This document shows, piece after piece, positions 1 to 64,000 of a stretch of 64,000 nt of DNA. The stretch spans positions 29,700 through 93,699 of the IMG/VR virus record IMGVR_UViG_3300042893_000474; one strand, written 5' to 3'. Numbering within the stretch: the first letter of the stretch is position 1; the number at the start of each line of letters is the position of its first letter. Under the pieces are notes generated by a model. That model had not been told where the DNA came from, made no database searches, and was given only the letters and a program-made list of their open reading frames with translations. The stretch is from a virus. Both the position numbers and the translations under genes were made by a program.

Positions 1-2343
1 CATCATCACTCAAATATTATAGATAACTCTAGATACGTAGCGTCAGAGCATAATAAATCTCTACCTACTGACATAGATGATAGTAGAACGACAAGAGCAT
101 ACTATGGTTCTGTAAAAGTCTATAGACCAAACCAATATGGTCCATTAACAAATTTACGCTACCTCTCTACTGGATACTCAGTAGACATAAACATCAATCC
201 TAATAACGGGTTAGGTCAAATGCAAGAAACATACTATCCTGCATTTGGAGGAGATACATTTATCAATGCCTTTGCTTTAAAACGTAAGCATGCATTTTTC
301 CGTCAAAACTTAGCAGGTAAGCCAGATGATATCCCATTTAACTATTACTTGTTTCCTAACTTAGGATACCCTAGTCACTTTTATGGATACAATGCTGCCG
401 CTCAAGACATAGAAGCAGTTCTAAAAGACCAGTTGGACGACTTTCTTATTTGGGCATTAGTAGCAGCTGGTCTTGCAGGAGCCGCAGCTATATTTGGAGA
501 TGGTATTGCTGTAGGAGAAATAGCATTTGCTGCTTTAACTACAGGGTTTAAGTTAGCTACTTTAAATGTAGTATCCGACTTATTGGCTTCTACTAAACCT
601 TATGTATTTTTAGATCAAGATGAAACATTTGCAAACACTTGGTTAAGTATTGGAGTAGGTGGAACATACTTCTATTATAAGGGTATGATTTATTTATTCT
701 CTTACGGTCTTCCTATTTTCTTTGTTGAGTCTGACGTAAACGTAGATTTCCGTCATGGAAGAAATGACAAAGAAGAAAATTTCTATGGGGCTAAAGAACT
801 TGGAGAAGTTCCTGACGCATGGTTGCAAGAAGTAAACGTACCTATCAAGTACGATAACTTCTATTTTTATAACTCTACTTACTCCGCTCAAAATGTAATT
901 AACCCTAATTTCCCTTACAATGAAAATTACCCAGAACTTTATTGCGAAACTGACCTATACAATAGAGTAGTGTATTCAGATGCAGCAGGTAGATATGGTA
1001 AAGGGGATCCTTGGTTAAACTTTAGAAGAGGTAACTTCTACGACTTTCCTAAAACTCATGGTAGGTTAATAGCTTTAAATGGAGTAGAGAATGGAAAAGT
1101 ATATGCTCGTTTTGAAAACAACACTAAAGTCTACAATGCTATAATCACACTAGACAGTAACAATCCAATTGCTATGGAGATTGGAGATGCTAGTATGTTT
1201 AAACAAAAGCCTATTGAGATGTCTACTGCAGACATTGGATATTTAGGTACACAGCATAAAGCTTTTATAAAGACAACGCATGGTGGATTCTGGGTAGACG
1301 CTCGTAGAGGACATGTGTACCAAGTAACTAGTGGGGGTATTGATGAGATTTCTTTAAAAGGTTCTATGCAGTGGTTTAAAGAACATCTTCCATTTAAGAT
1401 TCTTAAAGACTTCCCTGACTTTCCAGTAGATAACAACTACAAAGGAATTGGTATTACTATGGGTTGGGATGAACGTTTCCATAGAATGTTCTTAACTAAA
1501 CTTGATTATCGGGTAAAAGAACAATACAGAGGATTAGTTACCTATGAAAATAAAAGGTTCTTCTACAATGATACTGAAATTGAGTTTGCTGATTTAACTT
1601 ATTTTGAGAATCACTCATACACAATTTCTTATAGTGTGTTATTGAAATCTTGGATTTCTTTCCACTCTTTCTTACCTAACGCTTATGTCTCTTTTATTGA
1701 TCACTTTCAGACAGTAACACAGACAGGCACTTGGAATCATAACTTATCTCCTCTTACTTATCAGACTTACTATAATCGTTTTTACCCTTATGTTATTGAG
1801 TATGCTGTAAACAATGCTCCCAATACTCATATGGTAAACTCAGTTACTTATAATCAAGATATTCATAAGTACTATAATAGAAACGATTACTATTCACTAG
1901 GCTCTTACAATGATAAGAACACACCTAACTTTACTAAAGCTATAGTTTATAACAAAGAGCAGACTTCAGGATTAGTTAACTTAATTGCACAGATTCCGAA
2001 TGATGCTCGTCAACGTTTGTTATACCCAAGGGTAAGTAGATTTGGAACAGAAGTTCTTTTGACTAAAAAAGATCTTAAGAATAACTTTAATGGATTCTGG
2101 GATGCTACTAATAACAAAGAAAATTTCCAAACTTTATTCAGTACTAAATGGGAAGATTTAAGTGCAGACTACCCTATTGATAAAGTAGTAAATCCAAAAG
2201 CTGTTATAACTACAACTAGACTTTCAGGCAAACAAAAGATTCGTTCTACGTTCTGTAAGATTAGACTTATTCAAGATAAGTTTAATCGTTATAAGTTCAT
2301 TAACAACTTACAATTAACCCAAACCACAAACTCCATAACATGA
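1..2343 (+). CDS. crAss-like tail stabilization / muzzle protein (5'-truncated by window)
   Basis: Frame 1 is open from base 1 (HHHSNII...YRPNQYG...) into the 220..2343 ORF. NQYG...GGDTFI, beta-propeller-like G-T-Q-H/FWVD/SWISFHSF motifs and the position just before the cargo genes fit crAss-like stabilization proteins. Confidence 0.75.
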   Translation, partial: HHHSNIIDNSRYVASEHNKSLPTDIDDSRTTRAYYGSVKVYRPNQYGPLTNLRYLSTGYSVDININPNNGLGQMQETYYPAFGGDTFINAFALKRKHAFFRQNLAGKPDDIPFNYYLFPNLGYPSHFYGYNAAAQDIEAVLKDQLDDFLIWALVAAGLAGAAAIFGDGIAVGEIAFAALTTGFKLATLNVVSDLLASTKPYVFLDQDETFANTWLSIGVGGTYFYYKGMIYLFSYGLPIFFVESDVNVDFRHGRNDKEENFYGAKELGEVPDAWLQEVNVPIKYDNFYFYNSTYSAQNVINPNFPYNENYPELYCETDLYNRVVYSDAAGRYGKGDPWLNFRRGNFYDFPKTHGRLIALNGVENGKVYARFENNTKVYNAIITLDSNNPIAMEIGDASMFKQKPIEMSTADIGYLGTQHKAFIKTTHGGFWVDARRGHVYQVTSGGIDEISLKGSMQWFKEHLPFKILKDFPDFPVDNNYKGIGITMGWDERFHRMFLTKLDYRVKEQYRGLVTYENKRFFYNDTEIEFADLTYFENHSYTISYSVLLKSWISFHSFLPNAYVSFIDHFQTVTQTGTWNHNLSPLTYQTYYNRFYPYVIEYAVNNAPNTHMVNSVTYNQDIHKYYNRNDYYSLGSYNDKNTPNFTKAIVYNKEQTSGLVNLIAQIPNDARQRLLYPRVSRFGTEVLLTKKDLKNNFNGFWDATNNKENFQTLFSTKWEDLSADYPIDKVVNPKAVITTTRLSGKQKIRSTFCKIRLIQDKFNRYKFINNLQLTQTTNSIT

Positions 2344-2717
2344 CACCAGAAGTAATTAGCTCAGTAAAACCCGAAGTGGTTTTAGGGCAGATGTTCCAGT
2401 CTAGAGATATGATGCACATTGCACATTTTCAAACTACATCTTACGCACAGCACACTACCTTACAAAAGTATTACGAAGGAATTCTAGAACTTGCAGACGA
2501 GATAACAGAAGTATACTTTGGTTGTCTAGGAAAAAGGTTAAACTTTAAAATCCCTTCTGCTGATTATATGAATCCTGAGACACACTTAAAGCAGTTTAAG
2601 GAGTACATAAAAAAGCATAGAACTGTTTTTGGTTCTGATAGAACAGATGTACAAAATCTTATAGATGAGTTAATCGCTTTAATCAATAAGACATTATATT
2701 TGCTTAGCTTAACTTAA
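2340..2717 (+). CDS. ferritin/Dps-like four-helix protein (DUF5856-like)
   Basis: H-x-x-H-F-Q-T-x-S-Y-A-Q-H...YY...D...E pattern and C-terminal 'N(L)IDE...NKTLYLLSL'; ATGA overlap with the upstream gene. Confidence 0.7.
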   Translation: MTPEVISSVKPEVVLGQMFQSRDMMHIAHFQTTSYAQHTTLQKYYEGILELADEITEVYFGCLGKRLNFKIPSADYMNPETHLKQFKEYIKKHRTVFGSDRTDVQNLIDELIALINKTLYLLSLT

Positions 2718-2728
2718 TTATTAGTATT

Positions 2729-2971
2729 ATGAATAACTCTAGTCTAAAAGATATGTACTATGCCAAAAAAGGTATGGTAATGAAAAAAGGCGGTAAGTGG
2801 ATACAAAAAGCTGTTTCTAAAAATCCAGGTTCTTTTACTGCACAAGCTAAACGTGCTGGTATGACTACAAGTGCATTCAGAGAAAAAGTATTATCTAATA
2901 AAGAAAAGTTTTCATCAACTACAGTAAAGAGAGCTAACCTAGCTAAAACTTTATCTAAAATGAAAAAGTAA
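2729..2971 (+). CDS. small basic internal virion protein
   Basis: 80 aa, Lys-rich. Contains the KWIQKA...PGSFTAQAK...KRANLAKTL module seen in phage cargo proteins, preceded by YAKKG/MKKGG motifs. Confidence 0.6.
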   Translation: MNNSSLKDMYYAKKGMVMKKGGKWIQKAVSKNPGSFTAQAKRAGMTTSAFREKVLSNKEKFSSTTVKRANLAKTLSKMKK

Positions 2972-4206
2972 TGAAGTCATCTCTATTTGAACACTACAAA
3001 AAAAAGTATGCTATAGGAGGTAAAACTCCCGTACGTAAAACTGGTATGTGGTATCAGAATGGTGACGTAGTTGTTCCTTCTAGTGAGATTACCATGAAGG
3101 GTCCTAACGGAGAAAAGGATTATTTTGATTCTCCTATAATGGGTATTGGTATGCTTTCAGGAGACACTCAAGTAATGCAGCCTGGACAAGACTATTCATT
3201 CCCCAATGACAATGCAGTTTATGAAAAGAAAATGCAAATAGGAGCTAAAGTAAAGAATGAAAACATGACTCCTGAACAGCAAGCACGTTTTAATTCTTAC
3301 CTAAAAAGTTCAGATTCCAGAAATATAAAAACTCCTGAATGGTTAGAATTATCTTCAGGTGCTACTAACTATGCTCGTAGATTAAATCGGATGAGTCAAC
3401 AAGAACTCATAGGTATGCCTGGTGATATTTCTCAAAATGTAAATAATGCTTTTAGACAAGGTATTGATTACTCTCTTAATGTTCCCACAAGTGCAGGTCA
3501 ATTTAGTACCGAAGGTTCTTATAACCCATTTGGCGAGAACACAGTACAAGACATGTATAGTGGATTAACCTACACAAAAAACTTACCAAAAGGTTCTATT
3601 AGAATTAGTCCTGAAGAACAAAAGTTAACTTATAGAGGAAAAAAAGGAAACGTAAGTTATAAGAAAAAGATGTCTGACGAAGAACAAATATCTGAACTAG
3701 CTTTTAACTTAAATTTTTTACCAGAAAGTCTTAGCATTTATGGAGGAGGCAAAACATCTAACGGTCTTCTTTCTGCCACAGGTAAGGATCCTAAATTTCA
3801 AGTAAACGATAACTACAATATCAACGCAGGTGTTCGAGGCGATATAGGTCCTTTGTCTTATGATGTAAGTGGTAACTATAATCCTGAAACAGGTTATCGT
3901 TATAATGCAGATGCACAGTTATCTCTACTTAAAGATAGATTACAGTTATCAGGTAATGTCGAAGGAAGTCAAGAACTAGGGTTAGAGTCTATATCTGCAG
4001 AAGCAAGAGCTAAAATATTAAAGAACTTAAATGTAAAAGCTGGCTACAGACAAAGTGGCAATAACCCAAGTTCTTATAATATTGGTTTAAGTTACAACAA
4101 AGCTTTTGGACAAGGAGGTATGTCCATACCAGGAGTTAATGGAAGTGTTATAGCTTCTGCACCAATGACTTTACAGAAGCAGTATAAAAATAAAAATAAG
4201 AAATGA
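2971..4206 (+). CDS. modular internal virion (cargo) protein with C-terminal beta-barrel-like domain
   Basis: YAIGG/MQIGA/FGQGG delimiters; N-terminal small domain (SEITMKG...MQPGQDYSFP); aa 164-379 show alternating amphipathic strands ending YNIGLSYNKAF. Confidence 0.55.
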   Translation: MKSSLFEHYKKKYAIGGKTPVRKTGMWYQNGDVVVPSSEITMKGPNGEKDYFDSPIMGIGMLSGDTQVMQPGQDYSFPNDNAVYEKKMQIGAKVKNENMTPEQQARFNSYLKSSDSRNIKTPEWLELSSGATNYARRLNRMSQQELIGMPGDISQNVNNAFRQGIDYSLNVPTSAGQFSTEGSYNPFGENTVQDMYSGLTYTKNLPKGSIRISPEEQKLTYRGKKGNVSYKKKMSDEEQISELAFNLNFLPESLSIYGGGKTSNGLLSATGKDPKFQVNDNYNINAGVRGDIGPLSYDVSGNYNPETGYRYNADAQLSLLKDRLQLSGNVEGSQELGLESISAEARAKILKNLNVKAGYRQSGNNPSSYNIGLSYNKAFGQGGMSIPGVNGSVIASAPMTLQKQYKNKNKK

Positions 4207-5852
4207 AAAAACAGATGATAAAACGGGCTGATGGTTCATATTCACAAAGAGGTCTTTGGGATAACATCCGTGCAAATCGTGGTAGTGGTAAGAAACCTAC
4301 TGCTCAGATGCTTAAACAAGAACGTAAGATTAAATCTAACATGGCTGAGGGAGGTGTAAACAATCCTGGATTCCAAGCATTGCCAGGATACGTTCAAGCT
4401 AAAATTAGAGCTAATATGCAAGAGGGAGGAATGACAGGTTCCCCTATTGTAGATATGATTAATAATCAATCTCAGATGCCTATGATGCAAATGGGAGGAA
4501 ATATGCCTCAAACTAGTGCAGGTCGTTCTGTACTTCAAGAAGCTATGGCAATGAGTACAATGCAGATGGGAGGTAAAATGCCTGCTGATATTGCACGTGC
4601 TCGTTTTATGGCTGCTGCTAATGGTGATGCCTCTAAAGCAAAAGAAACTGCTTCTAAGTATGGATACAAAATGCAAAATGGTGCTTTGAACTTAATGGGA
4701 GTTCCTAACATGAATGCAGGCACACCAGGGTTTGATTTTGCAAAAGCTTCTGCATATGCCACTGCACCTAAAGAAGAAGTTCCTACTGATATAGAGAGAA
4801 TGCAAGCTGTAGACATTAAAAAGAAACGTTCTTTTATGGATAGAGTAAAAGGCAATGTAAGAAGGGCAGGAAGAGCTGTTGGATTAGGTAGCCCTGTTCC
4901 TAAGACAGACTCTCAGCAAGTAATGGATGAAGTGATTGGTCAAGTTAGAGCAGACGAACAAGCACGTATAAAATCTAACGCACCTACTACTGCCGAGACA
5001 AGTAGAACTGCATTTAATAAAATTAAATCTGGCGATGTGTCAATGAAAAATATAGGTGACTATATGGAAGGTTTTGGTACTTATTTAAATGCAAGTAGCG
5101 ACAGAAATGTAGTAACTGATTTATTTGATATTACGGCAACAGGAGCAGCAGCAGTTGGTGCTGGTAATGCAGCAAATAATATTCTACAAACTAAACAAGC
5201 TGCACAACTAGCAATGCAATCTCCTGTTGGTAAAGCATTAGATTTAGTAAACCCACTTAGTATTGGAGCTAATTTAGTTTCAGGTACTGCAGATGCAATG
5301 GGAGAATTATCTGAAGGTAATTATGGAGAAGCTACTGGAGTTGCTGCTAAGACAGCAGCACTTGCTGCTTTAAAAGGTAAAGCAGGAAATGTATCTAAAA
5401 ATGCCCTAGGCAGAACAGCTAGTGCTATAAATAGAACTAAAGTAGGAAGTGCTGCAAGTAACGCTATTGGTTCTGCTACTAGACATGGAGTAGGACATCA
5501 ACTTGAGCATGCAGGACAACACATGTTACTCTCTCCTCTCCTAGCACATAAGAATGGAGGTACTATCCAAGATATGTACTATATGAAGAAGGGTGGACAG
5601 TTCCCAGACCGTTATAAGAAGATGGGATTTAGCGGAGTAGACAAACCTAAAAGAACTACAAGCGGAGGTAAGAGTCATGCAGTAGTTACTAAGGTTGATG
5701 GCAATTATAAATTAATTCGTTTTGGTCAAGCAGGTGTAACAGGAGATAGAACTAATACTAAGCGAGCAGCATCTTTTAAATCACGTCACGCAAAGAATAT
5801 AGCTAAAGGTAAATCTTCAGCTGCATACTGGGCTAATAAAGTAAAATGGTAA
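4203..5852 (+). CDS. modular internal virion (cargo) protein
   Basis: Seven M/H-x-x-G-G/A motifs separate short modules; Ala/Gly-rich central helices; basic C-terminal domain (LIRFGQ...SFKSRH...SAAYWANKVKW). Confidence 0.6.
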   Translation: MKKQMIKRADGSYSQRGLWDNIRANRGSGKKPTAQMLKQERKIKSNMAEGGVNNPGFQALPGYVQAKIRANMQEGGMTGSPIVDMINNQSQMPMMQMGGNMPQTSAGRSVLQEAMAMSTMQMGGKMPADIARARFMAAANGDASKAKETASKYGYKMQNGALNLMGVPNMNAGTPGFDFAKASAYATAPKEEVPTDIERMQAVDIKKKRSFMDRVKGNVRRAGRAVGLGSPVPKTDSQQVMDEVIGQVRADEQARIKSNAPTTAETSRTAFNKIKSGDVSMKNIGDYMEGFGTYLNASSDRNVVTDLFDITATGAAAVGAGNAANNILQTKQAAQLAMQSPVGKALDLVNPLSIGANLVSGTADAMGELSEGNYGEATGVAAKTAALAALKGKAGNVSKNALGRTASAINRTKVGSAASNAIGSATRHGVGHQLEHAGQHMLLSPLLAHKNGGTIQDMYYMKKGGQFPDRYKKMGFSGVDKPKRTTSGGKSHAVVTKVDGNYKLIRFGQAGVTGDRTNTKRAASFKSRHAKNIAKGKSSAAYWANKVKW

Positions 5853-5853
5853 T

Positions 5854-6006
5854 ATGGCAACTAAAAAAACAACCAAAGTAGTTTCTAACTCTGCTTCATT
5901 TAAAGAGAAGTCTAAAGTTAGTCGCCCTGGAGTTCATGCTAAAACTAAATCTTCTAAGTTAAAGCAGAGTAAGAACTATCAGAAAGCTTCGAGGGGTCAA
6001 GGTTAG
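5854..6006 (+). CDS. 50-aa highly basic protein (missed by ORF track)
   Basis: ATG 1 nt after the upstream stop; translates MATKKTTKVVSNSASFKEKSKVSRPGVHAKTKSSKLKQSKNYQKASRGQG*. The RPG.H.K...KNY.K..RGQG ending is typical of small basic phage proteins. Confidence 0.75.
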   Translation: MATKKTTKVVSNSASFKEKSKVSRPGVHAKTKSSKLKQSKNYQKASRGQG

Positions 6007-6013
6007 TATACTC

Positions 6014-6043
6014 TTGATTTTTATTGTTAATAGAGTATATTTG
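6014..6043 (+). promoter_or_regulatory. Bacteroidota sigma-70-type promoter
   Basis: TTG (6014-6016), 19-nt spacer, TATATTTG (6036-6043), in the intergenic gap upstream of 6105. Confidence 0.75.
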
Positions 6044-6104
6044 TATTTAAACTTTTTAAGTGCAAGTATATTTAACTTACAAAGTTAATTAATATTTAAA
6101 GTTA

Positions 6105-9098
6105 ATGAATACTGGAAAAAATAGAGTTAAAGGATTAAAGACTGAGCTTTTTAAGAAAAAGTATCAGACTAACCCTGTAGTAAATAACCCAACGAATCAG
6201 TTAGAGGGTAGGACTTTGTCAGACATGGTTACTGACAAAACTAAAGAATTTGAAGAAAAGTTAGCAACTCAACAAGCATACTTTAGTAGATACCCTTTAA
6301 AAATAAACAGTCCTAAGAAATATACTCCAGAAGAAATTAAGGCAATGCGTGAAGCATTTCCAATGTCTTCAGATGATTTTCAAACAGCTAATAGTTATGG
6401 GATTACAGGAATTCCTGATTTAATGCAAGGGCAAGATGTTAACGATATTCGTACTCAAGATCAGATATTAGGACAAACTGAACTCCTCACTTCTACTCCA
6501 AAGTCACTCCAAAATTTCCAAGACCCTAACTTCAATGAAAGAGTAAAGGCAGCCTCAGAAGAATCTCTTAACGCTAAACCTAGTTCTGATAGTAATTGGA
6601 AAGATATGTTTCGTGATACTGATTGGAGAAATGTAATTCGCACAGGTACAGGGCTTGTTTCTGCTACAAAAGGAATTTATGATGATGTCCAAACAAGAGG
6701 AGACATAAACCAACGTATTCAAAATTTAAATGACCGTCCTCGTTATATGCCTAACGAATATGAGTATATGGGAAGACCAGGAAGCCAGAGTGTAATTTAT
6801 GCTAAAGATGGTGCTATGATTCGTAGAGGCACAGAGTCAGGTGCAGAGGAAGCAGAGCTAGAACGTGGTGAAATGTTTATGTTGCCTAACATGGATAGTT
6901 ATGTAGTAGGAGGAAAGAAGCACTCACAAGGTGGAGAAGACTTTGTTTTGCCTGAAGGCACTATTGTATTCTCTGACCACTTAAAAGTTCCAGGATTAAA
7001 AAATACTTTTGCACAAGAAGCAAAAAAGTTTGATATAACTAAATACAAGGATACCCTTGAGAATCCCCATAGCAAGTCTGTAGATAGAACTACTGCTGAG
7101 GTTATGATGGATAGGAATATGAAAAAGCTCCAAGAGTTATTTCAGATTCAACAAGGTATTAATGGTGACTCTAATGGAGAGATGGAAGCTGAAGGTATTA
7201 AAAAAGGACAAAAAGGTTTAGTTAGTGTAGGATCCGTAGTTGCAGCAAACCAACCTCAAACTGCTTCTATGGCTCTCACTCCTGAGCAACAAAAAGAATA
7301 CTATCATAATCAAGGGATGTTTGATAACCCTAGCTATACATATGAAAATCGAGTAAAAAAAGCTTTTCCTGAAAAGTTTTCAAGTTGGAAAGAACAAGAC
7401 TTGAGTATTGTAGCAGATGAGGCTGATGCATTAACTAAACAGATACAAGATAGAGTTCAAGCTGCAGAAAATAATAGAGTAGCAGCACAAGCAAACCCTA
7501 ATCCCTCTGGTACTTTAGGAGCAAACCCAGTAACAGTAGCAAATAGTGCAACCGAACAAGTTAATAAAACGGCTGACCCTAGTGCTGCAGGAACTGTAAC
7601 CAATTCAAATGCAACAGATCCTTCTTCAATGCATTACAAAACTTTACCTAATGGTAAAAAAGTATTTGTAGAAGGTCAAGGAGAATTTAAAGGAAAAAGT
7701 TATAGAGACCAGTACGGAGGAGATGTATTTAACTTAGTTAGAAACAGATTAAATGAATACGGAGAAACTTTAAACCCTACTCTTTTATCTGCTTACCAAC
7801 TACAGATTAAGGATAAGAATTTAATGGTAAAAGACTCTAACCAACTTGTAGATATTATGGAATCAGGAAACCATTCTTTAGATTCTATGAGACAATTCTA
7901 CAAAGGTATTGGCATGGAGGATGCTTTGTTTAATCCTGAGTTAGACAGATCTAAAGATGGTAATGAAAGTCAAAAGAAAACAGCTCAATTATTTGCAGAC
8001 TATGTTAAAAGTCCTCAGTACCTAGCGGATGTTAAAGCAGGTAAAGCGTCTCCTTATATTCCTTGGTTAAAGACTCAACCAAAAGAAGTTAAAAATGCTA
8101 AAGGAGAAGTAACAGGATATACTTTAGACGCTCCTGAGATGAGTCAGGAGTTTACTCAAAAATATCAAGCAGCTTACAAAGCTTTTGGGGCAGTTAAACA
8201 AACACAGAAAGGAAAGTCCACAGACATGCTGAAAGGTTTTAGGATTGCTCCTGAAGGACTTTCGGATCACATGTGGATGGGACTTCCTATATCTCCTGTA
8301 GATGAATGGGGAGGTAATACAACAATTGGGCAGATTAGTGCTTTTGAAGATGAAGAACCTAAAAAACCTACAAAACCTCCAGGAACTCCAGTAAAAACTA
8401 CTGATAATGGAAATACTTATAATACTCAATTAGAAAATGCTACTATGGGTAAGTATACTCCTGAAGGATTTGATTATCCTCAGTTAGCTCCAGAGATTTA
8501 TGGAGCAGCGGCTAGTCAAATGTTTGCTTATGCTCCTATGGATTACAATGCTCCATATGTAATGCCTCAGACTTTGAATATTCAACCTCAACTTCAAGAT
8601 GTAGATAGTTCATATATGGCTGCACTTAATGCAGGGGCTGATCCTAACAGTGCATTGATTGCTACGTTAGGTGCTAAACAAAAACTATACTCAGAGAAAC
8701 AAAACTTTGACGGACAACAAAGAGCACAAGTTGATCAAATAAATGCAAGTGCTAGGTGGCAAGAGGATGTTCAGGATATGCAGTCTTTAGACAAAGTATA
8801 CAATACTTTGATTGCAGGTGCTGACGATGCTGTTACAGCACAACGCCAAGCCCTAGTAAAATCTGCATCTGATAAACGTGCAGTTTGGAAAATGGAAGAA
8901 GCTAGAAAACAATTCTGGTATAACAATTTTGTTAAGAGCTTTGACTATGACCCTAAGACACGTTCTATGACTGTTAAAAAAGATGCAAGTAAAGAATTTG
9001 TTAATCAACTTAGTGCAGCTTACGGCAATGATTTTTCAATTCCAGAAGTAGATGAAACCGCCACTGCTACTTCAAATACTACAACAATAAATAATTAA
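6105..9098 (+). CDS. crAss-like cargo/ejection protein
   Basis: 997 aa, no Cys; E-x-E-x-G-E...G-x-x-H-x-x-G-G...VFSD-x-LK motif; position directly upstream of the giant-protein triplet. Confidence 0.6.
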   Translation: MNTGKNRVKGLKTELFKKKYQTNPVVNNPTNQLEGRTLSDMVTDKTKEFEEKLATQQAYFSRYPLKINSPKKYTPEEIKAMREAFPMSSDDFQTANSYGITGIPDLMQGQDVNDIRTQDQILGQTELLTSTPKSLQNFQDPNFNERVKAASEESLNAKPSSDSNWKDMFRDTDWRNVIRTGTGLVSATKGIYDDVQTRGDINQRIQNLNDRPRYMPNEYEYMGRPGSQSVIYAKDGAMIRRGTESGAEEAELERGEMFMLPNMDSYVVGGKKHSQGGEDFVLPEGTIVFSDHLKVPGLKNTFAQEAKKFDITKYKDTLENPHSKSVDRTTAEVMMDRNMKKLQELFQIQQGINGDSNGEMEAEGIKKGQKGLVSVGSVVAANQPQTASMALTPEQQKEYYHNQGMFDNPSYTYENRVKKAFPEKFSSWKEQDLSIVADEADALTKQIQDRVQAAENNRVAAQANPNPSGTLGANPVTVANSATEQVNKTADPSAAGTVTNSNATDPSSMHYKTLPNGKKVFVEGQGEFKGKSYRDQYGGDVFNLVRNRLNEYGETLNPTLLSAYQLQIKDKNLMVKDSNQLVDIMESGNHSLDSMRQFYKGIGMEDALFNPELDRSKDGNESQKKTAQLFADYVKSPQYLADVKAGKASPYIPWLKTQPKEVKNAKGEVTGYTLDAPEMSQEFTQKYQAAYKAFGAVKQTQKGKSTDMLKGFRIAPEGLSDHMWMGLPISPVDEWGGNTTIGQISAFEDEEPKKPTKPPGTPVKTTDNGNTYNTQLENATMGKYTPEGFDYPQLAPEIYGAAASQMFAYAPMDYNAPYVMPQTLNIQPQLQDVDSSYMAALNAGADPNSALIATLGAKQKLYSEKQNFDGQQRAQVDQINASARWQEDVQDMQSLDKVYNTLIAGADDAVTAQRQALVKSASDKRAVWKMEEARKQFWYNNFVKSFDYDPKTRSMTVKKDASKEFVNQLSAAYGNDFSIPEVDETATATSNTTTINN

Positions 9099-9101
9099 AC
9101 T

Positions 9102-10814
9102 ATGGCTATTTCAGCACAACATACTCAATTTGTAACTAGCCCTTATATAAACGCACTTCCTGCTGAAGACCTTATCAAGGTTGCTTTAAAAAAGCAGGAG
9201 ATGTATGATGAAGGTAAAAAACAAATTAAACAGAATCTAGATAACTATGGTAAGTTACGTAGTAATATCATTAATGAAAATGAACGTAACTACTTTGACC
9301 AAGAGTTAAATAAAATGGTAAAGAACGTTCAGCAAAATGCTGGATTGGATTTTTCTAACATGTCAAATGTAGAAGCTGTAATTAACTTAGGTAAGCCTTT
9401 TGAAAACGACAACTACATTAAGACTGCTCTTGATAATGGAACAGAATATCAGCGTCGTCAAAAAGAATTAGCATCTGTACCTAAAGATAAAAGGAATGCA
9501 GACAATGATTTAATTTATATGTACGATATCCAAAAACACATTGAAGGGGGAGGACTTGGACAAAAGTTACAAAAAAATACAAGTTACACTCAGTATGTTG
9601 ATATCAAAAAGAAATTAGCGGATATCGAAAAAGACGTACAAGGTGAGATGTCTACTATATATCGTCAAGGTCCTGCAGGGTACATTGAGAAAGTAGACAT
9701 AGAAAGAAAAACTAGAGAGCAGATTGCTGCTCGTATTTCTCAAAGTCTTACACCAGATGAACAGGCGCAGATTCAAGTGCATGCACAAGCTCAAATGTAT
9801 CGTATGGGTAGTGATGTTGTTTACCAAACTTGGGTAGGAGCAAACAAAGAAGAAGCGTTAATGGCTGAACAAGAATCCAAAAAAGCAATGTATGCTTTAG
9901 GAGATTTGCGAAAGGTTAAGAATCCCACAGCTCAACAACTTTCAGATATTCGAAATGCTGAAAGAGTTATTAAAGAAGCTCAAGACATTAAAGCTGCTAC
10001 TAAAGCTAACATTGATATGGATCCTGATCAGTTTGATATGGGAGAGTATCTTCCTTTCTTTACCAATAGATTTATTTCTGGTATTGCAGGAAACCAAGTT
10101 AAAGAGGTAATTAAGACTGACTTAAAAGAAGATAAAGTTTATTTAAAGAACATGGAGCATCGTCAAACAATGTCAGAGATTTATGCAAGAGGTGCTGAGG
10201 ACAGAAAAAATGCTCAGTTTGAAAATGAACTTGAGTACACAACACAAAGTGGAGCATCTACTAATCTTCTTAAAGGTATTAGTAAAGTAGTAACTAATGT
10301 TACTGGTACTACTGGTTCTGATAGAGTAAATAGTATGATTGCCCAAATTAATGCTAACACTAAATTAGGTGTTACTGTTAAAGAAAGAATGACAAGTCAG
10401 TTAGAAACTTTAAAAAGAACTTACCAATACGCTGAGGCTAATAAAGATAAAGGATATGTGGTTAGCATTAATCGTAGTTTAGGCAATGGTTATGTAACTA
10501 GTGTAGAAGATTTCTTGTCATCTGATCCTGTTCAACTTATTGAAAGTGGAGTTGCTAGTTCTATTGAAGTACGTGCTAAAACAGGAGGTACTGGTAAGTC
10601 AGGCAACAAGACCCCTGAACAGATAGAAGCTGAAGAAGGTGCAAAGACAAGAGGAGAATTAAATGCAAAAGCTAAATTCTTTGAAACCAATCCAGAGTTA
10701 GGTAAAATGCTTTTTGGTAAAACTGGTACTGCTGGTGGAGGAGGTGAAAAAACACCGACTGCAGAAGATTTAAAGAAGACAGCTGAAGCAATCAAAAAGA
10801 AAACTGACAGCTAA
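9102..10814 (+). CDS. crAss-like cargo/ejection protein (helical)
   Basis: 570 aa; N-terminal Y...P.E...KQ..YD pattern; coiled-coil composition; no Cys; lies before the giant genes. Confidence 0.55.
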   Translation: MAISAQHTQFVTSPYINALPAEDLIKVALKKQEMYDEGKKQIKQNLDNYGKLRSNIINENERNYFDQELNKMVKNVQQNAGLDFSNMSNVEAVINLGKPFENDNYIKTALDNGTEYQRRQKELASVPKDKRNADNDLIYMYDIQKHIEGGGLGQKLQKNTSYTQYVDIKKKLADIEKDVQGEMSTIYRQGPAGYIEKVDIERKTREQIAARISQSLTPDEQAQIQVHAQAQMYRMGSDVVYQTWVGANKEEALMAEQESKKAMYALGDLRKVKNPTAQQLSDIRNAERVIKEAQDIKAATKANIDMDPDQFDMGEYLPFFTNRFISGIAGNQVKEVIKTDLKEDKVYLKNMEHRQTMSEIYARGAEDRKNAQFENELEYTTQSGASTNLLKGISKVVTNVTGTTGSDRVNSMIAQINANTKLGVTVKERMTSQLETLKRTYQYAEANKDKGYVVSINRSLGNGYVTSVEDFLSSDPVQLIESGVASSIEVRAKTGGTGKSGNKTPEQIEAEEGAKTRGELNAKAKFFETNPELGKMLFGKTGTAGGGGEKTPTAEDLKKTAEAIKKKTDS

Positions 10815-13800
10815 TGATTTCTCCAGGAACTATACGAGCAGCATCCTTAGTTAGTAAGGGTGTTTCTCCCGAAGCGGCTTTAAGAACCGCTAATAATATT
10901 GATATCTATACTGAGAATAGAAGAAGTTTTTTGGCTTCTAATCCTACTACAAATCAAGTTACTCCTAATACAAGTATTAATGGTAGTAGCACTAGTGCAA
11001 TTCCAAGTACAGTAGTAAATACTCCAACACCTAGCCCAATGGCTAAAGGAGTATCTCTAGGTAACATAAACTCTTCTCTTAGTAACGTAGCAGTTAAAGC
11101 TAGTAAAGATTTTACAAAAGACGAATCAGATGCCATAAGTAAGTTAGCTGCTAGTGTAGAAAATCCTATTAAAAAGAAAGCAATTGTTTTTGGAGACCCT
11201 ACAGCTTTAATAGATGATCAAGCAACTTCTGAGGGGTTAGCTAAACTTAGTCCAAAACAATTAGGACAATTAGGAGCAAATCTTCAATCTACTTTACACC
11301 AAAACTATATTGATAATCTTCCTACTGCTTCAAGTAAACTTAATTTTGTTCCTGATCAATACAAGAATAAGAACTATGAGAAAGAATTAATCAAGAACTT
11401 AGATAAGTTATACATTGATTATAACAGTGGTTTGATGGATTCTCCTACAGTTGCAGGTTTGATGAAGGCAGAGCACACTAAAAGATTAAGTAGTTACCAA
11501 GGACTTGTTAAAGGATTTACAACTTCAAAAGATTTTAATGGGCTGTCAAAGAGCTATGAAGGTTTAATTAGTGAACTAGATCTTCAAGATAAAAATGCTA
11601 CTGATGAATTTGAGAATGCACAAAGACAATACAATCGAGGTAAGTCAGATATAAAACAAACTTCTTTAACTGTAGGGCAAGGTTCTCAAGATTACCAAAG
11701 AAACAAGAATAAATACAAAGCACTAAAAGAAGAACTATCTAGCGTATATAATAAAAGAGCTAATGCTATGTTAGCTAATGAAGTTTTAGACATAATTGAT
11801 ACTAGATATAAAGAAGCTTCAAAGGTTAATCCACAGTTATCTAAAGAAAAGTTTTTTGAGCAACAGCAAAAACAATATGGATTAGATAAGAGTGCATTTG
11901 GACTTGGTCAGATATTAGTAGAATCAGGAAGATTTGAAAGCTATCAAGACTATATTCGTTTCACTAATCCTACTAAATATTCCAAAAAGTCAACTACGGC
12001 AGGAAGAGAACAAGGCTTTACTTTAGAAGATCCTTTTGTAAAAAATAACACAGAAGCTTTAGACCTTAGTAGATCTTATGAAGGAATGTCTAACGTACAA
12101 GGGTACGACCAAACTAGAAATAGAGAAACAGGTAGCTATAAATATAACGATACTAAAGATGATCTTATTTTTACTGGTATCAAATTCGCTCAATCAATTT
12201 CAGAGGAATTAGATAATAGAACTATCAAGTCTATTAAAGAACGTGAGCAGTTAAAGTTACAGTACAATAAAAAAGAGATGCTTGGTACATCTACTAAAGA
12301 AGATAAACAACAATATGAAACTCGACTAGCAGAGTTAGATAGTCAAGTAGAGTATAGTGATTCTTTTAGCAAAACAATTCCAGAAGTATACAAGTACGAC
12401 AAAATAAAAAACAACGGTCTTATAAAAAGTTTTGCAGAGGATCGCAGACTGTTTTTAGATCAACAAAAGAATTGGAATGATCTAAAGAATGCCCCCGTAC
12501 AAACTGCTTGGTATCAAGATGTTGCTTTAAGTATGATGGTAGGCAATTTTGGTAAAACTCAAACAGGAGCTTACTGGAAAGAACTTGGAAATAGAGTGTG
12601 GGGAAAAGCATTAGGCATGGGTGCTGACATTGCAAAGTTTACTGACCAAACAATATTAAATGAAACCTTAGGAGTACCTAAGAGTGCTAGTTATAACGAT
12701 AGGAATCAATTCTACAATTACATGAGGCAACGTTTAGATGTTCCTGAAGTAATTGATGAGAGAGCAAGTTTAATGGCAGGAAAACCAATTACAAGTACAA
12801 CTATTTTTTGGACAGACCCAGCAGCAAGTTGGTACAATCCTACAGGTTGGAACTTTAGTTGGAAAGGTACTTTAATGACAGGTGCAGAAACTTTACCACA
12901 GTTGTATGCTTTTTCTGGAGCAGGTAGAATAGCTCAAAGTTTAGGGGGAGGTGTTTTAAAAGCAGGATTGGCTACTGGTGTTACTACTACACTACTAGGG
13001 CAAGCTAATGCTGCCAGGTTTGCGTTGACTTTACAAAAGACAGGTAGCACAGCCGCTGCTTGGGGGAACACATTTAGAAACAGTAACAATGTTTTCTTAA
13101 AAGAAGCATTGGCTGATCGTATTCCTTCTGCTTTAGGTATGGCTACAGTAATGTACCCAGAACAATACAACAGAACTTTAGAAAGATTAGAAATGCAAGG
13201 TGTGAAGAACGCACGTAGCATTGCTCATAACGTAGCTTTGCTAAGTACAGGTATTGAACTTATTGCTGAAAACTTTGTTCCTAACATCAGATATCTAGAT
13301 GACTTTGCTGAAAAAGGAACTGGCTTTAAAAGTCTTTTAGGAAAACTAGGAGCAAAAAGTTGGATAGGTGACTTTGACCAATACCGTGCATTATACTCTG
13401 GAGTACTTGGAGATAAGTTTTCGGAAAAATCAATTAATTATTTAGCTCGTAACTCTGCAGAACTTTTTGGTAAAGTAGGAGCAGCGGGTAGATTCTATGC
13501 ATCACGTGGTGCAGAGGAAGGTATAGAAGAAGTATTTTCAGAACTTGTTAATGGTGTAATTGACGCTAAGACTAGTTATGCTAATTACCGACAGGAAGCT
13601 CCCAATGAATTAAGTTTTGATAGTATTGTAAATGCTTTTGCTGGAGGATTCTTTGTTCCTTCTGCAGGTGCTAGTAATCAGATGAAAATATACACTGAGA
13701 ATAAAAAATATTCTGCAATGTATGACATGATGATTAACTCGGATTACTACAAGAACAAAATCAATACAGCATTCAAAGCAGGTGAGATTACTCAGGAACA

Positions 13801-16800
13801 GGCTACTAACATGTTAAGTAGGGTTCAAGATTTAGTTTCAGTTGCAGATGAGTTTGGTGTACAAAATTTAAAGAGACAGCCTGATGCTGCTAGATTTACT
13901 GCTGACTTAGTTAATGATGAGGATAAACAGTTTGATTACTTTAAACAAGTACTTAAAGCAAGAGGCATTGAAGAAAAGCTTGGTAAAGATAATGCTGTTA
14001 TAAAAGATGAGGAACGTACTGCATTACTTGCTGAATCTGAAGAAGCGACTAAAAGAATTGATAAGTATAAAAGACAAGTTTCAGTATTTGAGAGTATGTC
14101 TGATACTCAAAAGACTCAGATAGTTAATGATACTATTGCAGCTAAAGTTCAGACTGCTAAGTTTTCATCTAATAGTCAGATTTTATCTGAGTCTATTGAA
14201 AATGCAGATAATCAACTTGCACGTGCTATCCAACAGAAAGCACCAGAGACTCGTATAAGTGCTTTAAAAGAATACCGTAATGCTTTAATACAAGCTTCTG
14301 AGGATAGAGCATCTGCAAAACAAGTTGCTTTAGATAGAGGAACTTACAATCCAGTTATCCAAGCTGTTACTTCTACTGGAGAAGCATCTCCTTTAGATTT
14401 GTCAGAAATCAAAACAGGAGAAGACGCTATAGATGTAGTAGTGCAATCAATGTTAGATCCTGAAAATGGTATGGATATGTATTATCATATTACAGGTCAG
14501 ACACAACAAAGTTTAGAGCAAGTAAAACAAGATAAAGAAAACCTTGTTGACAATTTCTTAGATTACTTAGAGCAGACTGAAGCAGGCCCTACTGTCGATA
14601 ACACAAGAGAAAGTGCACCTACTACTGCTAACACCGCTACTGAAAGAGTTAAATATAAAACTATATCAGATTTGAATGATTCTCAAAAAGATATGTTTGA
14701 GGATTTAGCGGAAAGAATAGATGATGAACTGTTAGATCTACAAACAAAAGTAGAGAAGTATGATTCTGTTTTAACTCAAGTTTTACAGCACGGGGCTATT
14801 AATGCAAATATGTCACTAGAACAACAGGAGAAGTTTAGTGATTTTATATTTAAAAAGTTTGCAGCAGTTAAAAAAGTTGGCTTTAAAACTAATCAAGACA
14901 AAGGTTCAGAGTTATTTGACCTACAAGAGTTTGGTTTATACTTAGGAAGAAATCAAAAAGAAATTGAAAAAGAAATAAATGATATTGATGCGGCAATTAC
15001 GAAAGAAGAGAATGCTCAGAAAGTTGAACGAGAAGAAGTATCTTTAGATGGTTTAGAGAATGTAGATGCTACTGAAGAACTAAAAGTTCCAGAACTTACT
15101 CCAGAAGATATCACTGACTCTTTTACGAGTAACTTAAATCTACTAGAAAATATAGTAGAGCAGCAGCAAGTAGAAGTTGTAGATAACCAGATTACAGGAG
15201 AAGTAGATACTTTAGTTGATTTGCCTAGAGAACGTTCTAGGATCATTAGTGCTTTAATAACAGAGATAGCAATGAACCCTGATATCAAAGGAGCTCAAGC
15301 TATGATGGCTGCAGTAATGCAAGTCTTAGGTAAATCTAATCAAGAGATTGCAAAGACTTTGGCTCAAATGGGAGAGATAGCAGAAAACAAACCAGTCAAT
15401 GAATCTGATTATACGCACATGTTTAATCTGTACCAATTGGCTCGTATGACTGAGAATGTTCCTGCAAGTACAGAAGCAGTTGAAAATGCGGCTGAAGATT
15501 TAACTGAAGCAGAGCCTGTTGTTGTAGAACCGATTATAGAACCTGTAGTTGAAGTTATTCCAACACCTGTTATTACACCTCCTGCTACAGAGAATCAGAA
15601 AGATGAGTTAGCAGATAAGACACAAATATCTTCTACCACTCCTATGTTCAGACCCACTAGTAAAAAAGACTTGGTTAATCTTGTTCATTATGAGATACAA
15701 GAATCAATTATTTTTGGATTGAATAAAGAGATTAGAGACAAGAAGGATGTAAACACTGCTATAGTAGATTTATTTACTATGATAGATGAAGTTCTTGGAG
15801 AAGAAACTCTTGCAGGTTTAGAAAAAGTTTTTAATGAAGCTGCTAGTTTAGCTGTAGGAGAACAAAGGTTACAAGAGTTACGTGCAGAATTTATGTCTTT
15901 GTTTCCAAGTGGATTCTTAAGACAGACTGTACTGGATTATATGTTTGACCAAATTATTGTTAACAAAGTTGCTCAGTCGGATGTTACAGAAAAAGGAAAA
16001 GAAAAGTTAGATGCTAGTGATGAAGAATTAATTGCTCTTAATAAAAACAGAGAAGTATCAATTCAAATGGCAGATGGCCGCAAGTTTACTAAAGTTAAAG
16101 TAGTAAGTAAAGATGGAGTATTATTGTATGCAATAGAGAAAGGAAAAGAAGATGGCAAAACACTTTGGTTAAAAGTAGATAGAACTAAAGATAAAGTTAT
16201 TGGACTTAAGTATCCTATCTTAGGAACTCGACCTATTCAATTTAGTGATTTAAATGCTTTGTTGTTTACTGTACTTGATAATAACGGAAATATTCAGAAG
16301 TATGGAGAAGATGGTAATAGAAATGAATCAGGAGATAAATCTCTAGCATTTTATTTGCCCACCCCTAAGTATAAAGCAGAACCTACGGAAACGCAGAAAC
16401 AGTTCAATGGACTAAGACAAAAGATAGTCGCTGGAGACAGAGTAAAAGTAAATGCTCCTGTTAAAGGTATGTCTGTAAGTAAAGGAGTAGTTACTATTGG
16501 GCAACCTGATGGCTCTACTATAACTAAGAATACAGACTATGCACTTGAATTTAGTACGGAGAACTTATCTGTAAAAGAACAAACTCCAAGTGAGGCTACT
16601 CAATTTACTCAAGCCAAAGAAGCAAAAGTTATAAGTGAGAACATCTCACCAACACAGGCAACAACAATTGCTGCTGTTGAAAAAATGATTGCTGACTCTA
16701 AAAAGATTCCTGATCCAAGTAAAGAAGGTTACCTTATTAATGGGAAGCGTTATGAAAGACAATCTAATTTTGTTAAACGAGCATTAGGAGACAGTAATGT

Positions 16801-17749
16801 TGTTACAGAAGACTCTATCGTTAATATGGAGATGGGTGCAGCTGTAGGTAACTTACTTGATATTATAGGCCGTGACGTACTTGGTGGCAATAAAATAAAC
16901 TCTTTAGCTGATTACATTAAAGAAGCTGAACGTATGGGCAAATCTCTTAAAGGAGGTACTGGGTATAAGATTAACTTTACTCAAGAACAGTTTGACCAAC
17001 TATTAGCAGAACTTACAGAAGTTAAGGAGGAATTAAATTCACAAGGGTGGAAGTTGTTTACTGAAGGATTGATTGTACATCGTGAGTTTACTGAAAAAGA
17101 AAAACAAGAAACTGGCTATGAAGGTGTAGCTGGAGCAATGGATATCTTAGCAGTAGATCCTGAAGGTAAAGTACACATCATTGACTTTAAGAATAAGAAG
17201 TACAGAACTCAAAATAAGTTTACAAGTACTCTGTATAGTTCTAAACAAGGTTATCCTTCTAACGTAAGCAAGTGGTCTATTCAACAAACTACCTACGCTA
17301 TCTTAGGAGAAGACTTTGGATTACCTGTAGATTCAATTAGTATCTTAGCATTTGCATCCGAGTATGCAGAAGCTAATGGTACAGTTACTATTGGTGGATT
17401 AACTCTAGGTAGTAAGAAAGCAGAAGTACTTGACAAGCATAAGAGTCCTGTGTCAACTAGTCTGATTAAACTTGGATTTGATTCTAAGATTATCAAACAT
17501 ATTAAACTGCGTACTGAAAAGCCTTCTAGAGAAATAGCTGTTAAACCTACCGAGGCTACTACTATTGCTGCCGCAGACCAAACAAACTTAGATAAGCTAC
17601 AAGAGAATTTACCACAAATAGCTTCAGAAAATGCTGAAAACGTTTTTGATGTATTAAATTTGTTAGGTATAGAAATGGATACATTAGGAGTAATTCTTCC
17701 AACTGAAGGAAGTACTGACCCTGATGCCCTTAACCCACCCCCATGTTAG
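10814..17749 (+). CDS. giant ejection protein with hydrophobic helices and C-terminal PD-(D/E)xK nuclease domain
   Basis: 2311 aa; Gly/Ala hydrophobic helices and EEGIEE motif in the middle third; GVAGAMDILAVDPEGKVHIIDFKNK...Q...Y nuclease motif; the only Cys is the last residue. Confidence 0.7.
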   Translation: MISPGTIRAASLVSKGVSPEAALRTANNIDIYTENRRSFLASNPTTNQVTPNTSINGSSTSAIPSTVVNTPTPSPMAKGVSLGNINSSLSNVAVKASKDFTKDESDAISKLAASVENPIKKKAIVFGDPTALIDDQATSEGLAKLSPKQLGQLGANLQSTLHQNYIDNLPTASSKLNFVPDQYKNKNYEKELIKNLDKLYIDYNSGLMDSPTVAGLMKAEHTKRLSSYQGLVKGFTTSKDFNGLSKSYEGLISELDLQDKNATDEFENAQRQYNRGKSDIKQTSLTVGQGSQDYQRNKNKYKALKEELSSVYNKRANAMLANEVLDIIDTRYKEASKVNPQLSKEKFFEQQQKQYGLDKSAFGLGQILVESGRFESYQDYIRFTNPTKYSKKSTTAGREQGFTLEDPFVKNNTEALDLSRSYEGMSNVQGYDQTRNRETGSYKYNDTKDDLIFTGIKFAQSISEELDNRTIKSIKEREQLKLQYNKKEMLGTSTKEDKQQYETRLAELDSQVEYSDSFSKTIPEVYKYDKIKNNGLIKSFAEDRRLFLDQQKNWNDLKNAPVQTAWYQDVALSMMVGNFGKTQTGAYWKELGNRVWGKALGMGADIAKFTDQTILNETLGVPKSASYNDRNQFYNYMRQRLDVPEVIDERASLMAGKPITSTTIFWTDPAASWYNPTGWNFSWKGTLMTGAETLPQLYAFSGAGRIAQSLGGGVLKAGLATGVTTTLLGQANAARFALTLQKTGSTAAAWGNTFRNSNNVFLKEALADRIPSALGMATVMYPEQYNRTLERLEMQGVKNARSIAHNVALLSTGIELIAENFVPNIRYLDDFAEKGTGFKSLLGKLGAKSWIGDFDQYRALYSGVLGDKFSEKSINYLARNSAELFGKVGAAGRFYASRGAEEGIEEVFSELVNGVIDAKTSYANYRQEAPNELSFDSIVNAFAGGFFVPSAGASNQMKIYTENKKYSAMYDMMINSDYYKNKINTAFKAGEITQEQATNMLSRVQDLVSVADEFGVQNLKRQPDAARFTADLVNDEDKQFDYFKQVLKARGIEEKLGKDNAVIKDEERTALLAESEEATKRIDKYKRQVSVFESMSDTQKTQIVNDTIAAKVQTAKFSSNSQILSESIENADNQLARAIQQKAPETRISALKEYRNALIQASEDRASAKQVALDRGTYNPVIQAVTSTGEASPLDLSEIKTGEDAIDVVVQSMLDPENGMDMYYHITGQTQQSLEQVKQDKENLVDNFLDYLEQTEAGPTVDNTRESAPTTANTATERVKYKTISDLNDSQKDMFEDLAERIDDELLDLQTKVEKYDSVLTQVLQHGAINANMSLEQQEKFSDFIFKKFAAVKKVGFKTNQDKGSELFDLQEFGLYLGRNQKEIEKEINDIDAAITKEENAQKVEREEVSLDGLENVDATEELKVPELTPEDITDSFTSNLNLLENIVEQQQVEVVDNQITGEVDTLVDLPRERSRIISALITEIAMNPDIKGAQAMMAAVMQVLGKSNQEIAKTLAQMGEIAENKPVNESDYTHMFNLYQLARMTENVPASTEAVENAAEDLTEAEPVVVEPIIEPVVEVIPTPVITPPATENQKDELADKTQISSTTPMFRPTSKKDLVNLVHYEIQESIIFGLNKEIRDKKDVNTAIVDLFTMIDEVLGEETLAGLEKVFNEAASLAVGEQRLQELRAEFMSLFPSGFLRQTVLDYMFDQIIVNKVAQSDVTEKGKEKLDASDEELIALNKNREVSIQMADGRKFTKVKVVSKDGVLLYAIEKGKEDGKTLWLKVDRTKDKVIGLKYPILGTRPIQFSDLNALLFTVLDNNGNIQKYGEDGNRNESGDKSLAFYLPTPKYKAEPTETQKQFNGLRQKIVAGDRVKVNAPVKGMSVSKGVVTIGQPDGSTITKNTDYALEFSTENLSVKEQTPSEATQFTQAKEAKVISENISPTQATTIAAVEKMIADSKKIPDPSKEGYLINGKRYERQSNFVKRALGDSNVVTEDSIVNMEMGAAVGNLLDIIGRDVLGGNKINSLADYIKEAERMGKSLKGGTGYKINFTQEQFDQLLAELTEVKEELNSQGWKLFTEGLIVHREFTEKEKQETGYEGVAGAMDILAVDPEGKVHIIDFKNKKYRTQNKFTSTLYSSKQGYPSNVSKWSIQQTTYAILGEDFGLPVDSISILAFASEYAEANGTVTIGGLTLGSKKAEVLDKHKSPVSTSLIKLGFDSKIIKHIKLRTEKPSREIAVKPTEATTIAAADQTNLDKLQENLPQIASENAENVFDVLNLLGIEMDTLGVILPTEGSTDPDALNPPPC

Positions 17750-17755
17750 TAAAAG

Positions 17756-20700
17756 ATGAACGCCTGTAGTATAAAAGGAACTTCCTACGAAAAAGAGTAC
17801 AGACAGATTTTGTCTGAACCTGCTATGATATTTGTTTGGAATGCAAACAATGAACAACCTTTAGATAAAAAGAAAGTAGGAAATGAGGTAATAGAAAATC
17901 CTCTTTATACTGCTCTACTAAATCACCCAGTAACAAAAGGAGAAAGACAGAATGCACTTAAGTTAGTAGCACAAAGTTTTTTACCTGCATTCACTAGAGA
18001 GTATACTCCTAACGAAGAAGGAGACTACTCTTTAGAACAAGTGGTAAGTTATGTAGAGAAGAGACAGAAACAAGCACAAGATCAAAGAGAGCAGCTAAAG
18101 TCAAGTATTAACTTGCCAACTAGCATGGCAATTAATATTCCAGATGGTGTTATTAATGAAACTGCTCGCCAAATATTCTTTTCAGAAGAACAGGGACAAG
18201 ACATCTATGACACACTTCAGTATTTACTAGGAGTAAAAAAGTCATGGGATGGTGTGTACAGTGAGTTAGTAAATCAACGTAATACTATTTTAGGTAGAGT
18301 AAAAGCAGGACAACACTTTTCTGAAGACCCTGAGAGATTAGCATACAATGAAATCCTTGTACAAAACTTTGATAAGATTAAGTCTTGGTACGATTCTAAA
18401 GAAGGTTTAGTAGGAGAAGCAGAACTTGAGAGTCAGTTTGGAGATTCTGAAGATTGGAAGTCAAAAGATAAATCACAAGCTCAAAGGGCTTCTTCTATTA
18501 TATTAGGATTAGTTACTTCATTACCTGCATACCGTACTGCTATCCCAGGAGAAATAGATTTTGAAACAGGCGAAGAATATCAACAAGTTACACAAGTTCA
18601 AGTTCAATCAACTGTAACAGGACTACCTAAGTCAGGAGACTTCCAAAAGAACTGGAGTTTACTAGGAAGTACATTGTCAGGTATGACTAATTATTCGGAC
18701 ATGTATGAGGCTATTGAAGGTTTATCTAGTAGATATCCTCAGTTTGCTTACTTGTTGAGTAAGATACCGAATGCTAAAATCCCTGGAAGTTTTAAGGATG
18801 TTAGACAATTCTTATTGGCTAGTGAATTTAAAAGAGTATTTAGTGTACCTGAAGTTTCTTCTGTAGTAGTAGACGTTACATTAAAAGAAAACGGTAAGAT
18901 TGCTACAACACAGCAACTAAAAGGATTTCAACCTGTTAGAAATGCAGTAGCTCTTTATGATTCTCAGTACTTTAGTTATAATCAAAAATATTTAGTAAAG
19001 GGTTTAGAAGGAAACGAAGTAAATCTAGAAGGAATTATAGAAGACTTTCAAGGTTTATTTAACGACTTAGGAAGTGCTTTGACTAAGAAAGTTCCTATGC
19101 AGAACTTTTTATTCCCTGCTCGTCTAGATAAGTTTGTACAGTTTTTACAATCAGTTGGACTAGGGCTTAACAATCAAGAGTATCTTAAAAGTACCAACAT
19201 TAATGGGACTAAGGAATTTATCCAAGCAAACTTAGATAAGTTAAAAACTATTTACGAGAAGTTAAAGATTGTTAGCATTGCAAATGAGTATTTAACTGAT
19301 GATGCTAAAATAAAAGTAGATAGACCTCTTTCATTTCTTAGAGATACCATCCAAGAGATTTATGTATCTAAAGGTAAAGTAAGACCTGACGTAGAGGCAG
19401 CATTAGAACAAGCTTTTGCAGATAACAAGTTGCGTTATAAAGGAGGTGTTAAACAAGCTATTGGATACTTGGGAATTAAGAAAACTGAAATTAGTCCTTT
19501 TATTAACTTCTTTACTCAATACGATGCTGAGTTTAGGCCAAGTTCTTATATGAACGCAGCAGACAAGAAAAAGTTTGTAAGAGGCCCATGGTTTTATTTA
19601 ACTCAACAAACAAATGTAATTAACTCAGTAAGCAGTTACGATGAGTTAATCAACATACCAGGTTTTGAAAGATTTGATTATCGTAAGAATCCAGATATTC
19701 TTGGATCACTTTGGTTACAAAGAATGTTTGGGTTACCTAGAACTAAGAATGCTATAGAAGCAAACCCTCTAGGTACTTATGTACGGAAGAAAGATACGTT
19801 AGGTAATCCTATAGAACTTAACATAGCCAATTTTGATGGTATGGAGATTAAAAACTTTGGAGCTAAGTCAGGTAAAACAACTACTGACCAGCATCCAAAT
19901 GATAAAATCTTCCAAGACTTTGCTAGTTTTTTCCAATCTCTTGAGATGGAAAATATTCGTTTTGGTGACAAGACAGCTGCATTTACAGTTCGTGCTTCTA
20001 ATCCAATTCTTTCTGAAAAGATATACGTGGCTTTAAATGCTGCGGAACTTATTACTCCTACGGAAAGATTAGAATCAGAAAAAAGTTTAACCGAGTTATT
20101 CAATGGTTACTTAGCTTCAGAAGCAACAAGAATCATAAAGCTGATAGAAGAAAAAGGTAGAGGTACAACGTATGACAGATTGGGTAAGAATCTCTTTATC
20201 TTTAATGACATTCTTCCTGAAGATACATTAAATAAATTCAAAGACGCTAAAACTAGAGAAGAAGTAATTGCAGCCTACACAGAGGCTACATCAATGATGT
20301 CTACTGTTTTACAAGAGTACTTCTCACAAGAGTCTCAGAAGTTAGTAGACAAGCTAGTAGATACCTTTAGTACTTCTGTAAATATTACAACAGGACAAGA
20401 GGTAACTCAAGCCCAAAGATTAAAACAAACTGTAGAGAAGTTAAATAAACTTAATCTTATAAGTACACAGTTACTGCCTAGTGAGGTTAGAGATAATCCT
20501 CCAAAGATTACAGTAGAAAACTTGCCTTATTTAGCTGAAATCTATTTGAAGAACGGCTTTGTACATAACGTTGAGTTCTTAAAAATGTTTGTTGGGGATT
20601 TATCAAATTTTGATAAAACTAATTTAGACGCTCGTGAGATATTCAAACGTATTCCTTTTACTTCTTCTCCTGGTAATGTGTTCTTTTGGGATGAAGCAGC

Positions 20701-23700
20701 TCAAGAGTTCTTTGATAATGATACAAACCAAGATGCATTAAGTATTGCTTATACAGGAGTTGCTAATAAGTTTAGTCCAATTCTTAAAACAGTTGTCTAT
20801 AATGATGTAAATACTTTTAGTTCTGAGTCTTATCAGGAGTACAAAGAAGCTTATGATAGTGACGATAGTTGGGATGCTTTAACTGAGGACGAGAAGTCAG
20901 AATTTTCTGAATACGCTAATAAACCAAAAGAAGCAGATGCTCAAGGAGTAATTACCCTAGACTCTTACCGTAACTATCTACTAGGAATCAATCGCTGGAG
21001 TTCAGAACAAGAACAGGCATATAACAGACAAGTAAGACTAGTAAAAATTAATCAGGAGTTAAATAACAATCCAACAAATGCAGAAGAATTATACAAAGAG
21101 AAGAATGAGATTGTTGAGAATTTTGGTTCTGCCTTATTCCCTCCTCTTAAGTTAGGTCACTACGGAGCTATTGTAGAAGACCCTAAGTTAATAGCATTAC
21201 ATAAGTTCTCATTGATTCCTTTGATTCCTAGCGCAATAGAAGGTAAAGCTTTAGAAAAGCAACTTGAGTTAATGTATAGGAACAAAATCAATTACTATAC
21301 ATTCAAGTCAGGTTCTAAGATGGCTCAGTATGGAGAGTCTATTGATTTCTACAAAGAAGTAACTAACGAACAAGGAGAGAAAGTACTTGTAGTAAATGAC
21401 GCACTAGGAGAAAATAATGTTACATCTATCCACCTTCAGAACTTAAGAGAGCAGCAGTATCAAGCCCCTAAGTTTAAAACTCAAGCTACACTTGCTACTC
21501 AGATGATGAAGTTGGTGTTTGGGGACTTCTTTGAGAATGGAGAAATATCTTCTGACTTTAGTGAAGGTACACAAAGACAAATTGAATCCTTGTATGATTC
21601 ATTTAAAAACAATATTAACGACCTAATTACTTTTGAAACAATTAAACTAGAAAGAAAGTTAGGAATTAGACGTAATGCAGCTAAAGAAATTATAGAAGTA
21701 GATCAGTTGCAGATGGCAAGATTTTTTGCCGAGGAGTTAGAAAATAAAGAAGCTCCTGAAGCATTACGTAGATTCATTCAAGTAAACGAAGATGGTACAT
21801 TTAAGTATCCTCTAGATGCAATCAACAACAGAAATCAATTAGAAAGTCTTGTACTAAATGTAATCAACAATAAAGTTATTTCTCAGAAAATCAATGGGGA
21901 GAGTTACATTCAGGTAGCAGGTACAGGGTTTGAGACTAAGCGATATGTTAAACCAACAGCTGAACAGTTAAAAGAGTTTGGTGCTAACGATCTTCAATTC
22001 TATACAAGAGACCCTATTACGGGGGAAACTTTACCTATGGAAGTTAAAGTAGGATTCAATGTTAAAAAACATGGAGGCTTACTTAAGTTAGAGTATGGTA
22101 AAGGGAAAGTAGAAACTTTAAAACAGTTAAATAAAATCCTAGGATCTAAAGCTCCTTTAGATATTGCTTGGAAAAAGAAGCACATGGATAAGTTAACTAT
22201 GGTAGGAGTTCGTATTCCTGTGCAAGGTTTCTCTCAAATGGAATATGCAACCATTAAAGAGTTCTTACCAGAATCTGCTGGAGCAATCATGGTTCTTCCT
22301 GCGCAGATTGTAGTTAAGTCAGGAGGAGATTATGATATTGATAAGTTGACTTTCTTTGAAACATCGTACGATAATAAGGGTGAGGTTTATAAAAAATCAT
22401 TCAACTTAAAAGATTACGAAGCCAAGTTAGAAAAGCAAAAAGAGTTAAAGAAAACTAGACAAGAGCTTATAACTTTAAGTGAGTTACTTGAGAAAGAAAT
22501 TGCTGATAACGATATCTTTAGAGAAAGAGAATCTCTTAAGAAAGAAATCAATGAAATTAAAAAAGAGATATTAAATGCTAAAGCAGCAGTAGAAGATTTC
22601 TTAGATAGTGGATTTTTAACAAAAGAAGATGCTAGCTGGGCAAGAGAAGCTGCCTCTGATAAAGAAGATTTACAAAGAGCTTTTGCTGACTTAGATAGTT
22701 TTGATACTGCAAACGATGTTCGTGTATTACAGACTGTATCTTTAATTAAAAGTAAACTTAGAGAGATCAGCAAAGAAGTAGAAAGTATAGATGCCTACAA
22801 AAAGAGTTTAAGTAATAACTTAGTAGGCATTCTTAAGGGAGTATTGATGCAAGGAGAATTATACAATGCATTGATTACTCCAAATACAAACAGTGTTTTA
22901 ACTCAGTATACACCTCCAGGAGAGAAGATAAGCACTACAGCTGTGTTTAGTCCTTTAACTTCTTGGAGAATCTATATGGAGAACATTCTTTCTAAAGATG
23001 CATTAGGAATCGATGCTAAGATAAATACGCTTCAGAAAGAATTCCAAAGAGCAGGATTGAAGATTACAGGTAGTCTACTAAAGAAGTATTACTTTGAGTC
23101 TAACAAAGACAAACAAGGAAATATAATTTTAGGAGGCAAGAAAGATGCACGGGGGGAAAACCGTATTTCTAAAGTATTGAGTGAGTTCATTAACGGACAC
23201 GTAGACATTGCTAAAGAAGACTGGATTATTTTATTAGGATTAGACCAAGAAACTAGTCCATTGGCACACGCAATGATTCTTACAGGAACTCCTGTAGAAC
23301 AAGTGTTAGGTTTAATTAACTCTCCTATTATTAAAACAGTTCTTCAGTTAGGTAATAGACCAGAGATTCAAAAGAAACTAGATAATATTAGACCTAATAA
23401 AAAGAAAGCGATTCTTGGTTTAATTAAAAACAAACTTACTAAAGTTACAGACCCTGAGGTTAAAGCATTAATTGATGCTGCTCAGTTAGCTATTAGTGGG
23501 TTGAAAGTAAAGTCTACAAATGGTATTACGGATACTTTTGTAAACAACCTACTAGTAAATCCTATATTCAACAAACATATAAGCAACTTTAAACCTACAG
23601 AAAGTTTAAGTGAGGAAGAGTCTGCTATAAGAGATTTAGCATATTTGATGCAATTCTATGTAGTAGTAAGGCAGCAGGAAAGTTTGAGAGAGTTAACTTC

Positions 23701-25816
23701 TATGAGTGACTTTAACACTACTAGTTATAGAACTTCGTTCCAGTCTGAAGAATTATTAACAGCTGGTAGCAAACTAAAGAATAACTTTAATGAAGAAGCT
23801 ATCGACTTTATGTTTAAAGAGTCTGCTTTAGCTCAGTTTAATGTAGGTAGTCTTGTTCAAGAAACTATGAGACAGATTTATCCTCTATCAGATTCTAAAG
23901 AAGTCCATTCAGATATTTATACCTTTATGGAGAGAAAAGGATTGTTCAAAGAAGAGGAAAAAATGCAAGCCATTCAAGGGTACAAGAACAATCTACTAGT
24001 TCCCTATGTTCTACTAAACGCCCAAACGCCAGAGAAAGGAAACTTACTAGAGTACTACAGAGGCAAGAAAGGAATATTTGTAAGAACAACTGCTAATAAT
24101 ATGGAAGAAAGATTCCAAAGATTATTACAGAATCCAGAAATGAGGAACAACTTTGTCATGACTAACATCTATATAGACATAGAGAACTCAGGCAGAGAGA
24201 TTGAGTTTAAACTAAAGAACACTGATGTAGACGAGAACAGTAAGAGTTATAGACTTGCTTTCTTAGAAGGTTTAAATAGTCCTAATCCAGAAGTTAAAAG
24301 TTTCTTTGAAGACTTAGGTATGGGTTCGTACTTACAGTATGCAGGTTCATATGCATCTGGCCATGTATCTACTATTGTGCCTCATGAAGTTTATGTAAGC
24401 CATACTACAAATGCTTTCAACAAACTAACCGAACTTAAAGATACTGATAGTGCTAAGTTTGATGCTTACTTAAGTTTAGTTAGATTCTCTACTAAAATGG
24501 CTCTTGAGACTGCGGGACCTATTAAAGGGTTAAGTACATTCTTTGTAAGTAACTATGCTGAGATGGCTAAGACTATTACTGGATTAAGCCCAGAAGTACT
24601 TAAGCTATATAAGAACAGAGAAAACCTCACCTCAGGTAAAGTAGAGTCTCTTCAGCAATCTCCATCTACTAGTGTTGAAGTAATTCCTCTAAATGAATCA
24701 CAAAGATTTACTAGAGAATCAGCTGAAAAAGATACAGAGTATATGTATTTATTTACAGATAATGCTGGTAGAACATCAGGCTCAGGAGTTATTGATCCTA
24801 ACAGTTGGTATGCTAAAAAATATGGTGCAGATAAAAAATATGCAAGTAAAACACAAGCTGTAGCAAGAGGTCTTAAAAATGTTTATCCTATTACTACAAT
24901 GGTAGATGATAAGAGAACTCAATGGACAGATGACCAGTTTAATGAATACAAGAAAATTATTGATGATGAAATAGAAACTATTAAACAGGCATCTAAGAAG
25001 TATAATGGTATTAAGTTTGGTGCAGAAATGCCTTTTGGTAAAGGTGCTATTTCTAATATGAAAGACAGTGCTCCTAAAATATGGAATTATCTTAATACAA
25101 AACTTGCTGAAATAGGTATTGATAATACAGGAGATATACCTGTATCTACTCAACCATCTACTAGTGTTAATCTTTTAGTAGAAGCAGGAGTTAAGCCTAC
25201 TGATATGGCAGGTAATGCTGCTAAAGATATACAGATGGCTTCTGAGTCTACTCAGTTTATTGGATTCCAATCAGGAACTGCAACTGTGAGTTCTACCAAC
25301 AAATACAAAGAAGCTTGGGGAGATAAAGCAAACACAGGAAATTATACTGCGGACGATGTAGTAATGGTTTCAGGTAGTGGTTTATTTAGGGGAGTTACTG
25401 AAGCTCAGATAAAAGAAACTTTAACTAATAAATACAAACCTTTGTTAGAACAGGCTATTGCAGCTGGTGCTTCTTTTAGAGTGGGTAATCAATATGCTAA
25501 AGGAAATCTTTCTGATCAGTTAATTGCTCAGTATCTAAAAACTAAAGGATACCAAGAGGAGAAATTTAATGGGTATTCTAAATGGACTCCTAAAGTTACT
25601 GAAACAAGTCAAGAGATTCAAAAAGAAGTTATAGAAAACTTTGAAGAAGATTCTGATGTTACGGATACCAATGTGCCAAATACTCCGACACAGTTTCCTC
25701 CAACCAAAACAGATGATATTCAACTTACCTTAAAGTTAGACCCTGATCAGAAAGATGATGATAAAGGGAACTTAGATGACTTAGGGTTTGAAGAAGATAC
25801 CTGTGAGATAGTTTAA
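17756..25816 (+). CDS. virion-packaged single-chain double-psi-barrel RNA polymerase (crAss-like)
   Basis: 2686 aa; RIPVQ...LP...GGDYDIDKL catalytic DxDxD (22328-22342); EADAQG, PPLK...HKFS, VDIAKE motifs; middle gene of the giant triplet as in crAss-like phages. Confidence 0.9.
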   Translation: MNACSIKGTSYEKEYRQILSEPAMIFVWNANNEQPLDKKKVGNEVIENPLYTALLNHPVTKGERQNALKLVAQSFLPAFTREYTPNEEGDYSLEQVVSYVEKRQKQAQDQREQLKSSINLPTSMAINIPDGVINETARQIFFSEEQGQDIYDTLQYLLGVKKSWDGVYSELVNQRNTILGRVKAGQHFSEDPERLAYNEILVQNFDKIKSWYDSKEGLVGEAELESQFGDSEDWKSKDKSQAQRASSIILGLVTSLPAYRTAIPGEIDFETGEEYQQVTQVQVQSTVTGLPKSGDFQKNWSLLGSTLSGMTNYSDMYEAIEGLSSRYPQFAYLLSKIPNAKIPGSFKDVRQFLLASEFKRVFSVPEVSSVVVDVTLKENGKIATTQQLKGFQPVRNAVALYDSQYFSYNQKYLVKGLEGNEVNLEGIIEDFQGLFNDLGSALTKKVPMQNFLFPARLDKFVQFLQSVGLGLNNQEYLKSTNINGTKEFIQANLDKLKTIYEKLKIVSIANEYLTDDAKIKVDRPLSFLRDTIQEIYVSKGKVRPDVEAALEQAFADNKLRYKGGVKQAIGYLGIKKTEISPFINFFTQYDAEFRPSSYMNAADKKKFVRGPWFYLTQQTNVINSVSSYDELINIPGFERFDYRKNPDILGSLWLQRMFGLPRTKNAIEANPLGTYVRKKDTLGNPIELNIANFDGMEIKNFGAKSGKTTTDQHPNDKIFQDFASFFQSLEMENIRFGDKTAAFTVRASNPILSEKIYVALNAAELITPTERLESEKSLTELFNGYLASEATRIIKLIEEKGRGTTYDRLGKNLFIFNDILPEDTLNKFKDAKTREEVIAAYTEATSMMSTVLQEYFSQESQKLVDKLVDTFSTSVNITTGQEVTQAQRLKQTVEKLNKLNLISTQLLPSEVRDNPPKITVENLPYLAEIYLKNGFVHNVEFLKMFVGDLSNFDKTNLDAREIFKRIPFTSSPGNVFFWDEAAQEFFDNDTNQDALSIAYTGVANKFSPILKTVVYNDVNTFSSESYQEYKEAYDSDDSWDALTEDEKSEFSEYANKPKEADAQGVITLDSYRNYLLGINRWSSEQEQAYNRQVRLVKINQELNNNPTNAEELYKEKNEIVENFGSALFPPLKLGHYGAIVEDPKLIALHKFSLIPLIPSAIEGKALEKQLELMYRNKINYYTFKSGSKMAQYGESIDFYKEVTNEQGEKVLVVNDALGENNVTSIHLQNLREQQYQAPKFKTQATLATQMMKLVFGDFFENGEISSDFSEGTQRQIESLYDSFKNNINDLITFETIKLERKLGIRRNAAKEIIEVDQLQMARFFAEELENKEAPEALRRFIQVNEDGTFKYPLDAINNRNQLESLVLNVINNKVISQKINGESYIQVAGTGFETKRYVKPTAEQLKEFGANDLQFYTRDPITGETLPMEVKVGFNVKKHGGLLKLEYGKGKVETLKQLNKILGSKAPLDIAWKKKHMDKLTMVGVRIPVQGFSQMEYATIKEFLPESAGAIMVLPAQIVVKSGGDYDIDKLTFFETSYDNKGEVYKKSFNLKDYEAKLEKQKELKKTRQELITLSELLEKEIADNDIFRERESLKKEINEIKKEILNAKAAVEDFLDSGFLTKEDASWAREAASDKEDLQRAFADLDSFDTANDVRVLQTVSLIKSKLREISKEVESIDAYKKSLSNNLVGILKGVLMQGELYNALITPNTNSVLTQYTPPGEKISTTAVFSPLTSWRIYMENILSKDALGIDAKINTLQKEFQRAGLKITGSLLKKYYFESNKDKQGNIILGGKKDARGENRISKVLSEFINGHVDIAKEDWIILLGLDQETSPLAHAMILTGTPVEQVLGLINSPIIKTVLQLGNRPEIQKKLDNIRPNKKKAILGLIKNKLTKVTDPEVKALIDAAQLAISGLKVKSTNGITDTFVNNLLVNPIFNKHISNFKPTESLSEEESAIRDLAYLMQFYVVVRQQESLRELTSMSDFNTTSYRTSFQSEELLTAGSKLKNNFNEEAIDFMFKESALAQFNVGSLVQETMRQIYPLSDSKEVHSDIYTFMERKGLFKEEEKMQAIQGYKNNLLVPYVLLNAQTPEKGNLLEYYRGKKGIFVRTTANNMEERFQRLLQNPEMRNNFVMTNIYIDIENSGREIEFKLKNTDVDENSKSYRLAFLEGLNSPNPEVKSFFEDLGMGSYLQYAGSYASGHVSTIVPHEVYVSHTTNAFNKLTELKDTDSAKFDAYLSLVRFSTKMALETAGPIKGLSTFFVSNYAEMAKTITGLSPEVLKLYKNRENLTSGKVESLQQSPSTSVEVIPLNESQRFTRESAEKDTEYMYLFTDNAGRTSGSGVIDPNSWYAKKYGADKKYASKTQAVARGLKNVYPITTMVDDKRTQWTDDQFNEYKKIIDDEIETIKQASKKYNGIKFGAEMPFGKGAISNMKDSAPKIWNYLNTKLAEIGIDNTGDIPVSTQPSTSVNLLVEAGVKPTDMAGNAAKDIQMASESTQFIGFQSGTATVSSTNKYKEAWGDKANTGNYTADDVVMVSGSGLFRGVTEAQIKETLTNKYKPLLEQAIAAGASFRVGNQYAKGNLSDQLIAQYLKTKGYQEEKFNGYSKWTPKVTETSQEIQKEVIENFEEDSDVTDTNVPNTPTQFPPTKTDDIQLTLKLDPDQKDDDKGNLDDLGFEEDTCEIV
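24662..25168 (+). repeat. 15-bp direct repeat CCATCTACTAGTGTT (PSTSV) flanking an in-frame 164-codon domain
   Basis: Exact copies at 24662-24676 and 25154-25168, 492 bp apart. Confidence 0.85.
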
Positions 25817-25827
25817 CTTACAAAGTG

Positions 25828-25857
25828 AAGGGGTGCAAGTCTTTACTTGCATTCCTT
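25828..25857 (+). terminator. stem-loop after RNAP gene (terminator or processing site)
   Basis: AAGGGGTGCAAGT-CTTT-ACTTGCATTCCTT, 13-bp stem with two G-U pairs, followed by GTTATTT. Confidence 0.6.
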
Positions 25858-25876
25858 GTTATTTCGATTAAATTTG
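25847..25876 (+). promoter_or_regulatory. Bacteroidota sigma-70-type promoter
   Basis: TTG (25847-25849)-N19-TAAATTTG (25869-25876) upstream of 25903. Confidence 0.75.
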
Positions 25877-25902
25877 TATAACTAATAATACAACATTCTA
25901 CA

Positions 25903-28900
25903 ATGTCTTGTTTTGCAAAAATAAAATCTCCACTCAACGGTAAAACTATAACTAGTCCTGCCTACTACCAATTAACATCATTTTTTCCACCTGCTGAAGG
26001 GAGAAGAATATATGAGGCTACTACCACTATTAGTTTTAAAACCGAAATTGGTTTTGATTGGACTAAACGTCAACAAGGATACAGCCCTAAGCTAAACTTT
26101 GCTGGGGAGCCTACTTTAGATCAAATCAATACACACCTTAGACTAAACTTAAATCCACGGGAGATTAGAGCAGGAGAACAAATGGATGAAGTAGCAAGTC
26201 TAGGTTACCTAAACAAAGGTTATGCTAATCCAAATGCTTTTAACCTAATCACCAACGAGATTAACTTAAACCCCAAATATAGTTTAATAGAGAGCGAGGT
26301 ACTAGCAAGAGACGGCAAGTACTATCTATCAGTTAAACCAGTACCAAATGGCAAGTCTGTAAAACCTGTAAGTAAAGATTACTTAAGAACAGTAAAGTTT
26401 CCTGATATGATTGTTAACAGTGTTGAGGATTTTTCCAATGCAGGGTTAATAGAGTTGATGGATAACTTACTTAAGAACAAAGAGTTACCTCCTTTCCAAC
26501 ACAAGATGTTAGAAAGATTGCGTAATTTAATGAAGATAAACCCAACACTTAAACTTGCAGTATTTGATGATGCTGAAGTAGACCAAGAGTTTCAAAGGTC
26601 ATTTTACGACCCCAAGAGTAACACCATATACATTGGTAAGACAATAACATCAGATTTTAATAAAGAATCATTTGCTCGTGAGTTAATTCACGAAGCAGTG
26701 CATGCTTATACTATCTCAGCTTTAACTAATCCAGTAACTGCCGAAGAGAATAGATTCAGACAGGAGATGGAAAGATACATCTCTGAGTATAAATCTAAGT
26801 TTCCTAGACTACAACAGCAGTATGGTTTTAAAAATGTAGAAGAATTTGTTTCGGAGTATCTCTCTAATCCCTACTTTAGAAATGATTTACAGGAAGCAGA
26901 GAGAACAAGTAAAGATAAAACATTTATAGGCCGTGTTACAGGCAACATAAAGAGATTCTTAAAGAACGTATTAGGTTTAGGAGATACTTTGTTTGACAGA
27001 GTTAACCAAACGATAGATGATTACTTTGACTATCTGGAGAATCTAGAAGACATGCCTGACCTTGCAGGTGAGCATGAACTAAGATTTAACCAACCTTATG
27101 CAGCACAGCCTGTAAACCCACTTAGTGTTAACTTGAGTCAGTTCCAACAGTATGTTGATAGTACTTTTAATAGTTCTAGTTGGAAGCAACTAAGTCAAGG
27201 GTTATCTGAGATTGATCCACGTTTTGCTTCTATTGAAAGAATTAGGGAGAAATTTGGAAACATCTCAAGTGCGTCATTAGGCAGCACTATTAAATCTTCT
27301 ATTGACTATCTAGTAGCAATAGAGCAACTAGTAGATAGAGTTGCTAAGGATGTTGATTTGCACAGAGACAACTTAGGCTATTATAGTTCAGAAGATGCTG
27401 TATCGGTATTTAATCATGCAATACATATAGCTGAGTTTGTTCAAGAGCAGATGGCTGCTTACAATCAATATTTGATGCCTCAGTTGAGGATGGAACAAAC
27501 AAAAACTGACTTAGATATAAACCCTGTAGGAGCTGCAGAATTTAGACAAGAGCGTAGAAGTCAAGTAGAGAATTTTGATATTGTATCTCAGGAGTTAATT
27601 GCCAAACTTAAAGGTATCTCTAACAAATCAAACAGTTTAAAGAGTGAAGCTAAGTCTTCTATTTTAGCTCCAGTAGCATCCCAGTTAAGTGAGCCTTTTA
27701 TATTAATTGCTGCTCAGTTAAAAGAGCCCAACAGTCAATTGAACCAAGAGATTGATGCTAAAGAAAAGTTGTATCAACAAGCTTTGGCAAGCAATCAGAA
27801 TAAGAAAGCAGCTGATATGTTAAAGGACTTGAATCAACTTAGAATGTTTAGAGATTGGGTTCCTACCCAACAAAACATTATTAAGTTGCTTCAGACTGGT
27901 ATGAATCCTGAGTACACAGGTGCTAACTTTTTTACTATTTACTTGGGAGTGGCTAACATGACAGGTAGCCCTTTGGTTCAAGTAGTTAAAGAATACTTAG
28001 ACGTACACTTGACTGAAGCAGGTAACAAGAGTCTTGAGTACACCAATAGAGCAAGTAAATTATTTGATAAAATTGAAGCTAGGAATAAAAAGCAAGGTAT
28101 TCGTTGGACACAAAGTATAGACAACTTTTACAAGAACTTAACTCGTGAGGTTGATATGGTTTACTATGACGCCAATGGTGTGCGTAGAGTAGTAAAACAA
28201 CTTGCTTATAATACAAAGTTTAAAGAAGCTGAGTTCAGAAATGATTTACAGGAGTTAAAAAGAAATGTAGATTCGGCTAAAAAGGGAGGAGTAGAGGCAG
28301 AAATAGTAGAAGCTCAAGAAAAATTACAAAAGTTCCTAGATGATTACGCAGTACGCCCTTACACAGATGAATACTATGAAGCAGAAGATTTATTAATTTC
28401 AGAAGCTAGAGATGCTAGAGCAGATTTATTAGACCAACTAGAAGAGCACCAGGCTGTGTTTGGAGATGCAGAGGCTAGTCAAGAAGAAAGAAAGCATAGA
28501 ACAGAGTTAAGAAGAGCTTATGAAAGACTAGGTTCTATTTATAATGAAGATGGTACTGAGAAACCTAAAGGAACTAAAGAAAGAAACATTGCAGATTCTA
28601 TTATTGCTTATAAAAATAAACGTAAGGCACTAGAAGCTATTGAATTTGTAATCCCAGATAAAGTTAAAGTACGTTTTGATATTGAGAAGAACTCACGTAA
28701 ACAAAAAGTAGCTGACTTAGAACGTAAGATTAGTATCTTAAATACTGATATTGCAGATGAGATTGCTCTTGGGCAGGATCCTACTACTAAACAAAATGAG
28801 TTAGTAGATATAACAGCACAGCTAGAAATAGCTAAAAATGATTTAACTAAATGGCTCAATGCTAACACTCGTACTGAGATTGACCCTGAGTTTTTTGAAT

Positions 28901-31900
28901 TGCAAAGAAGCATTGCAGATAAAATCAAAAACATCTTTCTTAAATATGGAGAAGATCCTTTATTAAGTGAGGCGTATGATGAGTTGTTTAATTCAGTTAA
29001 AGGGTACAGAGACCAGGATGGTATTATAGTAGGTAGCCAAATCCAGAGAGGATTAGGACAAACTATTAAAGACTTAGAGACAAAGATTGAAAAACTTAAA
29101 GAGGACGCAGAAGAAAATAGACAGATATCTGACCAAGATAAAGAAACTCTAAAAGTTCTATTCAAACAGATCAGCGATATTCAAACTAAAGAAACTACTG
29201 AATACTACGTAGAGCAATACAACAGCGTTGCTCGTGCCGCTAGAGTAGACTTATATGCAGATGCTCAACAAGTAATAGAGATTAAAGAACTTTCGGAAAA
29301 ATTAGCAGACCAGTATATTGAGAATGAAGGTTTAGTTGACGAAGATTTAGAGTTAGACGATAACTTACCTGTTCTAAACCATCCTTCTGAATTTGGTACA
29401 GATAAACATAGGAATGATTTGATATCTTCTTATGAGAATATGATTACTGAGATGCGTTTGCAACAAAGAATCAAAGAAAGCGATTGGTATAAAGGAAATC
29501 ATATTTCTATTAAGAAGAGTTACACAGATAAAAAGACAGGAAAGAAAGTAATTAAGATTTACGAAAGACCTATTTATATCTGGAACCGTACTATTCCTCG
29601 TAATGCTGCTTATATAAAACAAGAGAACCCAAACTTTGATTGGGCAGTACCTAGAGTTAGAGATGAGTACAAAAACAAAGATTATAATTTCTTAGGTTCT
29701 GCTAGACCTAGACAAACTACAGACAATAAATATACTAACGAAGTTTATACTAAATCACTACAAGACGATAAAGACATTGCTGATGAGATGGTAGGTCTTT
29801 ATGAGGACATACAAAGAAACTTGCCTGTATCACAACGTCTTGAAGGTTATGTTGTACCTAACAAGACTAGAGAGGCTAAAGAAAATATAACTGATATGTT
29901 TACTAATCCTTTGGCTAGATTCAAAGGTTGGGTAGATGGTTGGAAACTTATCTTTAAACCAGGTTTAGCGGGAGAAGATCAGTATGAAGATGAGATATCT
30001 AGTTTAATTAATGAAGAAGACAAACAAAAGATATCAAAATCAAAAAGAAAAGTACAATTAATTAAAACCAGATATAAAGAACCTTTAAACACAAATCAAG
30101 TATCCCGTGTATTAGTTCAATCACTTGCTGAGTATGGTGCATATGCTGCTGAATTTGGAGGATTAAAGAAAGCAATGCCTGCAGTATTTGCTGCTAGAGA
30201 AGCTGCTTTAGAGACAAACATACCTGATGGAGATGTTCAGATGCTGGATAATGAGATTCAAAGATTCTTTTATGGAGGGGAAGTAAGCAATACTAGTTTG
30301 GGAAATAATCCATACATGAAGGCTACTATGCGTGCTATGAGAAGAATGTTCAGGTTTAGTCAGAGTCGAGTCTTGTTGTTTAATTTTCTGCGTGTATTTA
30401 AAAACATCTTTAACAACTTCCTTAAGATTGTTTTAAGTAAGAATAAGTATGGATTAACTAGAAAAGAATTACTCAGAGCATGGTGGAAAGGTTTAAATAT
30501 GAGGCGAAGTCTGGTATCACTAGAGATAGGTTCTAAACAACATAGTGACTATGCATTAAAACTAGTTCATTTTAGAGCGTTACCTGCAGCAGACCCAACT
30601 AAACTAGCATCAAACGTACACCAAACAAGTATTTTTAAATACGCCAACGCTGAGAATTTCAGTGGTCAGATATTTGGATATATGGAGATGGCTTCTACCA
30701 TACCTATTTATGAAGCATTAATTGCTCGTTTGGATGTACCTATTGTAATTAACGGTCAACAAACTAGAATTAACTTAAGCGATGCTTACGAAGTAATTGA
30801 TGGTATTCTTGTTCCAAAAGAAGGAGTATTTGGATTAGAGTTAAACGCAATGCGTTCTTTAGTAGAAGATAGAAAGCAAATAATATCAACGTATTTAGCC
30901 CAAGAAGGAGTCTCTACTATAGAAAAATTAAGCAGTGCGCAAAAGACAAAGTTAAAAGGACTATTAACTTCAATAGACGTAAAGATTAATAGTTTAGAAA
31001 AAGTAAACTCAGTAAAGCAAGAAAAGTTAAAATTAATAGAACAACAGTTAAGAGACCAGATACACGAATTATACACTAGTACACAGGGTAACTACTACGG
31101 AAGATCTCGTTCTGCTTATGAGAAGAATCTTTTTGCAAGTATGGTAATGTCTATGAGACGCTGGTTAGCTCCTAATCTTCAGACAAACTTTGGACAGCGT
31201 AGACTTTCTTTGTACACAGGTAATCTAGAAGGAGGATTTTATGCAGAGGGTGGAAAATCTTTACTTAGAAAAATGCGATACTTAGTCGCTGGAGAGAGAA
31301 TGGATTTAGGAAGTACTGAGTTTGAGAAAGAAAAGCATCAAAGAATATTTAGAGATACTTTAAACGTAGTAGGACTACATGCTATCTCATTAGGATTAAC
31401 TTCACTTTTATTTATGGGATTAGGAGGTGGAGGAGATGATGACCCTTCTAAGTTGTTATCACTTCTAGCTATTATTTCTTTAGGTACATATGATGAAGCA
31501 ATTAGTTTACATCCATTACTAGCTCCTGCAAACTGGACTTATAAAACATTCTTTAGACAGCCTTTGGCAAGACCAGGAGATGAAGAAGGAGGTGCTAGTA
31601 GTGCAGTGAGACATGGACTCTATGCTTTATTTGGACCTCAGATGAGAAGTTTTGACCAAATTTTTGAAGCAATTTTTGACTCAAGAAATATTACAGACCC
31701 ATTTGAACCTTACTACGAACAAAGAAGAGACATGGGAGGTAATAGTATTGTTAATACCCCTGCTCCTACTAGAGGATTACCTAGAGTACTTGCAATGGCT
31801 ATGAAGTATTATGGAGTAGAGTCAGGTTTAAAACCATTCTATGCGCCTAGAAAAAGAGTTATGGATATGTTAAAACTTAATCCTATGTTAGGAATGCAAG

Positions 31901-32340
31901 ATCCTTTGGGAGATTACGTACAAATTCAACAAAAGATATCTGATTTACAAAAAGATATCCTAAAGAGAGACCCTCAAGATAATGTCTACTTTATGGAAGG
32001 CGAGTGGGATAAAATGTCTAAACCTGATGTAGAAGAAATGAAATCTAAAGTTGCTGAGTGGGGAGTTCTTAAAGTAGAAAAGATGATGATGGAGTCGTCA
32101 AACCCAGTTATTGAAGCTGCTAAAATGGAAAAAGACATTAGTGCTTATGAAGGTTCTCAAGATGTAAAACAGATAGAATTTATGTTGCAAGACTTTTATG
32201 ATGTTAAATTACCTAAAGCTCCTAAGAATGAACAGACTGAATTTTATAAATCAGTAGAGAAAGCATTTCAAAAGAATAGACGTAGCACTATCCAGAAAAG
32301 TTTTGAGCAACTACAACAAAGCCAGATGTCTCCAGAATAA
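25903..32340 (+). CDS. giant ejection protein with zincin-like metallopeptidase domain and C-terminal membrane helices
   Basis: 2145 aa; FYDP..NTIYI...LIHEAVHAYT...EEFVSEYLSNPYF zincin motif; hydrophobic pair flanking GGGGDDD near the C-terminus; the only Cys is residue 3. Confidence 0.75.
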   Translation: MSCFAKIKSPLNGKTITSPAYYQLTSFFPPAEGRRIYEATTTISFKTEIGFDWTKRQQGYSPKLNFAGEPTLDQINTHLRLNLNPREIRAGEQMDEVASLGYLNKGYANPNAFNLITNEINLNPKYSLIESEVLARDGKYYLSVKPVPNGKSVKPVSKDYLRTVKFPDMIVNSVEDFSNAGLIELMDNLLKNKELPPFQHKMLERLRNLMKINPTLKLAVFDDAEVDQEFQRSFYDPKSNTIYIGKTITSDFNKESFARELIHEAVHAYTISALTNPVTAEENRFRQEMERYISEYKSKFPRLQQQYGFKNVEEFVSEYLSNPYFRNDLQEAERTSKDKTFIGRVTGNIKRFLKNVLGLGDTLFDRVNQTIDDYFDYLENLEDMPDLAGEHELRFNQPYAAQPVNPLSVNLSQFQQYVDSTFNSSSWKQLSQGLSEIDPRFASIERIREKFGNISSASLGSTIKSSIDYLVAIEQLVDRVAKDVDLHRDNLGYYSSEDAVSVFNHAIHIAEFVQEQMAAYNQYLMPQLRMEQTKTDLDINPVGAAEFRQERRSQVENFDIVSQELIAKLKGISNKSNSLKSEAKSSILAPVASQLSEPFILIAAQLKEPNSQLNQEIDAKEKLYQQALASNQNKKAADMLKDLNQLRMFRDWVPTQQNIIKLLQTGMNPEYTGANFFTIYLGVANMTGSPLVQVVKEYLDVHLTEAGNKSLEYTNRASKLFDKIEARNKKQGIRWTQSIDNFYKNLTREVDMVYYDANGVRRVVKQLAYNTKFKEAEFRNDLQELKRNVDSAKKGGVEAEIVEAQEKLQKFLDDYAVRPYTDEYYEAEDLLISEARDARADLLDQLEEHQAVFGDAEASQEERKHRTELRRAYERLGSIYNEDGTEKPKGTKERNIADSIIAYKNKRKALEAIEFVIPDKVKVRFDIEKNSRKQKVADLERKISILNTDIADEIALGQDPTTKQNELVDITAQLEIAKNDLTKWLNANTRTEIDPEFFELQRSIADKIKNIFLKYGEDPLLSEAYDELFNSVKGYRDQDGIIVGSQIQRGLGQTIKDLETKIEKLKEDAEENRQISDQDKETLKVLFKQISDIQTKETTEYYVEQYNSVARAARVDLYADAQQVIEIKELSEKLADQYIENEGLVDEDLELDDNLPVLNHPSEFGTDKHRNDLISSYENMITEMRLQQRIKESDWYKGNHISIKKSYTDKKTGKKVIKIYERPIYIWNRTIPRNAAYIKQENPNFDWAVPRVRDEYKNKDYNFLGSARPRQTTDNKYTNEVYTKSLQDDKDIADEMVGLYEDIQRNLPVSQRLEGYVVPNKTREAKENITDMFTNPLARFKGWVDGWKLIFKPGLAGEDQYEDEISSLINEEDKQKISKSKRKVQLIKTRYKEPLNTNQVSRVLVQSLAEYGAYAAEFGGLKKAMPAVFAAREAALETNIPDGDVQMLDNEIQRFFYGGEVSNTSLGNNPYMKATMRAMRRMFRFSQSRVLLFNFLRVFKNIFNNFLKIVLSKNKYGLTRKELLRAWWKGLNMRRSLVSLEIGSKQHSDYALKLVHFRALPAADPTKLASNVHQTSIFKYANAENFSGQIFGYMEMASTIPIYEALIARLDVPIVINGQQTRINLSDAYEVIDGILVPKEGVFGLELNAMRSLVEDRKQIISTYLAQEGVSTIEKLSSAQKTKLKGLLTSIDVKINSLEKVNSVKQEKLKLIEQQLRDQIHELYTSTQGNYYGRSRSAYEKNLFASMVMSMRRWLAPNLQTNFGQRRLSLYTGNLEGGFYAEGGKSLLRKMRYLVAGERMDLGSTEFEKEKHQRIFRDTLNVVGLHAISLGLTSLLFMGLGGGGDDDPSKLLSLLAIISLGTYDEAISLHPLLAPANWTYKTFFRQPLARPGDEEGGASSAVRHGLYALFGPQMRSFDQIFEAIFDSRNITDPFEPYYEQRRDMGGNSIVNTPAPTRGLPRVLAMAMKYYGVESGLKPFYAPRKRVMDMLKLNPMLGMQDPLGDYVQIQQKISDLQKDILKRDPQDNVYFMEGEWDKMSKPDVEEMKSKVAEWGVLKVEKMMMESSNPVIEAAKMEKDISAYEGSQDVKQIEFMLQDFYDVKLPKAPKNEQTEFYKSVEKAFQKNRRSTIQKSFEQLQQSQMSPE

Positions 32341-32348
32341 GAAATAAC

Positions 32349-32378
32349 TTGACAAAATAACAATTAAAATTAACTTTG
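32349..32378 (+). promoter_or_regulatory. Bacteroidota sigma-70-type promoter
   Basis: TTG (32349-32351)-N19-TAACTTTG (32371-32378) upstream of 32426. Confidence 0.8.
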
Positions 32379-32425
32379 TATTGTCGGGCGAAAGCCGAGT
32401 GGCAACACTGTAAAGATTAAATAAA

Positions 32426-35338
32426 ATGGACAATTCACAACTACTAAACGAACAAGCTAGGAAACTTAGGCAACTAGCTAACACCCTTGAGTCTGCTACA
32501 GCGTATCAGACCAATGGACAAAACAGATTAAGAGTATCAATCGAGGGCGGAGCTGCTGTTGTTAACACAACTCTTGCACCTGCAACTATGCGTCCCACTT
32601 TAGGTGGTGACTTGCAATTTGGTCTTCCGATTCGAGGCTCAGAAAACTTAACCGATCCCGTAGATCGTTTCCGTGTATCTCAGCCTCAGTCAATGTTTGA
32701 TACTGACTTTGAATATGGTACACAGCCTACAAAGTGGGAAACAATCAACTTGATTAACAATAGACCCTACGCTACTTATAACGTACAAACCCCTTTGGCT
32801 GTTAGTGCTATTTCTAGCGTTGCTGGTTCTCGTGTCGTAACTGTAACTACTGCTACTTCGGTAGCTGCTGGTTCTCCTGTATTTATCCAAGACGCTACTT
32901 CGGAGTTTGCTAATGGTTTATTTACTGCAAATACTACTGGTACAACATTTACTTACACTGCTCAATATCCAGCACCGACTACAGGTTCTATATTAAACTC
33001 AGGTGTAACTGCGGTATACCAAGGACAAATTTATACAGGAGCTGCAATCGGAACTGCTCCAACTTTTGGTTGGACTTCTGGCTTATTAATTCCTGTTACA
33101 ACTACCGTTCCTCACGGATTGGCTTTAGGTAATGAGATTGTTGTTACGGGTACTTCTCAAGCTAACGCAAACGGTGCGTGGACAGTTGTTCGTATTATAT
33201 CTGAAACTCAGTTTGCATATTATGCTACTACAGCCCCTGCTGCTAACCCTACAGGTGGATTAGTATTTAGCCGTCCTCAAGGTTCTGCTTTACATAGAGC
33301 GTTTGATGGAGGTGTTAAATTCTCATCTAACGCACAATCTGCAAACGAGCAGTTGATTCGTCAGACTCGTAAATACTTCCGTTATCAATCTGGTAAAGGT
33401 ATTATGATGTCTACGGGTTCTATTTTGAAGCCATCTTTTAACCCTGATTTGATTACATCTGTTGGAACTTTAGTTACTGTTAATACTAAAGAGGCTCACA
33501 GTCTTCAGTTTGGGGCTCAGATTGTAGTACTTGGTTGTGTAGAAACTGCATATAATGGTACATTCAACGTAACAGCAGTAATTAGCCCTACTCAGTTTCA
33601 ATATGTTGCTGGTTCAACTCCTAGTGCTGCTTCAGCCTCAGGGCAATACCAAATATATGTAAACGCTTGGGTAGGTTCTATTTGTCGTTTAGGTATGTAC
33701 GATGAACAGAACGGAATGTTTTTTGAATTTGACGGACAAACTTTGTACGCTGTTCGCAGGGCCTCTGTTTATCAAATTTCAGGTAGTATCACAGTAAATA
33801 ACGGGGCAAATCTTGTAACGGGCGTAGGTTCTGAGTTTTCAACTCAATTAATTGCTAACGATAAGGTTGTAATTAAAGGACAGTCTTATAAAGTTGTTAG
33901 AGTAATTAGTGATACTCAATTCACAATCAATCCTTCATATAGAGGACCCTCTATTACCGCACCTTCTTTTGCGTATGTAACTAAGACTGTAGACACAAAA
34001 ATTCCTCAGTCTCTTTGGAACATTGATAGAATGAATGGTGCTGGTGGAACTGCTAACCCATCAGGATTTAACTTGGATTTATCTAAGATGCAGATGTTCT
34101 ACATCGATTATTCTTGGTATGGTGCAGGACCGATTCGTTGGGGATTCCGTGGTGCAAATGGTCAAGTGACTTATTGCCACAAGTTATCTAACAACAACGT
34201 AAATCTTGAGGCATATATGAGATCGGGTAACTTACCTGCTCGTTATGAGACAAGTACAGTACCTCCTACAACTCGTATTATTTCAAATGTAGGTGCAAGT
34301 GATACCACTATTAGCGTATTGGATACTACCTTCTTCCCAACTAGTGGAATTATTGTAGTCAATACAGGCGGTGCAAGTGGAACCATTGAATACATAAACT
34401 ACACTGGCAAAACTGCAACTACATTTACGGGATTGACTCGTGCAAGGGCAGGTGAACCTTCAGGTGTTACTGTAACTATCGCAATAGGTTCTGTTACAGG
34501 TACTGTGGCAAGTGCTGCAAACCTACAAATTGGTCAGCGTGTAATCTCTACTGCTTTTCCTGATGGAACTTACATTGCAAACATTTCTGGAACCACAATT
34601 ACTTTCAGTAACTCTGCAAGTATTCTGAATCCAACAGGAGTTATCTTTTCACCTATGGGTGCTACTACAGGTCAAGCATATACTTTCAACGCTAATGCTC
34701 CTATCGGAGTTGAGTTTGGTGGACCTACTGCTGCACCAATCATTTCACACTGGGGATCTTCAGTAATTATGGATGGTCGTTTTGATGAAGATAAGCAGTT
34801 CTTATTTACAGCAGGTTCTACTACGGCTTTATCAGTAGCAACAGCAGGTTTGCGATATGCTTTGGCATCTATCAGACTTGCACCTTCTGTAAGTTCTGGT
34901 CTTGTTGGAGCGTTTGGTATTCGTGAAATTATTAACCGAATGCAGTTATCCTTAAACGAAATTGGTATTTACGCACAGGGTAACTACCTTGTAACCTTGG
35001 TTCTTAACGGAACCGTAAGTGCTGCCGATACTTGGACTAACGTAGGTGGATCTTCTTTGACTCAGGTGTGTTTCCACGGAGCAGCTCGTACTGTCGCAGG
35101 TGGTGAGGTTGTGGGTGGATTTTATGTAAACTCAGGGGGTGCAACTTTCGGTACTACTACTTATAACTTGACAAGGGTTCGAGATTTGTCTAACTCTATC
35201 TTAGGAGGCGGTGTAGCAGCTGTAAATACTCAGTTCTATCCTGACGGACCAGATATGTTGACTATTGTGGTACAGGCTTTGACCACAGGTACATCTAACG
35301 TATTCGGACGTATATCTTGGACTGAAGCACAAGCATAA
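32426..35338 (+). CDS. tail fibre / virion appendage protein
   Basis: 970 aa Thr/Gly/Ser/Ala-rich beta protein with three repeats of VT-T..HGL..G..V.I.G....NG.F.V type; lies between the giant genes and the lysis genes. Confidence 0.65.
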   Translation: MDNSQLLNEQARKLRQLANTLESATAYQTNGQNRLRVSIEGGAAVVNTTLAPATMRPTLGGDLQFGLPIRGSENLTDPVDRFRVSQPQSMFDTDFEYGTQPTKWETINLINNRPYATYNVQTPLAVSAISSVAGSRVVTVTTATSVAAGSPVFIQDATSEFANGLFTANTTGTTFTYTAQYPAPTTGSILNSGVTAVYQGQIYTGAAIGTAPTFGWTSGLLIPVTTTVPHGLALGNEIVVTGTSQANANGAWTVVRIISETQFAYYATTAPAANPTGGLVFSRPQGSALHRAFDGGVKFSSNAQSANEQLIRQTRKYFRYQSGKGIMMSTGSILKPSFNPDLITSVGTLVTVNTKEAHSLQFGAQIVVLGCVETAYNGTFNVTAVISPTQFQYVAGSTPSAASASGQYQIYVNAWVGSICRLGMYDEQNGMFFEFDGQTLYAVRRASVYQISGSITVNNGANLVTGVGSEFSTQLIANDKVVIKGQSYKVVRVISDTQFTINPSYRGPSITAPSFAYVTKTVDTKIPQSLWNIDRMNGAGGTANPSGFNLDLSKMQMFYIDYSWYGAGPIRWGFRGANGQVTYCHKLSNNNVNLEAYMRSGNLPARYETSTVPPTTRIISNVGASDTTISVLDTTFFPTSGIIVVNTGGASGTIEYINYTGKTATTFTGLTRARAGEPSGVTVTIAIGSVTGTVASAANLQIGQRVISTAFPDGTYIANISGTTITFSNSASILNPTGVIFSPMGATTGQAYTFNANAPIGVEFGGPTAAPIISHWGSSVIMDGRFDEDKQFLFTAGSTTALSVATAGLRYALASIRLAPSVSSGLVGAFGIREIINRMQLSLNEIGIYAQGNYLVTLVLNGTVSAADTWTNVGGSSLTQVCFHGAARTVAGGEVVGGFYVNSGGATFGTTTYNLTRVRDLSNSILGGGVAAVNTQFYPDGPDMLTIVVQALTTGTSNVFGRISWTEAQA

Positions 35339-35757
35339 TGAAGAGCTCTTTGTTAGCCATAACTTTTACTACAGTTTGTGCATTTGTTGGCAGTTACTTC
35401 TTGAAGTTAACTGCTGACAATGCCGAACAATACTTAGCTGTTGTATCTGTAGTATTCATTGACGGATTTTTTGGTGTATGGGCTGGTACAAAAATGGAAG
35501 GCTTTAAGACCAAGAAAGCATTAAGTGTACTTAAGACCTTAATGGTTTGGGTATTTATGCTTACAGGAATCCTGATGATTGAGAGAGGCTTTCAAGGAAC
35601 ATTTTGGTTAAGCGAAACTATTTGTGCTCCTTTTATTCTCTTTCAGCTTATAAGTGCACTTAAGAACGCAGGTAGGGCAGGGTTAATTAAAAATGAGTTA
35701 CTGCAGTTAATCTTAGATAAAATCGACCAACATAAAGTAAATGAAAAACAAGATTGA
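35338..35757 (+). CDS. holin (phage holin 4 / toxin-secretion-lysis type)
   Basis: 139 aa, 3-4 TM helices, D-x-F-F-G-V...K-A...S-A-L-K-N-A...G-L-I pattern, charged C-tail. Confidence 0.75.
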   Translation: MKSSLLAITFTTVCAFVGSYFLKLTADNAEQYLAVVSVVFIDGFFGVWAGTKMEGFKTKKALSVLKTLMVWVFMLTGILMIERGFQGTFWLSETICAPFILFQLISALKNAGRAGLIKNELLQLILDKIDQHKVNEKQD

Positions 35758-36061
35758 AGCTATTATAATAGGGCTACTGTTAATTGCAGTAGCCTTTTTG
35801 TTATGGGAGAGAAAATCCTTAGATAGCGGAAACGAAGAAAAGTTTATGGCATACATGGATTCTATGCAGAAACGCAATGAAGTCATGTTTAGTAAAGTAG
35901 ACTCATTAAACACACTTAAACACGAACAATTCAGTTACTATGAAAAAATCAACCTCAAGTATGACACTATTCAGATTGCTCTTGACACTATGCCTGATAT
36001 TGACGGCACAAAGTTCTTACTCACAATCTCTAGACAGCTTACCGCTAAAGGAGTTGAATAA
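35741..36061 (+). CDS. spanin-like inner-membrane anchored protein
   Basis: N-terminal TM helix followed by a coiled region; overlaps the holin and the next gene. Confidence 0.5.
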   Translation: MKNKIEAIIIGLLLIAVAFLLWERKSLDSGNEEKFMAYMDSMQKRNEVMFSKVDSLNTLKHEQFSYYEKINLKYDTIQIALDTMPDIDGTKFLLTISRQLTAKGVE

Positions 36062-36311
36062 CGAATTCCTCAGAGGTATCAAAGCCAGAGAGAGAGTAGT
36101 TATTCTTAAGAACGTAATTCATTTAGACAGTCAACAAATTAATTTGTACAGGGATTCTATTGTGCCTACTTATCAACAAATGGTAGAAACGTCTAAGATA
36201 GAAGTCACTCGTCTTAATCGTGTAATAGATCGAAAGAATCTAGAGATGAAGATGTATAAGTACGGTTTCTTAGGTATGTCTATTCTTGCTATCTTTAGCT
36301 TTATCTTGTAA
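35961..36311 (+). CDS. spanin-like partner (signal peptide + coiled coil + C-terminal TM)
   Basis: Probable start MTLFRLLLTLCLILTAQSSYS|Q; ~100-nt out-of-frame overlap with the upstream gene as in Rz/Rz1 pairs; C-terminal hydrophobic helix. Confidence 0.5.
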   Translation: MTLFRLLLTLCLILTAQSSYSQSLDSLPLKELNNEFLRGIKARERVVILKNVIHLDSQQINLYRDSIVPTYQQMVETSKIEVTRLNRVIDRKNLEMKMYKYGFLGMSILAIFSFIL

Positions 36312-36313
36312 CC

Positions 36314-36892
36314 ATGAAAAGACTTATTATATTATTGTTATTTTTAGTTGCTGTAAACATCTATGCTCAGAGAGATAGTGTGTTTATCAAGACTCCTATT
36401 TATTCTTGTGTATACTCAGAAGTTCTTCAACAACCTAAGCATGTCTGGTACACAGTACAATGCCCAAATGGTTCTTATCCTCGTAAAGGAATGGACTTCT
36501 ATACTAACGATAGTGTAAAGACATCTGATGGGAAAGACTACGAAGCTAACGTATGGGACAAAGGACACTGTGCACCAGCAGCTGACTTTAACTGCACAAA
36601 AGAAACTCTGTGGCAGACTTTCTCTTACTTGAATTGTATTCTCCAGCATGAGAAACTAAACAGAGGTGCTTGGAGATTACTTGAAGTACGTGAGAGAGAA
36701 TTAGCTAAATTAGGTAAAGTAGAAGTAGAGATAAGAGTTATCTATGGACCTAAAGCTGTTAAGTTACCAACAGGTGCAACTATTCCAACAGCGTTCTACA
36801 AAACTATAAAGTTTGGAAATACAAAAGAAGTATATTACTTTGCAAACGAAGCACCCGTTACTACAGACTATACTAAGTATAAGGTGCAGTAA
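36314..36892 (+). CDS. secreted DNA/RNA non-specific endonuclease (NucA/EndoG beta-beta-alpha-Me family)
   Basis: DKGHCAPAADF (DRGH-type), TF..LN...Q...LNRGAW, IPTAFYK motifs; signal peptide MKRLIILLLFLVAVNIYA|Q. Confidence 0.85.
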   Translation: MKRLIILLLFLVAVNIYAQRDSVFIKTPIYSCVYSEVLQQPKHVWYTVQCPNGSYPRKGMDFYTNDSVKTSDGKDYEANVWDKGHCAPAADFNCTKETLWQTFSYLNCILQHEKLNRGAWRLLEVRERELAKLGKVEVEIRVIYGPKAVKLPTGATIPTAFYKTIKFGNTKEVYYFANEAPVTTDYTKYKVQ

Positions 36893-36903
36893 AAAGCACT
36901 GTT

Positions 36904-37194
36904 ATGATTAAGACAATTAACGAAAAAATCCACGAGTATTTTTTAGAGTCGGAAAGAGACGGACTCAATAGTAATAAGACAAGGTCAAGAGGGGAATACC
37001 CAAATGCTCTACTTATTACCAAAGAGCAGTATAAAGAGACATTAAAGCAAATGTTTAAACTCCAAGATGACGTAGCTGATGAAGTCCTATTGGAGATTAA
37101 AGTAATGTCTATAGAAGGTCTCAAAGTAATTATTACAGATTACTTAGATGAGCCTAAGGTTATCCGACTGACAGAAATAAAAAACCCCTCATAA
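36904..37194 (+). CDS. hypothetical protein
   Basis: 96-aa ORF, last of the plus-strand block, ends inside the terminator hairpin. Confidence 0.6.
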   Translation: MIKTINEKIHEYFLESERDGLNSNKTRSRGEYPNALLITKEQYKETLKQMFKLQDDVADEVLLEIKVMSIEGLKVIITDYLDEPKVIRLTEIKNPS

Positions 37195-37203
37195 AGAGGG
37201 GTT
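37175..37203 (-). terminator. intrinsic terminator between convergent blocks
   Basis: AACCCCTC-ATAAA-GAGGGGTT stem (37183-37203), with a U-tract on the minus strand. Confidence 0.7.
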
Positions 37204-37236
37204 GATCAGTTGAGCCTAAAAGGTTAGAATAGTGTT

Positions 37237-37503
37237 TTAGGAAAAGCACTCAAGCATTTGTGCCTTAGAGAGAATAGTCAACTGATCGTGATCTTTGATG
37301 AAGTTTTTCAAAGTTTCTACATCAGAAGGATCTAATTCCAAAGATTCACCAGCATGTAGTTTCAATGCCCATGCCATGTATTTCAAAGCATCTCCTTTAC
37401 TTGAAGAAACAAGCATTTGAGCTACGATTTTACCAAGGTTAGAACCTTCAATTTCTTTACCGTCTAAATCTGTAACGGCTTTGTTTAAATCAATTTTTTT
37501 CAT
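37237..37503 (-). CDS. hypothetical protein, likely fibre-associated chaperone
   Basis: 88 aa (DLDGKEI...LALK...LELD) at the distal end of the fibre operon; A/C-rich leader. Confidence 0.5.
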   Translation of the reverse strand: MKKIDLNKAVTDLDGKEIEGSNLGKIVAQMLVSSSKGDALKYMAWALKLHAGESLELDPSDVETLKNFIKDHDQLTILSKAQMLECFS

Positions 37504-37525
37504 ATAGGTTGGTTTTTAATTTTAA

Positions 37526-37837
37526 TTATTCTGCTGACTCTTCTTCGCTCAACTCAACAAATCCAAGTTTACTTAATGCCCAGTTAAGTACATAGGAATC
37601 ATCATTTCCCCAAGATGCATACTCTTCTGAAGTCATAAATAAGTTTCCATCAAGAATACTTTCTCCTGGAATTTCAGTCTGAACTTCATCAATTGCATAA
37701 GGAGCTCCTTTTTTAACTTCCCAATAGAAAGTAGGACTAGCTTCACTAGATTTTTTAATATCTAAATTCAAACATTTAATTGCAAAGTATTTGCCTGTGC
37801 CTTTACTTGGAACAATTACATCTTCAATTTTTATCAT
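37526..37837 (-). CDS. hypothetical fibre-associated protein
   Basis: 103 aa with GNL.MT.EEY..WG.DDSYV..WA motif seen next to phage fibre genes. Confidence 0.55.
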   Translation of the reverse strand: MIKIEDVIVPSKGTGKYFAIKCLNLDIKKSSEASPTFYWEVKKGAPYAIDEVQTEIPGESILDGNLFMTSEEYASWGNDDSYVLNWALSKLGFVELSEEESAE

Positions 37838-37841
37838 AGTA

Positions 37842-37871
37842 CAAATATAATGTTTAAAGTGAAAAAGTCAA
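37842..37871 (-). promoter_or_regulatory. Bacteroidota promoter, probably driving a leaderless mRNA
   Basis: Minus strand TTG (37871-37869)-N19-TATATTTG (37849-37842)-TACT-ATG (37837). Confidence 0.7.
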
Positions 37872-37872
37872 C

Positions 37873-38403
37873 TTACATAACATTCACAATAAGTCCATTT
37901 TGTATATCTAAAGTTTGTTGTCCTGGAGGATTTGTAGGTACTGTAAACATTCCCGTAAAACCACTTACACCCGAACCATTTGCTGCGGCAGTAATTCTAC
38001 CCTTACTGTCAATAGTTATATCTGCATTTGTATATGCCCCAGGGGTAACAGAAGTGTTTGCTAAAGTAACTGTAATTGCAGTAGACCCTGAACCAGTAGC
38101 ATCTCCTGATAGAGTAATAGTTTGGTTGCCACTAACGGGAGTGAAGCCTAGAGCAGTAGTGACATCACTACCACTCAAGGTTACTGCTCCGACTCTAGTG
38201 TTAAAACTAGTTACCAAATTGGCTGTACTGAGCCCCAAAGTAACATCACCCGTTCCCGAATCAACGCCTGTACTACTAATAGTCAAAGGCGAATTTACAA
38301 ATATTCTAGTGGCCAATGCTTGACCTGTAGTAACGGTGTTGATGTCTACTCTACGTATAGAGCCGTCTTCTATTAATGTAGTTGGTATCTGAGTCCTAGC
38401 CAT
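37873..38403 (-). CDS. short tail-fibre-like protein
   Basis: VTSFN.R.GAVTL...DV..ALGFTP, GNQTITLSGDATGSG and YT...IDSKGRIT fibre repeats. Confidence 0.7.
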   Translation of the reverse strand: MARTQIPTTLIEDGSIRRVDINTVTTGQALATRIFVNSPLTISSTGVDSGTGDVTLGLSTANLVTSFNTRVGAVTLSGSDVTTALGFTPVSGNQTITLSGDATGSGSTAITVTLANTSVTPGAYTNADITIDSKGRITAAANGSGVSGFTGMFTVPTNPPGQQTLDIQNGLIVNVM

Positions 38404-38405
38404 GA

Positions 38406-40100
38406 TTATTTCAAGTAATTAATTCTAATTTTATCTGTAGGTGTAGGCACGAACAAGAAGGTAATTGTCAAAGGAGATAAAGTACCTACAGTATAGTCAT
38501 TACCTACTCCTGGTTCCATCAATACACCATTTAAGTATACTCGCTCAGAACCTGAAATAGCGTTACCTGTGGAAGTGAATGTTGTAGCCACCCCGTTAGG
38601 AGCAGGACTTGGAGTTTCTCTTACTACAAAGTTAGAATTATTCATAGTTCCTGATGGCAAATCACCTGTTGACAAAGTAGTACCAGAAGTCACACGACCT
38701 TTTGCGTCAGTTGTTACTTTGGTGTAAGTTCCAGCAGTTCCTACAGAAGCAAGAGTCACGGTGATTGCTGTTGTTCCACTACCACTTGCATCACCACTCA
38801 ATGTAATTGATTGGTTACCTGTGATATAAGTAGAAGTATCCAAAGACCAAGTGTTAGCGGCAGTCTTTTTCAAGAATCCTGAAGTACCCGCCAAAGCGGC
38901 AATTGCGTCTAAGTCAGCATCCCAAGCCTGTACGTTTGTACCGATAACAACTCCCAAAGTAGTACGACCTGCAGCAGCATCAGCATCGTCAATCAAAGAA
39001 CGACCAAAAGTAGTCAAAGCAGACATTGCAAAAGTATCTACACCTGTAGCATAAATCAACTGATTAGCGGCTGTGGTCAAACCAGCAAGAGCGGTCAAAG
39101 TGGCATCTAATCCTTGCTTATTGTTCAACTGAGTTTGGATAGCAGAAGTTACGCCTGATACATAACTAAGTTCAGCAGAAGTCACAGTAGATACGGCAAC
39201 TTTACCAGAACCATCTGATACCAAAGCACGAGATGCGGTCAAGTTAGAAGTAACTATTGTAGAAGCACCTCCCGTGATAGCTGCTTGAGCACGAGCATTA
39301 GTAAAGAATAAGTTAGTAGAACCTTCTACTAAGTTATCAGTAGTTCCAGCAACCGCAGAAGTAACCCTACCATAAGCATCTACAGTAACTCTGTTGTATG
39401 TTCCTGCAGTAACTCCTGAAGTTGCTAAGTCAATGTTATCAGCGTTAACAACAATACGAGAAGAAGATACTGTTCCTACGTCAAAGGTAAGACCTGTCTT
39501 AGTAAGACCGTTACCTGCTTGGAAGTCAGCAGCTCCTGCAAATTGGTTAAATACAATTGCTGTTGAACCGATTGTTATAGGACCAGGAGTACTTTGAGTC
39601 CAACCAGTAGCTTGTAAGGTAGTTCCTGAAGTTACGAAGTAGAAAGCGTTTATTAATTCAGAACCTGCATCAGAATCTGTTGAACGTGCCCACGCACCTG
39701 CCGAAACATCGTATACACCATTTTGAGTAGTTGTAGTTTGGTTCTTTACAAGTACACGATCACCAGCAATCAAAGCAACACCATCAATGGTTTGTGTACC
39801 ACTCAATGTAATGTTGGCAGTTGTTGCAGCTCGTACAGCAGTCTTAACGCTCAAACCCTGAGCAACTGAGTCTACATATGCTTTGGTAGCAGCATCTGTT
39901 GTGTTAGTTGGAGTACCTAAACCTGTTGCTTTAAATCCTCCAAAGGATTGGTCAGCTGTAAAGGCTACTGAGCCATCTTTTTTAGTGAAGTTCGCACCAT
40001 CAGCCAACTTCGAACTGGCGATGGCAGCAGCGGCATCGATATCCGCATTCACAATCGTGAGGGCATCGAGTTGGGATTTTTTAATTTTAGTTATTGGCAT
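38406..40100 (-). CDS. tail/head fibre protein
   Basis: DAATKAYVD, VRAATTANITLSGTQTIDGV...GDRVLVKNQT, DATLTALAGL and Y.KVT.D.KGRVT fibre motifs; C-terminal VYLNG...DYT domain. Confidence 0.75.
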   Translation of the reverse strand: MPITKIKKSQLDALTIVNADIDAAAAIASSKLADGANFTKKDGSVAFTADQSFGGFKATGLGTPTNTTDAATKAYVDSVAQGLSVKTAVRAATTANITLSGTQTIDGVALIAGDRVLVKNQTTTTQNGVYDVSAGAWARSTDSDAGSELINAFYFVTSGTTLQATGWTQSTPGPITIGSTAIVFNQFAGAADFQAGNGLTKTGLTFDVGTVSSSRIVVNADNIDLATSGVTAGTYNRVTVDAYGRVTSAVAGTTDNLVEGSTNLFFTNARAQAAITGGASTIVTSNLTASRALVSDGSGKVAVSTVTSAELSYVSGVTSAIQTQLNNKQGLDATLTALAGLTTAANQLIYATGVDTFAMSALTTFGRSLIDDADAAAGRTTLGVVIGTNVQAWDADLDAIAALAGTSGFLKKTAANTWSLDTSTYITGNQSITLSGDASGSGTTAITVTLASVGTAGTYTKVTTDAKGRVTSGTTLSTGDLPSGTMNNSNFVVRETPSPAPNGVATTFTSTGNAISGSERVYLNGVLMEPGVGNDYTVGTLSPLTITFLFVPTPTDKIRINYLK

Positions 40101-40105
40101 GATGT

Positions 40106-43100
40106 TTAGATTTGATATTCGATTATGATAAGGTCAGTTGGGGCTGGTGGGTTTGTGAAAGTTATTTGGTTGGTTCCTGTTTCAATATAGTCGTATCCTG
40201 CACCACGAGTTAATCTCTGACCATTCAAGAAAACTCTAGTTGTAGTTACGATAAAGGTTGCGCTAGTTGTAAAGAGGACGTTAGCCCCATTCTTTGTTCC
40301 TGTTATATTGTAATCGTAATCTATTACAAACTGAGCACCTATAGGAGCAGTCGCATAGGTCATCAATCCTGTAGAAGAGTTATAATAGACTACGTTGGCA
40401 GTAGATACGTTGGCTAGGGTTGCAGTAAATGCTCCTTGTACTCTTGCAGTACCATTTACATCTAGTTTATACCCAGCATCAGTAGTGGTTCCGACAAGGA
40501 CGTTGCCTCCATTAAATACTATATTACCGCTCGTTGTTTCTATTGCTCTATGCGCAACGACACCTACAAGAGATACAACTGCTGGGTTATAGTATATTCC
40601 TCTAACTGTTACATTTGTTGCTGTGCCTGTTACGCTTATAGTGGGTACTATATGAATAGAATTTAATTGTATAGTATCAAATTGCTCTTGTGCAAAAAAT
40701 GGTTCTATTCTAAAAGCAGATGCTATTCCACTATTAGCTGCTCTTCTGTGCCTACCCTTAAAGAACCAAGCACCATCGTCACCATTTGCATTCGGGGCCG
40801 CTTCTCCGTCAAATGTATAAAACCTAGCTCCTCCATTGGGCATAAGTTGTATTAATCTACTTGTTGGAGCGGTTACTCTTCTAATAGCTACCCCTGAAGT
40901 AGAGGTTATTAAATCAAAAAGCGCACTACCGTCATCTAAAACACTAAATATATTAGCAGGTGTTGAATTTTGAACTAATAAGGCAGTTGTTGCTGATGTT
41001 GCTCCAGCTCCCTTTACTCTTGTACTACCATTTACATCTAGTTTGTATCCTGCGTCTGTGAAAGTACCTCCATTTTGTATTAATACATTTCCTGTAGAGT
41101 TAAATATTCTAAATTTTTGAATATCTGATAGACCATAGATGCCAAAGTCTCCACTAAAAGCCTGAATACTTGAATGTCCATATCTGTTAAACCATGTTTG
41201 TACGCTTCCAGTAATAATTACAAAAGGAGATCCTGCTGGTGCTTTAACACGCATAGCACCATCGCCAGTAATTGCAATTCCTGCTTGAGACCCATTGCTA
41301 TGTTGAAGTACAAAGTTTGAGTTTGATGCTGTTGTATCATATGGAGCATCGTAAATAGATAATATTCTACCATAAGCTCTAACAGCAATGTTATTCACCC
41401 CCGTAAACGCACCATTAGTAAAGGTAGGATTGATGTCTAGTCCTACTAATACGTCATTGTTTGCTGCTGCTACTAAAGTATTGTTAAAGTATACTCCTCT
41501 TGCAATAAGTGAGGCCGCAGTGATTGATGTGCTTGTCGTTAGGCTAGCTCCAGACAGTGCAGCTCCTTTACCGATTGCCAATTCACCGCTTCCTGCGAAG
41601 ATTGCTATATCAGTTCCTGCAATGTTAACTTTTACTTGCGATGTAGAATTTGTTACTCCATCGTTGTATTGGTTAAATATTGAAATCCTTGACCCTCCAC
41701 CGCCATAAGTTGCAGCTAACCCAAGAAATCCTCCTGAAGTTGTTTGTGTTAAAAGCAATGTTCCAGAACCGTTTCCACTAGCTCCTGTTAGCACATTGTA
41801 TCCTTGCAACCTCATCTGAGCAGCGGTGCTGTCTGTAAATGTTGATTGAGAATTTACTGTAAGCTTAGAAAATACAGAACTTCCAGCTACAATTGCATAG
41901 TTTTGAATTCCACTTCCTGTCCCCGAAAACCCTGCCTCGTTAACTAACAGCGTAGCAATGGTTGTCCCACTAAAAGTACCGTTTATGTTAGACGAAAAAG
42001 TATTTGCATAAGTAGTACCTGTTCCTGTTACCGCTACTGTTCCCGTTATGTTTAATGCCTTAGCTATAGTTGCCGTATCACTTACCCTCGCAGTCCCATT
42101 AACATCTAACTTATATCCTGCATCGCTAGTAGTGTTTATTCCTACGTTGCCAGTACCACTAAAAATACTTAGCGCTGTCAGTGCTATAGCGGTTCCTGTA
42201 TCATTTAGTTTTTGGATGGCAAAAATATTATTTAAACCTCCTGTACCTATATTTCCAAATCTCCAATATTGATTACCTGCGTTTGCTGCTCTTGCTATTA
42301 CATTAAACCACGCCTCTTGATATCCTTCTGCTGTAAAGTAAGCACCTGCTGCACTTGTTGCAGATAAATTTCCTTTTATTGTAATAAATGATCTACCAGA
42401 CGAATCATTTTCTACTTTTAATGATGTATTATTTGCACCATTTACCACAAACATATTACCTACTGCACTTGTAGTAGTTGTAATAAGTCCTGTGTTTATC
42501 GCATTGGTGGTGGTGTTCCCTGCTGTGGTTACTTGTGCTAGGGTAGGTACTGAGACCAGAGGCGTACCTCCAAAGATGGTAGATATGCTTTTGTTCTTCC
42601 AAAGAGCACTTGAAGTTTCGTAAACCACAAGATCGTTATTAGCTGGAGAACTTAAGAGAACTCCGTGCAACTCATCAAACTCATATCCGTTTTGAATATG
42701 AAGAACTATCCTACCTTGCGTAGGGTGAGAACGAGCAATGAAACCGATAAATACTGCGTGATTGGGTTCGGCAGGAACTGTACTTGTTATTCCTCCAGCC
42801 GTAGTAGCAGACAACCAAACAGCATCTCCAGCCGTAAAAGCCGAAGTATCTAAATCATGAAGGGTTCCGTTTGTTGCTACGTATCCATCAGAGTTATTCG
42901 CAATATTTGCTTCAACTATACCTATGGTCTTTGAAGAAGTAGCCTCAGTATGTGCTTGGGCTCTTACAGCATTAGGTCTGTTTCCTGTTGCTCCACTTAA
43001 ATAAACAATTGTACCTTTAGTTAGAGTAGAACCAGTAGAGTTCCTTACTATAATTTCAGTTCTTTCTGCTGAGTCCACAACTCCGTCATTATCTACGTCA

Positions 43101-43396
43101 TAGGTAGCTTTGTACATATCTCCACCACCACCTCCACCACTAACAGCTTTCCAAGTACCATCGTCAGCTAAATAAAGATTACCTGCTCCTGTAGATCCTG
43201 TTCCTAATCTATTTGGGTCAATAATACCTGTAGTAATGTAAGCAGCGTCAAATAATCTTAATGCGGGTGGCCCAGGATTTACTGGGTCGGTAGCAAGTAC
43301 ATACTTCGGTGGGAACTGCGGACTAGTGTAGCCTTGCTGTGCAGATGCTTGTATGAAGGTTAATAACTCCTGAGGAGTCAGAGGATTATTAGACAT
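40106..43396 (-). CDS. long modular tail fibre / receptor-binding protein
   Basis: 1096 aa; three GNV...TDAGYKLDVNG..RV junction motifs; C-terminal VFLNG...DY domain shared with the downstream gene. Confidence 0.75.
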   Translation of the reverse strand: MSNNPLTPQELLTFIQASAQQGYTSPQFPPKYVLATDPVNPGPPALRLFDAAYITTGIIDPNRLGTGSTGAGNLYLADDGTWKAVSGGGGGGDMYKATYDVDNDGVVDSAERTEIIVRNSTGSTLTKGTIVYLSGATGNRPNAVRAQAHTEATSSKTIGIVEANIANNSDGYVATNGTLHDLDTSAFTAGDAVWLSATTAGGITSTVPAEPNHAVFIGFIARSHPTQGRIVLHIQNGYEFDELHGVLLSSPANNDLVVYETSSALWKNKSISTIFGGTPLVSVPTLAQVTTAGNTTTNAINTGLITTTTSAVGNMFVVNGANNTSLKVENDSSGRSFITIKGNLSATSAAGAYFTAEGYQEAWFNVIARAANAGNQYWRFGNIGTGGLNNIFAIQKLNDTGTAIALTALSIFSGTGNVGINTTSDAGYKLDVNGTARVSDTATIAKALNITGTVAVTGTGTTYANTFSSNINGTFSGTTIATLLVNEAGFSGTGSGIQNYAIVAGSSVFSKLTVNSQSTFTDSTAAQMRLQGYNVLTGASGNGSGTLLLTQTTSGGFLGLAATYGGGGSRISIFNQYNDGVTNSTSQVKVNIAGTDIAIFAGSGELAIGKGAALSGASLTTSTSITAASLIARGVYFNNTLVAAANNDVLVGLDINPTFTNGAFTGVNNIAVRAYGRILSIYDAPYDTTASNSNFVLQHSNGSQAGIAITGDGAMRVKAPAGSPFVIITGSVQTWFNRYGHSSIQAFSGDFGIYGLSDIQKFRIFNSTGNVLIQNGGTFTDAGYKLDVNGSTRVKGAGATSATTALLVQNSTPANIFSVLDDGSALFDLITSTSGVAIRRVTAPTSRLIQLMPNGGARFYTFDGEAAPNANGDDGAWFFKGRHRRAANSGIASAFRIEPFFAQEQFDTIQLNSIHIVPTISVTGTATNVTVRGIYYNPAVVSLVGVVAHRAIETTSGNIVFNGGNVLVGTTTDAGYKLDVNGTARVQGAFTATLANVSTANVVYYNSSTGLMTYATAPIGAQFVIDYDYNITGTKNGANVLFTTSATFIVTTTRVFLNGQRLTRGAGYDYIETGTNQITFTNPPAPTDLIIIEYQI

Positions 43397-43404
43397 ATAT
43401 GGAC

Positions 43405-43429
43405 TACTATATAGTAATATACAAATATA
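43405..43429 (-). promoter_or_regulatory. -7 box TATATTTG plus 12-bp palindrome at the predicted start of the fibre operon
   Basis: CAAATATA at 43422-43429 (TATATTTG on minus); TACTATATAGTA at 43405-43416; no perfect -33 TTG. Confidence 0.55.
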
Positions 43430-43440
43430 AGCTAATATAG

Positions 43441-43470
43441 AAAAAAATAAAGGGGGATATAAATCCCCCT
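43441..43470 (-). terminator. intrinsic terminator
   Basis: AGGGGGAT-ATAA-ATCCCCCT stem with minus-strand TTATTTTTTT tail. Confidence 0.75.
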
Positions 43471-43508
43471 CTACTTAACTAAACTTATGGAAATGTTTAC
43501 ATATTCCC

Positions 43509-43850
43509 TTACTCTGAGATAACAGACAGACCTTCTGGTCCTCCTGTTAGGTGTAAGAAAGCATCAATCTCTCTTGGGTCTTTGATAACTACTACAATTG
43601 GCTCACTTGTTGTTTCAAATTTAGTAATCTTTACTGGCTCTTTTTGTTTAGTAGTAGGATTAATTTTATATTGATAATCGGTGGGATTTAATTTATCCGC
43701 ATTCCTATTTAATATAATTGCTAATCCTTCTTTCTCTGGATATGTCATTACAACTGAATCCAAGTCAAAAGAGTACCCGTTTTTACGAGTTGTTTGTGTA
43801 CCTTGCTCTGAAGATACAGTTTCGATGTCGGTATAATAAAATAGTTTCAT
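43509..43850 (-). CDS. hypothetical protein
   Basis: 113-aa ORF co-oriented with GroES and followed by a terminator. Confidence 0.65.
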   Translation of the reverse strand: MKLFYYTDIETVSSEQGTQTTRKNGYSFDLDSVVMTYPEKEGLAIILNRNADKLNPTDYQYKINPTTKQKEPVKITKFETTSEPIVVVIKDPREIDAFLHLTGGPEGLSVISE

Positions 43851-43866
43851 ATCTTAAGTTAATAAC

Positions 43867-44151
43867 TTACCAGATGAATACAACATCCATCTCACGGATT
43901 AAGAATTTTTTACTTTCTTCTACGTCAACAAGATCAGCATGCATAATTGTGCTAGGAGTAATATAAACTTTGTCTCCTACTTTAATATCTGTTACAGCAT
44001 CACCGACAGCAAATACGTCTAAAGCTGTCATTTCTTCCAATTGTTTAATTAGAAGGTCTTTTTGGGCTTCTTCACTCAAGTGAAGTCCTAAGTCTTTACG
44101 AGGGGGGCAATTTAGCAATACCCTTGAACCTCTTAGTTTGATTATACTCAT
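43867..44151 (-). CDS. groES: GroES-like co-chaperonin
   Basis: KLRGSRVLL...AVGDAV.DIKVGDKV...LIREMDVV matches the Cpn10 fold pattern. Confidence 0.8.
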   Translation of the reverse strand: MSIIKLRGSRVLLNCPPRKDLGLHLSEEAQKDLLIKQLEEMTALDVFAVGDAVTDIKVGDKVYITPSTIMHADLVDVEESKKFLIREMDVVFIW

Positions 44152-44194
44152 GTGGGTTTTATATTAGTTTTTTAATTTTAGGTTGATTTCTTAA

Positions 44195-44226
44195 TTTGCA
44201 AAGTTATAAGAAATATCTTATTTTTG
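44195..44226. promoter_or_regulatory. overlapping divergent promoters
   Basis: Plus: TTTG (44195-44198)-N20-TATTTTTG (44219-44226). Minus: TAACTTTG (44206-44199). Inverted repeat ATAAGA-AATA-TCTTAT at 44206-44221. Confidence 0.55.
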
Positions 44227-44245
44227 AATATAGAAAATTAATTTT

Positions 44246-44566
44246 ATGACAACAGAAACAAACCAACCAGAAGCACAGGAAAGTACAGTCTATTGGAAAC
44301 CTGATGAACAGATTACTATCAAAGGAACTGAACTTGCATCATTGTTGCATTTAGTAGATTTACAGACAGTTTCTATCTCTCAAGTACCTTTGAGTACACT
44401 TATGGAAATGTTCTCTACTGCAAATGCTGCCAAAAATGATATTATGGCTAGACTTGCTGCTGAGGGTAAACTAAGCAATAGTCCTATAGAATCTGTAGAA
44501 CCTGTAGAAACTATCGAACCAGTAACTTTGCAGAGTTTAGACGAAATCTCAGATGAGATTTTGTAA
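44246..44566 (+). CDS. acidic hypothetical protein (lone plus-strand gene)
   Basis: 106 aa; own candidate promoter and downstream bidirectional terminator; does not overlap minus-strand genes. Confidence 0.7.
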   Translation: MTTETNQPEAQESTVYWKPDEQITIKGTELASLLHLVDLQTVSISQVPLSTLMEMFSTANAAKNDIMARLAAEGKLSNSPIESVEPVETIEPVTLQSLDEISDEIL

Positions 44567-44590
44567 TTAAAAGTAACTTTAGTGGTTAAT

Positions 44591-44621
44591 AAAAAAGGAG
44601 GACTATATGTCCTCCTTTATT
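44591..44621. terminator. bidirectional intrinsic terminator
   Basis: AAAGGAGGAC-TATAT-GTCCTCCTTT (44594-44618) flanked by A- and T-tracts between convergent genes. Confidence 0.8.
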
Positions 44622-45079
44622 GTTTCTAGATAGTGATAAAATCTGTAGATTTCCTGAGTTATATCTATTTGAAGTTTAGTAAAGTCAGCTTCAGGGTCAG
44701 CAATATTTAAAAATGACTTGGATAATTCATCTACACGACTATGTTTAAAGCTAAACAAGTCTCTGCGATAAACGTCATGTACTTTAAATACATACATCCT
44801 CATTGTATTATCAGGAGTAACTACATCATAGAAGTCGTAGAAAGATGTAAAGTCTGCAAGTTTAAACTGGAATTCATCAAAGTCTTTGTTATCCTTTAAA
44901 TGAAACAGAAAGAACAAGCAGTCTCTATACTTTTTGCTATGCCCGTAATCATCCAAGTAAACATTAACTAACCCATAAATTCTGAGTGTAGCTAATGCAT
45001 CCTTGTTGAAAATCATACAGGTTAAAAATCTAGCAGTATTAGTAGGAGGATTCACTAATACAAAATTAACAGAACTCAT
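44603..45079 (-). CDS. hypothetical protein
   Basis: 158-aa ORF in the replication block. Confidence 0.65.
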   Translation of the reverse strand: MSSVNFVLVNPPTNTARFLTCMIFNKDALATLRIYGLVNVYLDDYGHSKKYRDCLFFLFHLKDNKDFDEFQFKLADFTSFYDFYDVVTPDNTMRMYVFKVHDVYRRDLFSFKHSRVDELSKSFLNIADPEADFTKLQIDITQEIYRFYHYLETIKEDI

Positions 45080-45090
45080 AGGTTTACCAA

Positions 45091-46062
45091 CTATTGTCCA
45101 ATAATACGTACACCCTTGTTCTGATAGTCATGCATAGGATATTTCCACAAATCATTTTCTACGTGCCACTCATATCTTTCAATAGCTTGATGGAATCCTT
45201 CATACTGACGACCATTATGCTCACCTCCGTATTGACCTATCTCTAAGATGTCTTCAGACATTTCATAAATGAGAGGACTTCCAGGGTAGTCTTGATTCTC
45301 TACAATAAACCTAAAGGGATGTAGCACTTTACCTCCTAGTTGTTTTACCAACCCAGAAGCAATTACTCCATAAGTATAGAAAGCAGCTTGTATGTCATAC
45401 CTAAACTTCCAAAACATACTCATCCAATAGTGTGTTGGACTTGAGGTTGTCTTTAAGTCTATTGGGTATACAACTCCTGTTGCTTTGTCGACCACTACTA
45501 AGTCTAGTAGACCCTTACATTTATGCCCATTGTACTCAAATTCTACCACTACTTGTTTATGGACTTCGTATATTTCTGACCCATTAATCCATTCTGAGGT
45601 AAAGTCATTGTACTTAAGGCTTTCTACAATAGCGTCAATCTTTGCTTTTTGGCTAGTTGTAATTACACTTTTACCATTTGACTCTAGCAAAGCCTCATAG
45701 TAATACTTGCCTTCTTTCTCAAATCGCTCAAGTACTTTGTCTACTTTAATCTTAAAGCCTGACCTTTCATAAGCAATCTGTACTGCTTCACTACTATCTC
45801 TATTGATAAATAAGTTCCATACAAATACACCCATCATAGCTCCAGGCTTCTCTACGTCAGTTACGTAGAAAGCATCATAGAAAGCATCATGACTTTGTGT
45901 TAGAATAAGATCTACTCCGTCTCCAATAACGGTAGTTTCTTTTGGTTCGTCTGTGTCATCCTCATTGTTGTAGTTAATAAAGAGCTGCGGATGCGCTAAT
46001 AGCTTCTTTAATTTGCTCTGACTAAGAGCTGTACTACTTAAGTATTCTTCGTTTATTATCAT
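45091..46062 (-). CDS. PD-(D/E)xK exonuclease (RecE/ExoVIII- or Cas4-like)
   Basis: ALSQSKLK N-terminus, CKGLLDLV...PIDLKTT, YDIQAAFY. The ATG at 46062 is preferred over 46143, which overlaps the upstream gene. Confidence 0.8.
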   Translation of the reverse strand: MIINEEYLSSTALSQSKLKKLLAHPQLFINYNNEDDTDEPKETTVIGDGVDLILTQSHDAFYDAFYVTDVEKPGAMMGVFVWNLFINRDSSEAVQIAYERSGFKIKVDKVLERFEKEGKYYYEALLESNGKSVITTSQKAKIDAIVESLKYNDFTSEWINGSEIYEVHKQVVVEFEYNGHKCKGLLDLVVVDKATGVVYPIDLKTTSSPTHYWMSMFWKFRYDIQAAFYTYGVIASGLVKQLGGKVLHPFRFIVENQDYPGSPLIYEMSEDILEIGQYGGEHNGRQYEGFHQAIERYEWHVENDLWKYPMHDYQNKGVRIIGQ

Positions 46063-46249
46063 ATCGTAGGTAAGTAATCTTAATGTTCCAGAAAAACCAT
46101 CCAATGTATAAAGTAAACAACTCCTGTTTACTTGTTCTTGCAATAGTTAACATGGGAAGAAGATAGAAAAAAAGAAAGGGTGCATCTCTCTGCCCCCATT
46201 TACGTTTGTAGAAATTATTTGCCTCTAGTTGTAGTTTACCTATCATCAT
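46034..46249 (-). CDS. small hydrophobic hypothetical protein
   Basis: 71 aa filling the gap between neighbours with short overlaps; F.LLP...IGWFFW pattern. Confidence 0.55.
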   Translation of the reverse strand: MMIGKLQLEANNFYKRKWGQRDAPFLFFYLLPMLTIARTSKQELFTLYIGWFFWNIKITYLRYDNKRRILK

Positions 46250-46607
46250 AATCTGGTTTCTCCCGTAAAATATACTCTAAAAACATTACGTTACACATAA
46301 CATGGCTAATATGTCGGCAGCCTGACTCAGCGTCTATATCCTCACCTTTAGCAAAGGCAAACAAATGCCTCATTAAACTCTCGGTAACTTTAGTTACTGG
46401 CATACCTTTCTTCCAGTTGTTTGGTGCATACTTAGCTGCGCCATACTCTAAAACTTTAACCATACCTTCTAGTGAGTCAAAGTCTACTAACGACCACTGC
46501 AACTTGTCTTGGTTGTATCTTAATGCTTGTTTGTCTCTATCTAGTAGAGCTCTCTCAAAATCGTCAACCTCGTTGGCAATTTCTTCTCTAATTGTTTTAT
46601 TTTCCAT
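46236..46607 (-). CDS. dATP/dGTP diphosphohydrolase-like protein (DUF5664)
   Basis: ALRYN..K..WSLV...VLEYGA.KY..NNWKKG...SLMRHL...D.ESG..H..H..CN.MFL signature. Confidence 0.85.
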   Translation of the reverse strand: MENKTIREEIANEVDDFERALLDRDKQALRYNQDKLQWSLVDFDSLEGMVKVLEYGAAKYAPNNWKKGMPVTKVTESLMRHLFAFAKGEDIDAESGCRHISHVMCNVMFLEYILREKPDYDDR

Positions 46608-46612
46608 ATTGG

Positions 46613-47050
46613 TTAAGGTTCTGGTATACGTGTACCTAGTACTTGATTTGCGAACTGAAGTACTTTACTAATAAATTTAGTCACATCTTCTTTAGTTGAC
46701 TTAGAAAACGACATAGGAAGTTTCACAAACTGCCCTGCCATTGCTACTTCTTCATAGAAGAATTTGTCTTTAAGGAACATTACAACTTCTTCCTTAGTTA
46801 GTTCTTCTCCTTGTAATTCTTCGAGTGAGTTTTTAATTACAGGTAATACTACTCCGTAAAAATATCTCAGCTGCTGAAGACTCTTCTTACCTTCTACCCT
46901 GACAAGATTTAACTCTACTTCTACTTCAGGTTGCCCGTTCATAATTTCAGTTAAGTATTGTTGTAGTATAGTAGGATCATCAGGTTTAAAATACCTATTG
47001 CCATCTAGTTTAATGGCTAATTTTCCTGGTATGTAAATTTTATTTATCAT
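46613..47050 (-). CDS. ninB: NinB-like recombination protein
   Basis: K.S..Q.RYFYGVV...LK..F...S.S..TK..F...V...A...G..IP.P pattern. Confidence 0.6.
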   Translation of the reverse strand: MINKIYIPGKLAIKLDGNRYFKPDDPTILQQYLTEIMNGQPEVEVELNLVRVEGKKSLQQLRYFYGVVLPVIKNSLEELQGEELTKEEVVMFLKDKFFYEEVAMAGQFVKLPMSFSKSTKEDVTKFISKVLQFANQVLGTRIPEP

Positions 47051-47315
47051 CGTCTTTCTTTTCTAGCTCTTCTAATAGTCTAAATGCTAACTCTTCCTCT
47101 GCTTCCAACTGATCTTTTAATTTATGTTTACCAAAAGCTAGGTCAATCTGTTTCATAAAATAAGAATTAGTACCCTTAGCATTACTTATTGCTTTGTACA
47201 AATCAGGATTGACATACTCCCTGATAAACTGATATTGGATATTAAGGGCCCGTGCTAACACATAGGCCCTTCTTATATCCTTTAAGATTTGTTGTTCAGA
47301 TGGTTTCTTGGTCAT
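47040..47315 (-). CDS. hypothetical protein
   Basis: 91 aa, tightly overlapped with neighbours. Confidence 0.6.
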   Translation of the reverse strand: MTKKPSEQQILKDIRRAYVLARALNIQYQFIREYVNPDLYKAISNAKGTNSYFMKQIDLAFGKHKLKDQLEAEEELAFRLLEELEKKDDDK

Positions 47316-47979
47316 TACCAGTCTCTTCTACAGAGTCTTTATAGTCGTTGAAGTAAATTTTAAGTTCTTCCTTTTCTTCTTTAGTTAGTTTCCAATACTT
47401 ATTGCTAAACAGTTCAAGTACATCTTCAAACGTATTGTAGTAACCTTCTTGCACTTCATTAACTACTGAGTCCCAGTAACTCTCAGGGTTGTTCTTTTGT
47501 TCAAACTCCCGATAAGTCATGTGCTCTTCTCCTATGTTACCATCTTCGTCAATTACAAACTCTCCTGCAAAATCCATCCCTGACTCTTCGTAGTTACCTT
47601 CACAAGTTAACTTATATTTCTTACAGAGTTTAGCAAAGAAAGGTAACACAGGGCTCCAAGCGCTGTCACCTGAGATTATTATACCTGCTTGATCTCCAGT
47701 ATGACCTTCCTGTAACTCAAAGTAAGCCTCAAACCATTTAGAGCCATACTTATCATACACATCAAAATTAGTAGGAAATGAACCATCTGCACTTTGTTCA
47801 GGTTTGTTCATTAGAACTCTACTAAAGTTACCTGCCCATAGAGTAAATTCAGCACTATTATCACCACGACGGTAATTAGTCTCTGTCTCTAGGTCAATCT
47901 TTTTAACCTGTGCAAACAACTTCTTAATCTCATCTGGCTTACCTATAAAGTAACCGTAGTTGTAACAATGATTTGCCAT
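47296..47979 (-). CDS. YubB/DUF1281-like ferredoxin-fold protein
   Basis: MAN.C.N start, YG.KW, DSAWSP, YEE.GMDFAG motifs. Confidence 0.75.
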   Translation of the reverse strand: MANHCYNYGYFIGKPDEIKKLFAQVKKIDLETETNYRRGDNSAEFTLWAGNFSRVLMNKPEQSADGSFPTNFDVYDKYGSKWFEAYFELQEGHTGDQAGIIISGDSAWSPVLPFFAKLCKKYKLTCEGNYEESGMDFAGEFVIDEDGNIGEEHMTYREFEQKNNPESYWDSVVNEVQEGYYNTFEDVLELFSNKYWKLTKEEKEELKIYFNDYKDSVEETGNDQETI

Positions 47980-48161
47980 TATCTACCTGCCTCCCTTTCT
48001 TCAGCAATGAAGTTTCTTTCTTCGTCTCTCAGATGGTCAAATGCTGGGTCATCATTGTAGTCTACTTTTTGGGAAGAGTCGTCATCAAACTCGTCTTCCC
48101 AATCTTCAGGATCTCTCATTATTCTGCTGCTAGTGCTATAAAGTGATAGAAACCAGGACAT
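47979..48161 (-). CDS. small acidic hypothetical protein
   Basis: Fills the gap; the real start is probably the internal Met of MRDPEDWEDE. Confidence 0.45.
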   Translation of the reverse strand: MSWFLSLYSTSSRIMRDPEDWEDEFDDDSSQKVDYNDDPAFDHLRDEERNFIAEEREAGR

Positions 48162-48676
48162 TCTTTGTCTGCTTTCTTATAAGTAATCTCAGAGACTAGT
48201 GTTTTACTACCTACTAACTGCTTAGAAATATGCACAGACGTAGCTTCTTTGGTTCTCTCAGTGTACTCACGAGCTTTCTTAATAGCATCAATCTGAAACT
48301 CGCTACTAGCAATAACATCTCCGTTGTATACTTTTACTTGGTAGACTGTCTTCCAGGTACGAGTTCCCTTTTGAGGTGTAGTAGCAACTTGAGTTTTAAT
48401 CTTGTTGGTATTAACTATTGGCTCACTGACACAAATACCTAGTGCAGGTCCCCACTTTTGTAACTTATTATTTTCGTAAAGATAATCTACATATTCATCC
48501 ATACTTTTACCTGATGCTCTAAACTCTTTAGTTACATCTACAATTCCGTTACTAGTGTTAATAGTTCCATTATACGGATCATTTCCGTGTTCGTAAGTGG
48601 CATCTTCTACTACATTGTTGTATGCCTCACGCATTGAGGCTCCTCTGCCTCTTACTTCAATTAAACTTGCTCCCAT
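48119..48676 (-). CDS. conserved phage hypothetical protein
   Basis: MGA...AY...V..A.YE.G...YNGTI.T...KWG..L...F...AAE pattern; strong A-rich leader. Confidence 0.7.
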   Translation of the reverse strand: MGASLIEVRGRGASMREAYNNVVEDATYEHGNDPYNGTINTSNGIVDVTKEFRASGKSMDEYVDYLYENNKLQKWGPALGICVSEPIVNTNKIKTQVATTPQKGTRTWKTVYQVKVYNGDVIASSEFQIDAIKKAREYTERTKEATSVHISKQLVGSKTLVSEITYKKADKECPGFYHFIALAAE

Positions 48677-48700
48677 AATTTTTCTTTGTTTTAGTTAGTT

Positions 48701-50707
48701 TTATTTTTTCCAATAAGGTGCTATGCAAGGGTCAGCTTTTAAAGGTACAGTTTTACAAAACTTAGTACCCGCTTTCTCCATAGCTATTTGTAGTGCTTTT
48801 GCACAATCTTCTGCCAATGACAGCGGACATTCAATTAAGTTCTCGTCGTGAATTGTGTTTACAAATTTCACTGTAAACAATAAGTTATTTGGAACCAGAT
48901 ACTCACTCCAGAACATCACACAAGATAACTTGGTAATTTCTGAGGATTCTCCTTGGATTGGATAGTTCAATGACATACGTTCAATCTCACCTTTTTTCAT
49001 TGAATAAGCTTGTACTACTTTCTTAAGCTCTCTAAAGGTAGGTGTATTGCTTGCCTTATGTTTCTTGTAACTCTTCCAAAAGGCATCGTTATCAATCTTA
49101 TCCTTTTGTTCCATGTACCATTCATAATTATCCACGTAGGACTTTTTACCTGTGACTTCTGAAATCAATACAAAGCCGTTCTTTAGTCCGAATTGTTTGG
49201 CTTTTTCAAAGTATGATTTTAATCCAGGAAAGGCTCTGAAGTAGGAATCATAGATATGCTGACCTTGAGTTAGACTTAACCCTAGTTGATCTGCAATACC
49301 TTTCCCACTACCGCCATAGTTGATAGCAAATCCTGCTACCTTAGCTGCTTGACGTTTATCTTTGTGCTCTTCCTTGATTGTATCAAGTGGCACATCGTCT
49401 AGCTCAGGGTACATCTTAGAGGCTACAAATGAATGCATATCTCCAAGATTCTTCCTGTAGAACAATAATAAGTTTTCGTCAAGACACTTGTTTACTAGAA
49501 CAATTTGTTCTTGACCAGTGTAATCACAACCTATTAATGTATTTCCTTCTTCTGCTACAAAACAACCTCTAGTTTCTTTATCACTAGGAATGTTTTGAAA
49601 GTTAGGATAAGATTCTCCCGTAGCTTTGTTTCTTCCACCACTAGATAAGCGTCCTGTGTTCATCAACTGCTTATAACTTGTGTGTACTCTACCACTTACA
49701 GGATTAATTAATCTCAACCAGTTCTCACCATACGTACCGATATTCTTTTGACATTCTTTGTATCGGATGTATGTTTTTAAGATAGGAAATTGTTCTATTT
49801 GTTTAGAAAGGTGTCCTGCTTCTGTTGTCTTTTTAGCTACACCTTTTTCTATTATTTCAACATCTACACCCATCATTTCAAACAATTGAATGACTTGAGT
49901 TGCGCTGTTCCAGTTGATAGAAGTATGTAATCCAGGACTGAACAAATCACCTTGTCTGTCTATGAACTTATCATAGCCGTTTTCTATTAAGTAGGAATCT
50001 AATTCTCTTCTTAATTCTTCTGCCTCATTCTTTATTTTCCTTAAGCGGTCGAGCCATTTATTCACATCTAGCTTCATACCGCAGTACTCTATATAAGAAA
50101 GCACAATTACAAAACGATTATCTAGTTCTATAGATAACTCACAGTTCTTTTCTTTAATTAACTGCTCTTGGTTACTCTTAACAACATGTAGATGCTCTAC
50201 GTCCTTACCACTGTACTTAATGAATTCAGGAGTAAATTTACCTGTAATATTAAGTCGCTGAGTTTTGTCCATATACACCCCACAATATCTATCCACACAA
50301 TCTGCTAAAGAACACTTATGCTTATCTACTCCAAGGTAGATAGTCTTCTCTGCAATGAATGTATCGAATATTTTCTTAGGTACAATTCTGTTATGTATTA
50401 AGAATCTAATGTCAAACTTTAAGTTGTGACCAATTAGTTCTTTGTTTTCCAGAATCTCTTTAAATACTTGAATGTCTACTGTATTTGTATCAATTACAAA
50501 CTGATTCTCAGCATTACCCAATTGAATACATACAATACGATCTCTGTATGGGTCAAAACCCAAAGTTTCGATGTCAAATCCAAGTACTTCTTGAGTATTT
50601 AAATACTTAAGACATGTGTCTATACTACATGCTCTAATGCCTTCATAAGAAGATTCTTGCATCTCCTTTTGAAGTTCTGTGTCTGCTGATACAAAATACA
50701 ATCCCAT
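48701..50707 (-). CDS. polA: family A DNA polymerase with 3'-5' exonuclease
   Basis: ExoI DIETLG, ExoII HNLKFD, TGRLSS, motif A DYTGQE, motif B RQAAKVAGFAINYG, NYPIQG, motif C IHDE. ATG at 50707. Confidence 0.95.
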   Translation of the reverse strand: MGLYFVSADTELQKEMQESSYEGIRACSIDTCLKYLNTQEVLGFDIETLGFDPYRDRIVCIQLGNAENQFVIDTNTVDIQVFKEILENKELIGHNLKFDIRFLIHNRIVPKKIFDTFIAEKTIYLGVDKHKCSLADCVDRYCGVYMDKTQRLNITGKFTPEFIKYSGKDVEHLHVVKSNQEQLIKEKNCELSIELDNRFVIVLSYIEYCGMKLDVNKWLDRLRKIKNEAEELRRELDSYLIENGYDKFIDRQGDLFSPGLHTSINWNSATQVIQLFEMMGVDVEIIEKGVAKKTTEAGHLSKQIEQFPILKTYIRYKECQKNIGTYGENWLRLINPVSGRVHTSYKQLMNTGRLSSGGRNKATGESYPNFQNIPSDKETRGCFVAEEGNTLIGCDYTGQEQIVLVNKCLDENLLLFYRKNLGDMHSFVASKMYPELDDVPLDTIKEEHKDKRQAAKVAGFAINYGGSGKGIADQLGLSLTQGQHIYDSYFRAFPGLKSYFEKAKQFGLKNGFVLISEVTGKKSYVDNYEWYMEQKDKIDNDAFWKSYKKHKASNTPTFRELKKVVQAYSMKKGEIERMSLNYPIQGESSEITKLSCVMFWSEYLVPNNLLFTVKFVNTIHDENLIECPLSLAEDCAKALQIAMEKAGTKFCKTVPLKADPCIAPYWKK

Positions 50708-50709
50708 TA

Positions 50710-51327
50710 CTAGTCCCAAACGTTAAGTGTCTTCCTCAATTCGCTTACTAAATCTTCATAAACAGTAATCAAATTCATCATCTCTTCACTAGTAAACTTT
50801 TTAACCTCTCGTGATGTACGTACCATTAATTCAGCTGTACCCTCACCATGTAGTTTATCTAAGTTTACTCCAAAAATGTATTGATTACCACTTAAGCCGA
50901 TGTTACATCCGTAGCATTGGGGCTTGCAATTTAATACATGAAATCGAGTTGAATAGAATCTTCTCGACTGAAAATGTCCACATTGTATCTCTCGCCAGTG
51001 TAAAACTTTCTCACAAGTAAAACATTTCGCACTGTGCTCATGTTTAATACCTGATAATCTGACATATACACTAAATATTCTGTCTAGTTTCTTGGTCAGT
51101 ACCCCGATAGACTCAGCTTTCTTTTTACGTGCTTTATCCTTACGCTCCTTAACTTTAACTATTTGTGATTTTTTCACACAAACGGCACATAACTTCTTCG
51201 TTTTGTTACTATATGGACGTTTTTTGCCACATTCTGTGCAAATTGTCTCAATAACAGCTTTGTCTTTATTTACAGGTTCTCCCTTAACTGGAATCTTTTT
51301 AGCCTGTGTTGGTTTTCTTGATAACAT
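50710..51327 (-). CDS. ninG: NinG/Rap-family endonuclease with extra N-terminal zinc finger
   Basis: LD..FS.YVR...CFTC...CGHF.SR....TRF...N...QC..CN; N-terminal CTEC...CAVC. Confidence 0.85.
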   Translation of the reverse strand: MLSRKPTQAKKIPVKGEPVNKDKAVIETICTECGKKRPYSNKTKKLCAVCVKKSQIVKVKERKDKARKKKAESIGVLTKKLDRIFSVYVRLSGIKHEHSAKCFTCEKVLHWREIQCGHFQSRRFYSTRFHVLNCKPQCYGCNIGLSGNQYIFGVNLDKLHGEGTAELMVRTSREVKKFTSEEMMNLITVYEDLVSELRKTLNVWD

Positions 51328-51337
51328 AATACAATAT

Positions 51338-51390
51338 ACAAAGGAAAAGAATAACCCAAGCTTTCCTTAGGCTATTCTGTTTTCCTTTGT
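51338..51390 (-). terminator. long stem-loop (terminator or RNase III-type site)
   Basis: Minus strand ACAAAGGAAAA-CA-GAATAGCCTAAG-GAAAG-CTTGGGTTATTC-TTTTCCTTTGT: 11+12 bp, with G-U pairs only on the transcribed strand. Confidence 0.7.
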
Positions 51391-51399
51391 TATTAGACA

Positions 51400-52248
51400 T
51401 TAGATGTAAATCTCTACTGGTCTGCTGGTAACAAACTTGTTCTCAATCAAGTCAAAAGCACGCTGATTAATACGAGCACCTGAACCAAACATCAATGCCT
51501 TACGTTTAGCATCAATGTCTTTGTAAGTAGTCATGTGATTAGTGAAACGTGTAACTGCATTAAACAATCCGTAAGCTGACTCACCGTGTGCTGCATACTC
51601 TGTAGACATTGCTGCTTTTAAATCATTCAGACGATTAGTACTACGAGTAGACTCCAAGTGACCTCCGATAATCTCAAACAAGAAATCATCATCAATCTTT
51701 GCAGGTACTACTGTATTGCTCATCTGAATCATACGTTCAATTGTCTGCTCTTCTGCATTCATAGATTCACGCAAAGAGTTGATAATACCCCCTAACCTTT
51801 CTTTGTGGTTAGGTGTGTGTTTAACTGCTTCGCAATCTTTAAATGCTTGGAAGAATGTGTTCTGGCAAATAACAACTACATTAGTTGCACCAAAGCCAAT
51901 TTTAGTCAAGCCGTCATGTGCCGTAAGACCTGTCAAGTAACGCATGTTTTTAGAGCCACCGATAGTTACTTCAGGTAATTGAAACTGATAGTAAATCCTT
52001 TCGCCCATTCCTAGAGCACCGCCACGTACCGCAGGGATGTTTACAGCTCCCGCAGCATCCATTAGCATGTCCAGAACCTCGTGATTCTGGGTGATAGTGT
52101 ACTTGCCTCCAACTAGACCTAAACAACGGTCGTTGTCTGCTCTGAAAATTCCGTAGCCATTGGTTGTTTCTCCGTTAGGGCCAAACAAAGCTCTCTTTTC
52201 GACTGTCCAATCAGTTTTTGATGTGGTTAATAATTCTTGTGCATTCAT
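51400..52248 (-). CDS. DUF932 family protein
   Basis: DW.V.K...R.D....LG.VG..Y...QN, HDG, VVVICQNT, KHT, YGLFNAVT.F..H motifs. Confidence 0.85.
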   Translation of the reverse strand: MNAQELLTTSKTDWTVEKRALFGPNGETTNGYGIFRADNDRCLGLVGGKYTITQNHEVLDMLMDAAGAVNIPAVRGGALGMGERIYYQFQLPEVTIGGSKNMRYLTGLTAHDGLTKIGFGATNVVVICQNTFFQAFKDCEAVKHTPNHKERLGGIINSLRESMNAEEQTIERMIQMSNTVVPAKIDDDFLFEIIGGHLESTRSTNRLNDLKAAMSTEYAAHGESAYGLFNAVTRFTNHMTTYKDIDAKRKALMFGSGARINQRAFDLIENKFVTSRPVEIYI

Positions 52249-52251
52249 GTT

Positions 52252-52491
52252 TTAGTGTTTTAAGTTTCTTAGTGTTTTTAGTAATTCTTTGAGTTCATTT
52301 ACTCTTCCTGTAATCTCGCAATAATCGTACTCTGTTTTCTGGTCAGCATCTTGCAACTCATCTATACGATGAATAACAAAATCAATGATGTAGTTGCTTA
52401 CTTCTTTAGCAACTCTATCTTCTACCATGTTTACTAGTTGATCTAGTGTTTGTTGAAAATCTTCGGATGCGGTTAATTTCTTGTCTGTCAT
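52252..52491 (-). CDS. hypothetical protein
   Basis: 79-aa helical ORF with ATGA overlap. Confidence 0.6.
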   Translation of the reverse strand: MTDKKLTASEDFQQTLDQLVNMVEDRVAKEVSNYIIDFVIHRIDELQDADQKTEYDYCEITGRVNELKELLKTLRNLKH

Positions 52492-53186
52492 GTTTTAATC
52501 CAATTAATTGTGTTTAAGTTAGCTTTTTCTAGATGTTTGTTTACTTCAATAAAGTGGTTACAATTCCAAGGTCTGCCCTGATAGTTTGCCGCTACTGGAT
52601 GTTCTGACTCTAAGATAACATGATGATCAGCAATTTGTGTTTTAAAAGCTTGTGCATCTTTACCCCATAAACAGAAGATAATGTCAGTAGTGTGCTCATT
52701 AAGGGCTTTAATTACCTCTTTGGTCCACAGTTCCCATACTTTCATATGGCTTCCAGGTTTACCCTGCTCAACGGTTAACGCTGCGTTGAGCATAAGTATA
52801 CCCTGTTTTGCCCAATACTCAATATCTAAATCAACAGCAAAGGTTAGTTCGCTGTCGTAAAAGTCCTCTTTAATTCTGTCATAAATCTTTCTAAGACTTG
52901 GAGGAACATATTCTCGGTCACGAGGTGCAAATGATAGCCCACATGCCACAGGTTTGTTTTTGTAGAGTGTAGGATATGGATCCATACCTATCACTACTAC
53001 ACATACTTTACTTAAAGGAGTTAGTTGGAATGCCCTAAATATCTCTTTACTAGGGGGAAATACCTCTACTTCTTCTCGTTTAGTTTTAATGTGATTTGCT
53101 ACTTTACTAAAATGCTCAGATTCTATGTAGCTTCTTAGTCGCTTATACCAATCATCTGGTATATTTATTCGTTTAGTTAATTGCAT
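52488..53186 (-). CDS. ung: uracil-DNA glycosylase (family 1)
   Basis: VFPP...IFRAF, VVVIGMDPY, GLSF, PPSL, WAKQG.L.LN.ALTV..GKPGSH, LWG..A, HP motifs. Confidence 0.93.
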   Translation of the reverse strand: MQLTKRINIPDDWYKRLRSYIESEHFSKVANHIKTKREEVEVFPPSKEIFRAFQLTPLSKVCVVVIGMDPYPTLYKNKPVACGLSFAPRDREYVPPSLRKIYDRIKEDFYDSELTFAVDLDIEYWAKQGILMLNAALTVEQGKPGSHMKVWELWTKEVIKALNEHTTDIIFCLWGKDAQAFKTQIADHHVILESEHPVAANYQGRPWNCNHFIEVNKHLEKANLNTINWIKT

Positions 53187-53760
53187 TTTTTATTCTTTTG
53201 GCTTTTCTGTCTGCTTTGATTTTGGCATATTCGGATGATTGGTTCTCTAGTACATCTTTATTGATAAACAAATGAGGCATTTCTTCTTTAAGTTTGACAA
53301 TTGTGTTAAAATACTTTATAACATACAAAGGGTCGCTTTCTAGTAAATCTTCATGAGTACCTGTATTGTGAATAATAGTACTGTGGTCTCTACCAAACAT
53401 ATTGCCCAAATCAGAATAAGTGTATGATCTATAGTAGTACAAGAAGCAAATAAGAATCATTCGAATCTCAACTACACCTCTTACTCTACTACTAGATAAA
53501 ACCAAATTGAAGTCAGAATGGTTAAAATCACAGACTATTTGAACAATCTTTAATTCCTCTTTAGTCATTGGTCTGTATCCTTTAATCTTAAAAGGTTTTT
53601 TCTTTACAATACTACCATAGGTTTTATTCTTGTATGGTTTGATTGAGTCTAAAGCCAAAATCCTTGCAATAGTTTTTTCTAAATACCAAGCATCTACATT
53701 AGGCACATCCTTTGAGCATTCTTTAACTACAATTTCTACAATATTTCGTATTGTTTGCAT
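53173..53760 (-). CDS. protein with DnaA C-terminal (domain IV) HTH
   Basis: SR....V..R...Y.....TY..LG..FGRDHSTIIH matches the DnaA-IV signature; no AAA+ domain. Confidence 0.75.
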   Translation of the reverse strand: MQTIRNIVEIVVKECSKDVPNVDAWYLEKTIARILALDSIKPYKNKTYGSIVKKKPFKIKGYRPMTKEELKIVQIVCDFNHSDFNLVLSSSRVRGVVEIRMILICFLYYYRSYTYSDLGNMFGRDHSTIIHNTGTHEDLLESDPLYVIKYFNTIVKLKEEMPHLFINKDVLENQSSEYAKIKADRKAKRIKNAIN

Positions 53761-54692
53761 AATTCTATTAGTTTTTTGATTCCATGATTTTTGACAATGT
53801 CGCTAGTGTCTTTACCTAACATATTATTGTGACTAATTCTGATAAGTCTTCTATCTCTGCTACATAGATTAGTAGATAGTTGTTCTCCAGGTTCATCAGA
53901 ATCATACCATACATATACTTTCTTAAATCTAGTGCATAAGTCATCTAAAGTTTCTTGAGTAAGTCTACTAGCTTCCGTTGTTGGACAAACAGCATTAATT
54001 CCTAAAGTAGAGAAGACCATTACGTCTTTTGTTGCTTTACTTATAATGAGTTTATTTCCTCTTTCTGGTAGCATAGAAGTACACTCTAACTGAAGACTGT
54101 AGTTATTGCGAAACTTAACTTTCTTGTTAAAAGGACGATAGAGTTTAATCTTATCAACTTCTAAGTATCTGTAACAAGGATCTTTGTCTGAGTATAAATA
54201 TCTAAGTTCACCATTAATCCACGCTTTTCTTACTTTACGCACATTAAACCTTTTAAGAGTCTCCAAAGTAATGTTAAACTGCTCCCAATACACTAAATCT
54301 TTCTTATCATAAGGCATCACCTCTACTTTAATTGTAGTGGCTGACTCAGTATCGTCTGGATCATACTTGATAGTAGGTTTAGGAACATCTAGCACATGAA
54401 GATTAGACATTTGGTTGTAAATCTGTTGAGCTGTCAATTTCTCTCCACATCGTAGGTTAGCAATAGTAAAGCAGTTATATTGTTTACCTGCACTAAAGTC
54501 ATTGAAGACTAGTTGCCCCATCTTTGTGTAGAAGAAATAACACTTTGGAAAATTGTCTTTCCGAAACGGATTTAAGTACGGATGCTTTAACTTAATGGGT
54601 TCCCCGAAGTAAAACTCCATAATTTGTTCCTCACTAAAAGCTTGTAAGAGTTTAGGAGTATCTATAACTGTTCTAAAATTGTCTAGGTTCAT
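53736..54692 (-). CDS. DNA primase (TOPRIM, crAss-like)
   Basis: NPFRKD..P N-terminal domain; ISKATKDVM, YDSDEPG and KDTSD TOPRIM motifs. Confidence 0.85.
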   Translation of the reverse strand: MNLDNFRTVIDTPKLLQAFSEEQIMEFYFGEPIKLKHPYLNPFRKDNFPKCYFFYTKMGQLVFNDFSAGKQYNCFTIANLRCGEKLTAQQIYNQMSNLHVLDVPKPTIKYDPDDTESATTIKVEVMPYDKKDLVYWEQFNITLETLKRFNVRKVRKAWINGELRYLYSDKDPCYRYLEVDKIKLYRPFNKKVKFRNNYSLQLECTSMLPERGNKLIISKATKDVMVFSTLGINAVCPTTEASRLTQETLDDLCTRFKKVYVWYDSDEPGEQLSTNLCSRDRRLIRISHNNMLGKDTSDIVKNHGIKKLIELCKQYEIL

Positions 54693-54705
54693 GTTTTTTA
54701 TATAA

Positions 54706-54741
54706 TAAACTAAAGGGGTACTATAAGCACCCCTTAGTTTA
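54706..54741 (-). terminator. intergenic stem-loop after SSB gene
   Basis: Minus strand TAAACTAAGGGGTGC-TTATA-GTACCCCTT(T)AGTTTA. Confidence 0.6.
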
Positions 54742-54765
54742 CTAACTAATGGTACTTAGATTTAA

Positions 54766-55626
54766 TTATCCAAACAAATCATCCTCAAAAGGACTTTCTG
54801 ATTTGGCAGGGGTTGCACTAGGCACATCTCCGAATGGATCATCGTCTGTTGTCCAAGAATCATTACCAGTTTCTACAGTATTTGGTTCTGCATCTGCAAT
54901 GTATTCTTTGAACTGAAGATTATCTCCATAGTGGTGTTTGTAACCATAGTTAGAATCAGTGATTTTGTTCTTTGTATAGTCGCTAATCTTAGCAGTCAAA
55001 GTTAAGAACAAACTGTTCCAAACATCTTGATACTGACCGTCTTTAACGCCCATAAGCACTCTAACACCTCCATCTTTCTTATTGAAGTAGTCAAAGAAAT
55101 CACGCAATTCTTTCACATTACCTTTGATGACATTCTTAATATCATCTAACATAAGAGCAGAATTGTTGGTATCAATGTTACCATAAGAACGTAGTAAGGT
55201 GTACAAATCTTCTTCTCCACGCAAAGCCTCACGTACGTTGTCTAACTTCAATTTATTGTAGTCAGCCAATTTGCTGTTACGCTCAGATAAATCTCCAAGA
55301 CTATCTGCCCACGTTACTTTGCTATGGTTGTCAATATACTGTGTCTTTCCAGACTGGCTAACACGAGTTTGAGCACTGATAAATAACGCAAACTTACCCA
55401 AGAATGGAGTAGTAAGGCTTTCATGATTCTTGTAGAAGAAGTCAATACGTGTACTATCTTCTGTAAAATAGTTTGGTTCTTTTACTTTCTCTACATCTAC
55501 CTCATAAAGAGCTGCAATTTGCTCACGAGTTGGATTAACTGCTACGATTTTGATTGGTGCAATACCTGTAAACAACTTCTTGTTGCTTGTACCGCTTGTT
55601 CTGGTTTCTAAATTGTCTAAATTCAT
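54766..55626 (-). CDS. probable single-stranded DNA-binding protein
   Basis: LFTG...AVNPT..., acidic tail ending DDLFG; lies between the ATPase and primase. Confidence 0.65.
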   Translation of the reverse strand: MNLDNLETRTSGTSNKKLFTGIAPIKIVAVNPTREQIAALYEVDVEKVKEPNYFTEDSTRIDFFYKNHESLTTPFLGKFALFISAQTRVSQSGKTQYIDNHSKVTWADSLGDLSERNSKLADYNKLKLDNVREALRGEEDLYTLLRSYGNIDTNNSALMLDDIKNVIKGNVKELRDFFDYFNKKDGGVRVLMGVKDGQYQDVWNSLFLTLTAKISDYTKNKITDSNYGYKHHYGDNLQFKEYIADAEPNTVETGNDSWTTDDDPFGDVPSATPAKSESPFEDDLFG

Positions 55627-55658
55627 AATTTTGCTTTTAACTTTTTACTTTTGTTAGT

Positions 55659-56330
55659 TTAAGAATAATACTCATCAATGTGCTCACACACTTGTTTTAA
55701 GTCATTAGGAATACGGGTTTCAGGAAACATTCCATCAGGTGATTTAGCTGGATACTTCTTCCATCTGTTAGTTACAAATTCATAAGTTGCGTTACCCTGA
55801 TTATCTTCTGACACATGGGTATACAAAGCAACTGTGAATAGACCTTCTAACACAATCTGATTATCCAACAACTTCCCAGCTGTTTTCATTTTGTAAGAAA
55901 CGATTGATCCATCGTCCATAATTTCCTCGGGATGGGAAAAGTAGAAAATTTTCAAGTCGTCTCTTAGTTTGCGGGCCTCCGTTAATAACGTGACCATGTC
56001 CTTAGCCATTACCGAAAATTTAGTAAAGCCTGTTTCTGTGGCTTTTCTGACCATGTTAAATCCCATGATGTAATTAGAGTCTTCTAAAATTACATTCTTG
56101 ATGTGTGGAGCTTTCTCATTAATACTTTGAAGATACTTAACAACTTGCAGGGCTTCATCTATTTCTGCATAGTTCTTGTTTTCTAAATTGTACATTTTGT
56201 TAGAGCCTTTGAATGGAAGTTCTTTACGAGCTACATTGATAATGTAAGTTTCTTTTGGATCTAGATTTTTAACTGATGTTGATTTCCCACTACCTGTGGG
56301 TCCTACGACTGCGATTAATTTGCTTGACAT
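55659..56330 (-). CDS. AAA/Sak4-like P-loop ATPase
   Basis: Walker A GPTGSGKS, Walker B ILED, KT.GKLLD...EGLFT..L, AKSP.GMF. Confidence 0.85.
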   Translation of the reverse strand: MSSKLIAVVGPTGSGKSTSVKNLDPKETYIINVARKELPFKGSNKMYNLENKNYAEIDEALQVVKYLQSINEKAPHIKNVILEDSNYIMGFNMVRKATETGFTKFSVMAKDMVTLLTEARKLRDDLKIFYFSHPEEIMDDGSIVSYKMKTAGKLLDNQIVLEGLFTVALYTHVSEDNQGNATYEFVTNRWKKYPAKSPDGMFPETRIPNDLKQVCEHIDEYYS

Positions 56331-56335
56331 TTTTT

Positions 56336-56686
56336 TTAGTTTTTAGTTTTCTTTGGTTTATGTTCTTTTATATTTTCCAAGTCAGCGTCTTCTTTCAATG
56401 CCCAGCCATAAAACAATGTGAACTCTTTTACTAATGTCATCAGTTCGGTTGTGGTAAATGGTTCATTTGGTCGATAGGTAGATATCTCAGTTAGAGCGTC
56501 GTTATTGGTCACTAAATATTTATAAAGCCAATCTTGGAATTTCTTCTCTTCCTCAACTGACCACTCATATGCTTCATGCCATTCGTCTTGTAATATATCT
56601 ATTTTAGTTATGTCTGTACCTACTTGGTTAGCCATTTCACTAAAAATGATGTTTAAATGATGTCCTAATTTAATTTTCTTTAACAT
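56336..56686 (-). CDS. hypothetical protein
   Basis: 116 aa with W...YEW..EEE..F..W motif. Confidence 0.65.
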   Translation of the reverse strand: MLKKIKLGHHLNIIFSEMANQVGTDITKIDILQDEWHEAYEWSVEEEKKFQDWLYKYLVTNNDALTEISTYRPNEPFTTTELMTLVKEFTLFYGWALKEDADLENIKEHKPKKTKN

Positions 56687-56688
56687 GT

Positions 56689-57807
56689 TTACTTTTTCTC
56701 TCTAAATTGTTCGTAATAGGCTCCAGTACTCATCGTTTCAGCACGAGGAAGTTCTTGAAAAAACCCACTTGCTCCTTCAAAATGTAACCCTAAACTAGCA
56801 TTTTCTAGTCCATAGTGTCTGTCTTTAAGGAATTTAAGACAACGATAGTTTCTTCCCAAGATAGATATGTCATATCCATTGTGAGTTTCTATATCGTAAC
56901 GTGATGGGTTGAACAATCCCAACACAATCTCGTAATCTTGGTGTACGCCTTTGTTAATGTGTAACTCTTCTAAAGAAGGTTCTATCTTCTCTTCAATAAG
57001 ATGTCCTTTGTTTGTGTATACAGCTTTCTCTGATGAAGGAGTTTGCTGATGTACAACAACATTGACCATCTTAAATCTTTTGGAAAAGACATCCAACATA
57101 TAGTCTTTAACCATTAAATCAAAAGTTTGATAAGGAGTGTACTTCATCTTACTATCAGGTATAGTTTCATTGTAAAGCAAACTAATATGGTCTACTATAC
57201 AAAATACCCACAGATTATCTGATTTATAGTTATACCCAGTAAGTATTTTTCTACCGTCAGGCATTTCTTTATACACATATTCTCCTATCTCAGGGTTCTC
57301 AAAGTATGATTTTACATACTTAAGAATACCCGTAGGATTTCTGATGTAATCTATACACTCTACCGTATCCTGTAAGACATTAATGTATCTCTCTGCTTCT
57401 TTGATTTTACTCATCAAATCAGAACTCACATTAAAGTTGCCTATTGATTTTAGTTGTGCTATACTTATGTTCAACTTATGTTGTTGGTATAGATAGCTTG
57501 AAATAAATGATAACCAAAAATCTGTTTGGCTTTCTTCTAATGCAAAATAAAATATCTTGACTTTGATATTGGTCTTATGTGTTTTTCGCAACACATTGTG
57601 TACTGTCAAGTATTTTACAAACTTTGTTTTACCTACACCTGAAGATGCGGTAATGGCTGTTAATGAGCCTTTAGTAAATCCCCCGTAGTGCTGTGATAGC
57701 CTATCAAAAGGACCTAAGATAGAAGTAATTCCTCCCTCTTCTTTGATTCTTTTGTTGGTCTCTATTACATTTACTAATTGTTGAAAATTAACTAACTGGT
57801 GTGACAT
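56689..57807 (-). CDS. dnaB: DnaB-like replicative helicase
   Basis: Walker A ASSGVGKT, YFALEE, Walker B IVDHI, VVHQQ, GLFNP.RY, KDRHYG. Confidence 0.85.
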   Translation of the reverse strand: MSHQLVNFQQLVNVIETNKRIKEEGGITSILGPFDRLSQHYGGFTKGSLTAITASSGVGKTKFVKYLTVHNVLRKTHKTNIKVKIFYFALEESQTDFWLSFISSYLYQQHKLNISIAQLKSIGNFNVSSDLMSKIKEAERYINVLQDTVECIDYIRNPTGILKYVKSYFENPEIGEYVYKEMPDGRKILTGYNYKSDNLWVFCIVDHISLLYNETIPDSKMKYTPYQTFDLMVKDYMLDVFSKRFKMVNVVVHQQTPSSEKAVYTNKGHLIEEKIEPSLEELHINKGVHQDYEIVLGLFNPSRYDIETHNGYDISILGRNYRCLKFLKDRHYGLENASLGLHFEGASGFFQELPRAETMSTGAYYEQFREKK

Positions 57808-57850
57808 AACTTTTCATAGGGGTTGCTTGTTCAAGAGGGAAAAGAAAAAA

Positions 57851-58399
57851 TTAAAGTATTGTGTGGCTAGTATATCGTTTATTGTTACCATTTCTAACCT
57901 CATCACACCACTTTGCCAAATTACTTATCTGAACTCCATTATGTAGTTTGTTAATAAAGTAGTGAGCTTCTTGTACAAAAGCCATACTGTTAGTTCTTTT
58001 AAGATTGTCTAGATATAAGTCTACACCTGCTAAAATCTCTTCTTTGGTATAGTCGTATTCTGCTAGAAATAGATGCATCTTTTTAACGATTGCTTTCATG
58101 TTTCCACCTTTTCCTGCTATTCCAATATTTTTAGCACTAAACTTATTAGTAAACTCTTCTACCCAATCAAGCAATCCAACTACTACTGATGAAGTTACTT
58201 TTCTGGCTGTCTTTTTAGGCTCTTGGTCACTTAGATTAACACCTCCAATAGACGCCTCAAGCTCTAGGATTTCTAGAGCTTTTGGTGTCCAAAATGTAGT
58301 ATTTTTCTTAGTAACTAAAAGACCTTCATCAAACCATTTTTGTAGGATTCCCTGTTTCTCCAACAGGCTCCACATTGTCTCGTAAAATGTCTTTTTCAT
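57851..58399 (-). CDS. hypothetical protein (possible helicase loader/replication protein)
   Basis: 182 aa directly upstream of the helicase; KKM..F...Y......I..A...Y...AHYFI.K motif. Confidence 0.55.
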   Translation of the reverse strand: MKKTFYETMWSLLEKQGILQKWFDEGLLVTKKNTTFWTPKALEILELEASIGGVNLSDQEPKKTARKVTSSVVVGLLDWVEEFTNKFSAKNIGIAGKGGNMKAIVKKMHLFLAEYDYTKEEILAGVDLYLDNLKRTNSMAFVQEAHYFINKLHNGVQISNLAKWCDEVRNGNNKRYTSHTIL

Positions 58400-58637
58400 T
58401 GTTAGTTAGTTGTTTTAGATGAAGCTTTTTCTTTAGCGGGGTATCAAAATTAGGGATGTGTTCTGAAATTTGCAAGTCATTTTTTGCATTATTATCCCCC
58501 TCATTCCAATCTACTAAAGATTCTTCATAGGCTCTTTTTGCCAAGAGAAAATCTGGACTTGTATCCAGACTCTCTCCATAGCAATTAAACGATAAATTAT
58601 TCACAGCCTTCATTAGGTATGTTCCAAGTGCTTTCAC
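58329..58637 (-). CDS. hypothetical protein
   Basis: Fills the gap between neighbours; the start may be the ATG at 58613. Confidence 0.5.
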   Translation of the reverse strand: MKALGTYLMKAVNNLSFNCYGESLDTSPDFLLAKRAYEESLVDWNEGDNNAKNDLQISEHIPNFDTPLKKKLHLKQLTNNEKDILRDNVEPVGETGNPTKMV

Positions 58638-59976
58638 AACAGTCGCAAGTAACGTATAGCAATAAACTATTATCCACCTCTACAGGTCCCCAACAATTAG
58701 GGCAAAGTAAATCTGTTAAAGCTTCGTCAATATCACTCTGTACGGATGGTTCGTTGTCTACGTAAGATGGATAACCAATCGTATGAGTTAGATACTTGTC
58801 TCTGAGCTCTAACAAGTGCAAATCAGGATACATTTCATTGAAATAGTCGTCTTGGTCCTTACAATCTAGAGGAAGTTTAATGGCTCCTGCAGGTGTGTTT
58901 GCTATGTAAGAGTTTACTTTAACTTTCTCATCCTCTAAGTCATCAAACAAGTCAAAGCTTTTGTCAGCTTTTGCACCCCAGCTATACCCAGTACCATAAG
59001 TACCATAGCTTCCATAACCGCTGTAACGAGTGTTCTCATACACAGGAATTTCTGCTTTGTGTTGCCAAACTTTGTCTACGCCCATCTTCAGTAATTCATA
59101 ACCAAAGTTAATTGCATTTTCAAAGTGAGGTATAGAAATCATCTCGTTGTCACCATGCTCATTGATGTAACCACAAGATACGTTCATTGCTACACAATTT
59201 ACCGTATCGTACTTCTTTAGACCACCGATGTCTGTACAACTGCCGTTGTTTTTCTTGTACATATACTTATCCATGATAGAGCCAGCAGCTGTTACAAACT
59301 CATCACTACATACGGTAAGACCATTTGTGTAAGTAATTAAGTCATTCTTGTAAGAGTTCCTGTCTAGTTGGACAAGCATACTGCAATCTGTAAAGAAGTG
59401 TTTGTCTGCTTTGTAAGTACCTATAAGACCTACCTCCTCGTCTTTGGGGAAGAATAGTTTTATATTGTCAAATAAATCAAACATGTGTACTGCAAAGTAG
59501 ACACCGACTTTATCGTCTGCACCCATACCGCACTGTTCTGCTTCTTCTGTGTCAAAGCCAAACATCCAAGGATATGCAGTCATAATTTTAACATTATGTC
59601 TTACCTCTTGGTTGATGTCTGTATGTGCTACTACACAAGGATAGAATTCAGCATTACCTTTAGTTACGTATAAGTTTCCATAGGCATCTTTGGTAGTAGT
59701 TGCACCTAAAGTAGAGAAATGAGTTTGTAGTTTCTCAATGAACTTATCTTGAGCTGGTCCCTTAGAATAGGTTCTCATGTCAAGTAGCATTGTCAATTTC
59801 TCATAGTCAGGCTTTATTTCTAGATGCATATTAGGTATAGCCGTTAGAGACTCTACTTTAATTACATCTCTTGGTGGAGTTTTAGTTACTTGTAACTTAA
59901 CTTTATTTCTGTTTTGTCTTGTTGCGTTTTTCAAATTTTCTATTTTTCTAATTGTGTTGTTAACCCAGTTGTTCAT
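58597..59976 (-). CDS. M20/M28-family zinc peptidase/amidohydrolase
   Basis: D.YGNLY, VAHTD, GADDKVG, DEEVG, QLDR, TD, GY.NEH metal-binding motifs; C-terminal CPNC...CDCC ribbon. Confidence 0.85.
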   Translation of the reverse strand: MNNWVNNTIRKIENLKNATRQNRNKVKLQVTKTPPRDVIKVESLTAIPNMHLEIKPDYEKLTMLLDMRTYSKGPAQDKFIEKLQTHFSTLGATTTKDAYGNLYVTKGNAEFYPCVVAHTDINQEVRHNVKIMTAYPWMFGFDTEEAEQCGMGADDKVGVYFAVHMFDLFDNIKLFFPKDEEVGLIGTYKADKHFFTDCSMLVQLDRNSYKNDLITYTNGLTVCSDEFVTAAGSIMDKYMYKKNNGSCTDIGGLKKYDTVNCVAMNVSCGYINEHGDNEMISIPHFENAINFGYELLKMGVDKVWQHKAEIPVYENTRYSGYGSYGTYGTGYSWGAKADKSFDLFDDLEDEKVKVNSYIANTPAGAIKLPLDCKDQDDYFNEMYPDLHLLELRDKYLTHTIGYPSYVDNEPSVQSDIDEALTDLLCPNCWGPVEVDNSLLLYVTCDCCESTWNIPNEGCE

Positions 59977-59980
59977 GGCT

Positions 59981-61555
59981 TTAAATTAAGTTTAAGTTTA
60001 AGTAAGCGTCAAGATCTGGTTTATACCATATCTCTCCTTCGTGTTCTTGAGTAACCTTTATTGGATAATAATTACCGTTGGTAGCCTGTAAACATTCTTC
60101 GGGCTTGTAATAGGAATCGTTCCACTCAATAGCCTCAAAGTTGGTATTACTCATTAGGAAATAACCTCCACTAGCGTATTCATACATGTCTTCATCATCG
60201 TGGTGAGCATAAGAACCATCCACTAACTCTACTGCATCTTCAGCTAAGATATAGTTATTGTCCCAGTCTCTAATTACTTCTGAACTTAGTACCCAATCAC
60301 TAATGCTTTCTATATAAGTAGCATTATCACGAGTTATGTAAGTGCTATGATGATCTGAGTACACACTGCAACGAGAACAAATATTTTCGTTATAGTTGTC
60401 GTCAGTACGTAAATCTACATAACAAGTGTCATCTTCATCCATCTCCCTACCACAAGCATGACACTCTGCTGAATTATCGCTACCTACTTCTTCATAGCTA
60501 CCTGCAGTATCATTTAGGAGTAGGTACTCAGACGAGCTATCCATGTTAGATACTTCGTTACTAAGAATGTTATAATCTGAAGTCAAGAACTTTAAGCTAT
60601 CCATGTAAGGGTAGTGACGATGATTTAGAAGTACTCTTTTGTTGATGTCAAGATTTGTAGTGTCTTGCTTTATTACAACTTCTTCATGGGGGAAATATCC
60701 AGGATAACAAGTTTTAATACCTTGAACTAAGAAGAAAGCTTTCATTCTATCTTGTATAAGATCTGAAGTAGCATAAATCCTGTCGTAGTAATCAGTAGTT
60801 CCAACTGTCCACACTAAAGCTCTACCTTGTACTTTACCTTCTTGGTTTAGTAATACGGCCATCTTGCAGATGTTTAGGTTCTTTGTGTAGATGTCTAGAT
60901 ACCCATTGGTTCTATCATAGCGCATACAAGAGTTACCTAAGTTACCTGAAATAGAAGCATAGTTCTTTTCGTGATACAGTTCTGCAATCCAATGACCCTT
61001 TACATAGATTACTTCACCAGAATCTCCCTGCCTAAATCCTTCGATACGGAATCGATTGTTGAATTGGTCAAAGTCTGTTTCGGTAAATAGTTCTGCAAGG
61101 TTGATAATAGAAACTTCTTCAAGGGACATCCCTTTAAACTCAAGTTCTTCTCTTACAAAACCCTCTAAGCAAGTCAGATGAGGAATTGAAGAAAGTAACT
61201 TCTTAACTACTTTACCTGCACCGCTGTGATAACGGTAGTCTTTGTCTTCCCAAATCCTATGTCCTTGTCCACTGTCGTAAGCTCTAGAAACCCTGTCATA
61301 CGTCATATAAGACAGTTTAGTAGGGTCATCTATACTTATTCCAAGATAGTTTAAGTTAGTAGGTATTTTGGGGATAGATGCTCCAAAACCATGAGTAAGC
61401 TTTAGGATAGCGGCAGCAATTCGATTGTCATTGATAGCCGTAAGTCGTATACTTAGATCCTGAGATATGTTCAGGTAATCATAAGTAATAACTGGCTGAG
61501 GAACTTCTACAGCAATTCCTTCTGTTAAATTTGGTTCATTTTCAAAATCTGGCAT
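59981..61555 (-). CDS. conserved phage protein with SCM...GRALVW...DRIY...YPYMD motifs and Zn ribbon
   Basis: Motifs seen directly; C-terminal CHAC...CSRC and acidic repeats. Function unknown. Confidence 0.65.
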   Translation of the reverse strand: MPDFENEPNLTEGIAVEVPQPVITYDYLNISQDLSIRLTAINDNRIAAAILKLTHGFGASIPKIPTNLNYLGISIDDPTKLSYMTYDRVSRAYDSGQGHRIWEDKDYRYHSGAGKVVKKLLSSIPHLTCLEGFVREELEFKGMSLEEVSIINLAELFTETDFDQFNNRFRIEGFRQGDSGEVIYVKGHWIAELYHEKNYASISGNLGNSCMRYDRTNGYLDIYTKNLNICKMAVLLNQEGKVQGRALVWTVGTTDYYDRIYATSDLIQDRMKAFFLVQGIKTCYPGYFPHEEVVIKQDTTNLDINKRVLLNHRHYPYMDSLKFLTSDYNILSNEVSNMDSSSEYLLLNDTAGSYEEVGSDNSAECHACGREMDEDDTCYVDLRTDDNYNENICSRCSVYSDHHSTYITRDNATYIESISDWVLSSEVIRDWDNNYILAEDAVELVDGSYAHHDDEDMYEYASGGYFLMSNTNFEAIEWNDSYYKPEECLQATNGNYYPIKVTQEHEGEIWYKPDLDAYLNLNLI

Positions 61556-61607
61556 AATAACTTTTTTTGTTTTAGGTTAGTTTTTCTTATTGTTTAGTTA
61601 TATCGAG

Positions 61608-61645
61608 ATAAAAAAGAAAAAGAGGACCCTTTTGGAGCCCTCTTT
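61608..61645 (-). terminator. intrinsic terminator
   Basis: Minus strand AAAGAGGGC(T)CC-AAAA-GGGTCCTCTTT followed by TTCTTTTTT. Confidence 0.65.
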
Positions 61646-61670
61646 GTAGATGGTTGAGAGTAATCTGTGT

Positions 61671-61982
61671 TTATTTACTTTGTAGGTAGGCTTCCACGCC
61701 TTTCCAAAATTCAAAAACCATTCCTAGTCTTTCTAGAGCTGCTCCATTCAATCCCTCGAGCTTTTCCTTAGGTAAACTTTCAAAAGGACTTTTAAACGGC
61801 CTAATGTGAGCTAAAGCACATGCTTTTGCAATCTCTTTACCTAGAGTAGGAGATAATTGTGTTACAGCATCTGTGATTTGTGGGTTTACTACTTCAAAAA
61901 ACATATCAAAGATTTCGTTTCCTTTTTTTTCTACTGCCTGATTCATTTGTTCAGGAGTAAATTCTGGCATTACATTTTCCAT
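61671..61982 (-). CDS. hypothetical protein
   Basis: 103 aa; AK.CAL...FW..V...L motif. Confidence 0.65.
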   Translation of the reverse strand: MENVMPEFTPEQMNQAVEKKGNEIFDMFFEVVNPQITDAVTQLSPTLGKEIAKACALAHIRPFKSPFESLPKEKLEGLNGAALERLGMVFEFWKGVEAYLQSK

Positions 61983-61992
61983 ATTATTTTAA

Positions 61993-62250
61993 TTATTTTT
62001 TTGGTATTTCAAAACTTCCTGTGATGTATGCAAATCGTTCTGTTACTATAATTTGACCATAGCCTATGTTTTCGTTATGTAGGTTGTAATGGTCGTTTTT
62101 AATAAATTTATTTACTAACATATCTTCAATTATTGGATCTTTTAATAAACCCCAATTCTCGCCATCTTTTTGTAAGATACTAATTAACTCACTCTTACCT
62201 TTGCCTGAGGAATATTGTATTTTGTACATTTCTGAACCTGTTAACATCAT
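61993..62250 (-). CDS. hypothetical protein
   Basis: 85 aa, ATGA-coupled to the upstream gene. Confidence 0.55.
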   Translation of the reverse strand: MMLTGSEMYKIQYSSGKGKSELISILQKDGENWGLLKDPIIEDMLVNKFIKNDHYNLHNENIGYGQIIVTERFAYITGSFEIPKK

Positions 62251-62450
62251 TTTTCGTGTTTTCTTTTATAGGTGTCATTTTTCAATTGCTTGCCGTCTTT
62301 TCTCCTTTGCCAAATTAAGTGCAATTGCCAACGATACCAATCCCGCAAATTTATGTTATTTAAGTTACAATAATCTACAAACTCAGCTGTTATTTTGCCT
62401 TGTAATGATTGTAATTTACGCATAGTTGGTGTGTCTACTTTATTAGTCAT
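62247..62450 (-). CDS. hypothetical protein
   Basis: 67 aa, translationally coupled on both sides. Confidence 0.55.
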   Translation of the reverse strand: MTNKVDTPTMRKLQSLQGKITAEFVDYCNLNNINLRDWYRWQLHLIWQRRKDGKQLKNDTYKRKHEK

Positions 62451-62644
62451 TAAATGTGATTTTTGTTACGATTCTCTTCCTTTTTTTCGTAATACTCTAA
62501 TGGGTGTATTGGACAAGCAAAGCAAATAGGCCTTTGTTGACTTAAAGGCCTATCGCATACAGGACAAGCAAATCCAAAATACCTACGTTCTTCTTTTTCG
62601 TAAGTTGTCTCACGATACTTGTTAGTAGGTTTCTTGTCAAACAT
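62450..62644 (-). CDS. small zinc-finger protein
   Basis: CPVC...CFAC, TAATG coupling. Confidence 0.55.
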   Translation of the reverse strand: MFDKKPTNKYRETTYEKEERRYFGFACPVCDRPLSQQRPICFACPIHPLEYYEKKEENRNKNHI

Positions 62645-63087
62645 TACTTCTTTCTTTTGTTCTTGTTACCACTTCTAAGTGGGGCTTGAGTAGAACTTAC
62701 AGAAATAGTTGTAGGGGCACTTAAAGTAGCAGCAGGAGTGATAGTTTCTTCGACTACCTCACTAGTAACTTCTTTAGTTGCTTTTGTTGCTTCTAATTCT
62801 GCAGTAAGAGCTGTTGCTCTGTCGTTAATTACTTTAATTCCTGCTTTTAGTGATGCAACTTCTTCTTGTAATTTGCTTTTGTCTTCTTTTAAGCCCAATA
62901 GTTTCATACGAAGTTGAGAGATTTCCTCAAAACGATTTAAACTTTCTTTACAATAAAAAGTAGCAGAAGTAGTCTTTTGTTCTAAAGAATCTTCTAGTTC
63001 TTTGACTCTTCTGATTAAAGCAATGATAGCTCCAGTTCCGATAAGGAATAAAACTGCTAGTCCGATAATGATGTTGATTTGATCCAT
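62644..63087 (-). CDS. membrane-anchored coiled-coil protein
   Basis: N-terminal TM helix, heptad-rich middle, basic tail. Confidence 0.65.
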   Translation of the reverse strand: MDQINIIIGLAVLFLIGTGAIIALIRRVKELEDSLEQKTTSATFYCKESLNRFEEISQLRMKLLGLKEDKSKLQEEVASLKAGIKVINDRATALTAELEATKATKEVTSEVVEETITPAATLSAPTTISVSSTQAPLRSGNKNKRKK

Positions 63088-63155
63088 AGGTGTGTTTTTA
63101 GTTTTTAGGTTTATAATGTTGCAAGTTAATATCTTCTGTTATATAATGCAAATAG

Positions 63156-63326
63156 TTAATTGTTAAGTTTACGTTTTGCCCTTCTGTATGCATTTGAAGC
63201 AGCATTTCTACTTATACCTAACTTATCACCTGATTTAGTAAAAGTGTACTCTAGCTCATCCCGAAGAATGAGCATACAGTACTGTTTAAGTGTAAATCCC
63301 TGTAAGTCAAATTTTATCTCGTCCAT
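63156..63326 (-). CDS. 56-aa stand-alone sigma-70 region-4-like HTH protein (missed by ORF track)
   Basis: MDEIKFDLQGFTLKQYCMLILRDELEYTFTKSGDKLGISRNAASNAYRRAKRKLNN*; ATGA overlap with the upstream stop. Confidence 0.75.
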   Translation of the reverse strand: MDEIKFDLQGFTLKQYCMLILRDELEYTFTKSGDKLGISRNAASNAYRRAKRKLNN

Positions 63327-63664
63327 CAGATAGAGTTTCTAAACTGATCCACTTTTCTTAAGTCAGACTTAACTTCAGCTTGTTTGTGGTGTCTTTCTTT
63401 CCACTTGGTTCCTCGTAGTTCAGGATTGTGTTCCTGTAATTTTCTACGAGTCCTAGTGATAAGGTCAGAAGATACTAATTTTGATTCAGCAAATTTCTTA
63501 AGAAAGTCCATAGCACTTAGTTTTACTAGATTCGGATAGTAAGTGTAGTAGTACGTTGCTACAAGTAACATATCATCATCCTTAGTTCTACTATACTTAG
63601 TGAGAAGTCTTGTGACGTTTTCTGTTACGTCGTGGTCAAAAAATTCTAACTCATCGTTGCTCAT
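63326..63664 (-). CDS. hypothetical protein
   Basis: 112 aa; TKDDD.LL...ITR.RRKLQE.NPELRG motif. Confidence 0.7.
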   Translation of the reverse strand: MSNDELEFFDHDVTENVTRLLTKYSRTKDDDMLLVATYYYTYYPNLVKLSAMDFLKKFAESKLVSSDLITRTRRKLQEHNPELRGTKWKERHHKQAEVKSDLRKVDQFRNSI

Positions 63665-63912
63665 TTGTTACCTCCGTATGTTTCGTTGTAGTATTGTTCA
63701 CCAGTTATTGGTAATGTACTTTCAGGATAATCAATTCCATGAACTGTTCCTTTGTTGTATGCAGTTTCAATTCTTTCCTTCTCCATTTCTTTGGCTTCTC
63801 TGATTTCCTCTTGATGGTCTATGTAAAAAGTAATTGCTTGTGGTATGCCTAACTTCATTGCTAACTTTCCACATAGAATGTCCACTGCCGTTTGGTGTTT
63901 ATTGTTTGTCAT
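63661..63912 (-). CDS. small hypothetical protein (QTAV...AKEMEK...EQYYNETY type)
   Basis: Motif recurrent in small proteins of Bacteroidota phages. Confidence 0.7.
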   Translation of the reverse strand: MTNNKHQTAVDILCGKLAMKLGIPQAITFYIDHQEEIREAKEMEKERIETAYNKGTVHGIDYPESTLPITGEQYYNETYGGNK

Positions 63913-64000
63913 AGTTGTTTTTTAATTTCTTCTTGCCAAGCAGTGGGTAAATCTGTACATGAAATAACAATTTCATTACCTCGACAGTCTGAATCTGCTT
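63909..64000 (-). CDS. 3' end of a hypothetical gene truncated by the window
   Basis: Open frame ...ADSDCRGNEIVISCTDLPTAWQEEIKKQL* ending in an ATGA overlap with the 63912 start. Confidence 0.5.
   Translation of the reverse strand, partial: ADSDCRGNEIVISCTDLPTAWQEEIKKQL

Follow-up and report, generated by a model that had tools for sequence, protein, structure and literature searches.

A predicted membrane-barrel-like beta module in a putative cargo protein of a marine crAss-like phage

We found that ORF 2971-4206 of an uncultivated virus encodes a modular protein in which a two-faced, predicted up-and-down beta meander has its structural neighbours among membrane beta-barrels. The window, the 64,000-nucleotide stretch of DNA that was analysed, comes from an IMG/VR virus record 93.7 kb in length, that of a marine phage which is crAss-like by its sequence. 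We propose that the product of ORF 2971-4206 would be carried inside the virion of this phage as a cargo or ejection protein, with its conserved N-module docked in the particle or ejection train, and that its chain would be extruded through the tail largely unfolded. The beta module (aa 125/165-379) would then refold in the outer membrane of the host, as a sheet or barrel of OMP-like type, and form or anchor the outer-membrane end of a trans-envelope channel, a reading to which we give an even chance. The features on which the argument draws are collected in Table 1.

Table 1. Features of the window and of ORF 2971-4206 (nucleotide positions are those of the window; aa, residues of the ORF).
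Feature	Position	Strand	Basis
Muzzle-like giant virion protein, C-terminal part	1..2343	+	phrog_37948 E 6e-66; tblastn E 1e-40
Whole gene (P0001), 411 aa, without signal peptide	2971..4206	+	ORF list, translation
N-module, aa 1-95 (core 17-95), small beta domain	2971..3255	+	BLASTP map, hhalign, AF2
Linker, aa 96-163: low confidence, strand S0, amphipathic helices 130-162	3256..3459	+	AF2
Beta module, aa 164-379: 15 predicted antiparallel strands and NKAF end	3460..4107	+	AF2, VIA-align, Foldseek, periodicity
FGQGG junction, aa 379-383, hydrophobic-x-x-G-G module boundary	4105..4119	+	family alignment
Basic C-terminal tail, aa 382-411, GGMSIPGVNG...YKNKNKK	4114..4203	+	BLASTP map of relatives
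RNAP-related giant, 2686 aa	17756..25816	+	tblastn to crAss-like phages, E down to 1e-16
NINAGVRG	aa 283-290	+	ORF 2971-4206
LSYDVSGNY	aa 295-303	+	ORF 2971-4206
YRYNADAQL	aa 309-317	+	ORF 2971-4206
LQLSGNV	aa 324-330	+	ORF 2971-4206
ISAEARA	aa 341-347	+	ORF 2971-4206
LNVKAGYR	aa 353-360	+	ORF 2971-4206
YNIGLSYNKAF	aa 369-379	+	ORF 2971-4206
FGQGG	aa 379-383	+	ORF 2971-4206

A preliminary description of this DNA had placed an outer-membrane-type beta-barrel at nt 3460-4119, which encode aa 164-383 of ORF 2971-4206, and had described a run of amphipathic strands at aa 164-379 in a protein that lacks a Sec signal. The peptides that it quoted were all found in the ORF, and all of them come from the C-terminal half (aa 283-379) of the beta module. 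The Sec signal is indeed absent, the N-terminus (MKSSLFEHYKKKYAIGGK...) having no hydrophobic core; the top Kyte-Doolittle 10-residue window in the first 40 aa scores 0.14. Helical membrane segments were likewise not detected in the 411-aa protein, in which no 19-residue Kyte-Doolittle window reaches 1.6. The amphipathic strand run held up as well. Over aa 164-379 the beta hydrophobic moment averages 0.402, compared with 0.249 +/- 0.028 in 2000 shuffles (z 5.4), and none of the 2000 shuffles reached the observed value. The same test found no two-residue periodicity in the N-terminal 163 residues, that is, in the N-module and the helical linker, and in the linker (aa 96-163) the alpha moment exceeds the beta moment. 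Within the linker, strand S0 has the sequence LELSS (aa 125-129), and the positions of L125 and L127 are hydrophobic in all relatives.

The two faces of the strands are conserved. Across the 41 relatives in alignment A1, hydrophobic, aromatic or Gly residues occupy 85% of the cells at 'out' parity and 18% of those at 'in' parity, and charged residues occupy 5% and 28%, respectively; 'out' and 'in' are here parity labels on the predicted strands, by which the physical side of each face is not fixed. In the last seven strands the 'out' parity is near 100% hydrophobic, aromatic or Gly. Strands are also predicted in the N-terminal half (aa 165-263), with a hydrophobic face that is weaker than in the C-terminal half. 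Y297, Y303, Y311, Y359, Y375 and F379 are invariant in the 41 relatives, and G382 and G383 are nearly so. Thus aa 164-379 display the alternation of hydrophobic and polar residues that is characteristic of OMPs, and the conserved Tyr at the strand ends correspond to an OMP aromatic girdle. Down to ~40% identity the relatives keep, position by position, the dyads, the turns and the placing of Gly and Tyr, which argues for a specific fold under selection.

When AF2 was run with the family alignment it predicted a beta N-domain at aa 27-86 (pLDDT about 80), a helical linker and an uninterrupted up-and-down meander, which consists of the short strand 125-129 followed by 15 strands of 5-14 residues each at aa 165-375. 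A domain-only model of aa 119-383 reached pLDDT 85 and pTM 0.65. Three of the five models agree at pLDDT about 85 and two have pLDDT 64-67, the input alignment being shallow at 46 rows (about 45 fairly similar sequences). As in OMPs, the predicted meander joins only next neighbours and has an even number of strands, above the minimum of 8. The connections alternate: one side of the sheet has tight turns of 2-4 residues and the opposite side has loops that reach 12 and 18 residues, and with 16 strands both termini of the AF2 model lie on the tight-turn side, as they do in OMPs.

Foldseek against the PDB returned porins first (E 1.3e-5), then AlgE, VDAC and Tom40, and all 45 PDB matches listed were membrane beta-barrels or engineered forms of them. 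Consistent with this, a VIA-align comparison with 48,161 representative chains gave 109 chains with Z >= 8, where a best Z of 7-8 is typical for unmatched models. The best 50 in each of three VIA-align lists were all membrane beta-barrels of bacterial, mitochondrial or chloroplast origin or engineered forms (Z 10-13), and no soluble fold appeared among the best 50 in any of the three. Superposition on 16-19-strand barrels was poor (rmsd 10-15 Å). The lowest values, about 5.3-5.5 Å, were obtained with parts of 22-24-strand or partial barrels, namely PapC (5.3 Å over 221 residues), the TOC chain (5.4 Å over 171) and SusC (5.5 Å over 169). By its structural neighbours the modelled beta module is therefore of the membrane barrel fold class, with a poor fit to barrels of 16-19 strands. 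Since the rmsd is high to these and low to wide or partial barrels, the monomer model is probably an open arc with the curvature of a ~22-24-strand barrel. Of the barrel claimed in the preliminary description, the meander is thus predicted and its neighbours are exclusively membrane barrels, but closure finds no support in the rmsd to 16-19-strand barrels. The structure prediction and Foldseek search that it had suggested as a check gave porin-class neighbours, with the best fit to wide or partial rather than 16-strand barrels. Two weaker leads, also towards autotransporter or inverse-autotransporter beta domains, came from the ESM Atlas, where the beta module gave weak porin and IAT_beta matches (the latter with a score of 0.85), and from BFVD, where Foldseek found phage proteins named 'autotransporter beta-domain' (E 3e-3, rmsd 24-29 Å).

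In overall design the module is like the general porins and other 16-strand outer-membrane barrels, among them Rhodobacter blastica 1PRN and Vibrio OmpU/OmpT, with which it shares strand number, topology, dyads, aromatic ends and turn/loop asymmetry (Foldseek E 1.3e-5, VIA Z 12.6-13, rmsd 12-13 Å, ~10% identity). Unlike porins, the protein has no signal peptide, no constriction loop and no Pfam membership, and its final Phe is not C-terminal. With the PapC usher (7LHG), SusC (5T3R) and the Chlamydomonas TOC chain (7XZJ/7VCF) it shares the curvature of the sheet (5.3-6.3 Å over 169-221 residues). These are host-made, machinery-inserted proteins, whereas the phage module covers their barrels in part and has no sequence relation to them.

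Sequence searches did not place the protein in any known family. No match was found in PHROGs, Pfam, NCBIfam or the PDB sequences; the full-length protein had no tblastn match among 50,697 phage records, and the region had none by megablast. An exhaustive phmmer search and a profile search with the beta domain alone recovered the phage family and no bacterial relatives, and a recognisable captured host porin was rejected on this ground. OMP family models gave nothing at threshold for P0001, and a few relatives had sub-threshold matches (OMP_b-brl E 0.0036, Porin_4 E 0.024). PF24653 (Phage_OMP) had no match at E <= 10 in the whole 93.7-kb record and none in the Pfam scan. One relative, P0040, has a weak TamB match, and another, P0065, is named 'LptD' by JGI. 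The structural lists contained no lipid-transfer chain of the beta-taco or jellyroll kind, an absence that is not proof against a TamB, LptD or 'beta-taco' reading; LptD itself (8h1r) stands at rank 36 of the VIA-align list with Z 11.3, matched through its 26-strand barrel region.

The last strand, YNIGLSYNKAF, had been likened to a BAM beta-signal. The likeness is partial: Y369, I371, L373 and Y375 alternate, but K377 at the -2 position interrupts the alternation, and the last predicted strand ends at Y375, short of F379. F379 is followed by 32 residues here and by ~100 in many relatives, so that it is internal, where OMPs carry a C-terminal aromatic beta-signal, and it would resemble such a signal only after a hypothetical cleavage at FGQGG. 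A candidate GG-cutting protease, the PHROG 'peptidase' ORF 58597-59976, has no Pfam match. It may be speculated that BAM-assisted insertion would need the chain in the periplasm first. In close relatives a ~70-aa acidic and helical insert sits exactly between F379-x-x-GG and the MQMGG-MSIPG tail, so that FGQGG in ORF 2971-4206 is two fused junction motifs. The tail that follows (aa 382-411) is predicted by AF2 with pLDDT < 50, and its motif GGMSIPGVNG...YKKKKK marks the extreme C-termini of many proteins that differ elsewhere; in the 945-aa slot protein of locus L012 it occurs internally.

The genomic position of ORF 2971-4206 is that of the cargo class, between the muzzle and the virion RNA polymerase genes. 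ORF 1-2343 has relatives among the structural proteins that were verified by mass spectrometry (MS) in Cellulophaga phage phi4:1 and in Flavobacterium phages, and the matches of ORF 17756-25816 are annotated as the crAssphage 'RNAP catalytic subunit'. PDB sequence searches with these two ORFs gave nothing, and both identities are drawn from tblastn. In seven further viral loci the gene order is muzzle, DUF5856, an 80-aa protein, the N-module protein and a 'MKKQMIKR...' protein, after which come two proteins of ~1000 and 570 aa and then the giants. A full-length muzzle gene of 1650-2000 aa stands ahead of the slot in all loci. The order has exceptions: the 80-aa gene is missing from L005, L011 differs by additional small genes and a shift in the order, and in L014 the N-module protein directly follows the muzzle with no DUF5856 gene between.

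Helical transmembrane segments were absent from the six ORFs at 2340-10814, which are the five of the cargo block and the upstream DUF5856 protein, so the beta module is the only membrane-type element among them. Slot variants without the beta module carry Gly-rich hydrophobic segments or a different meander. The slot protein of L011 combines such segments with an HExxH motif, and that of L012 has hydrophobic Gly-zipper-like segments, a different beta meander of ~350 aa and DUF5872.

Relatives of ORF 2971-4206 number ~70, all of them metagenomic and none in a named family, and BLASTP mapping of these divides the protein into the N-module, the beta module and the basic tail. The N-module (aa 1/17-95) keeps 55-80% identity across proteins of 200-1600 aa whose remainders differ, and it forms the N-terminus of proteins with LysM and SLT transglycosylase domains or with ART-PolyVal domains. 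Judging from these sequences, it is a probable virion-docking or ejection-targeting domain. Its sole match in 50,697 phage records was a weak one, to the N-terminus of gp040 of phi4:1/phi17:2 (tblastn E = 2). Comparison with phi4:1 gp040 aa 1-87 by hhalign gave a probability of 93% and E 3.2e-7, and the gp040 match was recovered independently by Foldseek in BFVD; a search of the ESM Atlas with the N-module gave nothing. The annotation of phi4:1 gp040 as a virion structural protein rests on virion MS/MS. Beyond the homologous N-module, gp040 (YP_008240628) shares the FGQGG class of motif, as F/Y-Q-x-G-G punctuation, and a gene position downstream of a muzzle-like homologue, there after one tail-protein gene (gp041). 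Unlike ORF 2971-4206, the 895-aa gp040 has no beta-barrel-like region.

In lying after the muzzle and before the RNA-polymerase giants, and in having no signal peptide, ORF 2971-4206 resembles gp45 and gp46 of PhiCrAss001 (C1/C2; Bayfield et al. 2023), which are virion cargo proteins thought likely to lie stored in the capsid or tail, to leave it partly unfolded and to build a transmembrane channel (PMC10172136). gp45 has one predicted transmembrane helix, in contrast to the predicted 16-strand meander of ORF 2971-4206, and C1/C2 are known from particles, whereas our protein is known here from genes alone. A search of the PDB sequences with the product of ORF 2971-4206 gave no match to gp45 or gp46, and the solved structures contain only fragments of gp45. 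Our data suggest ejection on the strength of the gp45/gp46 position, the N-module link and the fusion of SLT and LysM domains to the N-module in relatives, where they would be a cell-wall cutter as in T7 gp16. The remoteness of the N-module link to phi4:1 (E = 2 by tblastn alone) counts against it. Delivery from the virion, which the preliminary description had also proposed, is thus favoured by the cargo slot after the muzzle and by the homology of the N-module to the MS-verified gp040; the presence of the protein in the particle is what we infer from them.

The beta module is kept at 45-87% identity in most of the relatives in the slot, and the number of its strands ranges from 3 to about 22. 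Alignment by eye gave ~12 strands for P0038, P0041 and P0065, four additional strands for P0032/P0033 and six for P0029/P0035/P0084. The module as aligned thus changes size by whole hairpins. The smallest form, P0037 on a 60-kb contig, retains only the last three strands, the others having been lost in a deletion between two peptides that resemble each other, LELSS and LESIS. This natural 3-strand form argues against an indispensable monomeric conduit of 16 strands.

Together, the barrel-only neighbours, the dyad faces, the Tyr at the strand ends, the turn/loop asymmetry and the hairpin-wise variants support the proposal that the module would reside in the outer membrane. The high rmsd, the two low-pLDDT models of five, P0037 and the lack of an OMP-family match count against it. 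Unfolded OMPs can insert and refold into bilayers with no input of energy, which would fit a protein squeezed unfolded through a tail. A 16-strand sheet that enters an LPS-covered membrane from outside faces a hurdle to insertion.

The evidence was also weighed for readings in which the module has another role. The strongest of these, which we consider possible and distinctly less probable than insertion, is that the beta module would be a soluble or protein-embedded structural sheet in the particle (a plug, spacer or packing element) that never enters a membrane, with its hydrophobic face packed on the helices of aa 101-162, on other copies or on tail or capsid proteins. Such a sheet would suit the open-arc look of the model, the amphipathic helices just upstream and the variable number of strands down to the three of P0037, and cargo segments of PhiCrAss001 are bound to portal, tail barrel and muzzle (PMC10172136). 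However, not one of the best 50 neighbours in any list is a soluble fold, and a single 16-strand sheet with one face 85% hydrophobic and nearly charge-free is typical of a membrane barrel. The turn/loop asymmetry and Tyr-rich strand ends also suit membrane barrels.

We regard it as unlikely that the module is a partial barrel that would become a pore only by lateral pairing, either with its own copies, assembled beneath the 6/12-fold tail into a giant oligomeric barrel, or with a host barrel, for example BamA, at its open seam, Y375...F379 then serving as a mimic of the beta-signal. The curvature of the model, which fits ~22-24 strands rather than 16, points this way, as do the invariance of Y375 and F379 and the fact that the 3-strand P0037 keeps exactly the last strands. 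The best geometric fits, to wide barrels and to the TOC-complex chain, are also in its favour, this chain being a partial barrel that pairs with Toc75. Against this, the beta-signal match is partial and not C-terminal, and AF2 may simply have failed to close the monomer from a shallow alignment of 46 rows. There is a similarly small chance that an unclosed barrel segment, completed by lateral pairing, gives a giant beta-barrel of hybrid make, the passage for cargo proteins and DNA; if true, phages would have a beta-barrel route of entry without described precedent.

Less probable again is an accessory effector, a delivered OMP that would permeabilise the envelope or block later phages (superinfection exclusion). 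The slot protein is pieced together from modules that close relatives may have or lack, ART-PolyVal is an example of the clear effectors that are also joined to the N-module, and the P0037 deletion presumably comes from a viable phage, all of which an effector could explain. The few copies delivered per infection nevertheless seem insufficient to alter a whole envelope, the beta module is retained at 45-87% identity in most slot relatives, and there is no Pfam match to a known exclusion family. Finally, it is very improbable that the module has no defined fold and is an aggregation-prone beta-rich stretch, extended in the particle, for which AF2 drew an over-confident meander, since the low confidence of two of the five models, the high rmsd to every solved barrel and a prediction informed by only about 45 fairly similar sequences are set against dyads, Gly, Tyr and turns conserved down to ~40% identity and three models that agree at pLDDT about 85.

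The outer-membrane ejectosome pores of T7, DEV and N4 are small helical oligomers; one of them, DEV gp73, is nonameric, has a transmembrane helix and showed conductance when measured (PMC8954989, PMC11445570, PMC13434306). In the role that we propose, that of an outer-membrane opener or liner ejected first, the product of ORF 2971-4206 would resemble T7 gp14, DEV gp73 and N4 gp52, but these are small and helical, whereas here an OMP-like predicted beta module is part of a modular 411-aa protein. Our literature searches turned up no ejection protein described as having an OMP-like beta module. To our knowledge, the crossing of the outer membrane by short-tailed phages has been worked out in detail for helical ejection proteins only, and we know of nothing that makes the channel-forming cargo of crassviruses more than a guess. 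The beta module is compact (~260 aa) and suited to standard refolding and bilayer assays, and the shared N-module provides a handle for finding ejected proteins in uncultured phages of Bacteroidota. A virion-borne OMP-like module would be a second structural solution to the crossing of the outer membrane by short-tailed phages.

The C-terminal tail of the window protein (P0001, 411 aa; ..TLQKQYKNKNKK; window 4171-4203) is similar to its own N-terminus (SLFEHYKKKYAIGG; window 2971-3036). The N-terminus of the upstream 80-aa protein (SLKDMYYAKKG..MKKGG; window 2729-2800) likewise resembles this tail. In P0084, a metagenomic relative of the window protein, the N-terminus consists of the tail motif followed by MSNGG. 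Since the tail resembles these N-termini and P0084 opens with the tail motif, the tail and the start that follows it look like a single recurring linker that marks points of gene fusion or gene splitting.

Proteins that occupy the same slot, the gene position after the muzzle gene, were compared at two other viral loci, L011 and L012. The L011 variant carries its Gly-rich hydrophobic segments at about aa 95-150 and its HExxH motif, TIHEGTHDW, at about aa 519-527, and has neither the beta module nor the GGMSIPG tail. This variant may act as an ejected metallopeptidase. In the L012 variant the tail motif (GGMSIPGVNG) is found at about aa 388 and is followed by about 350 aa of a Gly/Asn/Tyr-rich beta meander, different from that of the window protein, and then by DUF5872 as the C-terminal domain. 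The arrangement looks like a fusion of two slot proteins.

Coordinates of the proteins compared
Feature	Length	Location	Description
Next cargo-slot protein	549 aa	window 4203-5852	four M-x-x-G-G motifs
DUF5856 protein	125 aa	window 2340-2717	PHROG 858, 'starvation-inducible regulator'
L011 slot variant	674 aa	L011:8974-10998	N-module, Gly-rich hydrophobic segments, HExxH motif
L012 slot variant	945 aa	L012:9001-11838	internal tail motif, different beta meander, DUF5872
phi4:1 gp040		L015:8992-11679	virion protein verified by MS; hydrophobic-[QK]-x-G-G punctuation

A natural deletion was observed in the metagenomic relative P0037 (277 aa, from a contig of 59,854 bp), with the junction PEG-LQSLSAEARA. 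Strands S0-S12 are lost; the final three strands survive, as do the tail and a DUF5872 domain. LELSS (aa 125-129) and LESIS (aa 338-342; window protein numbering), two peptides of similar sequence, contain the breakpoints.

The M-x-x-G-G motifs of the next cargo-slot protein lie at aa 47, 72, 95 and 120, a spacing of about 25 aa. Its relatives range from 300 to 704 aa, with the first 30 and last 25 residues nearly invariant. The DUF5856 protein, putatively ferritin/Dps-like, is conserved in six of seven further loci checked, its gene lying downstream of the muzzle gene and ahead of the cargo genes; the viral locus L014 lacks it. The C-terminal domain of the muzzle-like protein (700 aa; window 220-2343) finds its top phage match in the cyanobacterial Leptolyngbya phage Lbo-JY46 (37% identity, E 5e-101), and the human-gut phage csAssE-Sib was another match. 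This domain has an unexpectedly wide range of hosts.

Hydrophobic-[QK]-x-G-G punctuation is common to the small cargo proteins (window 2729-5852) and Cellulophaga phage phi4:1 gp040, where the copies read FQAGG, YQNGG, LKSGG, FQIGG, FQSGG and LKWGGKKR. Because it is also present in gp040, we infer that this punctuation predates the group to which the window phage belongs.

Follow-up and report, generated by a model that had tools for sequence, protein, structure and literature searches.

Paired terminal cysteines in three giant crassvirus cargo proteins, including the virion RNA polymerase, and their probable head-to-tail disulfide linkage

No phages are more abundant in the human gut than Crassvirales. 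Their packaged RNA polymerase (RNAP) and its two giant partner proteins are invisible in the only virion structure, which therefore does not show the storage, copy number and delivery of this cargo. In crAss001, gp47, gp49 and gp50 are cargo, partial unfolding is needed for their exit, and the map did not resolve them and showed no ordered density for them (PMC10172136). Proteins of this block were detected by mass spectrometry in virions of phi14:2 and crAss001 (PMC10172136; bioRxiv 10.1101/2020.03.07.982082). The stretch of DNA analysed here (the window; 64,000 nucleotides, positions 29,700 to 93,699 of IMG/VR virus record IMGVR_UViG_3300042893_000474) encodes three giant proteins whose only Cys residues are at the termini facing each other in gene order. 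What could these residues join?

The genome is a single 93.7-kb contig with Crass_capsid (PF23898, E 1e-26), CrAss_Ring_1 and a P22-like portal, and its replication block is on the strand opposite to the giant-protein genes. On the plus strand, the first giant gene encodes P1 (10814..17749; 2311 aa, 256 kDa), in the position of phi14:2 gp67 and crAss001 gp47. The second encodes a virion-type RNAP (17756..25816, plus strand; 2686 aa, 304 kDa). Its core profile matched the phi14:2 gp66 RNAP (PDB 6VR4) with E 6e-39, tblastn with the window RNAP matched crAss RNAPs, and the catalytic DYDID (DxDxD; residues 1525-1529, 22328..22342) is within the conserved core block GGD[FY]DIDK. The third encodes P3 (25903..32340, plus strand; 2145 aa, 246 kDa), in the position of phi14:2 gp65 and crAss001 gp49. 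P3 carries the zincin motif HEAVH (residues 263-267, 26689..26703), which was invariant across 16 relatives in the P3 alignment (H263, E264 and H267). The P3 model matched zincin protease folds weakly with Foldseek (E about 1e-3, TM 0.15-0.19), and a zincin domain was reported for gp65 orthologues (bioRxiv 10.1101/2020.03.07.982082). Searches of P1 and RNAP against Pfam and PHROGs gave no useful family, and none matched for P1. With a DxDxD RNAP core, a zincin HExxH partner and a crassvirus genome context, the three giant proteins are, as judged from sequence, the RNA-polymerase cargo block of a crassvirus. Six consecutive plus-strand ORFs upstream of them (80, 411, 549, 50, 997 and 570 aa; 2729..10814) occupy the place of the crAss001 cargo genes gp45/gp46, and the 570-aa ORF, with the head MAISAQHTQF, is kept 5' of P1 in relatives.

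P1, RNAP and P3 together have only four Cys in 7142 residues. The sole Cys of P1 is its final residue C2311 (...DPDALNPPPC*; TGT at 17744..17746, then TAG), and this tail Cys is found in all relatives with a separate P1. RNAP has Cys only at position 4 (MNACSIKG..., 17765..17767) and position 2683 (25802-25804), the latter in an acidic tail module (residues 2626-2686, 25631..25813) which ends with ...LGFEEDTCEIV. P3 has one Cys at position 3 (25909..25911), in the conserved head M-S-C-x-A-x-I-K-S-P-x-[TN]-G. There was no Cys at the outer ends, the N-terminus of P1 and the C-terminus of P3, and none in the 2657 aa of the six upstream ORFs, of which the 570-aa one was Cys-free in all relatives. 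A sequence-only reading of the window had claimed these positions, the Cys-free outer ends and the Cys-free upstream ORFs; all coordinates were checked on the sequence and were exact. It had also described the Cys-bearing C-tails as acidic, which is matched with 20% D+E and 0% K+R in the last 40 residues of P1 and 32% D+E in those of RNAP.

About 2.6% Cys is expected from base composition alone, the replication proteins of the window have 0.5-5% Cys, and the tail protein directly upstream has 32 Cys. The start codons are secure, with an in-frame stop two codons 5' of the RNAP ATG and protein-level conservation of both heads (MNACSIKGT and MSCFAKIKSP) in relatives as distant as ~35-60% identity. 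The pattern might come from chance, shared ancestry or nucleotide signals at gene junctions, and for this speaks that one gene order is present in most sampled relatives and that close genomes inflate the counts. Against chance, four randomly placed Cys would land one at each facing terminus, to within 4 residues, with a probability of only ~2e-12.

The survey used 69 loci, non-redundant at 90% core identity. Tail and head Cys were both present at 118 of 126 scored junctions, and the eight mismatched junctions were artefacts, produced where small Cys-rich ORFs overlap or are inserted (L042, L065, L075). At every real junction a tail Cys, mostly at -1 to -9, faces a head Cys at position 3-6. 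No true first member had a head Cys in the 69 loci, and no last member had a tail Cys (0/39). An apparent first member with head Cys in L075 was rejected when an upstream fragment ending ...INC* was found, and L047 is alike, with a fragment ending ...NYC*. Terminal Cys accounted for 246 of 317 Cys in the 414,458 residues scanned, and the internal frequency was 0.017%. Control ORFs with ordinary Cys content had a head Cys in 9% and a tail Cys in 15%.

The junction Cys also followed the changes of architecture. Extra in-chain proteins (170-1326 aa, 12 lineages) have Cys at both ends. Fusions of P1 and RNAP have no Cys pair at the joint, and in L039 and L083 they retain just the C-terminal Cys. 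L091, first taken for direct co-variation because its apparently separate P1 and RNAP both lack the joint Cys, was dropped as evidence: its RNAP frame is open for ~90 codons 5' of the first ATG and overlaps the P1 end, so a frameshifted fusion is the likeliest reading. Along the RNAP-core tree, the fused or split state changed at least 6 times and linkers came or went at least 9 times. The rule was kept through each of these 15 or more independent changes of architecture, which argues against ancestry. Nucleotide signals do not fit either, as the junction spacers range from overlaps to >600 nt, and in crAss001 and cr85_1 the Cys rule is intact although the first gene and its two partners are encoded on different strands. 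The rule thus works at the level of the protein. The explanation by chance, ancestry or nucleotide signals is effectively refuted. The facing pairs at all real junctions, the new pairs with each extra protein, their lack in fusions and the bare outer ends strongly support a pairing of terminal Cys between neighbours along the gene order. The earlier reading had proposed this pairing and a tabulation of terminal Cys across relatives; the comparison bore out both the pairwise co-occurrence and its tracking of gene splits, fusions and linkers.

The same pattern was present in well-known crassviruses. In crAss001, gp47 has C-3, gp50 has C5 and C-9, and gp49 has C5. In phi14:2, gp67 has C1797 as last residue, gp66 has C3 and C2179, and gp65 has C3. 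These triplets (gp67-gp66-gp65 and gp47-gp50-gp49) share with the window a homologous RNAP core, a zincin third protein, the same context and the identical terminal-Cys pattern. The rule also holds in p-crAssphage, cr11_1, cr55_1, cr60_1 and cr109_1. Looser gut lineages exist, for example cr273_1, where the Cys closest to the C-terminus is at -50 and internal Cys are numerous.

Terminal Cys might instead act singly, in homotypic tail-tail or head-head dimers, as a cysteine switch on the P3 zincin, in redox sensing or in attachment to a virion part. The zincin site of P3 could be capped by a thiol, and p-crAssphage has an upstream 861-aa cargo protein whose lone tail Cys meets no head Cys. Moreover, the Cys counts do not fix the pairing in three-member chains: taken alone, they leave room for a P1 tail paired with the P3 head and an RNAP head paired with its own tail. 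However, two-member chains leave just the adjacent pair, the outer termini are always Cys-free, and head and tail Cys occur in equal numbers, next to each other. A zincin cysteine-switch zymogen was rejected, as P1 and RNAP carry terminal Cys and have no HExxH, and linker proteins and Intestiviridae architectures, in which the protein with the zincin lacks a head Cys but carries one at its tail, break the association of Cys with zincin. We regard separate action of these Cys as very improbable.

Conserved residues surround the Cys. The tail Cys is flanked by the motif hydrophobic-x-F-x(3-4)-C and the head Cys by M-x(1-3)-C...P-x-[TS]-G, and the same tail motif was present on whichever protein precedes P3. 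Cys was the sole invariant column of the tail alignment, while M1, C3, P10, G13 and S18 were invariant in the P3 head alignment. In the nearest relatives the homologue of the RNAP tail module is on a separate linker protein of 170-203 aa, whereas in the window lineage the linker's tail is carried on RNAP itself; the linker tails of L006 and L015 matched RNAP 2626-2684 by blastp with E 1e-9 and 3e-6. The linker match is confined to the last ~60 residues, so the window RNAP did not come from simply fusing an RNAP to a linker. Co-folding of each C-tail with the next N-domain had been suggested by the sequence-only reading. At the junction of RNAP tail and P3 head it gave a score of 0.55, with 0.00 for the best of 3 controls; the runs had 40% or more of their contacts in common, and the pLDDT of the partner was 39 or higher. 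In the calibration of the tool, 58 of 80 solved complexes and 2 of 110 mismatched pairs came up to this mark, but with scores of 0.60 or under there were only seven of the 80 complexes and both mismatches, so the model weakly supports docking of the RNAP tail on the P3 head.

The way the Cys pair and the motifs beside them would suit any chemistry of paired thiols. The facing termini could dock and hold a metal ion (Zn, Cu or Fe) between their thiols, perhaps with each ion bound by two tails and two heads, or the thiols could pack non-covalently with no disulfide. The Asp/Glu-rich tails could supply ligands, and metal clasps would form also in the reducing cytoplasm or in the anoxic gut. But each terminus has one Cys, and the tail alignment has no conserved His or second Cys; moreover, the one solved case of this sequence pattern is a disulfide. 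A metal or non-covalent clasp is for us distinctly unlikely.

That solved case is cyanopodophage A4 (Anabaena phage A-4L), in which cryo-EM showed gp27 Cys1715 disulfide-bonded to gp26 Cys5, with one partner reaching into the other by its C-terminal helix (PNAS 2025, PMC12002296). A4 gp27 (1717 aa) and gp26 (1114 aa, MSKHC...) have no other Cys. Like the window proteins, they are large ejection proteins of adjacent genes, with the sole Cys at -3 in the upstream and +5 in the downstream protein. Unlike the chain predicted for the window, theirs is a single link and includes no RNAP; the bond was described as a detail in the structure of that one phage and not as a conserved rule that follows gene splits and fusions. 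We found no homology of gp26/gp27 to the head and tail of the window (blastp E >0.01), hhalign gave a probability of at most 0.2%, and Foldseek matches of the window proteins included no A4 chains. As there is no sequence, profile or fold similarity, the predicted clasp of the window resembles that of A4 in working and is outside the A4 family.

Virions of crAss001 contain intersubunit disulfides (PMC10172136). Because of these, the A4 bond and the weak co-fold support, a disulfide would be the likeliest chemistry for the paired termini. We consider it probable, from the comparative pattern and this analogy, that head-to-tail disulfide clasps join P1, RNAP and P3 into one covalent unit. In the proposed mechanism, Cys would have been removed from the cargo proteins, as in other ejected phage proteins, save at the termini that meet the next protein. 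The short C-terminal tail motif of one protein would dock on the N-terminal head of the next, and the paired thiols would form an intermolecular disulfide in the virion. The product, P1-SS-RNAP-SS-P3, would be a single covalent unit of about 806 kDa. With clasps 0-9 residues from the C-terminus and 3-6 from the N-terminus, it would have the topology of the single polyprotein of some crassviruses, which would fix 1:1:1 packaging. The partly unfolded proteins could then exit through the tail one after another, and thiol reductants of the host cytoplasm could separate them.

The disulfides may have a smaller role, only riveting a folded and static capsid core, with no exit order or reductive release, and the proteins would come apart or be cleaved (the P3 zincin is one candidate protease) ahead of ejection or in its course. 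The A4 bond does stabilise a folded gp27-gp26 pre-ejectosome ring above the portal (PMC12002296), P3 has the invariant HExxH, and the fusion of the three proteins into one polyprotein in some crass phages was proposed to be cleaved (bioRxiv 10.1101/2020.03.07.982082). But the Cys are at the extreme termini in every lineage, which counts against a static rivet because a folded interface needs no such position while a threadable linear joint does, and the crAss001 cargo lacks ordered density. A purely static role seems unlikely to us. Three further proposals of the sequence-only reading are speculation: threading through the tail in single file, formation of the bonds only after lysis, and release of RNAP by cytoplasmic reduction. 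The fullest version, with RNAP as the middle link of a ~0.7-0.8 MDa disulfide pseudo-polyprotein threaded whole and freed by the reducing cytoplasm, and with the pattern independent in unrelated podophages (A4), is tentative and rather doubtful. Many crassviruses live in the anoxic gut, so spontaneous oxidation is less obvious there, and Pfam revealed no phage thiol oxidase among ten structural-block proteins, several of them Cys-rich. Recombinant phi14:2 gp66 was active alone in DTT (bioRxiv 10.1101/2020.03.07.982082), therefore the link is not needed for catalysis.

Strong Cys suppression is also known in N4-like phages (Schitoviridae; N4 gp50, DEV gp71-gp73), which have giant virion RNAPs with partner ejection proteins and a Cys-free ejection operon, explained by envelope passage (PMC11445570). 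The near-absence of Cys along the crassvirus cargo proteins (0.017% internal in the survey of relatives) is matched with the N4 gp50 type. However, N4-like proteins have essentially no Cys, termini included, while the window block keeps conserved Cys at facing termini. Closer in topology is the single-polyprotein crass RNAP block, with the same domain order in one covalent chain: there a peptide bond replaces the clasp and the joint Cys are absent, and the disulfide version would copy this topology. In the crAss001 and phi14:2 papers (PMC10172136; bioRxiv 10.1101/2020.03.07.982082) we found no mention of these Cys or of a covalent link among the three proteins, and no description of a terminal-Cys rule for Crassvirales in the literature searched. 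The claim of the sequence-only reading that such linkage was undescribed thus stands for Crassvirales within that literature, but the A4 disulfide is a precedent (PMC12002296).

The head and tail pattern is useful for annotation: it shows where the giant genes truly start and end, reveals gene insertions and frameshifted assemblies (L091, L005), and allows small linker proteins to be recognised as members of the chain. If the proposal is true, a conserved covalent tether would explain why the three proteins have equal copy numbers, why split, fused and linker-containing architectures interchange freely, and why Cys is so thoroughly removed from all other parts of the proteins. Cell entry itself would be the switch that frees the polymerase, and the pattern of tail Cys and head Cys would be a general design rule for ejected proteins.

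The window covers the right-hand two thirds of one 93.7-kb contig. Among the products of this contig are the major capsid protein of a crassvirus (PF23898, E 1e-26), tail ring protein 1 and a portal of the P22-like type. The virion block lies on the + strand and the replication block (DNA polymerase, primase, helicase and exonuclease) on the - strand. Three consecutive giant cargo proteins are encoded on the + strand: P1 (10814-17749, 2311 aa), P2 (17756-25816, 2686 aa) and P3 (25903-32340, 2145 aa). Judged by its sequence, P2 is a virion-type RNA polymerase (RNAP): its core can be aligned with crass RNAPs, the core profile matches phi14:2 gp66 (PDB 6VR4) with E 6e-39, and DYDID stands inside a conserved GGD[FY]DIDK block. 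P3 carries an invariant HExxH (HEAVH, residues 263-267) and its N-terminal model weakly resembles zincin proteases, in agreement with the published account of phi14:2 gp65 (bioRxiv 10.1101/2020.03.07.982082). At residues 2317-2447 (window 24704-25096) the RNAP C-terminal extension matches DUF7831 (PF25176) with E 5e-6 and 26.7 bits, the cutoff being 27. Because about 108 residues just past it are missing from the RNAP of the relative L001, the region is a variable add-on. The P1 C-terminal region, at residues about 2105-2128 (window about 17120-17200), reads ...GAMDILAVDPEGKVHIIDFKNKK and looks like a PD-(D/E)xK nuclease motif; as Pfam and PHROGs gave no match for this stretch, the likeness is one seen by eye only.

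The sequence-only reading had counted four Cys in the 7142 residues of these proteins, and the count is exact: C2311 (last residue) of P1, C4 and C2683 of RNAP, and C3 of P3, with codon positions that agree with the sequence. None occur in the 2657 aa of the six ORFs ahead of them (2729-10814), also read as Cys-free. The phage as a whole is not Cys-poor; about 2.6% Cys is expected from base composition, replication proteins of the window have 0.5-5%, and the large tail protein directly upstream of the cargo has 32 Cys. The chance of four random Cys landing one per facing terminus is ~2e-12. N4-like phages are already known to suppress Cys in their ejected proteins, and these resemble the window cargo in this respect (PMC11445570). 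The Cys-free cargo contrasts sharply with the tail-side structural proteins just upstream of it, which are rich in Cys: the 32 Cys lie in a 1864-aa protein (G000:C1:26448-32042 of the source contig, with window 1-2343 as its C-terminal part), and tail-side ORFs of 181, 183 and 641 aa (L101:2230-5428) have 8, 10 and 19. Disulfides stabilise the tail proteins of crAss001.

We compared 92 related loci from IMG/VR scans, forming 69 clusters at 90% core identity; their RNAP cores are 27-95% identical to that of the window. The pairing of terminal Cys between neighbours, first read from the window, recurs in these relatives: a Cys near the C-terminus (tail Cys) stands opposite a Cys near the next N-terminus (head Cys) at 118 of 126 scored junctions, and small overlapping or inserted ORFs cause the mismatch at the other 8. 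Head Cys occupy positions 3-6 and tail Cys mostly -1 to -9 from the end; all genuine first members lack a head Cys, and a tail Cys occurs in 0 of 39 last members. Terminal Cys account for 246 of the 317 found in 414,458 residues, with an internal frequency of 0.017%, while control ORFs with ordinary Cys content have head Cys in 9% and tail Cys in 15%. The small Cys-containing ORFs of 205-261 aa that some relatives have at chain junctions (L065:1510-2295; L042:11711-13050; L075:10024-10641) are insertions and may be mobile or homing-type genes between chain members.

The rule also follows changes of gene structure. An additional in-chain protein of 170-1326 aa is present in 12 lineages with Cys at both ends in every one, and the smallest have exactly these two. 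P1 and RNAP are fused in eight lineages, with no Cys at the start and none at the joint; the L039 and L083 fusions retain the C-terminal Cys alone. The RNAP-core tree, which was built quickly and includes some long branches, shows at least 6 changes between the fused and split states and at least 9 in linker presence, so shared ancestry cannot account for the rule. We dropped L091 as a case of separate P1 and RNAP both lacking joint Cys: ahead of the first ATG, the reading frame of RNAP stays open for ~90 codons and overlaps the P1 end (L091:7890-8170). By its sequence this locus is probably a frameshifted P1-RNAP fusion, and it was left out of the evidence. In L005 the RNAP is split into 1332- and 630-aa pieces (L005:7014-7960). 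The Cys pattern exposes assembly or frameshift breaks such as these two.

In the sister lineage L006, and also in L015 and L016 as the next relatives, a linker protein of ~200 aa (MAKSC...GFQEERCDF) is encoded separately between RNAP and P3; the window has no such gene. Small linkers of 170-209 aa at this junction (L006:18024-18620; L015:14706-15317; L018:14076-14588; L084:16255-16884) contain exactly two Cys, at 3-5 and -1 to -4, and this unannotated protein of the nearest relatives is a fourth chain member. The last ~60 residues of the window RNAP are homologous to the linker tail (E 1e-9); therefore the same tail appears on whichever protein precedes P3. The shared tail, hydrophobic-x-F-x(3-4)-C, with Cys as its sole invariant column, faces a constant P3 head, MSC.A.IKSP.[TN]G, with M1, C3, P10, G13 and S18 invariant. 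That matched motifs are kept favours pairing of neighbours, which in three-member chains is argued from parsimony, from these motifs and from two-member chains, where no other partner is present.

The rule operates on proteins and extends across the order. The crAss001 genes are divided between the strands, gp47 on one and gp50 and gp49 on the other, yet the pattern is kept: the only Cys of gp47 is at -3 and that of gp49 is C5, and gp50 carries C5, C-9 and an internal Cys. Arrangement and pattern are the same in cr85_1. In phi14:2, the Cys are C1797 (last residue) of gp67, C3 and C2179 of gp66 and C3 of gp65, with no others in 5398 residues. In Intestiviridae (p-crAssphage LMMB, cr11_1) the chain consists of two members, the first with Cys at -2 and the second with Cys at 3. 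Suoliviridae (cr55_1, cr60_1, cr109_1) have a giant fusion whose tail Cys is at -3 or -4, and after it a head Cys at 3-5; the fit is less tight in cr273_1, whose tail Cys is at -50. Read with table 11, the giant genes of cr60_1, cr109_1 and cr273_1 (L096, L098, L104) have 12-70 in-frame stops, which fits known crass-phage stop-codon recoding; in cr60_1 and cr109_1 the annotated termini nonetheless carry the head and tail Cys. An 861-aa upstream cargo-like protein of p-crAssphage LMMB (L095:6194-8779) has a single Cys at -2 (...GGKQSCR), and the protein after it has no head Cys; this unpaired tail Cys is left unexplained by the chain model.

The arrangement had been thought undescribed. This holds for the crassvirus cysteines, of which a full-text literature search found no account; the word "cysteine" is absent from the crAss001 paper (PMC10172136), and in the phi14:2 preprint no word starts with 'Cys' (bioRxiv 10.1101/2020.03.07.982082). 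It does not hold for the chemistry, for which a published precedent is cyanopodophage A4: in its cryo-EM structure a bond joins gp27 Cys1715 to gp26 Cys5, and gp26 receives the C-terminal helix of gp27 (PMC12002296). The bonded Cys, at -3 and +5, are the only ones of each protein. We found no homology to the window proteins, so A4 is an analogue and not a relative.

Four lines of argument point to a disulfide at the facing Cys. Besides A4, crAss001 virions have several intersubunit disulfides (PMC10172136), and some crass phages encode the three cargo proteins as a single polyprotein (bioRxiv 10.1101/2020.03.07.982082), whose topology the terminal links would copy. The fourth is a co-fold in which 500 aa of the P3 head were paired with 100 aa of the RNAP tail; it scored 0.55, where the best of three controls had 0.00, and weakly supports the proposed link. 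In the calibration of the tool, 58 of 80 solved complexes and 2 of 110 mismatches attained such marks, but just 7 of these complexes, and both mismatches, did so at <=0.60. At least 40% of contacts are shared between the runs, and partner pLDDT is at least 39. A metal-bridged clasp is another possible way of joining the facing termini.

The RNAP-associated proteins of crAss001 are cargo that needs partial unfolding to exit, with about six of each as the authors' example (PMC10172136). Since recombinant phi14:2 gp66 is active alone in DTT (bioRxiv 10.1101/2020.03.07.982082), the link is not catalytic. The clasp is possibly purely static. If it is a disulfide, we speculate that the Cys would be oxidised after lysis, that the P1-RNAP-P3 chain would be threaded single file, and that reduction in the host cytoplasm would free the polymerase.

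Follow-up and report, generated by a model that had tools for sequence, protein, structure and literature searches.

Diverged copies of one small N-terminal domain in the virion RNA polymerase and zincin protein of a marine crAss-like phage, and their possible role in receiving the tail of the preceding cargo protein

Taken together, profile comparisons, predicted structures and one solved structure support the view that the N-terminal regions (heads) of two giant virion proteins encoded next to each other, an RNA polymerase (RNAP) and a zincin-bearing protein (P3), are very diverged copies of a single small alpha/beta domain, probably homologous by way of intermediate families. The window, meaning the whole stretch of 64,000 nucleotides analysed here, belongs to a marine crAss-like phage that carries P1, the virion RNAP and P3 as giant cargo genes. 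In the human gut, no other viruses are as abundant as the crAss-like phages, and in the 2023 atlas of crAss001 the giant cargo proteins were reportedly not resolved. A role of the head in docking the C-terminal tail of the preceding protein is consistent with the comparative sequence data. For the whole explanation, in which a tail-receiving head joins P1, RNAP and P3 into one disulfide-linked chain, we consider the chances to be evenly balanced.

Cargo genes and their terminal cysteines

P1 (10814..17749, + strand; 2311 aa) has its sole cysteine, Cys2311, as the last residue and is without the head module. The preliminary description had noted the missing module, together with an N-terminus rich in Ser, Thr and Pro, and both points were borne out, a search of P1 with the head HMM giving no match. 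The C-terminal tail of P1 (..GSTDPDALNPPPC; 17711..17746, + strand) ends about 10 residues past a disordered stretch of acidic residues and proline, with the cysteine codon TGT at 17744-17746 followed by the double stop TAG TAA. In view of this double stop, the idea that translation passes from P1 into RNAP by stop-codon read-through or by recoding was rejected. The tail cysteine of P1 is present in all relatives (NPPPC, NEKDC, NPPTC, NPKPCT), and it is kept in crAss001, cr85_1 and cr128_1 despite the location of the P1 gene on the opposite strand.

The RNAP (17756..25816, + strand; 2686 aa) contains the catalytic motif GGDYDIDK and two cysteines, Cys4 and Cys2683, the latter fourth from the C-terminus and encoded at 25802-25804 within the C-terminal tail (..NLDDLGFEEDTCEIV; 25772..25813, + strand). 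By its DxDxD motif in a giant virion protein and by sequence similarity, it is assigned as a Crassvirales virion RNA polymerase of the phi14:2 gp66 type: residues 1301-1800 matched 82 crassvirus records in tblastn, phi14:2 and crAss001 among them, and fused crassvirus RNAPs were collinear with the body of the window RNAP in BLASTP. A close relative of the region was not found in the phage collection by megablast or tblastn. P3 (25903..32340, + strand; 2145 aa) bears HEAVH at residues 263-267, has Cys3 as its sole cysteine and lacks a cysteine at the C-terminus. The reading frames of RNAP and P3 and the motifs first quoted for them were recovered at these coordinates.

The three proteins thus named hold four cysteines in 7,142 residues, all located at termini that face each other, and these four are the only cysteines in the 9,669 aa of the cargo block (2971-32340), with the other genes showing 1-5% Cys. 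The pattern extends to relatives. Exactly two cysteines occur in 24 of 24 RNAPs of the family (the window's RNAP counted), each with a cysteine at most 7 residues from the C-terminus, and exactly one occurs in 31 of 35 P3 proteins; the start M-x(1-5)-C-P is seen in all 80 of 80 Suoliviridae-type P3 heads from IMG/VR. At every unfused junction examined in 18 crassvirus genomes from three families (IAS P1 left out), a tail cysteine was present together with a head cysteine. Heads were found only at free N-termini of proteins placed after a Cys-ended protein, and in the 18 genomes there are as many heads as tails. The fusions in Suoliviridae (P1+RNAP) and Intestiviridae (RNAP+P3) come with one Cys pair, not two. 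Fused junctions gave no match to the head HMM and are too short to accommodate the module, with 42 aa in cr118_1; the lack of a detected head in fusions could reflect divergence instead of loss.

Within the head, the cysteine is always at the extreme N-terminus (position 3-5), whatever the architecture of the module, and its position in the fold is not conserved. The first 10 residues of the head showed no co-variation with the tail. P3 heads that are about 90% identical follow RNAP tails of two unrelated types in L016 and L017 (..DINPC vs ..GFEETACDV). Near-identical P3 heads after unrelated tails, like Cys-bearing heads without a detectable module, count against a specific docking. With heads at +0.7 and tails at -1.3, electrostatic complementarity is a weak trend only. 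Also on the negative side, a search for thioredoxin in the genome record, which is 81% complete, found none; a search for Erv1 gave no match, but did not recover its controls either.

Several other explanations of the conserved termini were considered and rejected. Conservation of the first codons at the RNA level or for translational coupling was ruled out because synonymous changes are frequent there. A split intein or Hint domain is opposed by the lack of any Hint or intein Pfam match in P1, RNAP and P3, by the double stop of P1 and by the head cysteine being part of a folded alpha/beta domain, where it occupies position 3-5. A metal bridge was dismissed on the grounds of just one cysteine per side, with a neighbouring His found in Suoliviridae tails only.

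Relationship of the two head domains

The head module of RNAP comprises residues 1-105 (17756..18070, + strand; Cys4 at 17765-17767) and that of P3 residues 1-99 (25903..26199, + strand; Cys3 at 25909-25911). The preliminary description had proposed that the two proteins begin with a similar N-terminal module, and direct comparison of the window heads leaves this proposal at chance level as far as sequence goes. BLASTP of the first 120 aa of each gave E=11, in a register different from that described before. Family profiles of marine RNAP heads and marine P3 heads, the profile-profile check suggested at the outset, aligned in hhalign with P=0.3-0.8 and a score of 8-11, right at the mean of the column-shuffle null (mean 11, sd 2.2). 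A search of the whole library with an HMM of marine P3 heads recovered marine P3 heads and one repeat-protein false positive (P0068), and no RNAP. These null results speak for a chance resemblance, that is, for two unrelated small domains which share no more than their position and a cysteine.

Profile comparisons through intermediate families argue against such coincidence and for homology of the heads. In hhalign, the marine RNAP heads matched the Suoliviridae P3 heads with P=4.3e-13 (prob 98%, 84 columns) and the Steigviridae P3 with P=2.5e-4, while the marine P3 heads matched the Suoliviridae P3 (P=3.4e-5), the Steigviridae P3 (P=3.4e-4) and the RNAP head of phi14:2 (P=1.8e-4); the phi14:2 RNAP head in turn matched the Suoliviridae P3 heads in profile comparison (P=1e-6). 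Altogether, eight significant profile edges join both window heads via three intermediates in a single register, which is that of the preliminary description. The four edges tested by shuffling scored 27-33, each above all of its 55 column shuffles (shuffle maximum 19). Searches of a local set of 34 proteins point in the same direction: an HMM made solely from Suoliviridae P3 matched residues 13-97 of the window RNAP (E=5e-10), and an HMM of all P3 matched residues 1-71 of the phi14:2 RNAP (E=8e-12). The only match of the RNAP head in the phage database was the head of cr130_1 P3, and it was weak. Direct sequence comparison of the phi14:2 RNAP head with the window RNAP head was not significant (P=0.06). 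In the heads of crAss001-type RNAP, Intestiviridae RNAP and phi14:2 P3, the cysteine is kept and the module is not detectable by hhalign.

Structure prediction, also proposed at the outset, gave a concordant result. AlphaFold2 (AF2) models built from independent alignments (pLDDT 92.4 for the RNAP head, 86.5 for the P3 head) present both heads as separate compact units (pTM 0.79-0.85) with the order hairpin-helix-helix-helix-loop-helix in common. The model of the P3 head has a hairpin at 6-17, helices at 19-27, 30-39 and 43-49, a long loop and helices at 72-79 and 85-99. The model of the RNAP head begins with two extra helices at 10-30, followed by the core of a hairpin (38-47) and helices 49-55, 64-73, 77-80 and 93-104. 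The shared core is about 70 residues, to which the RNAP copy adds its two N-terminal helices; in the fold alignment, P0062-P0066 were entered as full-length rows. About 30 aa, the two extra helices included, separate Cys4 of RNAP from the shared core. The cysteine, listed earlier as part of the shared order, has no equivalent position in the predicted folds and had to be dropped from it.

Both head models were placed on the first 95 of the 2166 residues of the chain in 6VR4, the structure of the phi14:2 RNAP. Among 48,161 PDB chains compared with VIA-align, the best match of the P3 head was 6VR4 residues 2-95 (Z 5.5-5.6, rmsd 3.1-3.3 Å, 76-77 aa), the sole chain at Z>=5, the runner-up scoring 4.2. 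In BFVD, the top match of the P3 head was again the phi14:2 RNAP (TMq 0.51, rmsd 2.4 Å). A crassvirus RNAP N-terminus leading for the P3 head in PDB representatives as well as in BFVD is not expected if the two domains are unrelated. The RNAP head is less distinctive and leaves something to the side of coincidence: its residues 34-101 aligned with 6VR4 2-94 at only Z 3.3 (rmsd 3.7 Å, 64 aa), fifth in rank and level with unrelated chains. Neither head model had a match at E<=0.001 when the PDB was searched with Foldseek, 6VR4 being found by VIA-align only. The Z scores of 5.5 and 3.3 are middling and below the level that is safe alone. Considering the profile edges, the common order of elements and the shared placement on 6VR4, a chance resemblance of the window N-termini seems unlikely to us. 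The claim of a similar module is supported through intermediates, predicted structure and 6VR4, and not by comparing the two heads directly.

Function of the head and competing readings

It might be that the head does nothing by itself and only extends, on the N-terminal side, the enzyme domain that follows (ART-PolyVal, zincin or polymerase). The arrangement in Suoliviridae P3 fits this, inasmuch as ART-PolyVal (PF18760) begins at residue 90, right behind the head, and the last motif of the preliminary description (G-E-P-x-L) falls at the start of the PF18760 profile. The PF18760 model gave no match to either window head. We regard the head as mere extension as very improbable, seeing that the same head stands ahead of three unrelated domains (polymerase, zincin, ART), forms a separate compact fold in the models and, in searches of Pfam and PHROGs with full proteins and heads, is covered by no family.

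If the head is a domain in its own right, the mechanism we infer is that the tail would dock onto the head, a disulfide would form and ejection would be ordered. At a head-to-tail junction, the head would serve as the receiving side and hold the C-terminal tail of the preceding protein; tail cysteine and head cysteine would form a disulfide once the particle has become oxidised; P1, RNAP and P3, strung in this manner as one thread, would be packaged and ejected in order; and the thread would be released by reduction in the cytoplasm.

Alternatively, the heads could be homologous and yet serve for something other than receiving tails, such as a handle for packaging or for targeting to the capsid, a leader going first into the portal or tail channel, or a regulatory part of the cargo, in which case the terminal cysteines would pair unaided or bind otherwise. 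The switch of tail type under an unchanged head fits with this, as do the constant place of the cysteine at the extreme N-terminus regardless of module architecture and the existence of certain Cys-bearing heads without the module. In phi14:2, moreover, the domain is upstream of the Cleft-blocking domain, and the domain so placed was suggested to refold or be cleaved on activation (Drobysheva preprint, bioRxiv 10.1101/2020.03.07.982082). Against a non-docking role, P1, which has no head, gets packaged, heads and Cys-tails agree exactly in number, the head is undetectable at junctions made by a peptide bond, and two junctions per virion need some specificity against wrong pairing. On balance we take a non-docking role to be possible but doubtful.

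Returning to the tail-receiving head, we offer its furthest extension tentatively and as something that may well prove wrong: the head as a portable 'socket' domain which, together with short Cys-ended tails, might constitute a programmable, redox-cleavable connector fixing the order P1-RNAP-P3 in an ejected thread of about 0.8 MDa, with divergent heads giving separate specificities to the two junctions of one phage and with fusion and fission of cargo genes across Crassvirales proceeding via loss and gain of a tail/head pair. The chain, if true, would account for why some families have these proteins as fusions and others as separate ones, and if confirmed, it would represent a natural covalent and redox-releasable protein connector. 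With a defined head of about 90 residues, whose fold is solved as 6VR4 2-95, at the arrival point of a Cys-ended tail, the proposed cargo chain becomes testable at the bench.

Comparison with known systems

The N-terminal domain of the phi14:2 RNAP gp66 (GenBank gp077), 6VR4 2-95, starts M-A-C and appears to share its fold with the P3 head; the Drobysheva preprint on this RNAP neither describes the domain as common to RNAP and the zincin protein nor assigns it to a junction. The closest precedent for the proposed junction is provided by cyanopodophage A4, where the C-terminal helix of gp27 is in a cleft of gp26 and locked by a Cys1715-Cys5 disulfide (PNAS 2025, PMC12002296; PDB 9K3A). The upstream C-terminal end inserted into the next protein and the disulfide between a C-terminal cysteine and Cys5 are the mechanism proposed here for the crassvirus cargo, and cysteines so placed (last few residues upstream, about position 5 downstream) were found in the window and in the 18 genomes. 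A4 differs in belonging to another phage group and in having one junction within a pentameric ring, compared to two junctions among three proteins inferred from sequence for crassviruses; chain 9k3a_B reached only Z 2.9, on another region (residues 1491-1597), with homology not detectable. In crAss001, the tail is stabilised by disulfides and the cargo has to partly unfold for exit (PMC10172136).

The ejection proteins of Schitoviridae (N4 gp50-52, DEV gp71-73) likewise involve a giant virion RNAP ejected with partners and strong suppression of cysteine, the latter attributed to the crossing of the periplasm (PMC11445570); they are essentially Cys-free, whereas the crassvirus cargo retains exactly the terminal cysteines. 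In other Crassvirales, fused polyproteins of the RNAP block, as far as they are covered by Yutin 2018 via Drobysheva 2020 (bioRxiv 10.1101/2020.03.07.982082), contain all three proteins in unchanged order, with a peptide bond in place of the proposed Cys-Cys link; their junctions differ in showing neither cysteine nor recognisable head, and proteolytic cleavage, not redox release, has been proposed for them in that literature. Modular PKS/NRPS docking domains, which work non-covalently and have folds unrelated to the crassvirus heads, afford an analogy only: in these systems, too, short C- and N-terminal elements order separate polypeptides and become dispensable once the modules are fused.

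Terminal cysteines of the cargo proteins

The window (35% G+C) belongs to an IMG/VR record of 93.7 kb and holds three giant open reading frames in the same direction: P1 (10814-17749, 2311 aa), RNAP (17756-25816, 2686 aa, with a GGDYDIDK motif) and P3 (25903-32340, 2145 aa, with an HEAVH zincin motif). Judged by sequence, the GGDYDIDK protein is a crAss-type virion RNA polymerase, since it matches 82 crassvirus records in tblastn, phi14:2 and crAss001 among them; P1 and P3 are its partner cargo proteins, and the gene order P1-RNAP-P3 is the same as in phi14:2 (gp078-gp077-gp076). IMG/VR and protein collections hold relatives at 49-99% identity. The RNAP family varies in length from 2323 to 3125 aa with both termini constant, which would fit accessory domain cassettes situated towards the C-terminal end; a match to Pfam DUF7831 at RNAP residues 2317-2447 falls just under that model's cut-off.

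The cargo block at 2971-32340, a run of seven proteins of cargo type totalling 9,669 residues, contains only four cysteines, all at termini where P1, RNAP and P3 adjoin: the sole cysteine of P1 is its final residue, the two of RNAP are residue 4 and the fourth from the end, and that of P3 is residue 3. Cysteine content is 1-5% in the other genes, replication genes on the opposite strand included. Exactly two cysteines occur in all 24 RNAPs of the family and exactly one in 31 of 35 P3 proteins. We surveyed the junctions, at which the C-terminal tail of one cargo protein faces the head (first ~100 residues) of the next, across 18 genomes of Steigviridae, Suoliviridae, Intestiviridae and the marine clade, the IAS P1 excepted. 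Every unfused junction examined had a tail cysteine (last 1-9 residues) facing a head cysteine (position 3-5), and P1+RNAP or RNAP+P3 fusions had one cysteine pair, not two. The P1 tail cysteine is kept in crAss001, cr85_1 and cr128_1 despite the P1 gene lying on the other strand. An HMM search of the local protein set found no heads inside fused proteins; in the cr118_1 fusion, about 42 residues separate the P1-like and RNAP-body-like parts. The first codons of the heads vary synonymously, and selection therefore acts on the protein. We found no paper describing this cysteine rule in crassviruses.

Marine RNAP tails are of two unrelated types (loci L016, 684-9284, and L017, 3-2780), ..GFEE-x-x-C-[DE]-[IV] and ..[IV]-[DN]-P-C-[GE], the second similar to P1 tails (N-P-x-x-C). 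In cr108_1, about 290 nt (18444-18735) split the RNAP gene within the catalytic motif (..AGSD / LYDIDK..); because terminal cysteines are absent at this break, an intron, or else a break introduced by annotation or assembly, seems likelier than a protein junction. The annotated starts of QOR56370 (MW067000, 16137) and gp33 (crAss002, 16089) lie 21 and 32 codons 5' of a conserved M-S-C start common to all their relatives, and these annotated N-termini are probably too long.

Relationship between the RNAP and P3 heads

The preliminary description held that RNAP and P3 share an N-terminal module, and the residues it quoted are found as stated. Compared directly, the two heads are no more similar than expected by chance: their first 120 residues gave E=11 in BLASTP, in a different register, and the pairwise HMM-HMM comparison proposed there, run on the head family profiles (hhalign), gave P=0.8 (P=0.3 with richer profiles), its score of 11.3 being what column shuffling gives on average (mean 11, sd 2.2, maximum 19). 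Searched against 1.84 billion representatives, a profile of 14 P3 heads retrieved nothing but P3 heads from its own marine lineage, and no Pfam model covers the head.

The claim is supported, however, by way of intermediates and structure. With heads from 13 annotated crassvirus genomes and 80 IMG/VR loci, the RNAP head family aligned to Suoliviridae P3 heads from the cysteine onward (P=4.3e-13, prob 98%, 84 columns); an HMM made exclusively of Suoliviridae P3 heads picked out residues 13-97 of the window's RNAP (E=5e-10, local set, 34 proteins), and the sole phage-collection match of the RNAP head falls in the head of cr130_1 P3. Once enriched with P0062-P0066, five added proteins, the marine P3 head profile matched Suoliviridae P3 heads (P=3.4e-5), Steigviridae P3 heads (P=3.4e-4) and the phi14:2 RNAP head (P=1.8e-4). 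Marine RNAP heads matched Steigviridae P3 heads (P=2.5e-4), and the phi14:2 RNAP head matched P3 heads of Suoliviridae (P=1e-6) and Steigviridae (P=1.7e-5). The four weakest of these edges score 27-33, against the shuffle maximum of 19. The register first proposed agrees with the profile registers, RNAP residue 43 pairing with about P3 residue 13.

AF2 models, each from its own independent alignment, show an identical order of elements, RNAP having two additional N-terminal helices and P3 a longer loop. The RNAP head (pLDDT 92.4, pTM 0.85) comprises helices 10-16 and 21-30, hairpin 38-47 and helices 49-55, 64-73, 77-80 and 93-104; the P3 head (pLDDT 86.5, pTM 0.79) comprises hairpin 6-17 and helices 19-27, 30-39, 43-49, 72-79 and 85-99. 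Among 48,161 PDB representatives, the top match of the P3 head, and the sole one with Z>=5, is residues 2-95 of the phi14:2 RNAP (6VR4; Z 5.5, rmsd 3.1 A over 76 aa). In BFVD its top match (TMq 0.51, rmsd 2.4 A) is to a phi14:2 structural protein, in an entry of 1090 residues that forms that protein's first fragment and in all likelihood covers the N-terminal half of this 2180-aa RNAP. RNAP head residues 34-101 align weakly to 6VR4 2-94 (Z 3.3, rank 5). Taken together, the RNAP and P3 heads are quite probably homologues, very diverged; we found no paper describing a head common to both proteins in crassviruses.

In Suoliviridae P3, the ART-PolyVal domain begins at residue 90, directly after the head. 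Residues 2298-2335 of the Steigviridae cr85_1 P1, in its C-terminal region, align with the latter half of the profile for P3 heads (E=9e-8, small local set), in a segment resembling the F-x-x-W...N-G-E-P motif with which ART-PolyVal domains open.

A putative tail-to-head junction

Several observations speak against sequence-specific docking: the RNAP tail types are swapped between phages with P3 heads about 90% identical, as in L016 and L017, the cysteine position varies within the head fold, and several cysteine-bearing heads are without a detectable module. Thioredoxin-like proteins are annotated in several gut crassviruses (MW067000, cr108_1 and locus L131); none is apparent in the window's genome record (81% complete).

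By analogy, we suggest that the head may be the side that takes up the tail in a tail-to-head junction, that such junctions would join P1, RNAP and P3 into a single thread, and that this putative thread could be freed by reduction in the cytoplasm. This reading draws on published work: disulfides stabilise the crAss001 tail, whose cargo has to unfold in part for exit (PMC10172136); cysteine is wholly avoided in Schitoviridae ejection proteins (PMC11445570); and in cyanophage A4 the C-terminal helix of gp27 enters a cleft of gp26 and is held there by a Cys1715-Cys5 disulfide (PMC12002296). The gp27-gp26 junction of A4 is the best precedent for the one proposed here.
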